Below are positions 1 through 32,000 of a stretch of DNA of 32,000 bases, in pieces. The notes beneath the pieces were generated by a model. It was given only the letters and a program-made list of their open reading frames with translations. It did not search any database and was not told where the DNA came from. Source of the DNA: Puniceicoccales bacterium. Lineage in GTDB: Bacteria > Verrucomicrobiota > Verrucomicrobiia > Opitutales > JAIRLG01. The stretch is from assembly GCA_031288595.1 (NCBI GenBank), contig JAITRB010000008.1, positions 20,806 through 52,805 on the forward strand. Direction: 5' to 3'. Positions within the stretch are counted from its first letter, which is position 1. Each line of letters opens with the position of its first letter. Both the position numbers and the translations under genes were made by a program.

Positions 1-1935
1 CGCATCATCCGGAATCTTGTCCTGCAGGGGCATTCCATCGATGGGCTGTTCCGCCACCTTCACTTCTTCCAGCTGCTCCAGGACCAAATCCACCGCCTCG
101 CCGTTTTTTTTCACCACCGCCTCTCCCTTTTTGCCATAGGTCTTGCGTATCGCTTCTTTGATCCGGGCCACGGCTTCCGCCGGTGGCAGGATTCGGGAAA
201 GCGCGAAGTAGCCGACCTGCATGATCGTATTGATGCGGCCGCCGATGCCGACCTCCCGCGCGAGGTGATAGGCGTCGATGACGAAGAGCTTCATCTGCAG
301 CGCCTGGAGCTTTTCTTGAAATTCCCTCGGCAGATGCGGCCATACCTTTCCTGCACCGTAGGGACTATTTAGGAGAAAAATCGTCCCCATCTTAGCTGTT
401 GCGAGCACATCGTGGGTATGGACGAAGGAGAACTGATGGCAGCCGATGAAGTCTGCTTCCTGGATGAGATAGGGTGCCTCGATGGGCCTGGGACCAAAAC
501 GCAGGTGCGAAGTGGTCATGGCACCGGACTTCTTGGAGTCGTAGACAAAATAGGCCTGAGCGAAGTGCTCTGTCGCCTGCCCGATGATCTTGATAGTGTT
601 CTTATTGGCACCAACAGTCCCATCCGAGCCGAGACCGTAGAAAATGCTCTCGTACACGGAGGGATCCTTGGGCCGAAACTGAGGGGAGTAGGATAAGGAG
701 AGGTGGCTGACGTCGTCTTCGATGCCGACCGTGAAATGCGCCCTGGGAGACCCTCTTTTCAGCTCATCGAAGACCGCCTTCGCCATCGCCGGCGAGAACT
801 CCTTGGATCCCAAGCCGTAGCGACCGGCGATGATTTTGGGACGGAAGTCATCCGATAAATGGCCCTCCTGCCGCCCCTCCTGCAGGGCCGTGACGACATC
901 CAGATAGAGCGGTTCACCTAGAGTACCCGCTTCCTTGCTGCGGTCCAGAACCGCGATGGAACGGATACTCGGCACCAGGGCCCGAAGAAAATCTTCCAGG
1001 GCAAAGGGCCGGTACATGTGTATCTGCAGGACGCCGACCTTCTCCCCTTCCTGCCGAAGGAATTTGGCTGTCTCCTCAAGGGTCTTGCAGCCGGAACCCA
1101 TGCAGATGACCACGCGCTCAGCCTCGGGATCGCCGCTGTAGCGGAAGAGCCGATACGTCCGCCCCGTCAGCTTGGCGAAGGAATCCATGAGGGATTGCAA
1201 CTGGGCAGGCAATGCCTGGTAGTGGGGATTCACCGCCTCGCGGCCCTGAAAGAAGACGTCGGGATTCTGGGCCGTTCCGCGGATGAAGGGATGCTCGGGA
1301 CTTAGCGCACGCGAGCGGAAGGCGATGAGGTCTGCCGGATCGATCATCGCCTGCAGAACGCTATCCCCGAGTGGGCAGAAACTGTTGATCTCATGCGAGG
1401 TGCGGAAGCCATCGAAAAAGTGAAGAAAGGGGACGCGGCTGCGCAAGGTGGCGGCATGGGCGATGCAGGCCAAGTCCTGGGCCTCCTGCACCGAAGCGGA
1501 GGAGAGGAGAGCGAAGCCCGTCTGCCGGCAGGCCATGACATCCGAATGGTCGCCGAAAATCGACAGCGCATGCGTGGCCAGGCTCCGGGCCGCCACGTGT
1601 AGGCAAAAGGCCTGCAGTTCCCCCGCAATCTTGTACAGCTCGGGGATCATCAGCAGCAGACCCTGAGAGGAGGTGAAGGTCGTCACCAGCGAGCCACCCT
1701 GCAGTGCCCCGTGCATGGCTCCTGCCACACCGCCCTCGGATTGCATCTGGAAGACTTCCGGCACCTGTCCCCAGAGGTTCGGCCTACGGCCCATGGCCCA
1801 TTCATCGCAGTGTTCGGCCATCGGCGATGAGGGGGTGATGGGGTAGATGGCCACCAACTCGCTGAGCCGATAGGCCACATCGGCTACCGCTTCATTGGCA
1901 TCGGCAATCCTATACGGACGATCGTTCTTTTCCAT
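1..1935 (-). CDS. nifJ: Pyruvate:ferredoxin (flavodoxin) oxidoreductase, N-terminal 645 codons; the ORF runs off the left edge (3' partial)
   Basis: Absent from the supplied ORF track because there is no stop in the window. Manual translation of the minus strand from ATG (1935-1933) stays open for all 645 codons to position 1. It reads MEKNDRPYRIADANEAVADVAYRLSELVAIYPITPSSPMAEHCDEW...QSEGGVAGAMHGALQGGSLVTTFTSSQGLLLMIPELYKIAGEL...ALSIFGDHSDVMACRQTGFALLSSASVQEAQD...HFFDGFRTSHEI...RGTAQNPDVFFQGREA. These are conserved N-terminal domain motifs of PFOR/NifJ. Confidence 0.85.
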   Translation of the reverse strand, partial: MEKNDRPYRIADANEAVADVAYRLSELVAIYPITPSSPMAEHCDEWAMGRRPNLWGQVPEVFQMQSEGGVAGAMHGALQGGSLVTTFTSSQGLLLMIPELYKIAGELQAFCLHVAARSLATHALSIFGDHSDVMACRQTGFALLSSASVQEAQDLACIAHAATLRSRVPFLHFFDGFRTSHEINSFCPLGDSVLQAMIDPADLIAFRSRALSPEHPFIRGTAQNPDVFFQGREAVNPHYQALPAQLQSLMDSFAKLTGRTYRLFRYSGDPEAERVVICMGSGCKTLEETAKFLRQEGEKVGVLQIHMYRPFALEDFLRALVPSIRSIAVLDRSKEAGTLGEPLYLDVVTALQEGRQEGHLSDDFRPKIIAGRYGLGSKEFSPAMAKAVFDELKRGSPRAHFTVGIEDDVSHLSLSYSPQFRPKDPSVYESIFYGLGSDGTVGANKNTIKIIGQATEHFAQAYFVYDSKKSGAMTTSHLRFGPRPIEAPYLIQEADFIGCHQFSFVHTHDVLATAKMGTIFLLNSPYGAGKVWPHLPREFQEKLQALQMKLFVIDAYHLAREVGIGGRINTIMQVGYFALSRILPPAEAVARIKEAIRKTYGKKGEAVVKKNGEAVDLVLEQLEEVKVAEQPIDGMPLQDKIPDDA

Positions 1936-2234
1936 GATTTTTCAGCCTTCCAGAGGGAGCCGATACCCGCCATGAAGCGATTTTGTCCCCATCGGTCAAG
2001 GGAATGAAATCGGGTCCTTCTTTTGTCCCTTTTAAGTGGGGAGCTTCCCGATAACTTGAAGCGGCTGAGCGAGCCGTTGCGATTCGAAGTTGGGAGATGG
2101 GAGTTACCCGGCCTATGGGCGGCTCTGATGGAGCTCATGGAGCTGCCCAGCGTGTGCGCAGTACCTGCCGGAGAGCAAAGGGGGAGCTGGCGCCATCCGT
2201 AGCTTTCTATTGGCAGGACCTGGGTGTGTCCGGT

Positions 2235-2331
2235 CATCGCCTTTGCGTTCCCTGCAAGAAAAGGGGACTTTTGCTTGCAGGGAACGCCGCCTGCATCGCA
2301 GGCACGAGCCCGAAGGGCTCAAAAGGCGATG
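2235..2331 (+). repeat. Four-way-junction intergenic repeat, copy R1 (divergent). The strand field gives element orientation, defined as closing stem - long arm - arm2 - arm3 - closing stem.
   Basis: Closing stem CATCGCCTTT 2235-2244 / AAA(A)GGCGATG 2321-2331. Long arm CGTTCCCTGCAAG 2246-2258 / CTTGCAGGGAACG 2274-2286, with an inner AAAAG/CTTTT extension. Arm2 GCCTGC-atc-GCAGGC 2289-2303. Arm3 GAGCCC-gaa-GGGCTC 2306-2320. Confidence 0.7.
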
Positions 2332-2430
2332 CCCCACCGCTCAAACGAACGATAGAATCCCCAAACAAGCCCGCTTTCTATCTTCCATAAGTCCTGACGC
2401 TGCTCCTGCCCTAAAAGCCGTTCAGCGATG

Positions 2431-2452
2431 GGCCTTTGGAATCTCAAAGGCC
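2431..2452. repeat. Possible decayed right-end fragment of the repeat family (small hairpin)
   Basis: GGCCTTTGgaatctCAAAGGCC. The string CCTTTGGAATC(t)CAAAG matches the arm3/closing-stem junction of R5/R6 (CCTTTGGAATCCAAAGAC) apart from one inserted T. The other arms are absent. Confidence 0.3.
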
Positions 2453-2542
2453 GTGGCATTCCTCGGCACAGTTAGCAAGGCCCTTAATAATCCTTCGAAT
2501 GATCCGGATGCCTCATTTTGGGAAGCGAAAGCTGCGAGAGCA

Positions 2543-3133
2543 CTATTCACCTAATTGGTAGCGGACAAAGCGGCCGATGCGGATGTTTTCGCCGATGCGG
2601 GCCACGACGGAGGCTAGGTGCTCCTCAAGGCGAATGTCCTGATTGCGCGCGAAGGGCTGTTCGAGGAGGCAAACCTGGCTAAGCCACTTGTCTATCTTGC
2701 CCTCCACGATTTTTTCGACGACGGCTTGCGGCTTGCCGGCCACCTGGGCGTTGGCGATTTCCCTCTCCTGATCGATGACGGGCTGAGGAACGGAGTCACG
2801 GGAAAGGTAAAGCGGATTCGAGGCCGCGATGTGCAGGCAGATGTCCGCTGCCAGCTCCCGGAAATCCTCATTCCTCGCGACGAAGTCCGTCTCGCAGTTC
2901 AGCTCCAGGAGAACACCGATCCGTCCGCCGTTATGGACGTAGGACTCGATGATGCCGGCATGTGTTTCCCGACCGGCCTTTTTTGCAGCCGTTGCGGAGC
3001 CCTTTTTCCGGAGCAGGATGATGGCCTCTTCGATGCTGCCCTCGGCTTCGCCCAGCGCCTTTTTGCAGTCGACGAACCCAGCTCCACTGCGCCGTCTCAA
3101 TTCATTCACCTTCGCTGCTGTGATCTCTGACAT
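2543..3133 (-). CDS. tsf: Translation elongation factor Ts (short, 196 aa form)
   Basis: ORF track. MSEITAAKVNELRRRSGAGFVDCKKALGEAEGSIEEAIILLRKKG is the UBA-like N-terminus typical of EF-Ts. ATG at 3133-3131. Lies 19 nt downstream of rpsB, the classic rpsB-tsf order. Confidence 0.93.
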   Translation of the reverse strand: MSEITAAKVNELRRRSGAGFVDCKKALGEAEGSIEEAIILLRKKGSATAAKKAGRETHAGIIESYVHNGGRIGVLLELNCETDFVARNEDFRELAADICLHIAASNPLYLSRDSVPQPVIDQEREIANAQVAGKPQAVVEKIVEGKIDKWLSQVCLLEQPFARNQDIRLEEHLASVVARIGENIRIGRFVRYQLGE

Positions 3134-3152
3134 CTCAATGCTCCTCCTCGAT

Positions 3153-3941
3153 TTAAATGTCCGCCTCTCCCTCGATTTTCACCGCATCCGCTGCGTCGGA
3201 AACGATGGCTTCTCTGCTTGGAATTGTCTTCAACTGTCGGGATTCCCTCTTTTTTGCCTCGAAGAGCGCCTGCCCTCGTTCGATGGCCTCGACCAAGCAG
3301 GACAGGAGCAGCTGGATCGAGCGGGCCAAATCGTCGTTGGCGGGGATAGGATAGGTCACGAGCTCTGGATTCGAATTCGTGTCGACCAGCGCCACGACGG
3401 GAATGCCCAGGCGCCTTGCCTCGGCGACGGCGATGCTCTCCTTGTAGATGTCGACGACCAATAGGGTGGATGGCAATTGGGTCACCTCGACGAGGCCCTC
3501 GAAGCTGCGGAAGAGGCGGGCCATTTGGCGGCGGATAACTGAGGCTTCCTTTTTCAACATGGCGTCGAGGGAGCCGTCCTCCTGCATCCGGAGATAGTGG
3601 CGGTACTTGTTGAGGCTGCGATGAACGGTTTCGAAATTTGTCAGGCAACCGCCGAGCCAACGGTTGGGCACGAAGGGCATGTGAACCGAGCGGGCGGACT
3701 CGCGAACCGCCTCCTGGGCCTGTGCCTTGGTGCCGACAAACCAGATGCTCTGACCGCTGGAGGCGGTTTTTTCGAGAAAATCGCATGCCTTTTGCAATTG
3801 CCCCAAGGTCTTTTCCAGGTCGATGATGGAAAGGCCGCCGAGGCAGCCGTAGACGAATTTCTGGGACTTCGGGTTCCAGCGACGCCGCTGATGGCCGAGG
3901 TGTACTCCTGCCTCGAAGAGGTCCTGTATTGTCACGTTCAT
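3153..3941 (-). CDS. rpsB: 30S ribosomal protein S2
   Basis: ORF track. MNVTIQDLFEAGVHLGHQRRRWNPK... is the canonical S2 N-terminus. ATG at 3941-3939. Confidence 0.95.
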   Translation of the reverse strand: MNVTIQDLFEAGVHLGHQRRRWNPKSQKFVYGCLGGLSIIDLEKTLGQLQKACDFLEKTASSGQSIWFVGTKAQAQEAVRESARSVHMPFVPNRWLGGCLTNFETVHRSLNKYRHYLRMQEDGSLDAMLKKEASVIRRQMARLFRSFEGLVEVTQLPSTLLVVDIYKESIAVAEARRLGIPVVALVDTNSNPELVTYPIPANDDLARSIQLLLSCLVEAIERGQALFEAKKRESRQLKTIPSREAIVSDAADAVKIEGEADI

Positions 3942-4092
3942 AGATACTCCGTACCCTCGCGGGCCTTGGATGGAAACATGGGTTGAAGGTTGAGGCTCTC
4001 TTCATGAGGGGAGAAGTTCCCTTGGCAAGTTCTTTCTTGACAGAGGATTGTTCGAGGAGGGGTTGGGTAGAAAGGTGGCTGGGAGGTCAGTC

Positions 4093-4187
4093 GGCTGTCT
4101 TTGCAGAGCAGGGTATGAAAACAGCGTTTTCATGCCCTGCTCTGTCGTCCGCTGCGCGGACGCTCCCGAAGGGAGCCAAAGACGGCC
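4093..4187 (+). repeat. Four-way-junction intergenic repeat, copy R2
   Basis: Closing stem GGCTGTCTTTG 4093-4103 / CAAAGACGGCC 4177-4187 (one T:G, 4096:4184). Long arm 4104-4122 / 4126-4144, 19 bp with one T:G (4114:4134). Arm2 GTCCGC-tgc-GCGGAC 4147-4161. Arm3 GCTCCC-gaa-GGGAGC 4162-4176. Confidence 0.85.
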
Positions 4188-4224
4188 CTGCAAAGATCCC
4201 CCTCATAGACATTCTCACCGCTCT

Positions 4225-6813
4225 TCAGTCAAGCACCAGGTTGAGAAGTTTCTGCGGGACCCAGATGATGCGGCGAATCGTCTTCTCGTCGAGGTAGGGG
4301 CGCAATTTTTCCCTGGCCAGAGCCGCCCGTAGGGCTTCTTCCCGACTGCAGTTCAGGGGGAGATCCAATTCATCCCTCGGCTTGCCATTGACCATGAGGA
4401 CGATGCGGCCGCGCTCGGCGACGAGGAGTTGCGGGTCGAATCGCGGCCATGGGGCCTTGCTGATGCTAAAAGTCTCCCCTAAACGACTCCAGAGCTCCTC
4501 GGCGATGTGGGGGGCGAAGGGGGCCAGGAGCTGGAGGAAGACCTTGGCCGAATGCCGGCTGAGGGAGGAGGAAGTGGCCCCATTGACGAAGATCATCATC
4601 TGGGAAATAGCCGTGTTGAAACGCAGCTGCTCGATATCCTCCGTCACCTTGCGAATCGTCTCGTGTAGTCGGGGAAGCAGAGCCTCGTCGTCTTCTTCGG
4701 CCCAATCCTGTCCCATTCCATCGTCCTGAATGAAGAGCCGCCATACCTTTTTTAGAAAGCGGGAGCAGCCCTCGATGCCCTGGGTATTCCAGGGCTTCAT
4801 CGCGTCCAGAGGACCGAGAAACATCTCGTAGAGCCGCAGCGTATCGGCCCCATGGCTTCGGATGACTTCGTCCGGATTAACCACATTACCACGGCTCTTG
4901 GACATTTTACTGCCGTCCTCGCCGAGGATAATGCCCTGATGGAAGAGATGTGGATAGGGTTCGGGCCTGTCGATGGCGGCGATGTCGAAGAGGAAGCGCT
5001 GCCAGAACCGAGCGTAGAGGAGGTGTAACACGGCATGTTCCGCTCCGCCGATGTAGAAATCCGGACTGCCCCAGTAGTGCAGGCTTCCGGGGTCGACCGG
5101 CGCCTGTAGATCGTGCGGACTGAGGTAGCGCAGGTGGTACCAGCAAGAACCGGCCCACTGGGGCATCGTGTGGGTCTCCCGTCTGGCGAAAACCCAGTCC
5201 TCACCCGAGGGGATGTCTTGGCTCTGTGGCCGAATCTCCCCTGTCCGGAGATGGACCAGGATTTCGCAGAAATCTTCAGCCCTCCTCAGCGGACTTTCGC
5301 CCTGATCCGAAGGCTGGTAGGATACCACCGGCGGCAACTGAAGCGGCAGCTCCTTCGAGCTCAGGGGGATGGCGATCCAGGTGATGTCTCCCTCCTGGTA
5401 GGAGATGGCCTTGGAAGGAAGGAATTCCCTGAAGTATAAATCGGGCAGGCTTAGAGCTCGCTCGTAATCCCCTTGCTGGATCCAGAAAATGGGAATCGGT
5501 TCCCCCCAGTAGCGCTGTCGAGAGAAGAGCCAGTCGCGCAATTTGTACTGCACGCAGGCCTTGCCGCGGCCCAGGGCTTCCAGCTGTGCCGTGATCTTCT
5601 GCCGCGCCTGCGCCGAATCCAGGCCATTGAAGGCTTCGGAATGAAAGAGGATCCCGTCGTCGCAGAAGGGGAGCTTGCAAGCCGTCTCGTCTCCCTTTGG
5701 GACTGGCTGGATGACGGGAAGGATGGCCAGTCCGAATTTCTGGGCGAAGGCGAAATCCCGCTCGTCATGGGCCGGAACCGCCATGACGGCGCCGCTGCCA
5801 TAGCTCCCGAGAACGTAGTCCGCGACCCAGATGGGAATGTTTTTCCCCGTCAGGGGATGGATGGCCTGGGCCCCGCTGAACACACCGGTTTTTTCCCGAG
5901 CCAGGCCACCGCGCTCCAAATCGCTCTTCCGCCGGGCCCGCTCGATATAATCCTCCACCTCTCCGCGCTGGGCCGCACTCGCGAGGATCGGCAGCAGCGG
6001 ATGTTCCGGTGCCAGAACCAGGTAGGTCACCCCGTAAATCGTGTCGCAGCGGGTCGTGTAGACGGCCAGCGAATCCACCCGTCCCTCGATGTCGAAGCGG
6101 ATCTCCGTCCCCTCCGAGCGACCGATCCAGGCCCGCTGCTGCTGCTTCGTCGACTCCGGCCAATCCAGGGCATCGAGGTTCTCCAAAAGCCTGTCGGCGT
6201 AGGCGGTGATGCGCAATATCCACTGGCGCAGATTGCGCCGTTCTACCGGATGATTCCCGCGCTCGGAACGGCCGTCGATGACCTCCTCATTGGCCAGCAC
6301 GGACTTCAGCTCAGGGCACCACCAGACTGGCCGCTCATCCACATAGGCAAGACCTTGCTTGAAGAGTTGTAGGAAAATCCACTGCGTCCAGCGGTAGTAG
6401 TCCGGATCAGTCGTATTGATCTCGCGCTCCCAGTCGATGGCAAAACCCAGGCGGCGAATCTGTTCCCGAAAATGCCCGATGTTCTGGGCGGTATTGATGG
6501 CCGGGGCCTGGCCGGTGAGAAGGGCATGCTGCTCGGCCGGAAGACCGAAGGCATCCCAACCCATTGGGTGCAGGACGTTATACCCGCAACTCCACTTATA
6601 ACGGGCCAGGATATCGGAGGCGGTATAGCCTTCCGGATGTCCGATATGCAGCCCGGCACCCGAAGGGTAGGGGAACATATCGAGAACGTAGTACTTTTTC
6701 TTCCCGCAATCGATGGGTTCCGTCGCGAAGGTCTTCTCCTCTAACCACCGCGCCTGCCAAAAGGCCTCAATTTTTTGGAAATCGTAAAATCCGCCATCGC
6801 CGTGCGCTTTCAT
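4225..6813 (-). CDS. leuS: Leucyl-tRNA synthetase
   Basis: ORF track, 862 aa. Class I signatures HIGHPEGY (HIGH) and KMSKS are present. ATG at 6813-6811. Confidence 0.96.
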   Translation of the reverse strand: MKAHGDGGFYDFQKIEAFWQARWLEEKTFATEPIDCGKKKYYVLDMFPYPSGAGLHIGHPEGYTASDILARYKWSCGYNVLHPMGWDAFGLPAEQHALLTGQAPAINTAQNIGHFREQIRRLGFAIDWEREINTTDPDYYRWTQWIFLQLFKQGLAYVDERPVWWCPELKSVLANEEVIDGRSERGNHPVERRNLRQWILRITAYADRLLENLDALDWPESTKQQQRAWIGRSEGTEIRFDIEGRVDSLAVYTTRCDTIYGVTYLVLAPEHPLLPILASAAQRGEVEDYIERARRKSDLERGGLAREKTGVFSGAQAIHPLTGKNIPIWVADYVLGSYGSGAVMAVPAHDERDFAFAQKFGLAILPVIQPVPKGDETACKLPFCDDGILFHSEAFNGLDSAQARQKITAQLEALGRGKACVQYKLRDWLFSRQRYWGEPIPIFWIQQGDYERALSLPDLYFREFLPSKAISYQEGDITWIAIPLSSKELPLQLPPVVSYQPSDQGESPLRRAEDFCEILVHLRTGEIRPQSQDIPSGEDWVFARRETHTMPQWAGSCWYHLRYLSPHDLQAPVDPGSLHYWGSPDFYIGGAEHAVLHLLYARFWQRFLFDIAAIDRPEPYPHLFHQGIILGEDGSKMSKSRGNVVNPDEVIRSHGADTLRLYEMFLGPLDAMKPWNTQGIEGCSRFLKKVWRLFIQDDGMGQDWAEEDDEALLPRLHETIRKVTEDIEQLRFNTAISQMMIFVNGATSSSLSRHSAKVFLQLLAPFAPHIAEELWSRLGETFSISKAPWPRFDPQLLVAERGRIVLMVNGKPRDELDLPLNCSREEALRAALAREKLRPYLDEKTIRRIIWVPQKLLNLVLD

Positions 6814-6875
6814 GGTGCAGATCTCTCTGATGTCATCCGATGGATGAGGCGAGGAGCTATTCCAATCCTTTCGCC

Positions 6876-8108
6876 CTAGGATGAGGGATGCTTAACGGGG
6901 ATCTGCTTCAGGTAATTGGCGAAGGGCAAGCCCTCCTCATCCCTCAGCTCGGGATTACCCTGGATGAGAGGCAGGGCATACCTTGAAAAAATAGGCTGGA
7001 CGTGGCAGGCATCTTCCTCCAACCAGTTGAGGGGAAATGCTTTTTCCGACTGGATGACATTCGACAGGTCCGTGAGGTCGTACTTCACGCCGTAGGAATT
7101 CCCCTCTTCCCGCAGGAGTGTCAGCATCTGTCCCGAATGCCCCTCGATGGCCCACCGTACCGCCTGGCGACCTCCGCCAAAGGCCTCTGTCAGGTCCGTC
7201 TGGGAGGCCCAGTGGGCCGCTGCTCCCTGGGTCGCGCCCAACGAGATGACGCGGACGGGCACATTGAGCTCGGCGTTGATCATGGCCTTCAGGAGGCTGC
7301 CTGCGCCGGCCATCGCCGCAGGAAAATCCGCCTTTGAAATGATGGAATTTCCCTCGGCATCGACGATGCCCTCGGCGACGACGAGGAGGCAGTGATTCAA
7401 GGACTGCAGGACGGTCTGGACGTCATTGAGCAGCTGCTCCTTGGAAAAGGCCACCTCCGGCAGATAGAGGATGTGAGGAGCATCCTCCGGATGATTCGCT
7501 CTCTTGGCCAAAGAGGCGCCGGCGGCCAACCAACCCGTGTGCCGTCCCGCGACCTCGACCACCGACACGAGGTGGGGAAGTCCAGAGGAGAGTCCGTCCA
7601 TGGCCACTTCCCGCACCGTCGTGGCGATGTACTTCAATGCACTTCCGTAGCCCGGGCAATGATCGGTCACGGCGAGATCGTTGTCAATGCTCTGGGGAAG
7701 CCCCATCGTCTGCAGCGGCCAGGCCTGTTCCTGGGCATAGCTGTGGAGGCGGAAGAGTTCTTCCTGCGCCGAGCGGTCACCGATGCTGAAGAAATAGCGG
7801 ATGTGATGATTTTTTAAAACTTCTAAAATGCGCGGAAAATCCTCCGCCTTCGAGGGACTGCGCGGCCCGAGGCCGAGGGCCGCACCGGCCCTCGTCTTCA
7901 GGGCCCGAATATTCTGCTGCGATTCGGCGGCCAGGTCGATGAAATGCCCCCCCAAAATTCCAGAAAATCCCCGCAATCCACCGTAAATTTCCCCGATGCA
8001 TTCGTGGTCTAGGGCCTCGGCGATGATACCGCTGAGACTCGCATTGCTCGCACAGGAAGCACTGCCGGACTGTATCACCAATAAATTGCCGCTCGCCATC
8101 GTTTCCAT
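6876..8108 (-). CDS. Phosphofructokinase-family protein (ATP- or PPi-dependent type undetermined) with degenerate catalytic motifs
   Basis: ORF track 6876..8171. The 8171 start is a TTG; the first ATG is at 8108-8106 (METMASGNLLVIQSG...). The PFK-family motifs GLPQSIDNDL and VVEVAGRHTGWLA are retained. The motifs corresponding to SGGDAPGMN, GGDGS and GHxQRGG read SGSASCASN, IGDRSA and GATQGAA. Confidence 0.75.
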   Translation of the reverse strand: METMASGNLLVIQSGSASCASNASLSGIIAEALDHECIGEIYGGLRGFSGILGGHFIDLAAESQQNIRALKTRAGAALGLGPRSPSKAEDFPRILEVLKNHHIRYFFSIGDRSAQEELFRLHSYAQEQAWPLQTMGLPQSIDNDLAVTDHCPGYGSALKYIATTVREVAMDGLSSGLPHLVSVVEVAGRHTGWLAAGASLAKRANHPEDAPHILYLPEVAFSKEQLLNDVQTVLQSLNHCLLVVAEGIVDAEGNSIISKADFPAAMAGAGSLLKAMINAELNVPVRVISLGATQGAAAHWASQTDLTEAFGGGRQAVRWAIEGHSGQMLTLLREEGNSYGVKYDLTDLSNVIQSEKAFPLNWLEEDACHVQPIFSRYALPLIQGNPELRDEEGLPFANYLKQIPVKHPSS

Positions 8109-8227
8109 ACGCTTCTCTCTTTGTAGATTTTCTGTAAGGGGAAAGCTGCTCTTTTTGGGAGGTGAAAGCAATCTAAAAACGGTCAGAGGGCCTTCGGGGT
8201 CTGTGAAAATTTCTCAGCGATTTCTGT

Positions 8228-8887
8228 TTGAAAATTTTTTACGGACTGCTAGATAAAAATTCCATGAGAGGAGAGGAATCTGGAGACCAAAGCCCGAAGG
8301 GCGTATCGGGGATGGACGCTGACTTCCGGGATGCATCGCGGAAATCCGCAGCTCCTACGGCGGAGGAGCTGGGCGCTGCGGCCGAGGGGATGGGCTCCCA
8401 AGGAATGCCTGTTTCTCCGGAGGAGAGGAAGTACCTGGCCGCCTATGTCCAGCTACAGGCTGATTTCGAGAATTTCAAAAAGCGGGCCGCACGGGAGCGG
8501 GAGGAATGGCTCAAGCTTTCCAATCGCCGGCTCATCGAGGAACTGCTGACCATCGTCGACCATCTCGACCTCGCCCTGCAGTCGGCCAAACCCGAAGATG
8601 AGAAGGGACAGCAGATCACCCAGGGCTTCGCGATGATCGTCGGGCAGTTTAAAAAGCTACTGGCCGAGCAGGGTTTGGTCGAAGTGGGGAAGGTCGGAGA
8701 GCCCTTCAACCCCAGAGATCACGAAGCGGTGGGTCAGAGCACCCATCCGACGGTCCCCATCGACCATATCTGCCAGCTCGTCCGGCCGGGCTATCGACTC
8801 CACGACTTCACCTTACGCCCCGCCTCGGTCATCGTATCCCATGGCCCAGAAAGGGAAAACAAGCCGAAGGAGGAAGTCCTCTCATGA
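8228..8887 (+). CDS. grpE: Nucleotide exchange factor GrpE (start codon uncertain; internal ATGs at codons 13 and 29 are alternatives)
   Basis: ORF track. [21 protein letters not shown] and the C-terminal ...FNPRDHEAV...[14 protein letters not shown] match GrpE. The stop TGA overlaps the dnaJ ATG (ATGA at 8884-8887). Confidence 0.88.
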
Positions 8888-10050
8888 GTGCAGCCGAGGA
8901 TTATTACGGGCTCCTGGGGGTATCCAAAACGGCGACGGAGGACGAGATCAAGAAGGCCTATCGGAAGATGGCCGTCAAATACCATCCGGATAAGAACCCG
9001 GGCGACAAGAATGCCGAGGAGAAGTTCAAGAAGATCTCAGCGGCCTATGAGGTACTCCATGACCCATCCAAACGCGCGGCCTATGACCGTTACGGAGCGG
9101 CGGCCTTCGATCCCCAGTCAGGTGGCATGGGCGGAGCGACCCGAGGAGGATTTCAGGGAAGCTTTCACCAGGAATTCGGAGGATTCTCCAATCCTTTTGA
9201 TATTTTCCGCGAGGTCTTCGGCGGGGGCATCGGCGAGTTCTTCGGCGGCGGCCGTTCCCACCGCAGTGGCTCCCGCTCCTCATCCGGAGCTGACCTGCGC
9301 TACGACCTGGAAATCACGCTCCTGGAGGCCTTTCGTGGGGTCGAGAAGACCCTAAGTTACCACCGCCATGTGGCTTGTACCCATTGCCATGGCAGTGGGG
9401 CGGAGAAGGGCTCTTCGCGTACTACCTGCGCGACCTGTCGAGGTTCGGGCTGTGTCACGACCTCCCAGGGCTACATGACGATTCAGCAGAGCTGCCCGCG
9501 CTGCCAGGGTCAGGGAGTGGTGATCGAAAAGCCCTGTCCGCACTGCTACGGCGAGGGAAGGGTCGTGGAGTCGACGACGACGAAGGTTCGGGTACCGGCC
9601 GGGATCGATTCCGGCATGCAGCTGCGCCTAGCAGGCTTCGGCGAGGTTGGGGAGCAGGGTGGGACTGCGGGCCATCTCTATGTGCGGGTAGAGCTAAAGG
9701 AGGACAAGCATTTCGAACGCCATGGAAATGACCTGCACTGCCGCGTGTCTCTGCCCTTTTCTTTACTGGTTCTCGGCGGCGAGACGAATATCGATACCAT
9801 CGACGGCCAGGCGATTTTGAAAATTCCGGCCGGCACGCAGGCCGAGAGCGTCCTGCGCGTCCGTGGGCAGGGAATGCCCATTCTCGAGCAGGGCGGTGCT
9901 CGGGGAGACCAGCTCGTCCACGTCGCCGTCGAGGTGCCGAAGAAATTGACCCATGAGCAGCGGGAAAAGCTAGAGGCCTTCGCCCAGGCCTGCAGCTCCT
10001 CTTCTAAAAGTAGCTTCTTCGACCGCCTCCGCGGCAGCTTCGGCCTCTGA
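8884..10050 (+). CDS. dnaJ: Molecular chaperone DnaJ (type I: J domain, G/F region, four CxxCxGxG repeats)
   Basis: ORF track. DYYGLLGV...YHPDKNPGD carries the HPD motif. The four zinc repeats are [24 protein letters not shown] and CPHCYGEG. Confidence 0.95.
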
Positions 10051-10107
10051 GACCGGGTTAGGGGAGAGATCCTGCTCCATGGGAGATCTTGCTTCTTTCA
10101 AGGGGGC

Positions 10108-10201
10108 GCTGTCTTTGGATTCCGGAGGAATCAGCCCGCTGCGCGGGCTCCAAGGGGAGAAAAAGGAAAAACTTTCCTTTTTCTCCCCTTGCAAAGACAG
10201 C
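10108..10201 (-). repeat. Four-way-junction intergenic repeat, copy R3 (inverted orientation)
   Basis: Closing stem GCTGTCTTTG 10108-10117 / CAAAGACAGC 10192-10201. Arm3 GATTCC-gga-GGAATC 10118-10132. Arm2 AGCCCGC-tgc-GCGGGCT 10133-10149. Long arm GGGGAGAAAAAGGAAA 10154-10169 / TTTCCTTTTTCTCCCC 10173-10188 (16 bp, perfect, polypurine/polypyrimidine). Confidence 0.88.
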
Positions 10202-10241
10202 AAAAAAATAGCCCTAGAGATACTTTTCCCCCGAGAAAGAC

Positions 10242-10934
10242 TCAGGCCATCGCCGGCAGGACGAGTTGCTTCTGAACGGCTGCCGCGAGTTCGCGAATTT
10301 CCCCTAGGGTTTCACCCATAGATTCCGTTTCTTTTCCGAGATCGAGGTAGCTCTGTTCCGCTTCATTCAGAAGAGACAGCGCGCGCTCGAAGTGCTGCGC
10401 ATCCCTGTGACATTCGGCCGCAGATAGCAACAAAATTGGATTTTTGGGAAAGAGATTGATGAGGAAGTCGTAGATTTTTGCAGCGGCCCCGATATCCTCG
10501 TTAGCCAGATCCTCCGCCAACATCACGTAGGCATAGAGATTGGGCTGTCCGTCGTTGGAAAAAAGGGACAGCCATTGGAACAGCTTTCCCGATAGCTCCG
10601 CCTTTCCCTGCTGCAGCAGGGCCTCTGCTTCCTGCTCCAGAGCGGACACCTCTTCCTCGGAAAGGGACTGAAGCGCGGCCTCTATTCCTTCCCTTTCGAG
10701 AACCTGGAAAATCTTAAGGCCGATGCTTTGGAATTCCTCCTGCCGCAGAAGGTGCTGCCAGGCATCCCGATAGGCGCGTTGCGACTGTTCCAGGGCCCTT
10801 TGCAGAGCCGGCTCTTCCTTTTCCGGAAGGGGGATTCTCCGCAGCATAGCCTCGATCCCAACCCCAAAGGCCTCCATTAGCTCCTCCCAGTTCGCCTCCC
10901 CATCGTGCCCAGGTTCCCCTTTTTCCCTATCCAT
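10242..10934 (-). CDS. Hypothetical acidic helical-repeat (TPR-like) protein; start uncertain (ATG 10934, or ATG 10877 which is preceded by GGGAGGAG)
   Basis: ORF track 10242..11132, but its first 66 codons run through repeat R4 and were trimmed. The C-terminal half (LYAYVMLAEDLANEDIGAAAKIYDFLINLFPKNPILLLSAAECHRDAQHFERALSLLNEAEQ) has a TPR-like helical-hairpin character. Confidence 0.55.
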   Translation of the reverse strand: MDREKGEPGHDGEANWEELMEAFGVGIEAMLRRIPLPEKEEPALQRALEQSQRAYRDAWQHLLRQEEFQSIGLKIFQVLEREGIEAALQSLSEEEVSALEQEAEALLQQGKAELSGKLFQWLSLFSNDGQPNLYAYVMLAEDLANEDIGAAAKIYDFLINLFPKNPILLLSAAECHRDAQHFERALSLLNEAEQSYLDLGKETESMGETLGEIRELAAAVQKQLVLPAMA

Positions 10935-11040
10935 AACGGAGATGGATTCTAGAAAAAATGTTCGTTCTTGGCAAAGTAAAAATGGAGAGATGCGTCGGGG
11001 TCGATGGGACAGGAGAAATAGAGAGGGATAAGGGAAGCTT

Positions 11041-11128
11041 TCCCGCTGTCTTGGAATCCCTTTGGGATTCGCCCGCTTCGCGGGCCGCAGGGAGGCCGCT
11101 CCGCGGCCTCCCTGCCAAGACAGCGGGA
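11041..11128 (-). repeat. Four-way-junction intergenic repeat, copy R4 (inverted orientation)
   Basis: Closing stem TCCCGCTGTCTTGG 11041-11054 / CCAAGACAGCGGGA 11115-11128 (14 bp, perfect). Arm3 AATCCC-ttt-GGGATT 11055-11069. Arm2 GCCCGC-ttc-GCGGGC 11071-11085. Long arm CAGGGAGGCCGC 11088-11099 / GCGGCCTCCCTG 11103-11114. Confidence 0.88.
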
Positions 11129-11173
11129 ACACAGCAAGCCCGGAGGATCCGTGGGGCTGGGGGATACCAACCC

Positions 11174-13741
11174 TCAGGCATTTGGGTGCTCGGAGAACCA
11201 GTCCATCTGCTCCACTTCACCGGAGACTGGAGCTCTGCTGTGGGACCGGCTGCGTTTCTGGGAGAGCAGGTGCTGCAGGAGAGTCCCTCCGTTCTCCAGT
11301 TCATGGAGGATCTCTTGGGCCCGGGCGATAACCGGTGCGGGCAGGCCAGCCAGACGGGCCACCTGGATGCCGTAGGAGCGGTCGGCGAAACCCGGAATGA
11401 CCTGGCGCAGGAAGATAATCTCCTCCTGCCACTCCTTCACCGTAACCCGGTAATTCTTGAGCCTCGGTAGGGAATGTTCCAGTATGGTCAATTCGTGGTA
11501 ATGCGTCGCGAAAAGCGTTTTGGGACCGGCCTCAGCAGCGCCGTGCAGGTACTCTGCCACCGACCAGGCAAGGCTCAGACCGTCGTAGGTGCTCGTTCCT
11601 CGGCCGATTTCGTCGAGGATCACGAGGCTTCTGGGCGAGGCGTAGTGCAGGATATTGGCGGTTTCCAGCATTTCCACCATGAAGGTCGAATGGCCATGGA
11701 TGAGATCATCGCTGGCTCCCACGCGGGAAAAGATGCGGTCCAGCAGGCCGATGCGGCAGCGGCTGGCGGGGACCCAGGAGCCGAGATGGGCCATGAAGGC
11801 GATGAGGGCCACCTGGCGGATATAGGTCGATTTCCCGGCCATGTTGGGTCCCGTGATCAGCGCCACCTGTGCCGATGAAGACGAGAGGTGGGTGTCGTTG
11901 GGGATGAAGGCCGAGGATTGGGTCTGATCTTCCGAGAGAATCTGCTCCACGACCGGATGCCGGCCTTCGACGATCTCCAGCCAGTCGGATGAGTCGATCT
12001 CCGGGCAGCTATAGCGCCTCTCCCGGGCCAGGACTGCCCAGGCGCAGAGGAGGTCGATCTCCGCGGTGACGTGGGCGACCCCATGCAAGGTCCTTGCATA
12101 GGGTTCCAGTGCTTCCAATAGCTCGGCGAAGTGCCGCTGCTCCAGCCGAAGCATTTCGTCCCGGGCATGGAAGATCTCCCGCTCCTTCTCCCGCAGGTCT
12201 TCCGTGGTATAGCGCTCTGCCCCCACCATCGTCTGGCGCCGGATATAGTGTGGAGGGACGAGGGCCAGATTGGCCTTAGTGATCTCGATGAAGTAGCCGA
12301 AATGATGATTGTAGCGGATGCGCAGGCTGCGGATCCCCGTCTTTCGCTGCTCCTCCATCTCCAGCGCCTGCAGCCAAGTCTGCTGGTGCTCGGTGATCTC
12401 GCGCAGATGGTCCAGAGAAGCGTCGTAGCCCTCGCGGATGAAACCGCCCTCCGAAGTATTCGGGGGCAGCTCATCCCTCAAGGCCCGGGACAGGAGGGAC
12501 TCCAGGGCCTCGAAGCCGGAAAAACTTCCCGCTAGGTTCTGGATTTTCTCGGAGCTGAAAGCCGAGAGCTGTTCTGCGATTTCCGGGAAGAGCCGGAGGC
12601 TCCGGAGCATCGCTCCCAGCTCCCGAGGGTTCGTCGTCCGGTGCTGGAGGCGCGTGAGTGTCCGCGGAATATCGCAGAGCGTCCGCAGGGATTCCTGCAG
12701 GGAACGCGTCTTTCTCTCCTCTTCGAGAAAGGCGGATACCAGGTCCTGTCGGCGCCGGATTTCCTCCAGGTGCAGCGGCGGGGTCATGAAATAGGACTCC
12801 AGCAGACGAGCCCCCATGCTGGTTTTTGTTCGATCCATCGCCTTTAGCAGCGAGCCTTCGCGCTTGCCGGCATAGCTGTGGAAGATTTCCAGATGCGACT
12901 GGGTGATCTTGTCCAGTACCAGAAAGTCCTGGATCCGGTACTCCTTGAGCGTGTACAGATTGTGAGGCGACTGGCGCAGGTTTTCGCGGGCGTAGCGGAT
13001 AAGGGCTGCCGCGGTGCCGAGGGCCGGATGTTCCGAGGAAATGCCGAAACCCAAGAGATTGGCAACCCCAAGAATTTCCTTCAGGAGCCCGTAGCCGGTC
13101 GCGCTGTCGAAGGCATAGGGAGAGATTTCCGAGCGCAGGATGGGACGGATGGCCTCCCGGAGCAGGGCCAGATTCTTCTCGTCGAGGAACTGTTCCCAGT
13201 CCTCCTCGGCCCGCTCGCTGAGAACGACTTCCGTCGCTCGCACGGTCTGAAATACGGCCAGGAAGGATTGAAAATCCTGAGCCGTAAAGAGGGAAAAATT
13301 TCCCGTAGATATCTCGAGCCAGGCGAGCTGAAAGCCATTTTTTTCGATGGAAAAAGCGCCCAGGAATCGGTTGTGCCCGGCCTCCAGATGTTGGTCCTCG
13401 ATGGTCGTCCCCGGGGAGAGGATGCGCGTGATCTCCCGCCGGACGAGCTTGCCCGACTGCGGATTTTCCAACTGGTCGCAGATGGCGATCTTATAACCGC
13501 CGTTGAGCACCTTGGCGATATAGGTCTCGGCCGCGTGGAAGGGAATACCGGCCATGGGGGTTGTCTGGCGCTGGGTCAGAGTGATCCCCAGGAGCCGCGA
13601 GCCGATCTCGGCATCCTCGCCGAACATCTCGTAAAAATCGCCCAGGCGGAAGAAGAGCAGGGTTCGTGGCGGCAGAGAGCGGCGGATTTCCCAGTATTGC
13701 CGCATCATGGGTGTCAGAGGGTCGGGATCAGCGGACTGCAT
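11174..13741 (-). CDS. mutS: DNA mismatch repair protein MutS
   Basis: ORF track, 855 aa. N-terminal TPMMRQYWEIRR, Walker A GPNMAGKSTYIRQ, and DEIGRGTSTYDG. ATG at 13741-13739. Confidence 0.96.
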   Translation of the reverse strand: MQSADPDPLTPMMRQYWEIRRSLPPRTLLFFRLGDFYEMFGEDAEIGSRLLGITLTQRQTTPMAGIPFHAAETYIAKVLNGGYKIAICDQLENPQSGKLVRREITRILSPGTTIEDQHLEAGHNRFLGAFSIEKNGFQLAWLEISTGNFSLFTAQDFQSFLAVFQTVRATEVVLSERAEEDWEQFLDEKNLALLREAIRPILRSEISPYAFDSATGYGLLKEILGVANLLGFGISSEHPALGTAAALIRYARENLRQSPHNLYTLKEYRIQDFLVLDKITQSHLEIFHSYAGKREGSLLKAMDRTKTSMGARLLESYFMTPPLHLEEIRRRQDLVSAFLEEERKTRSLQESLRTLCDIPRTLTRLQHRTTNPRELGAMLRSLRLFPEIAEQLSAFSSEKIQNLAGSFSGFEALESLLSRALRDELPPNTSEGGFIREGYDASLDHLREITEHQQTWLQALEMEEQRKTGIRSLRIRYNHHFGYFIEITKANLALVPPHYIRRQTMVGAERYTTEDLREKEREIFHARDEMLRLEQRHFAELLEALEPYARTLHGVAHVTAEIDLLCAWAVLARERRYSCPEIDSSDWLEIVEGRHPVVEQILSEDQTQSSAFIPNDTHLSSSSAQVALITGPNMAGKSTYIRQVALIAFMAHLGSWVPASRCRIGLLDRIFSRVGASDDLIHGHSTFMVEMLETANILHYASPRSLVILDEIGRGTSTYDGLSLAWSVAEYLHGAAEAGPKTLFATHYHELTILEHSLPRLKNYRVTVKEWQEEIIFLRQVIPGFADRSYGIQVARLAGLPAPVIARAQEILHELENGGTLLQHLLSQKRSRSHSRAPVSGEVEQMDWFSEHPNA

Positions 13742-13766
13742 CTTGAATGTCCTCGACGGGAGATTT

Positions 13767-14231
13767 TTAGGGAGACTTCGTCCCTTCCTCCTCTAAACAG
13801 GCGATCTGTAGCCGTCCAAAGCCGCTGCGTTTGGCCATGGCGCTTACCTGACACAGGATACCGACAGACAGGTCTTTGTCCGGACGCAGAAGCAGAGTGG
13901 CGGGGCGAAGGGTGTGCTGTGAGAGGAAATAACGCAGGGCTCCTTCCAGAGTCTTCAGGGTGAGAATCTGGCCGTCGAAAAAAAAGAGCTGATCATTCGA
14001 CAAGGTCAGAACGCCCAGAGTCGGCGCGGCTGACAGCGGGCCCGGGAGCTGGGGCAAGGCCACATTCATTCCCGGAGAGAGGATGAAGCGGGAGCTCAAG
14101 AGAGAAAAGGCGAAGATGAAGAATCCCACATTAGCTATGGCCCAGAAGTCCAGCCAATGCTCCGGCGGCGGCAGATGGCTGTGCCGGATAAAGGTGGATA
14201 TTTTCATGGCATGAGCTCTTTCACGCTTCAT
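13767..14231 (-). CDS. exbD: ExbD/TolR-family biopolymer transport protein
   Basis: ORF track 13767..14234 begins at a GTG; the ATG is at 14231-14229. It has a single N-terminal TM segment (WAIANVGFFIFAFSLLSS), is small, and sits immediately after an ExbB/TolQ-type gene with stop/start overlap (TGATG). Confidence 0.7.
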   Translation of the reverse strand: MKRERAHAMKISTFIRHSHLPPPEHWLDFWAIANVGFFIFAFSLLSSRFILSPGMNVALPQLPGPLSAAPTLGVLTLSNDQLFFFDGQILTLKTLEGALRYFLSQHTLRPATLLLRPDKDLSVGILCQVSAMAKRSGFGRLQIACLEEEGTKSP

Positions 14232-14941
14232 CACGCTTCACGGGGATCCACCGCGGCCTTCGACTCTTCTTGGCCCGAGTAGCGATTCGTGATCTGGAGG
14301 ATGTGGTGATAGGCCCATTCCATCTCCTGAATCAGGGCCCGGGAACGGCCGTGGAGGAAGTGGTAGAAGAGATTGGAAAAAACCGCGATGATGAGCCCCA
14401 CTGCGCTCAGCAGGATGCAGGAAAGGATGGGTTCGGCAAAGGCGTGGACTCCCGCATAGGCCCCGACCTGTTCCAGATACCGGAAAATATCCAGAAAGCC
14501 GAGCATCGTTCCCAGCAGGCCGACCAGAGGGGCGATTTTGGCGATGGCGCTCAGGGCGCCGATGCGGCGCTCATAGAGCGGCAGTTCCAGCAGTGCGCTG
14601 GCCTGGGTGTGTTGCTGGCGTTCCTCCGAAGAGTGGTGAAGGTGAACCAGTGCGGTTTTGGCGATATGAGCAATCGGATGGGCCGTTTCCTCGCAGAGCG
14701 TCAGCGCCTCGGCGAGCCGATTCTTCTGCAGCATATTTCTCAAGCCCTCGATGAAGCTCGTCGTCTGCAAGCAGCCCTGATGGAGAAAGAGAAAGCGTTC
14801 GAGGAAAAATACCAGCGAGAGCAGGCCCAGTAGCAGCATGAAGAACATGAGCCCGTGACCGATCCACAGGAACTGGACAAGCGTCATAGGCATCCTAGCA
14901 AAATTGCCCCTTGGGGCTTGTCGAAACATTTTCGCTCCCAT
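14231..14941 (-). CDS. exbB: MotA/TolQ/ExbB-family proton channel protein
   Basis: ORF track. It has three hydrophobic segments and the family motif region IAKIAPLVGLLGTMLGFLDIF. ATG at 14941-14939, with alternative downstream ATGs possible. Confidence 0.8.
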   Translation of the reverse strand: MGAKMFRQAPRGNFARMPMTLVQFLWIGHGLMFFMLLLGLLSLVFFLERFLFLHQGCLQTTSFIEGLRNMLQKNRLAEALTLCEETAHPIAHIAKTALVHLHHSSEERQQHTQASALLELPLYERRIGALSAIAKIAPLVGLLGTMLGFLDIFRYLEQVGAYAGVHAFAEPILSCILLSAVGLIIAVFSNLFYHFLHGRSRALIQEMEWAYHHILQITNRYSGQEESKAAVDPREA

Positions 14942-15003
14942 CCTTTCGTCTGTGAAAATTTTACTTGTCCGGAGTTGATTTCAAGTTTCCCTGGAGGGAA
15001 ACT

Positions 15004-15615
15004 ATGTTGGCGTCGATGGCTGTTCTGCCGATTTGCCTGCTGGGGAATCCTGTCCTTCGGAGCAAAGCCAGCGAGGTGAGCATCTTCGATGAGTCGAGGA
15101 AGACGCTTTATCGGCAGATGTTGGAGACGATGCGTCGGGCGGATGGCATCGGCATCGCCGCACAACAGGTGGCTTGGACGGAGCGGGTCTTCCTCATCGA
15201 TCTGGGCGCCGCGAGCACGCGGAGCGACCTCGTCGCTTCCTGCCGCTTCGATGGGCAATTGGTTTCGCCCAAAAGCCTCATGCCCCTGGTTTTTATCAAT
15301 CCCGTCATCACCGAATTTTCGGAAAAAAGGGCGGCCATGCTCGATGGCTGCCTCTCCATCTCCAAACTCTTCGGCTCCGTAGAGCGGGCATTGGCCGTGA
15401 GTATCCGCTTCTGGGATCCGGAAGGCAAGGAACATACCCTGAGCTGCGAAAGGCTCTTCGCCGAGTGTGTCCAACACGAGTTCGAACACCTGGATGGCAT
15501 CCTTTGGATCGACCATCTCGATGCCGCAGCGCGGGCGCGGCTCCGGCCACGGCTCGAGGCGATAGAGCGCCGAGGAAGGCAGCAGAAAATTTCCTCGCCC
15601 TTAGCTTTGCCGTAA
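15004..15615 (+). CDS. def: Peptide deformylase
   Basis: ORF track 14965..15615. The start was moved to ATG 15004, which is preceded by GGAGGGAAACT. Motifs present: GIGIAAQQV, DGCLSI and QHEFEHLDG (HExxH). Confidence 0.9.
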   Translation: MLASMAVLPICLLGNPVLRSKASEVSIFDESRKTLYRQMLETMRRADGIGIAAQQVAWTERVFLIDLGAASTRSDLVASCRFDGQLVSPKSLMPLVFINPVITEFSEKRAAMLDGCLSISKLFGSVERALAVSIRFWDPEGKEHTLSCERLFAECVQHEFEHLDGILWIDHLDAAARARLRPRLEAIERRGRQQKISSPLALP

Positions 15616-15655
15616 TCCCTCCGAGAGACCCGGCGCGGAGCAGGTCCCGCGATGC

Positions 15656-15756
15656 TTTCGCTGTCTTTGCAAGGAGGAGAGGAGGGATTCTTCCCTCCTC
15701 TCCTCCTTGTGGCCCGCTCTGCGGGCCGATTCCTTTGGAATCCAAAGACAGCGAAA
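15656..15756 (+). repeat. Four-way-junction intergenic repeat, copy R5
   Basis: Closing stem TTTCGCTGTCTTTG 15656-15669 / CAAAGACAGCGAAA 15743-15756 (14 bp). Long arm CAAGGAGGAGAGGAGGGA 15670-15687 / TCCCTCCTCTCCTCCTTG 15692-15709 (18 bp, perfect, polypurine). Arm2 GGCCCGC-tct-GCGGGCC 15711-15727. Arm3 GATTCC-ttt-GGAATC 15728-15742. Confidence 0.9.
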
Positions 15757-15876
15757 AGCCGCTGGCCGATTGCTCGAGTTCCCCGACCAGGTCGTCTGGC
15801 AAAAACGGAATGACTTTTAAACTGGCCTTCCGAGAGAAATACCCACATTGGCCACCGTCGCACGGACCTCACTCCC

Positions 15877-17571
15877 ATGACCAAGTTCTTCTCGCTGCTT
15901 GTGTTCGGCCTGACGGTCGTCTTCCTGGGCTGTTTCTTCCTATGGCCCATCTGGCAAATGCTGCAGGGCGGTTTCATCAACACCGACGGGCGCTTCACAC
16001 TGGGCTTCTTTCGCCTCGCCTTTGAAAACCCCATCTACGTCCGCGGTCTCTTGAATGCCATCACCTTCGCCGGCGCTTCGACCGCCGTGGCCCTGCTCAT
16101 CGCCCTGCCGCTGGCCTATTTCGCCGACCGCTACGAATTTCTCGGCAAACGCTTCTTCACAGGGATCATTCTACTGCCGCTGATCCTACCGCCCTTCGTC
16201 GGGGCCATCGGCGTGCAGCAGATTCTCGGAACCCATGGAACGCTCAATGCTGCTCTCATCCATCTCGGCTGGATGGATGCCGCACATCCCTACGACTGGC
16301 TCGGGCATTACAAATTCCTCGGCATGGTCATCCTAAACGCCCTCGGTCTATTCCCAGTACTCTACCTCAACCTGGTGGCAGCGCTGGCCAATCTCGACCC
16401 GTCCCTGGAAGAGGCAGCCGGCAGCCTCGGCTGCCGCGGCCTGCGGCGATTCTTCAAAATCACCTTCCCGCTGATGAGCCCGGGGATCTTTGCCGGTTGT
16501 ACACTGGCCTTCATCTGGTCCTTCACTGAACTAGGCATTCCGCTCATCTTCGACTATAACCGCATCCTGCCGGTGCAGATTTATTTCGGCCTGAAGGATA
16601 TCGGCAACAACCCTTTGCCCTATGCCCTCACCTCCATCATGCTGGTTTTTTCCGTCGCGTTCTACGCCGTCGGGAAGATCCTCTTCGGCCGCCACCACTT
16701 CGCCATGATGGCCCGAGCTACCCAGGTTTCCGGCCCGCGGAGAATTCCGTGGTGGAAACAGGGAGGCTGTGCGCTGCTCTTCGCCGGAGTTACCTTCGCT
16801 GCTCTCCTGCCCCACGCCGCCGTCGTCATCAAATCTTTTGCGGCGGATTGGTACAGCACGCTCCTACCCCAGTTCTGGACGGGACACAATTTTCAAATCG
16901 CCCTCGGGCACCCGCTGACCATTCCCGCCATTCGGAACAGCCTGCTCTATGCCAGTTGCGCCACCGGTGTCGCCCTCCTACTGGGCATTGCCGTCGCCTT
17001 CGTCGTCGTCCGGACAAAGCTACCGGGCCGACACATCTTGGACACCCTGACCATGTTGCCACTGGCAGTGCCGGGCCTCGTCATGGCCTTCGGTTATCTC
17101 TCCATGAGCCAAAGAGGACAGGCCTTTGCCTTCCTCAATCCCGTCGAAAACCCGACTGTGTTGCTGATCATCGCCTATGCGGTGCGCAAGCTGCCCTTTA
17201 TGGTCCGCTCCGCCGTTGCCGGCCTACAGCAGACGAGCATCAGTTACGAGGAGGCAGCCCAGAGCCTCGGCTGTCCGCCGCTGAGGGCGAGTTTGAAGAT
17301 CACGCTGCCGCTCGTCATGGCCAACCTCACCGCCGGAGGGCTCCTGGTCTTTTCCCAGACCATGTTGGAAGTATCCGATTCGATCATCCTAGCCCAGAAG
17401 CAACAGTTCTATCCCATCACCAAGGCCATCTACGAGCTGCTGCACACCCTCGCCGATGGGCCCTATCTGGCCTGTGCCCTTGGGGTCTGGGCAATGCTCT
17501 TCCTGGGCATCACCATCCTCGGCCTCTCTTCTCTCCTTGGCAAGAACCTCGGCAGCATCTTTCGGGTATAG
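15877..17571 (+). CDS. ABC transporter permease with two tandem binding-protein-dependent transport domains (iron(III)/thiamine-type FbpB/ThiP-like architecture)
   Basis: ORF track, 564 aa with about 12 hydrophobic segments. There are two EAA-loop motifs: LEEAAGSLGCRGLRRFFKITFPL and YEEAAQSLGCPPLRASLKITLPL. No ATPase or binding-protein gene is adjacent in the window. Confidence 0.85.
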   Translation: MTKFFSLLVFGLTVVFLGCFFLWPIWQMLQGGFINTDGRFTLGFFRLAFENPIYVRGLLNAITFAGASTAVALLIALPLAYFADRYEFLGKRFFTGIILLPLILPPFVGAIGVQQILGTHGTLNAALIHLGWMDAAHPYDWLGHYKFLGMVILNALGLFPVLYLNLVAALANLDPSLEEAAGSLGCRGLRRFFKITFPLMSPGIFAGCTLAFIWSFTELGIPLIFDYNRILPVQIYFGLKDIGNNPLPYALTSIMLVFSVAFYAVGKILFGRHHFAMMARATQVSGPRRIPWWKQGGCALLFAGVTFAALLPHAAVVIKSFAADWYSTLLPQFWTGHNFQIALGHPLTIPAIRNSLLYASCATGVALLLGIAVAFVVVRTKLPGRHILDTLTMLPLAVPGLVMAFGYLSMSQRGQAFAFLNPVENPTVLLIIAYAVRKLPFMVRSAVAGLQQTSISYEEAAQSLGCPPLRASLKITLPLVMANLTAGGLLVFSQTMLEVSDSIILAQKQQFYPITKAIYELLHTLADGPYLACALGVWAMLFLGITILGLSSLLGKNLGSIFRV

Positions 17572-17675
17572 GGGAAGTACCCCTTCACGAGCCTTCTGAT
17601 CAGTCCATAAAGGCTGAGTCTCTAGGCTGCCTAAGGAATGGCGATGGGGGCTCCCCACAGCTTCCGGCTATCTCG

Positions 17676-17761
17676 TTCGCCGTCTTTGCAGCGCGCCCAC
17701 GGAGTGGGCGCGCTGGGGCCCGCTCCGCGGGCGATTCCTTTTGGAATCCAAAGACGGCGAA
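17676..17761 (+). repeat. Four-way-junction intergenic repeat, copy R6
   Basis: Closing stem TTCGCCGTCTTTG 17676-17688 / CAAAGACGGCGAA 17749-17761. Long arm CAGCGCGCCCAC 17689-17700 / GTGGGCGCGCTG 17704-17715. Arm2 GCCCGC-tcc-GCGGGC 17718-17732. Arm3 GATTCC-tttt-GGAATC 17733-17748. Confidence 0.9.
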
Positions 17762-18154
17762 GGAATACCCGCCGTGAGAATTTTTCATTTTTAGGTTTAA
17801 AGACCCCATGGCCCTGTCCCTAGGGCATTGACCTTTGAAGAATGGCTGGTCTTGTAGACTGTAAAGCATCCATCAGCACTTGCCTTTGCCAGAACATCCG
17901 CTGGGTTCTGGTAAAGAGATGGTTGTTAAAAATTTTCCCTTTTACCGCTTTGGGAAGGGCTGGAGGCCTATGGCTGTATCCTGCAGATGAGACTGGTTCG
18001 TAGAGAAGTATTAAAATGGATTTTTCGGGCACAAGTCCTCTAGGCGGATATAGGGACGGGTAAACCTCCCTCTTAGTGCAGAATCTTTCTCCTGCGGAAC
18101 GAAGGGCGATCCTTATCTTTACTCGGTGGGAGGCCATTTCTCGGCTCATCACCG

Positions 18155-18247
18155 GTGCGCCGCCTTGAAGCCCTATGGGCTTCTGTCCGCTACGCGGACA
18201 GCGTGGACAGCCGTGGCCCCCCACGGCTGTCCACGCAGGCGGCGCAC
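18155..18247 (-). repeat. Four-way-junction intergenic repeat, copy R7 (inverted orientation; same architecture, unrelated closing-stem sequence)
   Basis: Closing stem GTGCGCCGCCT 18155-18165 / AGGCGGCGCAC 18237-18247. Arm3 GAAGCCC-tat-GGGCTTC 18167-18183. Arm2 TGTCCGC-tac-GCGGACA 18184-18200. Long arm GCGTGGACAGCCGTGG 18201-18216 / CCACGGCTGTCCACGC 18221-18236 (16 bp, perfect). Confidence 0.8.
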
Positions 18248-18322
18248 AAAAGAGACGAACACCTCCCTATCTCCATCTTCAGGAGTCTATCAAGGGAGAT
18301 AAGGAGGAAGATAGCGAGACCC

Positions 18323-18574
18323 TTAAGGCCTTCTTCGGCGCTGGAACTTACTCTGGAATTTCTCGACACGACCAGCGGTGTCGACGAGGCGCTTCTCGCC
18401 GGTGTAAGCGGGATGAGAATCGGAGCTCACGTCGCGGTGGATGAGTTCATACTCCACTCCATCGATCAGCTCCTTGTTCCTGGAACGCAGGGTCGAAATC
18501 GTCAGAAAGCGCCGGCCGGTGGAGATGTCGCAAAAACATACCGGTCTGGCATCAGGGTGGATCTCCTTTTTCAT
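18323..18574 (-). CDS. rpmE2: 50S ribosomal protein L31, type B (Zn-ribbon-less, YkgM-like)
   Basis: This is the internal part of ORF-track entry 18323..18772, with the ATG at 18574-18572. The sequence is MKKEIHPDARPVCFCDISTGRRFLTISTLRSRNKELIDGVEYELIHRDVSSDSHPAYTGEKRLVDTAGRVEKFQSKF. DVSSDSHPAYTG replaces the second CxxC of type A L31, as in E. coli YkgM (DVSSKSHPFYTG). Confidence 0.9.
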   Translation of the reverse strand: MKKEIHPDARPVCFCDISTGRRFLTISTLRSRNKELIDGVEYELIHRDVSSDSHPAYTGEKRLVDTAGRVEKFQSKFQRRRRP

Positions 18575-18591
18575 GGCGATGACAATTTTTC

Positions 18592-18717
18592 TTAACCCTG
18601 GCGAGCCTTGAAGCGCGGATGGCTCTTGCAGATCACGTAAATCCGCCCCTTGCGCCGCACGACCTGGCAGTCCGCATGGCGACTCTTCAAGGACTTTAAA
18701 GATGACACGACCTTCAT
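18592..18717 (-). CDS. rpmJ2: 50S ribosomal protein L36, C-minus (YkgO-like) form; 41 codons, below the ORF-track size cutoff
   Basis: Manual translation of the minus strand from ATG 18717-18715 to TAA 18594-18592 gives [41 protein letters not shown]. This closely resembles E. coli YkgO ([41 protein letters not shown]...). GGAG lies upstream (GGTGGAGATATTATG). It sits 17 nt upstream of the L31 gene on the same strand. Confidence 0.88.
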
Positions 18718-18892
18718 AATATCTCCACCATTGGTAGGGAAAAAAATCTTCGCAGGGCCTCCCGCCAATCAATGTGGAATCTAGGTGTTCAACGAAGGGC
18801 TTCTGCCTCCGGCGTCAAGTTTTTTTCTCTCTCCATGCCGCTACAATTTTACCCGATATATCTTCAGGGCAATAGCTCGGAGCCTCGAATTT

Positions 18893-18906
18893 CGAAATGC
18901 ATTTCG
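18893..18906. promoter_or_regulatory. Perfect 14-bp palindrome CGAAATGCATTTCG in the rpmJ2/alaS divergent region; candidate operator, regulator unknown
   Basis: The sequence equals its own reverse complement. It ends 13 nt upstream of the predicted alaS -35 box and lies about 176 nt upstream of the L36 start on the other strand. Confidence 0.35.
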
Positions 18907-18919
18907 TTCCATTCGGGGA

Positions 18920-18948
18920 TTGAAAAGTGAAGCTCCGAGGTGCATAAT
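18920..18948 (+). promoter_or_regulatory. Sigma-70-type promoter candidate for alaS (-35 TTGAAA, 17-nt spacer, -10 CATAAT)
   Basis: TTGAAA at 18920-18925, spacer 18926-18942 (17 nt), CATAAT at 18943-18948. The alaS ATG is at 18963, which implies a very short leader (under ~10 nt) with no Shine-Dalgarno sequence. Confidence 0.5.
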
Positions 18949-18962
18949 GCTGGAAACAGACT

Positions 18963-21812
18963 ATGGAATCCGCTGAAATCCGCCGCAGTTTTCTAGATTT
19001 TTTCGCCGCGAAAGAGCACAAAATCATCCCCTCGGCGTCGCTCTGGCCGGCCGTTCCCGACCTGCTCTTCACCAATGCCGGCATGAATCCCTTCGTGCCT
19101 TACTTTCTCGGCCAGCAGCCGAGTCCCTATCTCCGCATCGCCGATACCCAGAAATGCATCCGCGCGGGCGGGAAGCACAATGACCTGGAGGACGTGGGCT
19201 TTGACGGCCATCACCATACCTTTTTCGAAATGCTGGGCAACTGGTCATTCGGCAACTATTTTAAGGAAGAGGCCATTCGTTGGGCCTGGGAACTGCTCGT
19301 GAGACATTGGCGCTTCCCCAAGGAACGTCTCTACGCGACGGTCTACGGGCCCAAAGAGGGAGAACCTGCGGATTTCGACGCTGAATCCCACAGCATCTGG
19401 ACGAAGCTCTTTCGGGAAGAGGGTCTCGACGCCGACGAACACATCCTGTGCTTCGGGGCGAAGGAGAATTTCTGGAGCATGGGCGAGACGGGACCCTGCG
19501 GGCCGTGCTCTGAAATCCACATCGACCTCACACAGGAAGGACTCACGAAGGGTCGGCTTGTCAACCGAGGCGACCCGCGCTGCATCGAGATTTGGAATCT
19601 GGTCTTCATGCAGTTCAATCGCTCGAAGGACGGGAGCCTGGGTGCATTGCCCCAAAAATGCGTCGATACGGGCATAGGGCTGGAACGTGTCGCGGGAATT
19701 TTTGCCTCCACCGAGAACTTCACGCGCTTCGACCGAATACCTTCCAATTACGACAGCGACCTATTTCAGGACATTTTCCAGAAGCTCTACGAACTTTCGG
19801 GCCGGACCTACGGCGGGCGTTTCGCCCCCAGTCGTCAAACCCAGCTCAGCCAGGAAGAACTCCACGATTTCGCCTTTCGTGTGCTGGCCGACCACCTTCG
19901 TGCCCTGTGCTTCGCCATCGCCGATGGCATTTTCCCGAGCAACGAGGGAAGGGGCTATGTCCTGCGCCGCATCCTGAGACGGGCGGTTTTTTTCGGCAAA
20001 AAGCTTCAGTTGCCGGGAAATTTTCTCGTGACTCTCATCCCTTGTCTGAGCCAAAAGATGGGAACTGTTTTCCTGGAATTGAGAGAGCGAACAGGCGTTA
20101 TTTCCAGCTTCATAGGGGCTGAGGAGGCCCGTTTCGAAGAGACGCTCGAGCGCGGCCTGGCGCTTTTCGAGGACTGCTGCCGGCGGGCAAGCGAGGGCAT
20201 TTTGTCCGGCGAAGAGGCGTTCAAGCTCTACGACACCTATGGATTTCCCCTCGACCTCACCCTGCTCTGGGCTGAAGGCAAGGGTTTAAGGGTCGACATA
20301 GCCGGCTTTGAGGAGAGGATGGAGGAGCAGCGCGCGCGCGCACGACAAGGGCAGTCCCCTCTTCTCTCTCCAGAGCTATCCCGTGATTCGTCTAAACAGG
20401 GTTACGCTCCAAAATCCCCCAAAGCGACTGTTTTTTGCGGCTATGAGCACAATCCGATAGAGCTCAGTACAGAAGCGCAGATTGTCGGTGTATTTTCAGA
20501 AGATGGAGCCATAAAATTCCTCATTTTCGACCAGACTCCCTTTTATGCCGAGACGGGAGGACAGGTAGGCGATACAGGTTTTCTGTCTTTCATCGAAGAA
20601 GGAACAGGTAGGTTTCAAGGCAAGAAATGGAGAATTGTCAAGACAGTGCGCGGCGAACGGGGATGGATTGAACACCATTTCGACGAAGCAGAGAGGATTC
20701 CCCTCGAAGAGAAGGAATCTTTGCCGACAAAAGTCAGATTAGAAGTCGACCTGCCGAGGCGTCTGGCCATCGAACGGCATCACACGGCGACCCATCTCCT
20801 GCAGGCGGCATTGAGGAAGATTTTAGGAAAGCACGTTCAGCAGGCGGGCTGTTTTGTGGGAGATCAGAAATTGCGCTTCGATTTCACCCACTTCGGGGCC
20901 ATTCCTCCAGAAACTCTTGAAGCCATCGAGGAACAGGTTCAGAACTGGATCTTTTCCAATCAAAAGGTTCATAGCTACGAAACGTATTTCGACAGGATAC
21001 CCGAAGGCTGTATTGCCTTTTTTCGCGATAGCTATGGTGAAAAGGTGCGCGTCGTCGACATCGCAGGCCTCTCGACCGAGCTCTGCGCTGGTTGCCATGT
21101 GCGGGCGTTGGGCGAAATCGGCATGTTCAAAATTTTGAGTGAATCCGCCATTTCCTCCGGTGTGCGGCGCATCGAAGCCATTGCCGGGAACATCGCCTGG
21201 CAGCGGGCCAAAAATCGGGACAGGGTATTGGAGGAGCTAAGGCGAAGGCTGTCCGTCGACAGAGAGGAGAGCATTTCGGAAAAGGTCGATCAGCTAAGCG
21301 AAGAGAAACACCTCCTGGAAGCGGAATATGCAACCTATCGCCTCAACAGCACCGTGCAAATGCTGTATTCGAGGAGAAAGTCCTACTCGCAAGGAGAACT
21401 CATCTGCGCAGCGCTTGATACCCCTATGGGGCAAAGTGCCAATGAGTGCACGGCGGCCCTGTTGAACCCCTCCTTGTCCGGATTGCCTCTATTGAAAAAT
21501 GGCCTCATCTTCCTGCTGTATCCCGTTTCTGAGCAGCGCGATGCCCCTTGGAACCTGACCCTGCATCTCGCTCCCACTTGGGTCTCGAAGGATTTTGCGC
21601 CCAAGCTCTGTCTGGAGAAAGTCGAGAAATCCATCGTAGCCCATCTGAGAGAGAGGGAAGCCCTAGGAGTGGATTTTAAGGAATGGTGCACGGCTAAGGG
21701 AAAGGATTGCGCCTCCGGAGGCACGCTGCCGATCCCAGAAAAGTGGATAGAGCAGGTCGAAGAGCACTGCAAGCAGCAGATTATCGAACTCTTCGGCCTT
21801 AAAGAGGCTTAA
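18963..21812 (+). CDS. alaS: Alanyl-tRNA synthetase (949 aa)
   Basis: ORF track. FTNAGMNPF and HHTFFEMLGNWSFGNYFK are class II AlaRS core motifs. HHTATHLL and ELCAGCHV are the editing-domain metal-site motifs. Confidence 0.96.
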   Translation: MESAEIRRSFLDFFAAKEHKIIPSASLWPAVPDLLFTNAGMNPFVPYFLGQQPSPYLRIADTQKCIRAGGKHNDLEDVGFDGHHHTFFEMLGNWSFGNYFKEEAIRWAWELLVRHWRFPKERLYATVYGPKEGEPADFDAESHSIWTKLFREEGLDADEHILCFGAKENFWSMGETGPCGPCSEIHIDLTQEGLTKGRLVNRGDPRCIEIWNLVFMQFNRSKDGSLGALPQKCVDTGIGLERVAGIFASTENFTRFDRIPSNYDSDLFQDIFQKLYELSGRTYGGRFAPSRQTQLSQEELHDFAFRVLADHLRALCFAIADGIFPSNEGRGYVLRRILRRAVFFGKKLQLPGNFLVTLIPCLSQKMGTVFLELRERTGVISSFIGAEEARFEETLERGLALFEDCCRRASEGILSGEEAFKLYDTYGFPLDLTLLWAEGKGLRVDIAGFEERMEEQRARARQGQSPLLSPELSRDSSKQGYAPKSPKATVFCGYEHNPIELSTEAQIVGVFSEDGAIKFLIFDQTPFYAETGGQVGDTGFLSFIEEGTGRFQGKKWRIVKTVRGERGWIEHHFDEAERIPLEEKESLPTKVRLEVDLPRRLAIERHHTATHLLQAALRKILGKHVQQAGCFVGDQKLRFDFTHFGAIPPETLEAIEEQVQNWIFSNQKVHSYETYFDRIPEGCIAFFRDSYGEKVRVVDIAGLSTELCAGCHVRALGEIGMFKILSESAISSGVRRIEAIAGNIAWQRAKNRDRVLEELRRRLSVDREESISEKVDQLSEEKHLLEAEYATYRLNSTVQMLYSRRKSYSQGELICAALDTPMGQSANECTAALLNPSLSGLPLLKNGLIFLLYPVSEQRDAPWNLTLHLAPTWVSKDFAPKLCLEKVEKSIVAHLREREALGVDFKEWCTAKGKDCASGGTLPIPEKWIEQVEEHCKQQIIELFGLKEA

Positions 21813-21817
21813 CGCAT

Positions 21818-22981
21818 TCATTCCAGCAGCGCCAGGATCTCGGCCCCGATGGCGTCGCAGCGCAGGAGACCTTCGAGGGTGAGGGAATAGTGGGATGATG
21901 ACGAGGGGAACATGTAGCCAGCATCGATTAGCTTTTGAAAAAAAGATTCCAGTGTGGCCAGAACAGCAGTCCCGATGAGCGGGTAGCGCCTTTGCAGGAG
22001 ACCGAGGTCGATCCCCTCTTTCATGCGCAGGCCGAAGATGCAGCTGTCGGTAAAGAGGATTCGCTCGTCGAGGATTTTCTCCAACGTGAAGGAGGGGATT
22101 CCATCCTGCAGGGCCTGGGCCCAGCGCTGGAGGGAAGGGTACTGTGTGTAGCGCTTACGGCCGTACTGCGAGCTTGCAGAGGGACCGAGCCCGATCCATT
22201 CCGCCATCAGCCAGGTGTGGAGATTGTGCCGCGATTCGTGGCCCGAGAGGCAGAAGTTGGAAACCTCGTACTGCCGGTAACCGGCGGATTCCAAGAATTC
22301 CACCGTCAACCGATAGAAGTCCCGTTCCCACTCGAGCGCAGCTTCCGTCAGAGGGACGATGGAATGGTTCATCTTCGCGTCGCCTTCCAGGCTTAAGTTG
22401 TAGGTGGAAATATGCTCTGGACGGAGCTGAATGGCTGCTTTCAGGTCCTCTTCCCATTCCGCCAGCAGCTGGTCCGGAATCGCGAAAATGAGGTCCAATC
22501 CCAAGTTATCAAAGCCGCAGTGGCGCATTGTATCGTAGGCCGTGAAGACCTGTTCTGGATTCTGCCGCCGGCCGAGCCGCTGCAGGGTTTTGGGAGAAAA
22601 ACTCTGCACGCCCATCGAGAGCCGGTTCACGCCCAGGTTCTGCAGGGCGAGCAATTTCTCCACTCTAACCGTATTCGGGGCCAATTCGACCGTCCATTCC
22701 ACCGGGGGACTATAGAGAGGCAGGCTCTGAATCGCATTCCCGATGAGAAGGATGTCATTTGAAGTGAGAACTCCTGGCGTGCCACCTCCCCAGTAAATCG
22801 TGTCCGGCGAACGCGTCATGGCCAGGCTTTCCAGCGAACGGCGGATTCCCCAGAGGTAGAGCTCGATGACCGAACGGCGGGGTTCCTCCTGATAGAAGGC
22901 ACAGTAATCGCAGCGGTGGGCGCAGAATGGGACATGCAGATACAGTCCCAGCGGTGTTCTTCCGACAGCTTGTGCTTGCAT
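21818..22981 (-). CDS. hemW: Radical SAM family heme chaperone HemW / oxygen-independent coproporphyrinogen-III oxidase-like protein
   Basis: ORF track. LYLHVPFCAHRCDYCAFY carries the CxxxCxxC radical SAM cluster motif, and the ~387 aa length is typical of HemW/HemN-like proteins. Confidence 0.88.
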   Translation of the reverse strand: MQAQAVGRTPLGLYLHVPFCAHRCDYCAFYQEEPRRSVIELYLWGIRRSLESLAMTRSPDTIYWGGGTPGVLTSNDILLIGNAIQSLPLYSPPVEWTVELAPNTVRVEKLLALQNLGVNRLSMGVQSFSPKTLQRLGRRQNPEQVFTAYDTMRHCGFDNLGLDLIFAIPDQLLAEWEEDLKAAIQLRPEHISTYNLSLEGDAKMNHSIVPLTEAALEWERDFYRLTVEFLESAGYRQYEVSNFCLSGHESRHNLHTWLMAEWIGLGPSASSQYGRKRYTQYPSLQRWAQALQDGIPSFTLEKILDERILFTDSCIFGLRMKEGIDLGLLQRRYPLIGTAVLATLESFFQKLIDAGYMFPSSSSHYSLTLEGLLRCDAIGAEILALLE

Positions 22982-23025
22982 GATACGCTGAAAGCCTTTA
23001 GCCTGAAGCCGGATTTGACATTTTT

Positions 23026-24048
23026 ATGAAGAATCGCTTCCTCAAGCTCTCCTGTCTGTCGACACTATTGCTACTGTCGGCTTGCCGGACGACAATCGAT
23101 AACCTGACACCTGCTCGTCTGCCGCAGAATTCCTCTCACGTCTACACCATGACGATGGCAGTTCACGTGCCAAGTCGCAAAATCATTCCCCAGAGTCTGC
23201 GCCCCTTCATCGTCATCGATGGGAAGCGACAACCTATGAAACGGAGCGAACTTGGGAAGAACATCTTCGTCTGCGACTACCGCTTCCCGGCCTGGCGTGA
23301 CCGAGCCCATTATTACTATGAGCTGGAATACGATATTCCCTCTGTTTGGGAGCTGCTGACCAGGACGAAACGTTCCCGGCTCTACGAGTTTCAGATTTCG
23401 AACCGCTGCCTCTTGTCCCTCGATGCCTATCGTGGTATTTCGGGGAACAAGGTCGCGGTCCTGGGCCGTGGTTTTCGCAGTGATGACCGCGTCGTCTTCG
23501 ATGACAGGCTGGCGACAACACGGGTTCCCAATGACCACATGATGGAGTTTATCGTCCCGCCGGTAGAGGCCGACAGAAATTACCGTTTGACGCTGCAGGG
23601 AAGCGGAGGCTCTCTAAACCTGGGCGATTTCTTCGTCGACCCCGCGCCGATCTACGCCTCGCCGGAGACCCTGCAGCTGTCCGGTTCCGAACGGCAGGAT
23701 ATTGCTTTCAGAGTGGATCATCCGGTGCCTTCCAGCGGCCTATACCTGAACGTAACGACGGATATCCCAGAGGACATCGTGATGCCAGAGGTCGCGATTC
23801 CCGGGGGACAATGCTCAGTGAACACCCAAATCTCAGGCATGGGCTACCAGGCCAAAGGCTCTCTCTTCATTGCGGCTCCTGGGTATCAGCTGCTCGTCAT
23901 TCCGGTAAACGTAGAAGGTAGGGCAAAGGAAACACCGGCCATCCCCGCAGCCAGCGCCTTTGCGCCTTTTCCAGAAGAAGCGACCCCACAAGCCTCTTCC
24001 ATCGATATCGACCACCGCAGCGATGAAGATGTGATTGTCATCGAGTGA
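23026..24048 (+). CDS. Hypothetical lipoprotein with a probable IPT/TIG-like beta-sandwich segment and an acidic C-terminal tail
   Basis: ORF track. The signal peptide carries a lipobox (MKNRFLKLSCLSTLLLLSAC). The middle segment GNKVAVLGRGFRSDDRVVFDDRLATTRVPNDHMMEFIVPPVEADRNYRLTLQGSGG resembles IPT/TIG repeats. No other family was recognised. Confidence 0.6.
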   Translation: MKNRFLKLSCLSTLLLLSACRTTIDNLTPARLPQNSSHVYTMTMAVHVPSRKIIPQSLRPFIVIDGKRQPMKRSELGKNIFVCDYRFPAWRDRAHYYYELEYDIPSVWELLTRTKRSRLYEFQISNRCLLSLDAYRGISGNKVAVLGRGFRSDDRVVFDDRLATTRVPNDHMMEFIVPPVEADRNYRLTLQGSGGSLNLGDFFVDPAPIYASPETLQLSGSERQDIAFRVDHPVPSSGLYLNVTTDIPEDIVMPEVAIPGGQCSVNTQISGMGYQAKGSLFIAAPGYQLLVIPVNVEGRAKETPAIPAASAFAPFPEEATPQASSIDIDHRSDEDVIVIE

Positions 24049-24115
24049 AAAATTCCTAAGCTTCGGTGAAGTCCGCTCCCTCGCGGACGTTTTGGGAGGG
24101 ATATTGGGGAGAGAT

Positions 24116-24772
24116 ATGCGGAAAGGGAGATTTTTCTCCGATTCGTCAAAGGCGCGCTCTGCGATTTCGGGAATGACGTTGATCGAGATGCTGACGGTCA
24201 TCTCCATCATGCTGCTCTTGCTGATGATCATCGTACCTTCCGTGGACTCGGCTCGTATCTCGGTGTTACAGAAGCAGGGACAGATGCAGTTCCAGCGATT
24301 CATCCATGCCCTGCGCGACTATTACGCGGAATACCAAGCCTACCCGCCCTTCATCAACACGGATGAAAGAGATTCCAGTCCATTCGGCTTATGTAGTCTC
24401 CATGGAGACAATAGCCAGAACTTCATCCGCGCCCTGACGGGAAAGGAACCTGGAGGGGCAGATCTCTCTGCCGCCAATTTGCACCTCAATCCCAAGCGCC
24501 TCGCATTTCTAGAAATTGTCCCCGAGGACTTGTTCAGAAAAACGACAGGGGATAGGGATGAGAACCAAATTGCAGATGTCTTCAATAATACGCAGATCTT
24601 CATCCTCGCGGAAAACCCTTCCGACCAGGACAGGCGCATCCCACAAGCTCTTTTCACCGGTACTCATGCCCCGATTCAGGCCTATGTGCCGGCAACGGGG
24701 CTGCTGAGTGACTTGGCAATTTGGTCTATCGACCCCAACGACTCGCGGAAAAACCTGAGGTCCTGGAAATAG
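24116..24772 (+). CDS. Prepilin-type N-terminal cleavage/methylation domain protein (pseudopilin-like)
   Basis: ORF track 24035..24772. The start was trimmed to ATG 24116, which is preceded by GGGAGGGATATTGGGGAGAGAT. The class III signal is SG|MTLIEMLTVISIMLLLLMIIVP, with Glu at +5. Confidence 0.75.
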   Translation: MRKGRFFSDSSKARSAISGMTLIEMLTVISIMLLLLMIIVPSVDSARISVLQKQGQMQFQRFIHALRDYYAEYQAYPPFINTDERDSSPFGLCSLHGDNSQNFIRALTGKEPGGADLSAANLHLNPKRLAFLEIVPEDLFRKTTGDRDENQIADVFNNTQIFILAENPSDQDRRIPQALFTGTHAPIQAYVPATGLLSDLAIWSIDPNDSRKNLRSWK

Positions 24773-24853
24773 AAGGATCTTAGCTTCATTTTCGCCGGAA
24801 TGATTTTCCCCAAGATAGTGCTGGGACCTGCGTGGGAAAATGTCGTCAAGGGG

Positions 24854-24878
24854 AAGGCCTCACGGGGCCTTTTCTCTT
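24854..24878 (+). terminator. Weak candidate rho-independent terminator for the pseudopilin-like gene (overlaps the malQ 3' end)
   Basis: AAGGCC-tcacgg-GGCCTT (24854-24871) followed by the T-rich TTCTCTT. The stem is only 6 bp. Confidence 0.25.
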
Positions 24879-26416
24879 CCGTAGATGTGAGCGAGCTCTT
24901 GAAGGTAGCGGGAAGAGCGGGTTTGAAGCCCCTGCAAGGTTTCGCTTGTGCAGCGCCACGTCCAATTACCCCCACAGGTCGAAGGAGTGTTGAAGCGCGC
25001 GTTCGAACCGAGTGCCAGTAGGTCGGGAAGACTCAGAATCAAGAGTCGGCAGGGCGAGGCATAGGCCCAACGAATCATATCCCAGGCAATCGAACTGCCG
25101 TCACTGCGGAAATAGCGCCGTACGGAATCCTGCATTTCCGGAGAGAGGGAGGCGTACCAAGCGCTTGTGGTGTCGTTGTCGTGTGTCCCCAGATAGAGCA
25201 CGGAATTCTTCTCATGCATGTGGGGCAGGTAGGGATTTTTCGGATCGCCGCTGAAGGCGAATTGCAGGACATCCATGCCCGGAAACCGGGAAGCCCTGAG
25301 GAGTTCATGGACCCCCGATGAGGGAAGGCCGAGGTCTTCGGCGATGCACTTCAAGTCGGGAATTTTTTTTAAAATTTCTCTGAAGAACGCAATTCCCGGT
25401 CCTGGGCGCCATCGGCCACACCGAGCTTCCTCTGCAGCGGCAGGAATGGCCCAGTAGTCGTAAAATCCGCGAAAATGGTCGAGACGGGTGATGTCGAAAG
25501 AGCGCTGGGCCTGCCGCAGTCGCTCCACCCACCAGTCGTAGTGCGTTTTTTCGAGCTCATCCCAGTCGAAGAGGGGATTGCCCCAGAGCTGACCTTCGGC
25601 GGAATAGGCGTCCGGAGGAACCCCGGCCACACATCGCGCACGCCCATTTTTATCGCTTTGAAAGATGCAGCGATGGCCCCAAAAATCGGCACTGTCCATC
25701 CCGGGGAAAATCGGAAGGTCGCCGATGAGAGAAACTCCCCTGCTGTGCGCATACTCCAACAAATGCTGCCATTGCCGATGGAAGGTGAATTGAATGAAAT
25801 CGTGCTTCTTCTGCCGTAATGGGAGCTCTCTGTAGAGTTCACAGGCATTTCCTTTCAGGAATTTCGCGGTACTTTCCCCACTCCGAAATGCCTTTGGCCA
25901 CCGCCCAAGGGGCTGTCCCTGGAAGATTTCCTTGAGCGCCATGAAGAGGCTATAATTGGGCAACCAGAACGACTGCTCTTCGCAGAAGCGGATGAATGGC
26001 GGGTCATCGTCCTGTCCCAAGGAGAGAAAACGTTCGAATGCCCGCTGACATAGGGATGGGACTTGGAGATAGAGCTGGCCGTAATCGACGCGTTCCTGAG
26101 GCAGGTGCCGCAACGAGTCCAAGTCGGCACCTGACAGATAGTCCCTGCGCACGAGCTCATCGAGGTCGATGAAGTAGGGATTACCGGCAAAAACGGAAAA
26201 GCTTTGGTAGGGCGAATCGCCAAAGCCGGTCGGGCCGATGGGGCAGAGCTGCCAGTAGCGAAATCCGCATTCTGCCAAAAAGTCGACCCAGCGCTCCGCC
26301 GCTTCTCCTAGACAGCCGATACCCTGTCGACTGGGGAGGGAAGAGAGGTGCAAGAAGATTCCGGCCGCCCTTTCCCGCAACCAGAATTTTTTACCTTCCT
26401 CCTTCTCGAGCCCCAT
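24860..26416 (-). CDS. malQ: 4-alpha-glucanotransferase (amylomaltase)
   Basis: ORF track, 518 aa. N-terminal AGIFLHLSSLPSRQGIGCLGEAAERWVDFLAECGFRYWQLCPIGPTGFGDSPYQSFSVFAGNPYFIDLDEL is characteristic of GH77 MalQ. Confidence 0.92.
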   Translation of the reverse strand: MGLEKEEGKKFWLRERAAGIFLHLSSLPSRQGIGCLGEAAERWVDFLAECGFRYWQLCPIGPTGFGDSPYQSFSVFAGNPYFIDLDELVRRDYLSGADLDSLRHLPQERVDYGQLYLQVPSLCQRAFERFLSLGQDDDPPFIRFCEEQSFWLPNYSLFMALKEIFQGQPLGRWPKAFRSGESTAKFLKGNACELYRELPLRQKKHDFIQFTFHRQWQHLLEYAHSRGVSLIGDLPIFPGMDSADFWGHRCIFQSDKNGRARCVAGVPPDAYSAEGQLWGNPLFDWDELEKTHYDWWVERLRQAQRSFDITRLDHFRGFYDYWAIPAAAEEARCGRWRPGPGIAFFREILKKIPDLKCIAEDLGLPSSGVHELLRASRFPGMDVLQFAFSGDPKNPYLPHMHEKNSVLYLGTHDNDTTSAWYASLSPEMQDSVRRYFRSDGSSIAWDMIRWAYASPCRLLILSLPDLLALGSNARFNTPSTCGGNWTWRCTSETLQGLQTRSSRYLQELAHIYGREKAP

Positions 26417-26457
26417 ATCCCTTTCCTAAGCTCCTCTTCCCTGAGGAGATTAGAGGA

Positions 26458-28671
26458 TCAGGAGTATAGCATATCACCTGGAATTTGCAAAATTTCTCGT
26501 TCGAGAAAGAGCTGGAAACGCTCGAAAACCTGACAGCGGATATGCTCGATGAGGCGGCGAACATCTTCGGAGGAGGCGTGACCGCGATTGACGATGAAAT
26601 TGGCATGCTGCTCGGAAATTTCCGCACCACCTAGGCGAAAGCCGCGGAGGCCGCAGCGATCAACGAGTTCCCAGGCCTTCGGACTTCCGGTGCCCGGATT
26701 GCGAAAGATACTGCCGGCATTCGGCCATCGCGGCTGCTGCTCCAGGCGTTGCCGCAAGAATTTTTTCTGTAAAGCCCAGGAGGTTTCCGGTGCCACCGGG
26801 GGGAATTCAAAAAGCGCCGAGAGAATGCACTCGCCGTTCCGGCGAAAGCCGCGGCGATATTGCCAGTTGATCTCGTTTTTGGGGATCCAGCTCTTCCGTC
26901 CATCGCGGTCAATGCGGTGAATCGCCAATAGGTAGTCGGACAGGACTACACCGTTGGCCCCGGCATTCATGGCCAGCGCTCCGCCCACCGTTGCCGGAAT
27001 GGCACCGAGGGCCTCGATGCCACCGAGGGAATGGGAGCTCAGGTGATGACAGAGCGCCCGCAGGGACATGCCGGCCCCGACCTGGACCCGGTTCTTCTCT
27101 TTCAGGCAAAAGCCTCTAAAGACCGCCTGATTCAAGGAGAGGACGAGACCGGGAACGCCCCTGTCCTCGCAGAGGATGTTGGAACCATTGCCCAGAACGA
27201 ATACGGGGAGACTGTAATCTCGGGCAAGGAGGAGGATTTCCCGAAGCTGCTCCTCGTTCTGCGGCTCGGCCCAAAACCGTGCAGGGCCGCCGATTCTGAA
27301 GCTCGTCCGGTGGGCCATAGGCTCATTTTCCCTCACCGACATTGTCTGAAGCTTAGTATTGGCCTTCGATTTTTTCTCCAATGCCCTGGCCTGAATTTCC
27401 GGCAGCGAGTCCAGAAAGGTGGAGGGACCCACGCTTAGGTAAACACAGCAGAATGCCCCGTCCGCTGGCCAAAGCCATGGTTCGATCGCATCCGGTATAG
27501 CCGGGATCGCCGAGACGGTTTCGCGGGCGAGGCTTGGGGGAAGGTGCTCGGCGATGCGCTCGCAAGTCCCTTCCGGATTAAAGGACTCATCGGAAGGGTC
27601 GGTGGGAACGAAGCAAATGCGTTCTGCCAATCGGAGCGCTTCGGCGAACTCGCGGGCATACTGCTGGACACGGGAAAAGCGATGCGGGCGGAAGATGACG
27701 CCCAGGCGATGGGCCGGATAGCGGTGGCGAAAATGCTCAAGCGAGGCGCGAATTTCGTTCGGATGATGCGCGTGGTCGCAGAAGAAGAGATGCTTCTCTA
27801 TCGTGGCCAGAAAATTATTGCGCTGGAAAATTCCTGGGAAATGGGAAAAGGCTTCGAGTGCGGGGAAGTCGCCCGTCATGTGCCGAAAGGCTTCGGCGAT
27901 GAGGTTGTAGTCGATGCGCCGAAAGCCCTGAAACAGGGCCTGGAATTCTCGGGAGTAGGGCAGGTGTTCGCACTCGCAGGGGCAGTGCTCACGGCCGGAC
28001 TCTTCCGCCAGACGCCGGAGCAGTGCGTCCTCTTTGGGGAAGAAAACGCACCGTCGGGTGCGTCGAAACAGTTCCTGAAAGCTGTGCTGGATGGCCTCGA
28101 CGCTGCCGTAGTTGACGATATGATCGGAGCCGATGTTGAGGACAAGGGTCATCTCGGGAGAGAAATGATCCATGGTCCGGTCGCTCTCGTCGATTTCGGA
28201 GACCACCCATTCACTGGAGGCATCGTGGTGGGCCGGTGCCACCTGAGAATCGCAGAAAAGTCCGCCCAGCAGATAGCTGCAGGGGATTCCCTGTTCCCGC
28301 AGGATATGGATGAAGGTACCAGTCGTGGTCGTCTTGCCATTCGAGCCGATAATGGCGATGAGTTTTTTCTCCTCCACCATCCGGGCCCAGAAAACCCCGC
28401 GGCGGGTCAGGGGAAGCTGCCGCTCTAGGGCTTTTTGGTAGAGCGGATGTTCCTCGTGGATGGCAGTGGAAAAGATGACCTCGTCGATATTTTGGGGAAA
28501 TTCCGGAAGGACCAGCAGGACTACCTTGGCCGTCTCGAGGTGATGCCGCACCCGCTCGGCCAGACCATCATCCCAGCCATAGACCTCATGTCCCTGCTCC
28601 GCGAGGTAGATGGCCAGCGGTGCCATCCCCATGCCCCCTACACCCAACAGTAGATAGGATTTTTGTTCCAT
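26458..28671 (-). CDS. murCB: Fusion protein: UDP-N-acetylmuramate--L-alanine ligase (MurC, N-terminal ~440 aa) plus UDP-N-acetylenolpyruvoylglucosamine reductase (MurB, C-terminal ~290 aa)
   Basis: ORF track, 737 aa. MurC motifs: LLLGVGGMGMAPLAIYL, IAIIGSNGKTTTTG, DHAHHPNEI. MurB motifs: HRTSFRIGGPARFWAEP, FVLGNGSNIL, GAIPATVGGALAMNAGANG, WPNAGSIFRNP, GGAEISEQHANFIVN. Confidence 0.9.
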   Translation of the reverse strand: MEQKSYLLLGVGGMGMAPLAIYLAEQGHEVYGWDDGLAERVRHHLETAKVVLLVLPEFPQNIDEVIFSTAIHEEHPLYQKALERQLPLTRRGVFWARMVEEKKLIAIIGSNGKTTTTGTFIHILREQGIPCSYLLGGLFCDSQVAPAHHDASSEWVVSEIDESDRTMDHFSPEMTLVLNIGSDHIVNYGSVEAIQHSFQELFRRTRRCVFFPKEDALLRRLAEESGREHCPCECEHLPYSREFQALFQGFRRIDYNLIAEAFRHMTGDFPALEAFSHFPGIFQRNNFLATIEKHLFFCDHAHHPNEIRASLEHFRHRYPAHRLGVIFRPHRFSRVQQYAREFAEALRLAERICFVPTDPSDESFNPEGTCERIAEHLPPSLARETVSAIPAIPDAIEPWLWPADGAFCCVYLSVGPSTFLDSLPEIQARALEKKSKANTKLQTMSVRENEPMAHRTSFRIGGPARFWAEPQNEEQLREILLLARDYSLPVFVLGNGSNILCEDRGVPGLVLSLNQAVFRGFCLKEKNRVQVGAGMSLRALCHHLSSHSLGGIEALGAIPATVGGALAMNAGANGVVLSDYLLAIHRIDRDGRKSWIPKNEINWQYRRGFRRNGECILSALFEFPPVAPETSWALQKKFLRQRLEQQPRWPNAGSIFRNPGTGSPKAWELVDRCGLRGFRLGGAEISEQHANFIVNRGHASSEDVRRLIEHIRCQVFERFQLFLEREILQIPGDMLYS

Positions 28672-28738
28672 AAATGCGGGATAAAATTGCCATAAAAAGG
28701 AGGAAGGTTTGCCTCTGCAACAAGATTAATTCGGCACA

Positions 28739-29647
28739 ATGAGCCCTATGGCAGAGATCATTGATGGTAAAAAACTAGCGGAGACCCTGTATCAGGGACT
28801 TCGCCGGAGAATGCGGGGCCTTGAGAAAAATCCACCGGCCCTGGCTTTGGTGTGTGTCGGCGAGCATCCAGAGTCCCAGATCTACCTGCGGCAGAAGCGG
28901 AGAGTGGCTGAAGAGCTCGGCATCCGCGTGCAGCCGGAATTTCTCCCGGCCGAAGCCAGCCGTGAGGAGATCTTCGCCACCATCGACCGGCTCAACGCAG
29001 ACACTTCTGTCCACGGGATTCTCGTCCAATCGCCGCTACCCCATCGCGCCCTGGAGCTTGAGGTCTTCAACCGCGTCGCGGCGGAGAAGGATGTCGATGG
29101 CTTCGGAGCCCTCAACCTCGGCAGGCTCTGCCAAGGAGATCCTTCCGGTTTCTGGCCCTGCACACCGGCGGGCGTGCATCGGATTCTCCGCTCGATCGGC
29201 ATTCCCATCGCGGGGAAGCACGCGGTTATCTTGGGCCGCAGCCTCATTGTCGGGAAGCCCATGGGTCTGATTTTACTGCAGCGCGGTCCCTGGGCCGATG
29301 CGACGGTGAGCTTGGGGCATTCCATGACCCGAGATCTAGATGAACTCACCCGTCAGGCCGATATTCTGGTCAGCGCCATGGGACAGCCGGCCCGGGTTAA
29401 GGCCTCCATGGTAAAGCCCGGGGCTATCGTCATCGACGTGGGCCTCACGCGTGTTCCCGACCCGAGCCAGGCATCGGGCCATCGGCTTCAGGGCGATGTC
29501 GCCTTCGAAGAGGTTTCCCAAGTGGCCTCTTTCCTCACGCCCATCCCGGGTGGTGTGGGGCCGATGACCGTCGCTGAGCTGATGGCCAATACTCTGAAGG
29601 CCTATGAACGGCAGAGCGGTCGGATTGCCCCCTCCGAGGAAGCTTGA
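28739..29647 (+). CDS. folD: Bifunctional methylenetetrahydrofolate dehydrogenase / methenyltetrahydrofolate cyclohydrolase
   Basis: ORF track. IIDGKKLAE..., GILVQSPLP, DVDGF, GKHAVILGRSLIVGKPM and PIPGGVGPMTVAELM are all FolD motifs. The start could instead be ATG 28748. Confidence 0.94.
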   Translation: MSPMAEIIDGKKLAETLYQGLRRRMRGLEKNPPALALVCVGEHPESQIYLRQKRRVAEELGIRVQPEFLPAEASREEIFATIDRLNADTSVHGILVQSPLPHRALELEVFNRVAAEKDVDGFGALNLGRLCQGDPSGFWPCTPAGVHRILRSIGIPIAGKHAVILGRSLIVGKPMGLILLQRGPWADATVSLGHSMTRDLDELTRQADILVSAMGQPARVKASMVKPGAIVIDVGLTRVPDPSQASGHRLQGDVAFEEVSQVASFLTPIPGGVGPMTVAELMANTLKAYERQSGRIAPSEEA

Positions 29648-29738
29648 AAATCGCCTCGGGCACGCCCATCCCGGATGGAATTTTTATTCTCAGTAGAGCT
29701 GGTGAGCGATTGCCCAAAATCTCTGATTGTTCTCCGGT

Positions 29739-29820
29739 GGCTGTCTTTGCCGCATGAAAATGTCCATTTTCATGCGGGGGCTCGCTCTGCGAGCGATCCC
29801 TTTGGGATCCAAAGACAGCC
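29739..29820 (+). repeat. Four-way-junction intergenic repeat, copy R8
   Basis: Closing stem GGCTGTCTTTG 29739-29749 / CAAAGACAGCC 29810-29820, extendable by 3 more pairs including T29738:G29821. Long arm CCGCATGAAAAT 29750-29761 / ATTTTCATGCGG 29766-29777. Arm2 GCTCGC-tct-GCGAGC 29780-29794. Arm3 GATCCC-ttt-GGGATC 29795-29809. Confidence 0.9.
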
Positions 29821-29861
29821 GCCCCCCGGCGTCCCAGACAGAAGCTATCCTTCCTCATCCC

Positions 29862-31883
29862 ATGCCTAGGCTTCTGGCTGAAGTTTTTGTCCTGAGGGCC
29901 TCGCCGAACCCGCTCATCTACGATTTGCCGGAGGAACTGTGCTCCCGAGTACAGGCAGGATCCCTCGTCCAGGTACCCCTACGCCGTCAGAGACTTCCGG
30001 GCTTGGTGTGGCGCCTCTTCTCTCTCGAAAAAAAGCCCTCCTTCGCGGTTCGGCCCATCGCCGAGGTCTGGGACGAGCGCTGGGCCCTGCCGCCGACCCT
30101 ACTCCGGCTGCTCGACTGGCTCTCGAAGTACTACGGCGCTTCTCTGGGCAGCTGCGTCGACCTCGCCCTGCCGAAGTCCCTCCTCAGGACGACGAAACGC
30201 GTGCGTGCAGAGGAAAACGCTGAAAAAGACAGACAAACTCAGGCCAGTTCGATCCCGATTCCCACGCTCTCGCCGGAACAGGAGGCGGCGGTGGAGGATA
30301 TGTGGGATTCCTACCGGCAGCGGCGCTTCGTCGCCCATCTGCTCCACGGTGTCACCGGCTCCGGCAAAACCGAGGTCTACCTGCGGGTCATGGAAAGGGT
30401 TCTGGCCGATGGACGCGAAGTGCTCTACCTGGTACCGGAGCTCTCGCTGACTCCCCAGACCCTCCGGCGTATTCGGGAGCGCTTTGCCGGCCATCATGAA
30501 GTGGCCGTCTGGCACAGCGGCCTGGGCGAGCGCGAGAAGCGCGAGGCCTGGGAAGCCATTGCATCGGGAAAAGTAAAAATCGTCGTCGGTGCCCGTTCCG
30601 CCCTCTTCCTGCCGCAGCGGAATCTGCGCCTGATCATCGTCGATGAGGAGCACGACAACTCCTATAAGCAGAACGAGAACCCGCGCTACCACGGGCGCGA
30701 CGTGGCGATCTATCGGGCATTCCTGCAGGGCGCGCTCTGCATCCTCGGCTCGGCGACCCCGTCGCTGGAAACATTTTTCAACACGCGCCAACGGGGATTC
30801 CGCTTCAACTCACTGCCGAGGCGCGTCGACCGGCGCACCCTGCCGACCATTTACGTGGCGGACATGCGTCACGAGATGAACGGTCGCCTACCGGCTCTTT
30901 TCTCCCGCCAGCTGCTGGACAGGCTCCGGGATCGGCTGGAGAGGAAGGAACAGAGCATTCTCTTCCTCAACCGCCGCGGCTATGCTTCGACCTACCTCTG
31001 CACGAGCTGCGACTACATCGCCACCTGTCCCCGCTGCAGCGTTTCGCTGACCTACCACCGCGTCCCGGAACACTTGAGTTGCCACCTCTGTGCTCACCGT
31101 GAACCCCTGGCAACTCGCTGTCCTCGTTGTGCTTCGCCGGACCTCAAGCTGCTCGGTGCCGGAACCCAGAAGGCGGAAGCCGTGCTGCAAAAGATCTTTC
31201 CTCAGGCGAACTGCGTCCGGGTCGACTCCGACACGGTCTCGCAGCGCAAGGCCCTTCCGGCACTATTGGAAAAATTTCGACGCGGAGAAGCGGAGATTCT
31301 CATCGGAACCCAGATGATCTCCAAGGGACTGGACTTTCCGAACGTGACCCTGGTCGGCCTGCTGCAGGGCGACCTCTCGCTCCACGTGCCGGACTTCCGC
31401 TCGAGCGAGCGCACTTTCCAGCTCATCTCCCAAGTAGCCGGACGGGCGGGTAGAGGAGAGAAACCTGGTGAGGTCATTCTCCAGACCTTTCTGCCCCAGA
31501 GCGAGCTCCTGCGCTGGGCACAGCGCGCGCAGTTCGAGGAATTTGCCGAAGAAGAGCTGCAGCTGCGTCAGCAACTCGGCTATCCTCCCTATCGCCACAT
31601 CATCCGCCATCTCCTGCGCGGGAAAAATGCCGAAGCGACGGCCCATCAGGCCTTGGCCTGGGGAGACTATCTCCGCCAACGGCTCGATCCCTCCCTCATC
31701 GAACTGCGCGGGCCGGCAAGCTCGAGCATCGAAAAGATCCACAACTACTACCGCCACACGCTTTTCTTCTTCGTGGCCAATGTGTCCCAAACTCTCCCCA
31801 TTCTCCTTCAGCTTCGCAAGGACTTCCCCTGGCCGCGCTCCACCCTCGACTTCTGGGACGTCGATCCCCTCGACATGACTTAG
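29862..31883 (+). CDS. priA: Primosomal protein N' (replication restart helicase PriA)
   Basis: ORF track 29727..31883, but its first 45 codons run through repeat R8, so the start was trimmed to ATG 29862 (MPRLLAEVFVLRAS...). Walker A LLHGVTGSGKTEVYL, DEEHD, and the Cys-rich zinc region CTSCDYIATCPRCSVSLTYH...CHLCAH...CPRCAS. Confidence 0.92.
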   Translation: MPRLLAEVFVLRASPNPLIYDLPEELCSRVQAGSLVQVPLRRQRLPGLVWRLFSLEKKPSFAVRPIAEVWDERWALPPTLLRLLDWLSKYYGASLGSCVDLALPKSLLRTTKRVRAEENAEKDRQTQASSIPIPTLSPEQEAAVEDMWDSYRQRRFVAHLLHGVTGSGKTEVYLRVMERVLADGREVLYLVPELSLTPQTLRRIRERFAGHHEVAVWHSGLGEREKREAWEAIASGKVKIVVGARSALFLPQRNLRLIIVDEEHDNSYKQNENPRYHGRDVAIYRAFLQGALCILGSATPSLETFFNTRQRGFRFNSLPRRVDRRTLPTIYVADMRHEMNGRLPALFSRQLLDRLRDRLERKEQSILFLNRRGYASTYLCTSCDYIATCPRCSVSLTYHRVPEHLSCHLCAHREPLATRCPRCASPDLKLLGAGTQKAEAVLQKIFPQANCVRVDSDTVSQRKALPALLEKFRRGEAEILIGTQMISKGLDFPNVTLVGLLQGDLSLHVPDFRSSERTFQLISQVAGRAGRGEKPGEVILQTFLPQSELLRWAQRAQFEEFAEEELQLRQQLGYPPYRHIIRHLLRGKNAEATAHQALAWGDYLRQRLDPSLIELRGPASSSIEKIHNYYRHTLFFFVANVSQTLPILLQLRKDFPWPRSTLDFWDVDPLDMT

Positions 31884-32000
31884 GTTGTAAGTTCGCATCG
31901 AGTCATGCCTCGATCGATGCCCTTCAAGACTGCTGTACGTTCTAGAGCTGATCCGGACTCTTAAATCGGCTTATCGGTCAATTGATGGCTCGAAGAGCTT

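Follow-up and report, generated by a model that had tools for sequence, protein, structure and literature searches.

A family of branched intergenic palindromes, abundant and apparently undescribed, in termite-gut Puniceicoccales

Introduction

Interspersed palindromic repeats such as REP, BIME and REPIN rank with the longest-standing puzzles of bacterial genomes, and nearly every case examined so far is a simple hairpin from Proteobacteria. A 32,000-nucleotide stretch of DNA from a Puniceicoccales bacterium (contig JAITRB010000008.1, positions 20,806 to 52,805; hereafter the window) raises a related question. A preliminary description of the window listed eight copies of an intergenic element, each a closing stem with three abutting hairpins, and proposed that it might be REP- or MITE-like mobile DNA, a structured 3′-UTR RNA acting as a terminator or stabiliser, or a protein-binding cruciform. 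Here, we ask whether these copies belong to a wider family, whether the constraint on them acts on DNA or on RNA, and which explanation fits best. All eight prove to be genuine copies of an abundant intergenic repeat of about 90 bp, apparently not described before, in termite-gut Puniceicoccales.

Results

Eight copies in the window

All eight copies, R1–R8, were confirmed at the positions first given for them (Table 1), and the proposed fold was borne out in 8/8, on both strands and with both RNA and DNA parameters. With DNA parameters, minimum free energies range from −34.5 to −52.7 kcal/mol and z-scores from −8.8 to −14.3 against 200 dinucleotide shuffles, none of which matches a native fold. 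The minimum free energy structure accounts for 31–68% of the ensemble. An unfiltered covariance model run on the window returned exactly R1–R8 and no others, at 55–90 bits on the best strand. Stem dimensions, consensus sequences and density (eight copies in 32 kb) agree with the preliminary description. Together, R1–R8 occupy ~700 of the ~3,260 intergenic nt in the window, and each lies 38–212 nt downstream of a stop codon. The copies do occur in both orientations, the long hairpin coming first on the + strand in R1, R2, R5, R6 and R8 and being reversed in R3, R4 and R7.

Table 1. Element copies in the window and the parts of the exemplar copy R5. Strand +, long hairpin first on the + strand; bits, covariance model score; z, folding z-score with DNA parameters.
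Feature	Position	Strand	Closing stem or part	Context	Bits	z
R1	2235..2331	+	variant type ATCGCCTTT/AAAGGCGAT	tandem spacer, 212 nt downstream of tsf stop (tsf on − strand)	69.6	−11.0
R2	4093..4187	+		38 nt downstream of leuS stop, upstream of rpsB-like gene	85.6	−8.8
R3	10108..10201	−		between convergent dnaJ and TPR genes	87.7	−10.5
R4	11041..11128	−		49 nt downstream of mutS stop	81.4	−10.0
R5	15656..15756	+	exemplar copy		89.5	−14.3
R5 part	15656–15669		closing stem, 5′ arm
R5 part	15670–15709		long hairpin
R5 part	15710		linker T
R5 part	15711–15727		GC hairpin
R5 part	15728–15742		small hairpin
R5 part	15743–15756		closing stem, 3′ arm
R6	17676..17761	+	GCCGTC/GACGGC	107 nt downstream of ABC permease stop	83.8	−10.6
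R7	18155..18247	−	type GTGCGCCGCC	79 nt downstream of rpmE stop	55.4	−13.9
R8	29739..29820	+		between folD and priA	86.3	−9.4

Three open reading frames had been suspected of being inflated by the element, and this proved correct for each. ORF 10242..11132 overlaps R4. ORF 29727..31883 overlaps R8, and its PriA domain begins only at amino acid 53. ORF 17820..18224 overlaps R7, lacks coding-like GC3 and has no Pfam match.

A family with one conserved architecture

The preliminary description held that its interest would fall if further copies were lacking elsewhere or had lost the four-stem layout. Neither proved to be the case. Four related Puniceicoccales genomes, all termite-gut MAGs, yielded 129 family copies in 363 kb of sequence, and 127 of the 129 fold as the three-hairpin junction. 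The same junction is present in 64/65 copies not picked by the search pattern. The unit has four helices and measures 77–123 nt from core stem to core stem. It occurs once per 2.3–4 kb in the sampled DNA, a density that is inflated, as is closing-stem identity, because most loci were fetched for containing a consensus closing-stem copy; only the window and loci L069 and L070 are free of that bias.

The closing stem, GCTGTCTTTG...CAAAGACAGC and its variants, is A-poor/T-poor and 99.6% paired. It consists of a 10-bp core and 3–8 outer pairs that are variable but complementary, such extra pairs being present in 117/127 copies; in R4 the stem is lengthened by TCCC/GGGA (extension of 5). The two small hairpins are conserved in sequence, with 6–7 bp, C–G closure and GNA or TNC triloops. 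The long hairpin is a perfect palindrome of hypervariable sequence; its 5′ arm is rich in purines and its tip somewhat richer in AT, and in R3 the perfect arms reach 19 bp. It had been called copy-specific, which applies to the 60 of 127 copies that are singletons and fails for the rest, which form families, the largest with 17 members; the R2 long-hairpin family, for example, was found again at L054:2127 and L055:7023.

Pairing is conserved throughout the unit. Helix cells are 95.8% Watson–Crick paired, compared with 35–48% when the partners are slid. Both sides have changed in 27/35 pairs, compensatory changes occur in all four helices, and none of 500 shuffles attains the observed pairing values. 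As a chance control, we used a pattern that specified only the closing stem and left the interior free. The three-hairpin layout was present in 59/60 of its Puniceicoccales matches and in 0/19 in other taxa. On metagenomes the pattern gave 90 matches and no family member, with one weak match (−36 kcal/mol) showing three hairpins without the two core hairpins. Phage, plasmid and viral-contig collections gave no match beyond a single viral one, which arose by chance and lacks the three-hairpin fold. Together, these results exclude a chance origin of the layout. The metagenome scan served only as a negative control and shows the family to be rare in the collection scanned.

Orthologous copies and new copies

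Ten of 11 orthologous sites are occupied, all 10 in the same orientation. Orthologs retain 0.79 identity in the GC hairpin, 0.82 in the small hairpin and 0.97 in the closing stem (a value inflated by locus choice), whereas their flanks, at 0.50, are at the random level of unrelated 60-mers (0.48); a covariance model would miss decayed copies, so this comparison carries a survivorship bias. Orthologs of R8, the folD–priA copy, keep its position and orientation in L063, L017, L069 and L070. The copy is conserved across five genomes whose FolD proteins are as little as 67% identical in amino acids, and the site is empty in L071 and L072, which have an 11-nt spacer there. Across the sampled loci, copies are kept at GC contents from 46% to 61%.

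Individual pairs show what changes. The R1 ortholog at L054:6019-6113 (bin38) keeps the core and has a changed distal long hairpin, and the R5 ortholog at L041:1441-1532 carries a compensatory change. The R6 ortholog at L041:3530 has GCTGTC/GACAGC in the closing stem, a compensatory pair relative to R6, and the GC-hairpin loop is flipped between the two (TCC in one, GGA in the other). In the long arm, orthologs differ by 36 double Watson–Crick changes versus 17 single ones; the arm turns over rapidly and remains a palindrome. From the loop flips and the excess of double changes, we infer intrastrand templated repair of the palindromes and/or compensatory selection. Concerted evolution is a disfavoured explanation of the conserved core, given that in 9/11 sets the orthologs retain their own hairpin subtype and that each genome holds several subtypes. 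We take it as shown that copies pass down by vertical inheritance and that purifying selection retains them at fixed intergenic sites.

One lineage-specific gain was found, an R7-subfamily copy at L063:616-710 (bin38). In the two gain or empty-site comparisons, the inserted blocks of ~155 nt and ~250 nt exceed the element, which leaves the mobile unit undefined. Direct repeats at either boundary do not rise above the shuffled-partner null, and in most copies the flanks are instead complementary over 3–8 bp. The rare origin of a new copy without target-site duplication is shown once. Where copies lie next to each other (gaps of 34–267 nt), 19/19 pairs differ in closing-stem type, with no A–A pair versus 5.7 expected; R7 is such a heterotypic neighbour of R6. 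A source of the long hairpins in other genomic DNA found no support. At 12 nt, matches are dominated by chance and carry no information; matches of 16 nt occur for 18/127 long hairpins, at least some of them to orthologs or to copies that were partial or had escaped masking. Assembly contigs frequently end at a copy, and several matches are cut off at locus ends.

Constraint on DNA or on RNA

On each strand 1.2% of the pairs are G·U, and the mean ΔG is alike on the two (−64.3 and −64.2). Among 1×1 mismatches on the element strand, 25 are G·T-type and 23 A·C-type; on the sense strand the small count of 17 divides into 8 and 9. Orientation relative to transcription is random (31:25). Copies occupy 47/112 tandem, 21/44 divergent and 18/38 convergent spacers, a classification resting on heuristic gene calls of which at least one is wrong (L041:1441). 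The copy at L063:616-710, between murC–murB and folD, is a robust divergent-spacer case.

In both small hairpins, about 70% of the triloops have the form GNA or TNC, versus 12.5% expected, giving GCGNAGC on one strand. GCGNAGC is a very stable DNA mini-hairpin motif (PMC3201870, PMC13037366). Inheritance from a few founder copies could account for part of this preference. Each triloop and its reverse complement are both common, loops are flipped between orthologs, and the polarity of the GNA triloop is random relative to the sense strand. Within the window, 12/16 small-hairpin loops are pyrimidine-rich on the + strand, which could have tied loop polarity to the chromosome strand or replication direction; multi-copy loci show no concordance (35 observed, null 43, p=0.95), and the link was rejected as chance.

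On both strands the element has a T-run upstream and an A-run downstream (flank profile TTTTKKS and SMMAAAA, respectively), and positions +1 to +8 downstream contain 2–10% T with no U-tract. The upstream T-run, the missing U-tract, the divergent-spacer copies and the 31:25 orientation argue against an intrinsic terminator, a function that we rejected. Canonical intrinsic terminators in the window are not in excess (23 versus 21 expected). The preliminary description had recognised no known family, and Rfam 15, the phage and plasmid collections and the literature searched likewise yielded no match; in Rfam nothing reached the gathering score, and E≤5 gave spurious miRNA-hairpin matches only.

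Candidate partner enzymes

A phmmer search of low power, with E. coli RayT as a single distant query against 2,687 six-frame ORF segments (385 kb, partial genomes), found no RAYT at E≤10. The 24 element-flanked genes, read by eye, include no transposase and are housekeeping-like. No parent insertion sequence with the same termini was found in the sampled loci.

Discussion

Comparison with known systems

The closest likeness is to the RAYT-mobilised REP/BIME/REPIN sequences of Proteobacteria and Opitutus terrae. These too are short, GC-rich, intergenic palindromic repeats, REPs occurring in hundreds of copies, in either orientation and without target-site duplication, and for them, as for the present element, a role as DNA or as a protein-binding structure is proposed. 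REP clusters are mosaics of types in which heterodimers are preferred (PMC3733652), which the 19/19 heterotypic neighbours resemble, and REPINs, like the copies described here, persist at orthologous sites (10.1101/2021.07.10.451892). A REP, however, is a single imperfect palindrome of 20–40 nt with GTAG or CGTC at one end (PMC3733652), whereas the Puniceicoccales unit is a 77–123-nt four-helix junction with a hypervariable arm and GNA/TNC triloops, and that tag is absent at either end of its alignment and consensus. REPs also have a cognate single-copy Y1 (RAYT) transposase gene, as a rule with repeats on its flanks; here no RAYT was found in a low-powered search with one distant query on partial genomes.

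Bacterial MITEs (Correia/NEMIS, ERIC/IRU, the B. cereus bcr1 group, Nezha, Chunjie) share a length of ~100 nt, terminal inverted repeats, abundance, intergenic location and a stable predicted fold. Compensatory changes are also known in some MITE families, such as bcr1. MITEs duplicate their target site directly (TA, TTTAT and others), and each folds into a single long hairpin, whereas the present element is branched, makes no duplication and conserves its core in old orthologs.

In architecture, with no homology implied, the unit recalls the inverted terminal repeats of AAV and other parvoviruses, in which two short internal palindromes, each with a 3-nt loop, branch from a stem and the small arms flip between two orientations. 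The AAV repeat is T-shaped, forms in single-stranded DNA and is recognised by the structure- and sequence-specific HUH endonuclease Rep. It is a three-way junction at the ends of a linear viral genome, in contrast to a four-way junction dispersed in a bacterial chromosome. Integron attC sites offer a parallel in recognition by structure, conserved outer stems, a variable-length terminal structure and folded single-stranded DNA. They are strand-specific, contain extrahelical bases as well as R/L boxes, and border mobile cassettes. No such feature applies to the Puniceicoccales element: its stems are fully paired and the boxes RYYYAAC/GTTRRRY are absent from its consensus.

Explanations of the family

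Watson–Crick-only covariation, DNA-type triloops, heterotypic neighbours, architecture and ortholog persistence allow DNA-level and RNA-level constraint to be separated from sequence alone. That copies stay intact at matching positions in the genomes of different species speaks for a function at the level of DNA, not for junk or structured RNA. Of the three options first proposed, REP-like structure-forming DNA is supported and a protein-binding cruciform is compatible with the data, as is a folded single strand, whereas the 3′-UTR RNA or terminator and the classic MITE are argued against. We put at about even the chance that the family consists of REP/BIME-like, lineage-restricted interspersed DNA palindromes, each a composite of four inverted repeats with a putative protein partner. 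The unit would then work as DNA. Where a strand is unpaired or negatively supercoiled, each strand could fold into the same four-way junction, and the conserved core of closing stem and two mini-hairpins would present the recognition surface for a candidate structure-specific protein, which might be encoded by the host or, by analogy with REP and RAYT, be a single-copy HUH/Y1-type enzyme. Stability or extrusion nucleation would be the only task of the long arm, leaving it free to vary while palindromic. Counting against this account, a 6-bp stem offers little length for a cruciform to extrude from duplex DNA.

A structured UTR RNA, in which the four-way junction guards mRNA ends, is a site for RNase III or other processing, or insulates transcripts, would function whichever way a copy lies, since both strands fold alike. 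The position of R1–R8 downstream of stop codons, the very stable folds with RNA parameters and the want of excess canonical terminators in the window to define 3′ ends all favour it, and REPs and Correia/ERIC elements are known to affect mRNA stability (discussed in PMC3733652). We nevertheless consider it unlikely: in the larger sample, divergent (5′–5′) spacers are occupied as often as 3′ spacers, orientation relative to transcription is random, G·U pairs are few and on the sense strand do not outnumber A·C, the triloops are of the DNA type with random polarity, the T-run lies upstream with no U-tract following, and Rfam 15 holds no match.

More improbable still is a non-autonomous MITE that is purely selfish and owes its spread to a DDE transposase, its closing stem a terminal inverted repeat and its hairpins without host function. 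The closing stem does resemble a 10–18-bp terminal inverted repeat, and long-hairpin subfamilies at many loci, the lineage-specific gain and the frequent contig breaks at copies are what such an element would leave. A classic MITE is argued against because there is no target-site duplication, the flanks being inverted complements. Selfish decay also predicts otherwise than old orthologs that retain core sequence and pairing beside saturated flanks; orientation is conserved at every occupied orthologous site, hairpin subtypes are retained and not homogenised, and no transposase was found near copies among the 24 flanked genes read by eye or in the single-query search of partial genomes. The least credible reading, to which we give very little weight, is a folded single-strand recombination site like integron attC or the CTX phage attP, a tyrosine-recombinase substrate with the long hairpin as its variable terminal structure. 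Conserved structure with free central sequence, one arm of variable length as in attC, the lack of target-site duplication and DNA-level behaviour are in its favour. Against it, the two strands are equivalent with no extrahelical bases, the GTTRRRY/RYYYAAC core is missing, and the neighbours are syntenic housekeeping genes in conserved order, not cassettes.

A bolder reading, which we think rather unlikely, is that the family is no transposon relic and represents a new type of host-maintained DNA signal: a branched palindrome, retained at fixed intergenic sites across a whole bacterial clade, that would extrude or fold into a four-way junction on either strand, with a junction-specific reader and a self-repaired arm. 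If so, the reader protein could act, for example, in nucleoid or supercoil organisation or in replication and repair, and one arm would be renewed by self-templated palindrome repair, making it hypervariable yet perfectly paired.

Significance

The family offers an unusually clean natural experiment in an uncultured Verrucomicrobiota lineage. Its four helices combine a sequence-conserved core with an arm conserved in structure only. The element breaks MAG assemblies and inflates ORF calls, and a covariance model would permit its masking. Orthologous copies outlive the complete turnover of the DNA that flanks them, and the features of the family predict a candidate junction-recognising protein.

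Eight copies in a housekeeping region

The preliminary description had placed eight copies of an 82–101-bp intergenic repeat in the window, R1–R8, and their positions were borne out (see table). Run on the window without filters, a covariance model derived from 68 oriented copies matched exactly these eight places and no others. Folding recovered the proposed closing stem enclosing three abutting hairpins in all eight copies, on either strand. Under DNA energy parameters, R1–R8 have a minimum free energy (MFE) of −34.5 to −52.7 kcal/mol, 8.8–14.3 SD lower than dinucleotide-preserving shuffles; the MFE structure accounts for 31–68% of the ensemble. Three ORF entries are inflated by copies, as had been stated. 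The copies lie among housekeeping genes: tsf, leuS, PPi-type PFK, grpE, dnaJ, mutS, exbBD, rpmE, alaS, malQ, a murC-murB fusion, folD and priA.

Coordinates of the repeat copies and other features (window positions unless a locus is named)
Feature	Position	Strand	Details
R1	2235-2331		repeat copy
R2	4093-4187		repeat copy
R3	10108-10201		repeat copy
R4	11041-11128		repeat copy
R5	15656-15756		repeat copy
R6	17676-17761		repeat copy
R7	18155-18247		repeat copy
R8	29739-29820		repeat copy
Copy gained in bin38	L063:616-710		R7 subfamily; clear divergent-spacer copy, between murC-murB and folD
Large gene	1-1935	-	cut by window start, hence missing from ORF list
Ortholog of large gene in bin38	L054:2303-5860		1,185 aa
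Small ORF	1884-2237
Longer overlapping ORF	3106-4005	-	no Pfam match; GC3 0.41, non-coding pattern
Shorter overlapping ORF	3153-3941	-	coding-like GC3 0.76; position expected for rpsB
Block between R6 and R7	17765-18150		unique, non-coding, 386 nt; G+C 48% vs 58% for window
Probable murC-murB fusion	26458-28671	-	one 737-aa ORF; Mur_ligase, Mur_ligase_M, Mur_ligase_C, then FAD_binding_4, MurB_C
Run of N	L069:5325-5372 (approx.)		masked or scaffold gap within murC-murB; irrelevant to repeat finding

Because of the large gene at the window start, R1 lies in a tandem spacer and does not adjoin the small ORF. The N-terminus of this gene's ortholog in the termite-gut MAG bin38 looks like that of a putative pyruvate:ferredoxin oxidoreductase. 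Upstream of tsf, two ORFs overlap in different frames. The R6 and R7 orthologs in bin38 (locus L041) are only ~32 nt apart, so the block between R6 and R7 was either inserted in the lineage of the window or lost from bin38; it gave no Rfam match, no coding-like ORF and no second copy in the sampled loci. The 737-aa ORF is read, by its domain order, as a murC-murB fusion. Such a fusion is known from Verrucomicrobium, and it is also kept in the syntenic contig L070.

An abundant, apparently clade-restricted family

The copies belong to a real and abundant family of branched palindromes. One genome per species was scanned with a pattern in which the 10-bp closing-stem arms alone were fixed and the 55–85 bases between them were free. 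It returned 68 loci: 49 belong to three termite-gut Puniceicoccales MAGs, and the other 19, scattered in unrelated taxa, are about the chance expectation. The three-hairpin junction fold was present in 59/60 Puniceicoccales pattern matches vs 0/19 of the others. The same pattern gave 90 matches in a metagenome collection, none with the family layout, and one in a viral collection, also without it. Across the window and 50 loci (363 kb), the covariance model found 129 copies, 65 of which do not fit the search pattern; the preliminary description had proposed asking whether further copies keep the four-stem layout, and 127 of the 129 do. The sampled DNA contains one copy per 2.3–4 kb, or one per 3.5–7.3 kb without the copies that brought a locus in. 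Model matches are cut off inside the element at the ends of L005, L006, L025, L027, L041, L044 and L064, which suggests that short-read assemblies of these genomes break at the repeats.

DNA identity of the window is 85–88% to bin38, in three syntenic stretches, and ~70% to the two other MAGs, and the family is kept across sampled loci with G+C from 46% to 61%. Among FolD homologues, identity falls from 64–86% directly to ≤57%, and loci around FolD proteins of 53–54% identity carry no copy. Given this gap and these copy-free loci, the family appears confined to one clade.

Structure and covariation

All four helices show covariation, and it is of Watson–Crick type only. In the 68-sequence alignment used for pairing statistics, standard pairs fill 95.8% of cells vs 35–48% with partners slid 1–3 columns; both sides change in 27/35 pairs, and no shuffle reached the observed scores. 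The closing stem occurs as GCTGTC, GCCGCC, GCTGGC, GCCGGC, GCTGCC and ATCGCC, the GC hairpin as GCCCGC, GCTCGC, GTCCGC, GCCTGC and GCCCAC, and the small hairpin as GATTCC, GAGCCC, GCTCCC, GATCCC and GATTTC. Complementary bases continue beyond the closing-stem core in 117/127 copies, mostly for 3–8 bp and with variable sequence (GGG/CCC, TTC/GAA, TGC/GCA and others), whereas a shuffled-partner null predicts any such extension in only ~48/127. The 8 nt upstream of the element are nearly A-free and the 8 nt downstream nearly T-free. The long hairpin has a purine-rich 5' arm in 113/126 copies, and its A+T is moderately higher at the tip than at the base.

Several independent observations point to a DNA-level rather than an RNA-level element. 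Only 1.2% of pairs are G·U, whichever strand is read, and mean fold energy is equal on both (−64.3 vs −64.2 kcal/mol). Single mismatches comprise 25 of G·T type and 23 of A·C type; where copies lie between co-oriented genes, their sense strand shows 8 and 9, respectively. Because selection on RNA would be far more tolerant of G·U than of A·C, these near-equal counts point to DNA, and no sign of RNA-strand selection was seen. Copy orientation relative to transcription is 31:25, and heuristic gene calls place copies in 42% of tandem spacers, 48% of divergent ones and 47% of convergent ones.

The triloops of both small hairpins are ~70% GNA or its complement TNC, vs 12.5% expected, with all four middle bases found and a C-G closing pair without exception. 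In the GC hairpin, such a loop yields GCGNAGC on one strand, a well-studied and exceptionally stable DNA mini-hairpin (PMC3201870, PMC13037366). Each loop sequence occurs frequently, and so does its reverse complement (GCA 22/TGC 13; TCC 18/GGA 13; GAA 32/TTC 18), and loops can be flipped between orthologs, for example TCC in R6 and GGA in L041. Minute loop inversions are typical of DNA hairpins, as in chloroplast spacers.

Evolution and arrangement of copies

Copies are retained for long at orthologous sites, with a conserved core and a long arm conserved in structure only. Flank similarity between genomes identified 11 orthologous intergenic sites, 10 of them occupied in both genomes and in the same orientation every time. 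Closing-stem cores of orthologs are 0.97 identical (partly ascertainment, although pairs involving the window, L069 and L070, the last two fetched through FolD, show the same pattern), GC hairpins 0.79, small hairpins 0.82 and long hairpins 0.72; their 60-nt flanks, at 0.50, are level with unrelated sequence (0.48). The folD-priA copy occurs in five genomes, with FolD identity as low as 67%, and is the sole alignable part of its spacer; in two more distant syntenic contigs that spacer measures 11 nt and lacks the copy. In 9/11 sets, orthologs retain their own hairpin subtype, which argues for vertical inheritance under constraint over homogenisation among copies. Between orthologs, 3–10% of pairs changed in the core helices and 31% in the 12 pairs nearest the base of the long hairpin, the latter by 36 Watson–Crick double vs 17 single changes. 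Orthologs whose flanks are ~75% identical can have wholly different long hairpins, each still a perfect palindrome (L001/L016, L060/L039, L007/L047).

Gain is rare. The L063 copy is found only in bin38, the same divergent spacer lacking it in the window, L069, L070 and L017, which shows that gain of copies does occur. At ~155 nt, the inserted block exceeds the element in length, and it may be bounded by an imperfect ~14-nt duplication, though this is uncertain; copy flanks showed no systematic target-site duplication. No transposase was seen among element-flanked genes, and a low-power search of 385 kb found no RAYT homologue.

A subfamily with closing stem GCCGCCTTTG, a long hairpin containing AAAAATGCAAAGCGGGAGCTTTCATTTTT and flanks gttt...aaac has a near-identical long arm and recurs many times in the two lower-GC genomes, Ct408_bin121 (L052, L014, L004, L018, L064) and Pcl387_bin136 (L003, L008, L015, L039). 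It falls within the largest long-hairpin cluster (17 members) and looks like a recent burst, unlike the mostly unique long arms elsewhere.

Gaps between neighbouring copies form two groups, 34–267 nt or at least 400 nt. All 19 close pairs are of unlike closing-stem types, and none combines two copies of the commonest type (5.7 expected). This heterotypic clustering resembles BIME mosaics and the heterodimer preference among REPs (PMC3733652); selection for correct folding or against identical-arm recombination would produce it.

Comparison with known systems and proposed mechanism

By analogy, the family may work like REP/BIME elements. However, REPs are single 20–40-nt hairpins with a GTAG/CGTC tag, a definition that this family fails. 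Palindromic repeats are not new to the group: GTAG REPs are reported to abound in Opitutus terrae, a member of the same class (PMC3733652). No description of a four-way-junction repeat was found in Rfam, phage and plasmid collections or the literature searched, a scope over which the earlier statement that no known family was recognised holds.

The main rival to a DNA-level element, an RNA acting in UTRs in either orientation, has to be set against the mismatch counts and is one that we regard as unlikely; Rfam 15 contains no matching family. A terminator was rejected on its defining tests, there being no U-tract in the flank composition at the elements, and canonical intrinsic-terminator-like sites are not in excess in window 1–20000 (23 vs 21.1 expected from shuffles). 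Several of the sites listed there are mere parts of repeat elements. A purely selfish MITE seems improbable: DDE-type MITEs have a target-site duplication, whereas this family is without one. The family likewise fails the defining tests of an attC site, and an attC-like recombination site is the most doubtful of these alternatives, to be thought very improbable.

The reading we prefer combines folded DNA, a protein-read core and turnover of arm and loops by templated repair, a combination in which we place roughly even confidence. The unit would work as folded DNA, single-stranded or extruded, and its core would form the binding surface for a putative structure-specific protein, possibly of HUH/Y1 type as in REP/RAYT. 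The loop flips, and the fast turnover of a long arm that nonetheless always stays palindromic, would then stem from intrastrand templated repair combined with selection for pairing.

Follow-up and report, generated by a model that had tools for sequence, protein, structure and literature searches.

A family of palindromic intergenic repeats with a four-way-junction fold in uncultured Puniceicoccales, in which pairing is kept while sequence turns over

An intergenic repeat of about 90 bases (range 82-103 nt) is present in eight copies in the 32-kb stretch of Puniceicoccales DNA analysed here, hereafter the window. Each copy is predicted to form a four-way junction made of a closing stem and three hairpins, and comparison across the family supports the conservation of complementarity, not of sequence, beyond what subfamilies have inherited. 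These elements are most likely palindromic DNA rather than a classical RNA gene. On balance, we read them as a new REP/REPIN-like family of selfish or domesticated palindromic DNA with a four-way-junction architecture.

Eight copies in the window

The eight copies described in the first-pass annotation of this DNA were all recovered at the same positions. They are listed here in window coordinates, the strand being the one that reads closing stem, arm3, arm2, arm1, closing stem. The scores refer to a covariance model that was built on six of the eight copies.

R1: 2232-2334, minus strand, 39.5 bits, outside the model seed; 209 nt after the tsf stop codon, sense to tsf
R2: 4093-4187, minus strand, 69.9 bits; leuS-rpsB spacer, 37 nt after the leuS stop codon, sense
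R3: 10108-10201, plus strand, 79.8 bits; 57 nt after the dnaJ stop codon, convergent spacer with a TPR gene
R4: 11040-11129, plus strand, 76.3 bits; 44 nt after the mutS stop codon, antisense to mutS
R5: 15656-15756, minus strand, 79.3 bits; 40 nt after the def stop codon and before an ABC permease gene, antisense
R6: 17676-17761, minus strand, 71.8 bits; 104 nt after the permease stop codon, convergent spacer with rpmE
R7: 18155-18247, plus strand, 40.6 bits, outside the model seed; 75 nt after the rpmE stop codon, antisense
R8: 29739-29820, minus strand, 76.2 bits; 91 nt after the folD stop codon and before priA, antisense

All eight are intergenic, and the genes next to them, encoded on both strands, have housekeeping functions (tsf, leuS, dnaJ, mutS, alaS, folD, priA). 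The pattern GYNYGCNNNGCRNRC occurs 8 times in the window for 0.9 expected, and a longer pattern 6 times for 0 expected.

The stem variants on which the annotation had based its argument were read correctly. Arm2 varies as GCCCGC/GCGGGC (R3-R6), GTCCGC/GCGGAC (R2, R7), GCTCGC/GCGAGC (R8) and GCCTGC/GCAGGC (R1), and arm3 as GATTCC/GGAATC (R3, R5, R6), AATCCC/GGGATT (R4), GATCCC/GGGATC (R8), GCTCCC/GGGAGC (R2), GAGCCC/GGGCTC (R1) and, with 7 bp, GAAGCCC/GGGCTTC (R7). The closing-stem variants were equally well listed, among them GCCGTC/GACGGC in R6 and the stem ATCGCCTTT/AAAGGCGAT of R1, which belongs with R7 to a 'GCC' closing-stem subfamily. Two features had been overlooked. The closing stem is really 13-14 bp long (15 bp in R4) and constitutes terminal inverted repeats, the outer 3-4 bp of which are variable yet complementary; pairing at flank positions +1 to +3 is seen in 61-65 of 70 copies. 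Arm1, which reaches 19 bp in R3, is the most variable stem and is still paired. The claim that both strands of a stem had changed together in every case holds overall and is slightly overstated, the exceptions being a one-sided change in the closing stem of R2 (GCCGTCTTTG versus CAAAGACAGC, giving C.A or G.T depending on the strand read), one mismatch in its arm1 and an unpaired base in arm1 of R1.

RNA folding of the window copies gives z-scores of -7.3 to -11.5, and DNA folding gives about -10 to -11 on either strand for the three copies tested (R3, R4, R8). Exactly three hairpins and a fourth, closing stem were obtained for 70 of the 71 copies folded. The loops are mostly of 3 nt and read GNA or its complement: GNA or TNC loops are found in 73% of the copies for arm2 and 59% for arm3, against 12.5% expected, which points to the GCGNAGC DNA mini-hairpin motif (PMC3201870, PMC13037366) on one strand or the other. 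Shared ancestry could explain part of this enrichment. Among loop pairs that differ, 9-19% are exact reverse-complement flips, against 1.6% by chance. A comparable inversion affects the arm1 tip of one copy, L036:2666, which is the reverse complement of the tip of its paralogues.

Distribution of the family

The covariance model finds exactly eight copies in the window, including the two that were not in its seed. It also detects 64 further copies, spread over 26 loci from three MAGs of Puniceicoccales (Verrucomicrobiota), and 6 more in two syntenic loci that were fetched without bias (14.3 and 13.1 kb, 3 copies each). The copy density is about one per 4-5 kb. The model has zero matches in 597 kb of unrelated loci; one scan of viral_contigs and two of metagenome_contigs returned no true member, a single marginal 24-bit match in the latter being taken as chance. 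Degenerate matches to half of the pattern in 80 other genomes were likewise judged to be chance. In a relative with 59% DnaJ identity, the spacers are compact and the element is absent. No description of this element, or of four-way-junction REPs, was found in the literature. As far as sampled, the family is confined to one clade of uncultured Puniceicoccales. The coding DNA of the genomes compared is only about 67-73% identical, and across them the four helices have kept their sequences, lengths and order.

Pairing is kept while sequence turns over

Across the stem positions, 98.2% of the cells are paired, against 79.6% in shuffles, and 397 cells carry double changes, against 94 in shuffles and at most 75 in slid controls. 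Changes on both sides affect 25 of the 30 modelled pairs, and a MAFFT alignment made without regard to structure gave the same result. The closing-stem halves covary across a distance of 60-77 nt. In 24 disjoint, independent nearest-neighbour contrasts, 69 double changes that replaced a Watson-Crick pair by a different Watson-Crick pair were counted versus 33 one-sided changes, so that clonal subfamilies alone do not account for the covariation. The relative share of one-sided changes is higher for the closest copies than for distant copies, which is what purging or compensation of such changes would produce.

Changes can also be followed at fixed loci. R6 and its likely orthologue L032:910-988 are 93% identical, with an identical arm1 and a closing-stem pair that is T-A in one and C-G in the other; the alignable upstream flank is about 70% identical (estimated from the alignment). 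R8 and its orthologue L045:5783-5862 are about 85% identical, for roughly half in the flanks (same type of estimate); in arm1 they differ by two double changes, and one pair of arm2 is half-changed. Both likely orthologous pairs thus show double changes at a fixed locus, and both are better conserved than their flanks, a sign of purifying constraint. A second half-changed intermediate is found at L014:5724. One position of the closing stem at the R1 locus is T-A in the window, whereas L108 has T.G and L109 has C-G.

Closing-stem position 5 (T, G or C) and the arm3 variants define subfamilies, which are common to all genomes; in addition, arm1 and the outer closing stem are shared within groups of copies. 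Part of the stem variation is inherited through these subfamilies. The proposal that selection acts on structure rather than on sequence must be qualified to this extent, even if complementarity is kept beyond the subfamilies. The accompanying statement that such double substitutions are the classic signature of a functional secondary structure went too far. Compensatory stem changes are common in REPIN hairpins, which are mobile palindromes (PMC3116915), and template switching during replication can perfect, flip or extend hairpin stems by one-step reverse-complement changes (PMC8794818); both give the same signal.

Palindromic DNA rather than RNA

The annotation had left the choice between RNA and single-stranded or cruciform DNA. 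Mismatches of the two kinds are equally rare in the stems (33 G.T versus 35 A.C among 2650 stem positions, p = 0.9) and there are hardly any wobble pairs. With respect to the upstream gene, three window copies are sense and five antisense; a crude ORF-based survey, which put many copies inside spurious ORFs and was used for its orientation count only, gave 8 versus 9. Whichever strand is read, the element has an A-rich 3' flank and a T-rich 5' flank. Wobble scarcity, strand symmetry and mixed orientation together favour a DNA-level palindrome over a conventional RNA.

Several RNA candidates were considered individually. An intrinsic (Rho-independent) terminator was rejected, as no U-tract follows the elements in the flanks of the copies examined and the window shows no enrichment in canonical terminator-like sites (23 versus 21 expected). 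A tRNA-like element was rejected on the basis of the 3-nt loops and of ARAGORN, which found no tRNA or tmRNA gene in the window. A strand-specific structured ncRNA does not agree with the orientation count or with the equal frequencies of G.T and A.C. A search of the window with Rfam 15 gave 0 matches at gathering thresholds, and only weak chance matches to hairpin families at E values up to 10.

The elements could alternatively be host-selected RNA structures of 3' untranslated regions, in which the very stable junction would block 3' exonucleases or terminate transcription without a U-tract, the covariation resulting from selection on the RNA fold. This would agree with their placement, since all eight window copies lie 37-209 nt after a stop codon and none of the five divergent spacers is occupied, with RNA folding energies of -58 to -83 kcal/mol, with the lack of enrichment of canonical terminator-like sites in the window and with the roles known for REPs at mRNA 3' ends (PMC3733652). 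It is difficult to reconcile with the mixed orientation, with G.U being no more favoured than A.C, with a 3' flank that is A-rich instead of U-rich, with 3-nt loops in place of stable RNA tetraloops, with copies nested in other copies and with the lack of any Rfam match. We consider this explanation possible but unlikely. It could coexist with an explanation at the DNA level. Taken by themselves, the position downstream of stop codons and the empty divergent spacers fit a host-level RNA role equally well.

A second alternative is that the palindromes are purely a mutational by-product, perfected by template switching and gene conversion without any selection for structure. This mechanism is documented (PMC8794818) and would produce the minimal 3-nt loops, their reverse-complement flips and the inverted arm1 tip of L036:2666. 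It does not account for helices whose sequences, lengths and order are maintained in genomes of such low coding identity, for elements better conserved than their flanks, for closing-stem halves that covary over such a distance, or for the relative excess of one-sided changes in the closest copies. It appears improbable as a complete explanation.

Shared loci, nesting and signs of mobility

Several loci are shared, and their occupancy varies. The R1 locus contains elements in L108 and L109 as well. The R2 locus is occupied in both, with the opposite orientation in L108, the R3 locus is occupied in L109 and empty in L108 (66-nt spacer), and the L108 copy at the R4 locus is in the opposite orientation. 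L014 carries two elements where the window has a spacer of 5 nt. The shared occupied loci could correspond to old insertions or to independent arrivals in a few permissive spacers. Two copies are nested, each in the arm1 apex of another copy; these are the only clear cases. Near-identical paralogues have the outer closing stem in common but not the flanks. These signs of mobility are indirect: they come from comparing loci and copies, not from excision products or from polymorphic sites in a population.

No target-site duplication was detected: at offsets 0-6 and for k = 2-5, direct repeats do not exceed their frequency with shuffled partners, apart from one excess (2-mers at offset 0, 13 versus 6.6) that falls within the extended closing stem. 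As a general rule, insertion into pre-existing long palindromes was rejected, because flank complementarity ends after 3-4 bp; the outer closing-stem base pairs travel with the subfamilies, which also counts against it. In 233 kb of fragments from several genomes, neither a longer element nor a parental insertion sequence sharing these ends was found; closing-stem halves outside the called elements include nested or weaker copies, without any widely spaced pair. A tblastn search with an IS200 TnpA query gave no match in these 233 kb, a sample far too small for a single-copy gene.

Classical MITEs derived from a DDE-transposase insertion sequence, with ends that covary through protein recognition instead of base pairing, would also be small, high-copy, intergenic and bounded by terminal inverted repeats such as the 13-14-bp ones observed, with subfamilies and nesting. 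We regard this origin as very unlikely, as target-site duplications are missing at any offset, the three internal hairpins covary too, which recognition of the ends cannot explain, and no longer element with the same ends was found in the 233 kb. The least credible explanation is that there is no real covariation, a few clonal subfamilies having each inherited a ready-made palindrome, as the annotation had envisaged against its own proposal: clear subfamilies and groups with a common arm1 and outer closing stem do exist, but the 69 independent double changes contradict this scenario, as do the arm2 variants GTCCGC, GCTCGC and GCCTGC, each recurring with three or more different arm3 or closing-stem backgrounds, the half-changed intermediates, the R1-locus series and the double changes between likely orthologues.

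Comparison with known elements

The elements are closest to REP/REPIN sequences and the BIMEs of enterobacteria, which are also high-copy extragenic palindromes, mostly downstream of genes and in both orientations (PMC3116915, PMC3733652), lack target-site duplications, fold into hairpins as single-stranded DNA or mRNA, show compensatory stem changes and persist for long periods in lineages. Several differences are apparent. One end of known REP superfamilies bears a tetranucleotide tag, GTAG or CGTC (PMC3733652), whereas each of these is at an end in only 1-3 of 70 copies here. The REP unit is a single imperfect palindrome of 20-40 bp, or a doublet of two inverted REPs that make one long hairpin, in contrast to the four helices and four-way junction of this family. 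The present sequence is unrelated to known REPs. REPs are mobilised by RAYT (TnpA-REP) transposases, whose gene lies in the same genome between copies of the repeat; no RAYT was identified in the 233 kb of fragments, a sample that is uninformative for a single-copy gene. The missing target-site duplication is also shared with single-stranded DNA transposition of the IS200/IS605 type.

Correia/NEMIS, ERIC, RUP/BOX and the Rickettsia palindromic elements resemble this family as intergenic repeats with terminal inverted repeats and stable predicted folds. Such structured MITE-like bacterial repeats are about 100-150 bp long and are often co-transcribed with neighbouring genes. Correia and RUP, the best characterised among them, carry target-site duplications and trace to DDE insertion sequences; the elements described here have no such duplications and contain three internal palindromes with minimal triloops. 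Long outer palindromes that enclose short inner ones with 3-nt loops, in flip and flop forms, are found in the T-shaped ITRs of parvoviruses such as AAV and in the multi-palindrome telomeres of Streptomyces, which are replicon ends used for hairpin-primed replication. The likeness is one of branched single-stranded fold, by analogy only, as the present elements are internal, chromosomal and in hundreds of copies, without evidence of a part in replication. Integron attC sites have R and L core sites at the boundaries of promoterless cassettes. This assignment was rejected, the elements having four helices instead of a single imperfect hairpin and housekeeping neighbours instead of a cassette array. 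Structured MITE-like bacterial repeats are reviewed in PMC3733652. Template switching in quasipalindromes agrees with the scarcity of intermediates, with the loops that are flipped and with the arm1 tip that is inverted; being a mutational mechanism and not an element family, it leaves the conserved sequences and the fixed order of the arms unexplained.

A model for spread and maintenance

According to the REP/REPIN-like reading, a copy is a 13-14-bp terminal inverted repeat around three palindromes, and either single strand would give the same four-way junction. We infer that the elements spread or are maintained as REP/REPIN elements are. A hypothetical structure-recognising enzyme, acting in trans, would move or copy the folded single strand without target-site duplication, HUH/tyrosine-type transposases being a precedent. 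Selection at the level of the element would preserve complementarity, since only foldable copies would remain substrates, and short-range template switching during replication or gene conversion would repair, flip and extend the palindromes. The inner closing stem, arm2 and arm3 are the only parts constrained in sequence and are presumably those recognised, while arm1 and the outer closing stem drift freely and remain paired. Because all copies follow shortly after a gene, their transcription is probable, and they may in addition protect mRNA 3' ends as REPs do, which could be of benefit to the host.

More tentatively, the family might represent an undescribed class of mobile DNA, with a Holliday-junction-like single-stranded substrate, an enzyme other than RAYT, flips in place, insertion into apices and long vertical inheritance within one Puniceicoccales clade; this seems to us rather doubtful.

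Significance

This family provides a natural example in which pairing is preserved and sequence turns over while the usual hallmarks of RNA are absent. It is a warning that a functional RNA cannot be recognised from covariation alone: the same signal arises from repeats of palindromic DNA and from the template switching or element-level selection by which they are maintained. The family is also structurally unusual by its four-way junction, and comes from a poorly studied, uncultured verrucomicrobial clade, in which its density, as observed, would correspond to about 2% of the genome. If a mobilising enzyme is found, these elements could widen the known range of structure-specific DNA transposition.

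Architecture of the cloverleaf element

The window contains eight copies (R1-R8, 82-103 nt each) of a cloverleaf palindrome, at the positions reported in the first-pass annotation.

Copies of the cloverleaf element in the window
R1, 2232-2334
R2, 4093-4187
R3, 10108-10201
R4, 11040-11129
R5, 15656-15756
R6, 17676-17761
R7, 18155-18247
R8, 29739-29820

On one strand, the element comprises successively a first closing-stem half (consensus GCTGTCTTTG), arm3 (6-7 bp stem, 3-nt loop), arm2 (GCCCGC-NNN-GCGGGC), the highly variable arm1 (12-19 bp) and the second closing-stem half (CAAAGACAGC). The arm2 pattern occurs eight times in the window versus 0.9 expected. The minimum-energy structure is a four-way junction in all eight copies, with folding z-scores of -7.3 to -11.5 as RNA and, for the three copies tested as DNA, of about -10 to -11 on either strand. 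The closing stem runs 3-4 bp past its conserved 10 bp; these outer positions vary in sequence but can pair in 61-65 of 70 copies, versus about 26 expected.

The copy found at the R1 locus in another genome (L109:3285-3339) has kept the closing stem, arm3 and arm2 and has wholly lost arm1, which is therefore dispensable for the persistence of a copy at its site. In many copies the 5' half of arm1 is rich in purines (for example window 29750-29777 and 4104-4144, or L059:5747-5845 in another genome). This half often resembles a ribosome-binding site with an ATG after it (AGGAAAAATGAAA, GGGCATGAAAA), both sequestered by the hairpin. This motif, recurrent across subfamilies and genomes, may be an ancestral relic.

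Family range and genomic setting

Relatives were sought with a degenerate pattern in one genome per species, and the only true ones came from three MAGs that bear the label Puniceicoccales bacterium (Pcl387_bin38, Pcl387_bin136 and Ct408_bin121). A covariance model was then built from six copies of the window after trimming of arm1, R1 and R7 staying outside the seed. It recovered exactly the eight elements of the window, R1 and R7 included, 64 further elements in 26 loci of the three MAGs, and six in the two syntenic loci L108 and L109, obtained via their DnaJ homologues (77% and 71% identity). The model detected no element in a relative with 59% DnaJ identity or in 597 kb from 80 unrelated genomes, and no true family member was found in metagenome and viral collections.

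The window is ordinary chromosome (tsf, rpsB, leuS, pfk, grpE, dnaJ, mutS, exbBD, def, rpmE, alaS, malQ, murC-murB, folD, priA), and the element density is about one per 4-5 kb. A single 737-aa ORF at window 26458-28671 (-) has both Mur ligase (MurC-like) and MurB domains (the latter FAD_binding_4 and MurB_C) and looks like a murC-murB gene fusion. The longest ORFs at 3106-4005 (-) and 14884-15516 (-) are spurious, the true genes in overlapping frames being rpsB (3153-3941, -) and def (14965-15615, +); naive longest-ORF calling is unreliable in the GC-rich DNA of this window.

Covariation of the stems

The first-pass annotation had attributed compensatory changes in three stems to selection on structure. 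The stem variants that it listed are correct, and both sides of the stems did change together apart from small exceptions: the closing stem and arm1 of R2 each carry a one-sided change, and arm1 of R1 has one unpaired base. Covariation was counted on a 72-copy model alignment, in which standard pairs occupy 98.2% of cells (79.6% in shuffles), 25 of 30 pairs have changed on both sides, and double-change cells number 397 (shuffles, 94; slid controls, no more than 75). Since this alignment is fitted to the structure, the count was repeated on the 5' halves aligned with MAFFT, which takes no account of structure. Here pairing in arms 2 and 3 reaches 99%, double changes occur in 11 of their 12 pairs, and none of 500 shuffles matched the observed score.

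Against the caveat of clonal subfamilies, 24 disjoint nearest-neighbour copy pairs were used as independent contrasts. Of the changes in these contrasts, 69 are double (Watson-Crick to Watson-Crick), 33 one-sided and 11 of other kinds; the one-sided changes are relatively more frequent between the closest copies, as expected if such changes are later purged or compensated. Subfamilies are present (T, G or C at closing-stem position 5, arm3 variants, arm1 common to groups of copies). The arm2 variants GTCCGC, GCTCGC and GCCTGC each occur on at least three different backgrounds, and half-changed intermediates exist at L045:5783 and L014:5724, in other genomes. The covariation is confirmed and statistically robust, and the proposal that structure rather than sequence is maintained holds.

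Two window copies have likely orthologues. R6 and L032:910 are 93% identical, with a homologous flank and an identical arm1; one closing-stem pair shows a double change, T-A to C-G. R8 and L045:5783 are both located between folD and priA; two pairs of arm1 show double changes and one pair of arm2 is half-changed. As estimated from the alignments, the element is conserved above the flanking non-coding DNA in both pairs. Beside R6, a non-coding stretch at window 17780-17850 (-) (..AGGTCAATGCCCTAGGGACAGGGCCATGGGGTCT..) is, by a similar estimate, about 70% identical to the L032 flank at about 780-850; it has no Rfam match and could be a conserved small RNA or regulatory site.

A probable palindrome at the DNA level

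On several counts, the evidence favours a DNA-level palindrome over a strand-specific RNA. Watson-Crick pairs account for 2552 of 2650 stem positions, and among the mismatches G.T (33) and A.C (35) are equally frequent, so that neither strand is favoured; wobble pairs are nearly missing in arms 2 and 3. Relative to the upstream gene, three window copies are sense and five antisense (8 versus 9 in a crude wider survey). Loops are 3 nt long in almost all copies, and GNA or its complement TNC is found in 73% (arm2) and 59% (arm3) of copies versus 12.5% expected; with the C-G closing pair, such loops constitute, on one or other strand, the d(GCGNAGC) motif, a very stable DNA mini-hairpin (PMC3201870, PMC13037366). 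In copies with identical stems and differing loops, 9-19% of loop pairs are exact reverse complements versus 1.6% by chance, and one copy has its arm1 tip inverted relative to its paralogues. Whichever strand is read, the flanks are rich in T on the 5' side and in A on the 3' side, hence there is no terminator U-tract. Terminator-like sites in the window show no enrichment, and the element matches no Rfam family.

Possible mobility and nature of the element

Occupancy differs between genomes. In L108 the dnaJ-proximal site of R3 is unoccupied, with a spacer of 66 nt, and L014 has two elements at the alaS/radical-SAM junction, which measures 5 nt in the window. At the R2 and R4 loci, L108 carries copies of other subfamilies in opposite orientation, by inversion, replacement or independent insertion. 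Near-identical paralogues have the outer closing stem in common and differ in their flanks. In two clear nested cases (L020:92-310 and L069:2076-2340), the inner element lies in the arm1 apex of another. The copies L085:84-178 and L069:2169-2257 have about 25 nt of flank in common on each side (gctttgggtgggtgg..|..cccaagcccgc..), which in L069 is arm1 of the enclosing element; this suggests a duplication of the nested composite itself. The empty dnaJ/TPR spacer (L108:10134-10201) is AT-rich and contains GTTTTTTTCAAAAAAT, a T-run/A-run palindrome. Occupied sites have similar flanks, T-rich on the 5' side and A-rich on the 3' side, and a preference for such targets is possible.

Several of the MAGs that carry cloverleaf elements also contain another repeat family, unrelated to the first and often directly adjoining one of its copies. 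Its members are about 150 nt long and are bounded by terminal inverted repeats (CCTAGAG..GTCGTCAAAA / TTTTGACGAC..CTCTAGG); the window has no copy at E<1e-3.

Copies of the second repeat family
L109:11170-11320
L109:11506-11649
L014:6061-6208
L059:5887-6040
L037:1970-2055
L069:470-550
L060:6659-6743

Among known elements, the family comes closest to the REP/REPIN class: extragenic palindromes of high copy number, situated downstream of genes in either orientation, which have no target-site duplication and fold as ssDNA or mRNA, and for which compensatory changes have been reported (PMC3116915, PMC3733652). The cloverleaf family is set beside this class and not within it, because no GTAG/CGTC end tag was found on the element and its unit is neither a single hairpin nor a doublet.

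A host-level role at mRNA 3' ends is possible and compatible with the DNA-level explanation: all eight window copies lie 37-209 nt past the preceding stop codon, and no divergent spacer of the window is occupied. Template switching (PMC8794818) probably contributed to the clean double changes and flips, but a purely mutational origin cannot explain arms whose sequences and order are conserved across genomes with coding DNA only about 67-73% identical. A classical DDE-type MITE is unlikely, since no target-site duplication was found at any offset and the internal hairpins covary as well. The covariation half of the earlier claim of a functional secondary structure is sustained and its functional half only partly supported; the pattern fits an interspersed, putatively mobile family of palindromic DNA elements.

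Follow-up and report, generated by a model that had tools for sequence, protein, structure and literature searches.

We asked how a repeated DNA element can carry, in each of its copies, a long hairpin arm that differs from copy to copy and still pairs almost perfectly with its partner. The element, 82-103 nt long, occurs eight times in the window, that is, the whole 32-kb stretch analysed here (Table 1). An exact-motif search (13 matches for 1.9 expected), a structural scanner (8 matches scoring 34-43; 876 kb of unrelated genomes gave no match scoring at least 30) and a covariance model each led to the same eight copies, and no further copy was found by any of the three methods. The sequence-only reading had placed the eight copies between 4104 and 29777; the number is right, but R1 (2235-2331) falls outside this range.

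Table 1. Position, setting and helices of the eight copies in the window (in H2 and H3, hyphens separate the arms from the loop)
Copy	Position	Strand	Covariance model (bits)	Setting	Closing stem	H1	H2	H3
R1 (divergent B-type)	2235..2331	+	78.9	213 nt 3' of tsf stop, antisense to tsf	ATCGCCTTTG/AAAGGCGAT	2245-2287, 19 bp, 1 bulge, loop GGGA	GCCTGC-ATC-GCAGGC	GAGCCC-GAA-GGGCTC
R2	4093..4187	+	91.5	between leuS stop and rpsB promoter region	GCTGTCTTTG/CAAAGACGGC	4104-4144, 19 bp, one T·G, loop AGC	GTCCGC-TGC-GCGGAC	GCTCCC-GAA-GGGAGC
R3	10107..10202	-	95.5	between convergent dnaJ and TPR-like gene		10151-10191, 19 bp, perfect, polypurine/polypyrimidine	AGCCCGC-GCA-GCGGGCT	GATTCC-TCC-GGAATC
R4	11044..11125	-	77.2	48 nt 3' of mutS stop; upstream of conserved promoter-like site 10974-10946	GCTGTCTTGG/CCAAGACAGC	11087-11115, 13 bp, perfect, loop GGA	GCCCGC-GAA-GCGGGC	GAATCCC-AAA-GGGATTC
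R5	15659..15753	+	93.3	43 nt 3' of def stop		15670-15709, 18 bp, perfect, polypurine	GGCCCGC-TCT-GCGGGCC	GATTCC-TTT-GGAATC
R6	17678..17759	+	69.6	106 nt 3' of iron ABC permease gene stop	GCCGTCTTTG/CAAAGACGGC	17689-17715, 12 bp, perfect, loop GGA	GCCCGC-TCC-GCGGGC	GATTCC-TTTT-GGAATC
R7 (most divergent copy)	18158..18244	-	60.2	73 nt 3' of rpmE	GCGCCGCCT/AGGCGGCGC	18201-18236, 16 bp, perfect, loop GGGG	TGTCCGC-GTA-GCGGACA	GAAGCCC-ATA-GGGCTTC
R8	29739..29820	+	71.5	91 nt 3' of folD stop, upstream of priA		29750-29777, 12 bp, perfect, loop GTCC	GCTCGC-TCT-GCGAGC	GATCCC-TTT-GGGATC

Each copy is built of a closing stem of 9-14 bp around three back-to-back hairpins, H1, H2 and H3 (the element ends are GCYGYCTTTG/CAAAGRCRGC), which meet in a four-way junction with 0-4 unpaired bases in all. 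Across copies, H1 measures 12-20 bp, H2 and H3 6-7 bp each, and the loops are mostly 3 nt long. The minimum free energy fold contained the closing stem and the three hairpins in 8/8 window copies, and the four-way junction was common to all 16 copies of the first round and to six more from low-GC relatives. As modelled, this same junction could be formed by either DNA strand or by RNA from either strand. Of the base pairs in the 16 first-round copies, 653 were Watson-Crick, 9 were G·T and 2 were A·C; two other mismatches and two bulges completed the count. The helices covary: 92% of cells were paired and 30 of the 42 pairs changed on both sides, a level reached by none of 500 shuffles, and slid registers paired at 50% at most. 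Within the window, H1 comprises 12-19 Watson-Crick pairs, and its sole defects are the T·G of R2 and the bulge of R1. All six perfect hairpins of the window (at least 11 bp, loop of 3-5 nt) are H1 arms, and no such hairpin appeared in dinucleotide shuffles. The long arms had been listed correctly from the letters, and the claim that they are perfect or near-perfect in every copy (0-1 defect) held, as did the limit of one T:G per arm, seen in R2, to which the R1 bulge has to be added. A further qualification is that pairing is just as perfect in the other three helices, so that the long arm does not stand out in this respect: all four helices are near-perfect and covarying. Conserved sequence clusters near the junction, in CTTTG/CAAAG and in the opening pairs of the three hairpins; farther out, in distal H1 and in the outer part of the closing stem, any sequence is tolerated provided that it pairs.

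The strong covariation of all four helices and the conservation of the elements relative to their flanks could point to a strand-specific structured RNA, either a small RNA or an element acting in cis from the 3' UTR, whose helices would be upheld by selection on RNA pairing alone and in which H1 would be a spacer helix of free sequence. Single-sided changes also lean that way in raw numbers, being mostly G·T when read on the canonical strand (9 versus 2 A·C), but once inherited duplicates are removed roughly 3 events remain against 2, and the strand preference is absent. Moreover, G·T accounts for only about 1.4% of pairs, and typical structured RNAs contain far more G·U. In functional RNAs it is usually the loops and junction bases that are conserved; here they are the least conserved positions, and the loops are 3 nt long and invert. 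Relative to the flanking genes, the elements occur in both orientations, at about 9 sense and 4 antisense loci, and the orientation flips between orthologous loci. The Rfam search gave no match at the gathering threshold and, below it, only chance microRNA-hairpin matches lying far under it; ARAGORN found no tRNA or tmRNA. We consider a structured RNA of this kind unlikely.

The comparison set contained 23 full copies, from fragmented contigs of Puniceicoccales MAGs. In relatives, copies were found after tsf, leuS, dnaJ, def, mutS and the permease gene, with the orientation kept at four of these six loci. Copies 3' of tsf are present in five genomes, the orthologues of R1 being those of L129, L130, L131 and L139. 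The leuS-rpsB spacer, the site of R2, is also occupied in L131 and L139, the 3' end of dnaJ carries a copy in L139 oriented as R3, and that of def (R5 site) carries one in L136. The orthologue of R4 (L135, 3407-3488) is 89% identical with an inverted H1 loop, and at the R6 site of L133 a copy sits at the matching position, inverted. A copy 3' of the PFOR gene is present in L129 and L130 and absent from L131; at most loci, every relative has a copy. The orthologous proteins are 73-91% identical to those of the window (EF-Ts 73-90%, permease 83%, MutS 79-91%), and the orthologous elements are 81-97% identical, compared with 45-57% for their 80-nt flanks and 49% for unrelated sequence. The flanks are saturated and the elements are not, which makes the copies of the window old rather than young. 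These comparisons indicate that they belong to an old family of nested-palindrome repeats in Puniceicoccales (Verrucomicrobiota), vertically inherited at fixed loci.

The same saturation of the flanks argues against a non-autonomous mobile element of the MITE or REPIN type that is, or recently was, active, whose subfamilies would differ in H1 and whose arms would be perfect through youth, as does the conservation of positions, and mostly of orientations, among relatives with proteins this divergent. Such an element would nevertheless fit the low-GC relatives, where near-identical copies occur at different loci and in different MAGs; for these, recent spread or inter-copy conversion seems a better explanation than quiet vertical inheritance. 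It would also fit the presence of an R2-type element at a second locus in L129 and L130, and the breaking of relatives' contigs inside elements. However, the presumed low-GC master has 2-3 defects and is less perfect than the window copies, no transposase is encoded in the window or beside any copy, and none of the 23 copies shows a target-site duplication (an abutting direct repeat of at least 3 nt) or a consistent GTAG/CTAC/CGTC/GACG tag at the helix base, most having none at all. Recent mobility is thus quite unlikely to explain the perfect arms of the window.

As for the sequence of H1, none of the 28 pairwise comparisons between window arms was significant after multiple-testing correction (best P = 0.006; four pairs below 0.05 before correction), which bears out the view that the eight long arms have little or no sequence in common. 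Across genomes, H1 was significantly alike in R4 and L135, in R1 and L130a, and in R2, L129b and L130b, with P ≤ 0.002 for the similarity of orthologous arms. The R2 type recurs at an unrelated locus, downstream of PFOR in L129 and L130. The low-GC relatives have a single imperfect H1 family, common to all loci and genomes, and L139a, the copy 3' of tsf in L139, has no H1 at all. No significant similarity was detected between the window H1 arms and the low-GC one, so that divergence in situ between the two lineages is suggested by position, not shown by sequence.

Between close relatives, H1 changes pair by pair through two-sided (compensated) substitutions, and the elements as a whole change mostly in this way. 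Among the compensated changes, A-T became C-G, GCAAG/CTTGC became TCGGT/ATCGA and, in H2, CCTGC/GCAGG became CCGGC/GCCGG. They include transversions, and L129 displays half-converted states, T·C for H2 and C·T for H1. Compensated changes could equally arise if nothing but selection acted on an RNA hairpin.

Three origins had been put forward for arms that are unrelated and yet perfect. The first, that different inserts were captured at one fixed site, is contradicted by the inheritance of H1 between orthologues and its alteration pair by pair. The second, a specificity hairpin proper to each copy, is at odds with one H1 type at two unrelated loci, with one H1 sequence at all loci of the low-GC relatives, and with the persistence downstream of tsf in L139 of a copy devoid of H1. 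Although the absence of significant likeness among the eight window arms is what both would lead one to expect, we hold either of them to be very improbable. The long arm is variable yet paired because it is inherited with both sides changing together, and not because unrelated DNA was captured; the element family gives no sign of a system that generates diversity or captures inserts. The sequence-only interpretation is right only in part: H1 is inherited, and the other three helices covary too. The pattern that the sequence-only reading had set against its own idea, namely a few H1 families related by descent with imperfect stems, is displayed by the low-GC sister lineage, as seen on relatives' contigs.

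The third origin, de novo creation of palindromes or arm-to-arm conversion, survives in its second half. H1 loops are exactly reverse-complementary between orthologues, GGA in R4 facing TCC in L135, and GGGA/GGA in R1 facing TCC in L130, so that GGA turned into TCC in two independent orthologous pairs. With related copies counted as independent, 21 loop pairs were reverse complements, none was reversed only and none was complemented only, for null means of 3.6-7.5. Some loop differences, such as GCC versus GGC, are equally explicable as single substitutions. Two loci, those 3' of leuS (L131b) and of the permease gene (L133b), carry the whole element in inverted orientation. Template switching is documented to fix stems, to introduce several compensatory changes at once and to invert loops (PMC8794818), and to homogenise the arms of inverted repeats and invert their spacers (PMC8604942). 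The inverted three-base loops, the excess of reverse-complement loop pairs, the whole-element inversions and the very few G·T, together with the compensated transversions, support arm-to-arm copying by template switching as the route by which arms change, as judged from sequence comparison, and not as their de novo origin.

We propose that short template switches during replication, in which the nascent strand copies the opposite arm, would keep the palindrome arms alike and act together with selection for a stable hairpin; they would also flip loops and, occasionally, whole elements. On this view, H1 is constrained in its pairing alone, which makes the arms look unrelated from copy to copy, and the shift of the lineage from about 46% to 58-63% GC may have contributed to its divergence.

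In 8/8 window copies, the element lies 37-213 nt 3' of a stop codon. Classical terminators show no excess in the window (23 found versus 21 expected), and, reading on from the upstream gene, the elements are not followed by a T-run as required of an intrinsic (Rho-independent) terminator. Terminator-scanner matches inside elements consist of H2 and then the T-rich arm of H3. The most probable function would be that of an orientation-independent gene-end structure of the REP kind, serving as a transcription stop, a barrier to 3' exonucleases or a protein-bound DNA structure; this function, suggested by analogy with REP/BIME, is the least certain part of our explanation. Taken as a whole, old inherited cloverleaf repeats with arms matched by template switching plus selection, and with a role at gene ends, are the account that we favour with moderate confidence. 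A bolder idea, which we find doubtful, is that the cloverleaf has been domesticated in this Puniceicoccales lineage as the general gene-end signal, read by a host protein as a four-way junction and kept perfect by self-templated correction. The junction would then be read either in the DNA itself or in transcripts of either strand, and frequent template switching within the element would flip loops and even the whole element; if so, the sequence of a cis-element would be upheld by a mutational mechanism and not by base-by-base selection.

If arms do change by template switching, this family offers a clean bacterial example of long hairpins staying perfect while their sequence drifts, and a natural test case for hairpin evolution that spans many independent loci and nests three levels (loops, arms and whole element). 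It would also provide a candidate gene-end signal in a phylum with few classical terminators. In practice, the repeats break assemblies, contigs of relatives' MAGs ending inside them.

Several known systems resemble this element in part. Integron attC sites also conserve structure, leave the central sequence free and are recognised as a folded single strand; we rejected them, as the R''/R' core sites (RYYYAAC ... GTTRRRY), extrahelical bases and conserved bulges are lacking, and there is no cassette array or integrase, the neighbours being housekeeping genes on both strands. The inverted terminal repeats of adeno-associated virus (A-B-B'-C-C'-A', flip/flop) likewise nest small palindromes, with internal parts in two orientations; however, they are the ends of a linear genome replicated by hairpin priming, whereas the Puniceicoccales elements are internal to the chromosome and have three inner palindromes. 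Bacterial MITEs (Correia, ERIC, RUP, Nezha) and the modular BOX elements are similar in size, pairing terminal inverted repeats, intergenic location, predicted high structure and subfamilies. Terminal inverted repeats of this type are present in every copy as the closing stem, which the flanks prolong by 0-5 copy-specific pairs, but the interior consists of three separate perfect palindromes instead of one long imperfect hairpin, and we know of no parent insertion sequence. Template-switch (quasipalindrome) mutation predicts multi-base compensated changes, perfection and extension of stems, and inverted loops (PMC8794818; PMC8604942). It has been described for rRNA, microRNA genes and yeast inverted repeats, not for dispersed bacterial repeats, and in the Puniceicoccales element we infer it by comparisons, not by tree reconstruction. 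REP/BIME/REPIN sequences, finally, are GC-rich, intergenic, multi-copy palindromes found in both orientations and mostly past gene ends; roles as terminators, mRNA stabilisers or protein-binding sites have been proposed for them. GTAG-/CGTC-tagged REPs, known from Proteobacteria, are also abundant in Opitutus terrae (PMC3733652). No RAYT (Y1 HUH transposase) gene is encoded in the window or on the relatives' short MAG contigs. A REP is a single imperfect stem-loop of 20-40 nt or a doublet of it (REPIN/BIME), whereas the Puniceicoccales element forms a four-way junction over its whole length and, unlike REP/BIME/REPIN, keeps its positions between species.

The window has a GC content of 58% and carries housekeeping genes, namely PFOR (N-terminal part), tsf, rpsB, leuS, pfk, grpE, dnaJ, mutS, exbBD, and def, followed by an iron ABC permease gene, rpmE, rpmJ, alaS, hemN, malQ, a murC-murB fusion, folD, and priA. 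We found that GCTGTCTTTG, allowing at most one mismatch, occurred 13 times in the window against 1.9 expected and that its occurrences were arranged as inverted pairs. When the sites were read, all eight copies of the repeat (R1-R8) shared one layout, in which the two halves of a closing stem enclose three hairpins in the order H1 (long), H2 (a short GC hairpin), and H3 (also short). A four-way junction was the minimum free energy fold of every copy, with nearly equal folding energies on both strands. A structural scanner scored the eight copies at 34-43 and found nothing that reached a score of 30 when run on 876 kb from unrelated genomes, and a covariance model built later returned the identical eight copies and none extra. 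The strict scanner was blind to the imperfect copies of low-GC relatives, which the covariance model picked up. The window has six hairpins that pair perfectly over 11 bp or more, every one an H1 arm, and shuffled sequence has none. The long arms had been listed from the sequence alone as palindromes hypervariable between copies; this list was correct when checked against the window copies, while the range assigned to them left out R1.

Positions of the repeat copies and of the features discussed with them
Feature	Position	Strand	Remark
R1, after tsf	window 2235-2331	+	
R2, leuS-rpsB	window 4093-4187	+	
R3, dnaJ	window 10107-10202	-	
R4, mutS	window 11044-11125	-	
R5, def	window 15659-15753	+	
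R6, iron ABC permease	window 17678-17759	+	
R7, rpmE	window 18158-18244	-	
R8, folD	window 29739-29820	+	
TTGCCA-17-TAGAAT	window 10974-10946	-	L135 counterpart ~3600-3640
R6-R7 interval	window 17760-18157		~400 nt
rpmE (L31, MKKEIHPD...) and rpmJ (L36)	window 18323-18711	-	nested in longer mechanical ORFs
MurC-like + MurB-like fusion	window 26458-28671	-	single 737-aa ORF, translation read by eye
L139a	L139 9733-9789	-	
Facing elements	L130 5371-5465; 5582-5675	+; -	
H2/H3-like module	L130 10260-10393		contig end
mutS-element spacer	L135 3150-3400		
Contig ends at elements	L121 1-45; L133 11930-11963; starts of L129 and L130		L121, same strain

The informative relatives were contigs encoding EF-Ts, permease, and MutS homologues. 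In total, the survey comprised 23 full copies from fragmented MAG contigs, with the source genome covered by the window only. Close relatives (88-91% protein identity, GC 61-63%) carried orthologous copies 3' of tsf (L129a and L130a, on contigs L129 and L130) and 3' of mutS (contig L135), and two further copies were found 3' of PFOR. For more distant relatives (73-83% protein identity, GC 44-46%), the covariance model detected copies 3' of tsf, leuS, dnaJ, def, the permease gene, and rpmB, as well as in the exbD-mutS spacer; a relative with 66% identity had no copy within 20 kb. A scan of a genome collection with the pattern GTCTTTG...CAAAGAC, which was too loose, gave chance matches plus at least one true copy (contig L032) among the matches listed. 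A metagenome scan with a stricter pattern gave seven matches, all by chance and none a true copy, and two scans of viral contigs gave one chance match, then none. Orientation with respect to the flanking genes was constant at tsf in five of five genomes and was kept also at dnaJ, def, and mutS, but was flipped at leuS (L131b versus R2 and L139b) and at the permease gene (L133b versus R6). Orthologous elements, the orthology being inferred from flanking genes, were 81-97% identical, while their 80-nt flanks were 45-57% identical, against 49% for unrelated sequence. As the elements are conserved and the flanks are at the level of unrelated sequence, this indicates that the elements are old, positionally stable, and constrained.

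Several local arrangements were observed on these contigs. In L130, two elements of different subtypes faced each other between convergent genes, each in sense with respect to its own upstream gene. At the end of the same contig, an H2/H3-like module (GTCCCGC-GCA-GCGGGC, GAGCCC-TGC-GGGCTC, CAAAGGCGGCC) follows three further perfect hairpins that are arranged differently; its covariance match was weak (18 bits), and the element is possibly composite or rearranged. In L135, mutS and the element lie about 200 nt further apart than in the window; the intervening spacer looks internally repetitive, with GTT/CGT-rich units, a stretch absent from the window. The permease gene was followed by rpmB in L133 and not in the window (tblastn negative). 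Contigs from the window's own strain and from relatives were also seen to end inside an element or no more than about 45 nt from one, and the repeats probably fragment MAG assemblies.

Pairing was tallied over 16 copies, eight from the window and eight from relatives, giving 653 Watson-Crick pairs, nine G·T, two A·C, two other mismatches, and two bulges. Since these few defects were spread across all four helices, the closing stem, H2, and H3 are as clean as H1. The long arm is special in its sequence and length, which are the most variable of the element, but not in its pairing. In the alignment of the same 16 copies, 92% of cells were paired, two-sided changes occurred at 30 of 42 pairs, this level of covariation was matched by none of 500 shuffles, and registers shifted by 1-3 columns gave at most 50% pairing. 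A strand-specific excess of G·T was absent once inherited duplicates were removed (about three events versus two). Towards its outer end, the closing stem added 0-5 pairs past the conserved core, with bases that were copy-specific yet complementary. As both distal H1 and the outer closing stem vary, conservation radiates outward from the junction.

Within the window, no two H1 arms were significantly alike after correction. Their apparent unrelatedness had suggested, among three mechanisms, that different inserts were captured at a fixed site, which would replace H1 as a whole. Comparison of orthologues speaks against such replacement. In H1 of the L135 counterpart of R4, C-G replaces one A-T pair, A·C stands at one pair, and the loop is TCC in place of GGA, of which it is the exact reverse complement. 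Between R1 and L130a, the eight basal pairs of H1 were identical, above them GCAAG/CTTGC gave way to TCGGT/ATCGA through three two-sided changes plus a G·T, the loop was also inverted (GGGA/GGA versus TCC), and H2 changed from CCTGC/GCAGG to CCGGC/GCCGG. L129 showed half-converted states at two loci: its tsf copy has a T·C in H2, and its PFOR copy a C·T in H1. Arm likeness in these comparisons was significant (P<=0.002), and together with the compensated changes this indicates that H1 is inherited and evolves by compensated change. Moreover, L129 and L130 carry H1, H2, and H3 of the R2 type 3' of PFOR, a locus other than that of R2; whole elements were therefore duplicated or converted. L139a, the tsf-downstream copy in GCA_031255915.1, retained the closing stem, H2, and H3 and lacked H1 (43.7 bits), showing that H1 can disappear while the other parts remain. 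In low-GC relatives, one H1 sequence, CGGTAAGGGAAAAATGCAAAGC-GGGA-GCTTTCATTTTTCCTTACCG, was common to different loci and different MAGs and carried 2-3 conserved defects; its recurrence may reflect recent spread of the element or conversion among copies. This shared, imperfect H1 is the very pattern that the sequence-only reading had named as contrary to its view. The window arms had no significant similarity to this sequence, so divergence of H1 in place rests on position and orientation and not on sequence. That the arms of R3 and R5, which are rich in purines, derive from a low-GC master arm was not supported by a shuffle test (P=0.15 and 0.97), and the idea was dropped.

The way in which these palindromes change points to a process at the level of DNA that works on each palindrome. 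Loop inversion between orthologues occurred twice, and point mutation would require three simultaneous substitutions each time. Over all copies, 21 loop pairs were related as reverse complements, with none reverse-only or complement-only (null means 3.6-7.5), a count that treats related copies as independent and is thus supportive only. Loops were 3 nt long in nearly all cases. Inversion of the whole element was seen between orthologous loci, compensated transversions, for which a G·T intermediate is impossible, were present, and G·T pairs were scarce and without strand preference. Short template switches during replication are known to repair stems, give several compensatory changes at once, and invert loops (PMC8794818); their documented effects on inverted repeats are homogenisation of the arms and inversion of the spacer (PMC8604942). 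Together, these inversions, transversions, rare G·T pairs, and documented effects favour arm-to-arm copying, which, by template switching and with selection for a stable hairpin, would leave arms that are perfect yet divergent. We consider this, judging from the sequences, the best account of such arms. Arm-to-arm conversion had been proposed as creating palindromes de novo; it is retained here as the way in which arms change, H1 itself being inherited. A rise in GC in the lineage probably sped the turnover of an originally A-rich H1 arm. A terminator hairpin as insertion target was rejected, as T/A runs flank the closing stems on the wrong side.

All eight window copies lay 37-213 nt from the preceding stop codon and, where one was visible, before the next promoter-like site, such as TTGCCA-17-TAGAAT, conserved in L135. 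Most co-directional or convergent gene-end spacers of the window contain a copy; classical terminator-like sites were not enriched in the window (23 versus 21 expected). Orientation with respect to genes was mixed (about nine sense versus four antisense loci), and a putative role would therefore be orientation-independent. By analogy with what is proposed for REP/BIME, the element could stop transcription, block 3' exonucleases, or be a DNA structure bound by protein. As side observations, the TTGCCA-17-TAGAAT site lies upstream of a TPR-like gene and belongs to the small number of flanking stretches that the window and L135 both conserve, and a similar TTGCCA motif is present upstream of rpsB. 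R7 lies downstream of rpmE, at 73 nt, and the R6-R7 interval contains nothing that convinces as an ORF and matches no Rfam family.

Finally, we compared the element with known families. The Rfam search gave no family match for it, ARAGORN did not find it tRNA-like, and the GTAG/CGTC tag, target duplication, and attC features were absent. We file the repeat as a variant within interspersed palindromic repeats. REP/BIME are the nearest in putative working but differ in architecture, and parvovirus terminal repeats, with their flip and flop forms, offer a parallel to its nesting of palindromes whose inner parts are inverted.
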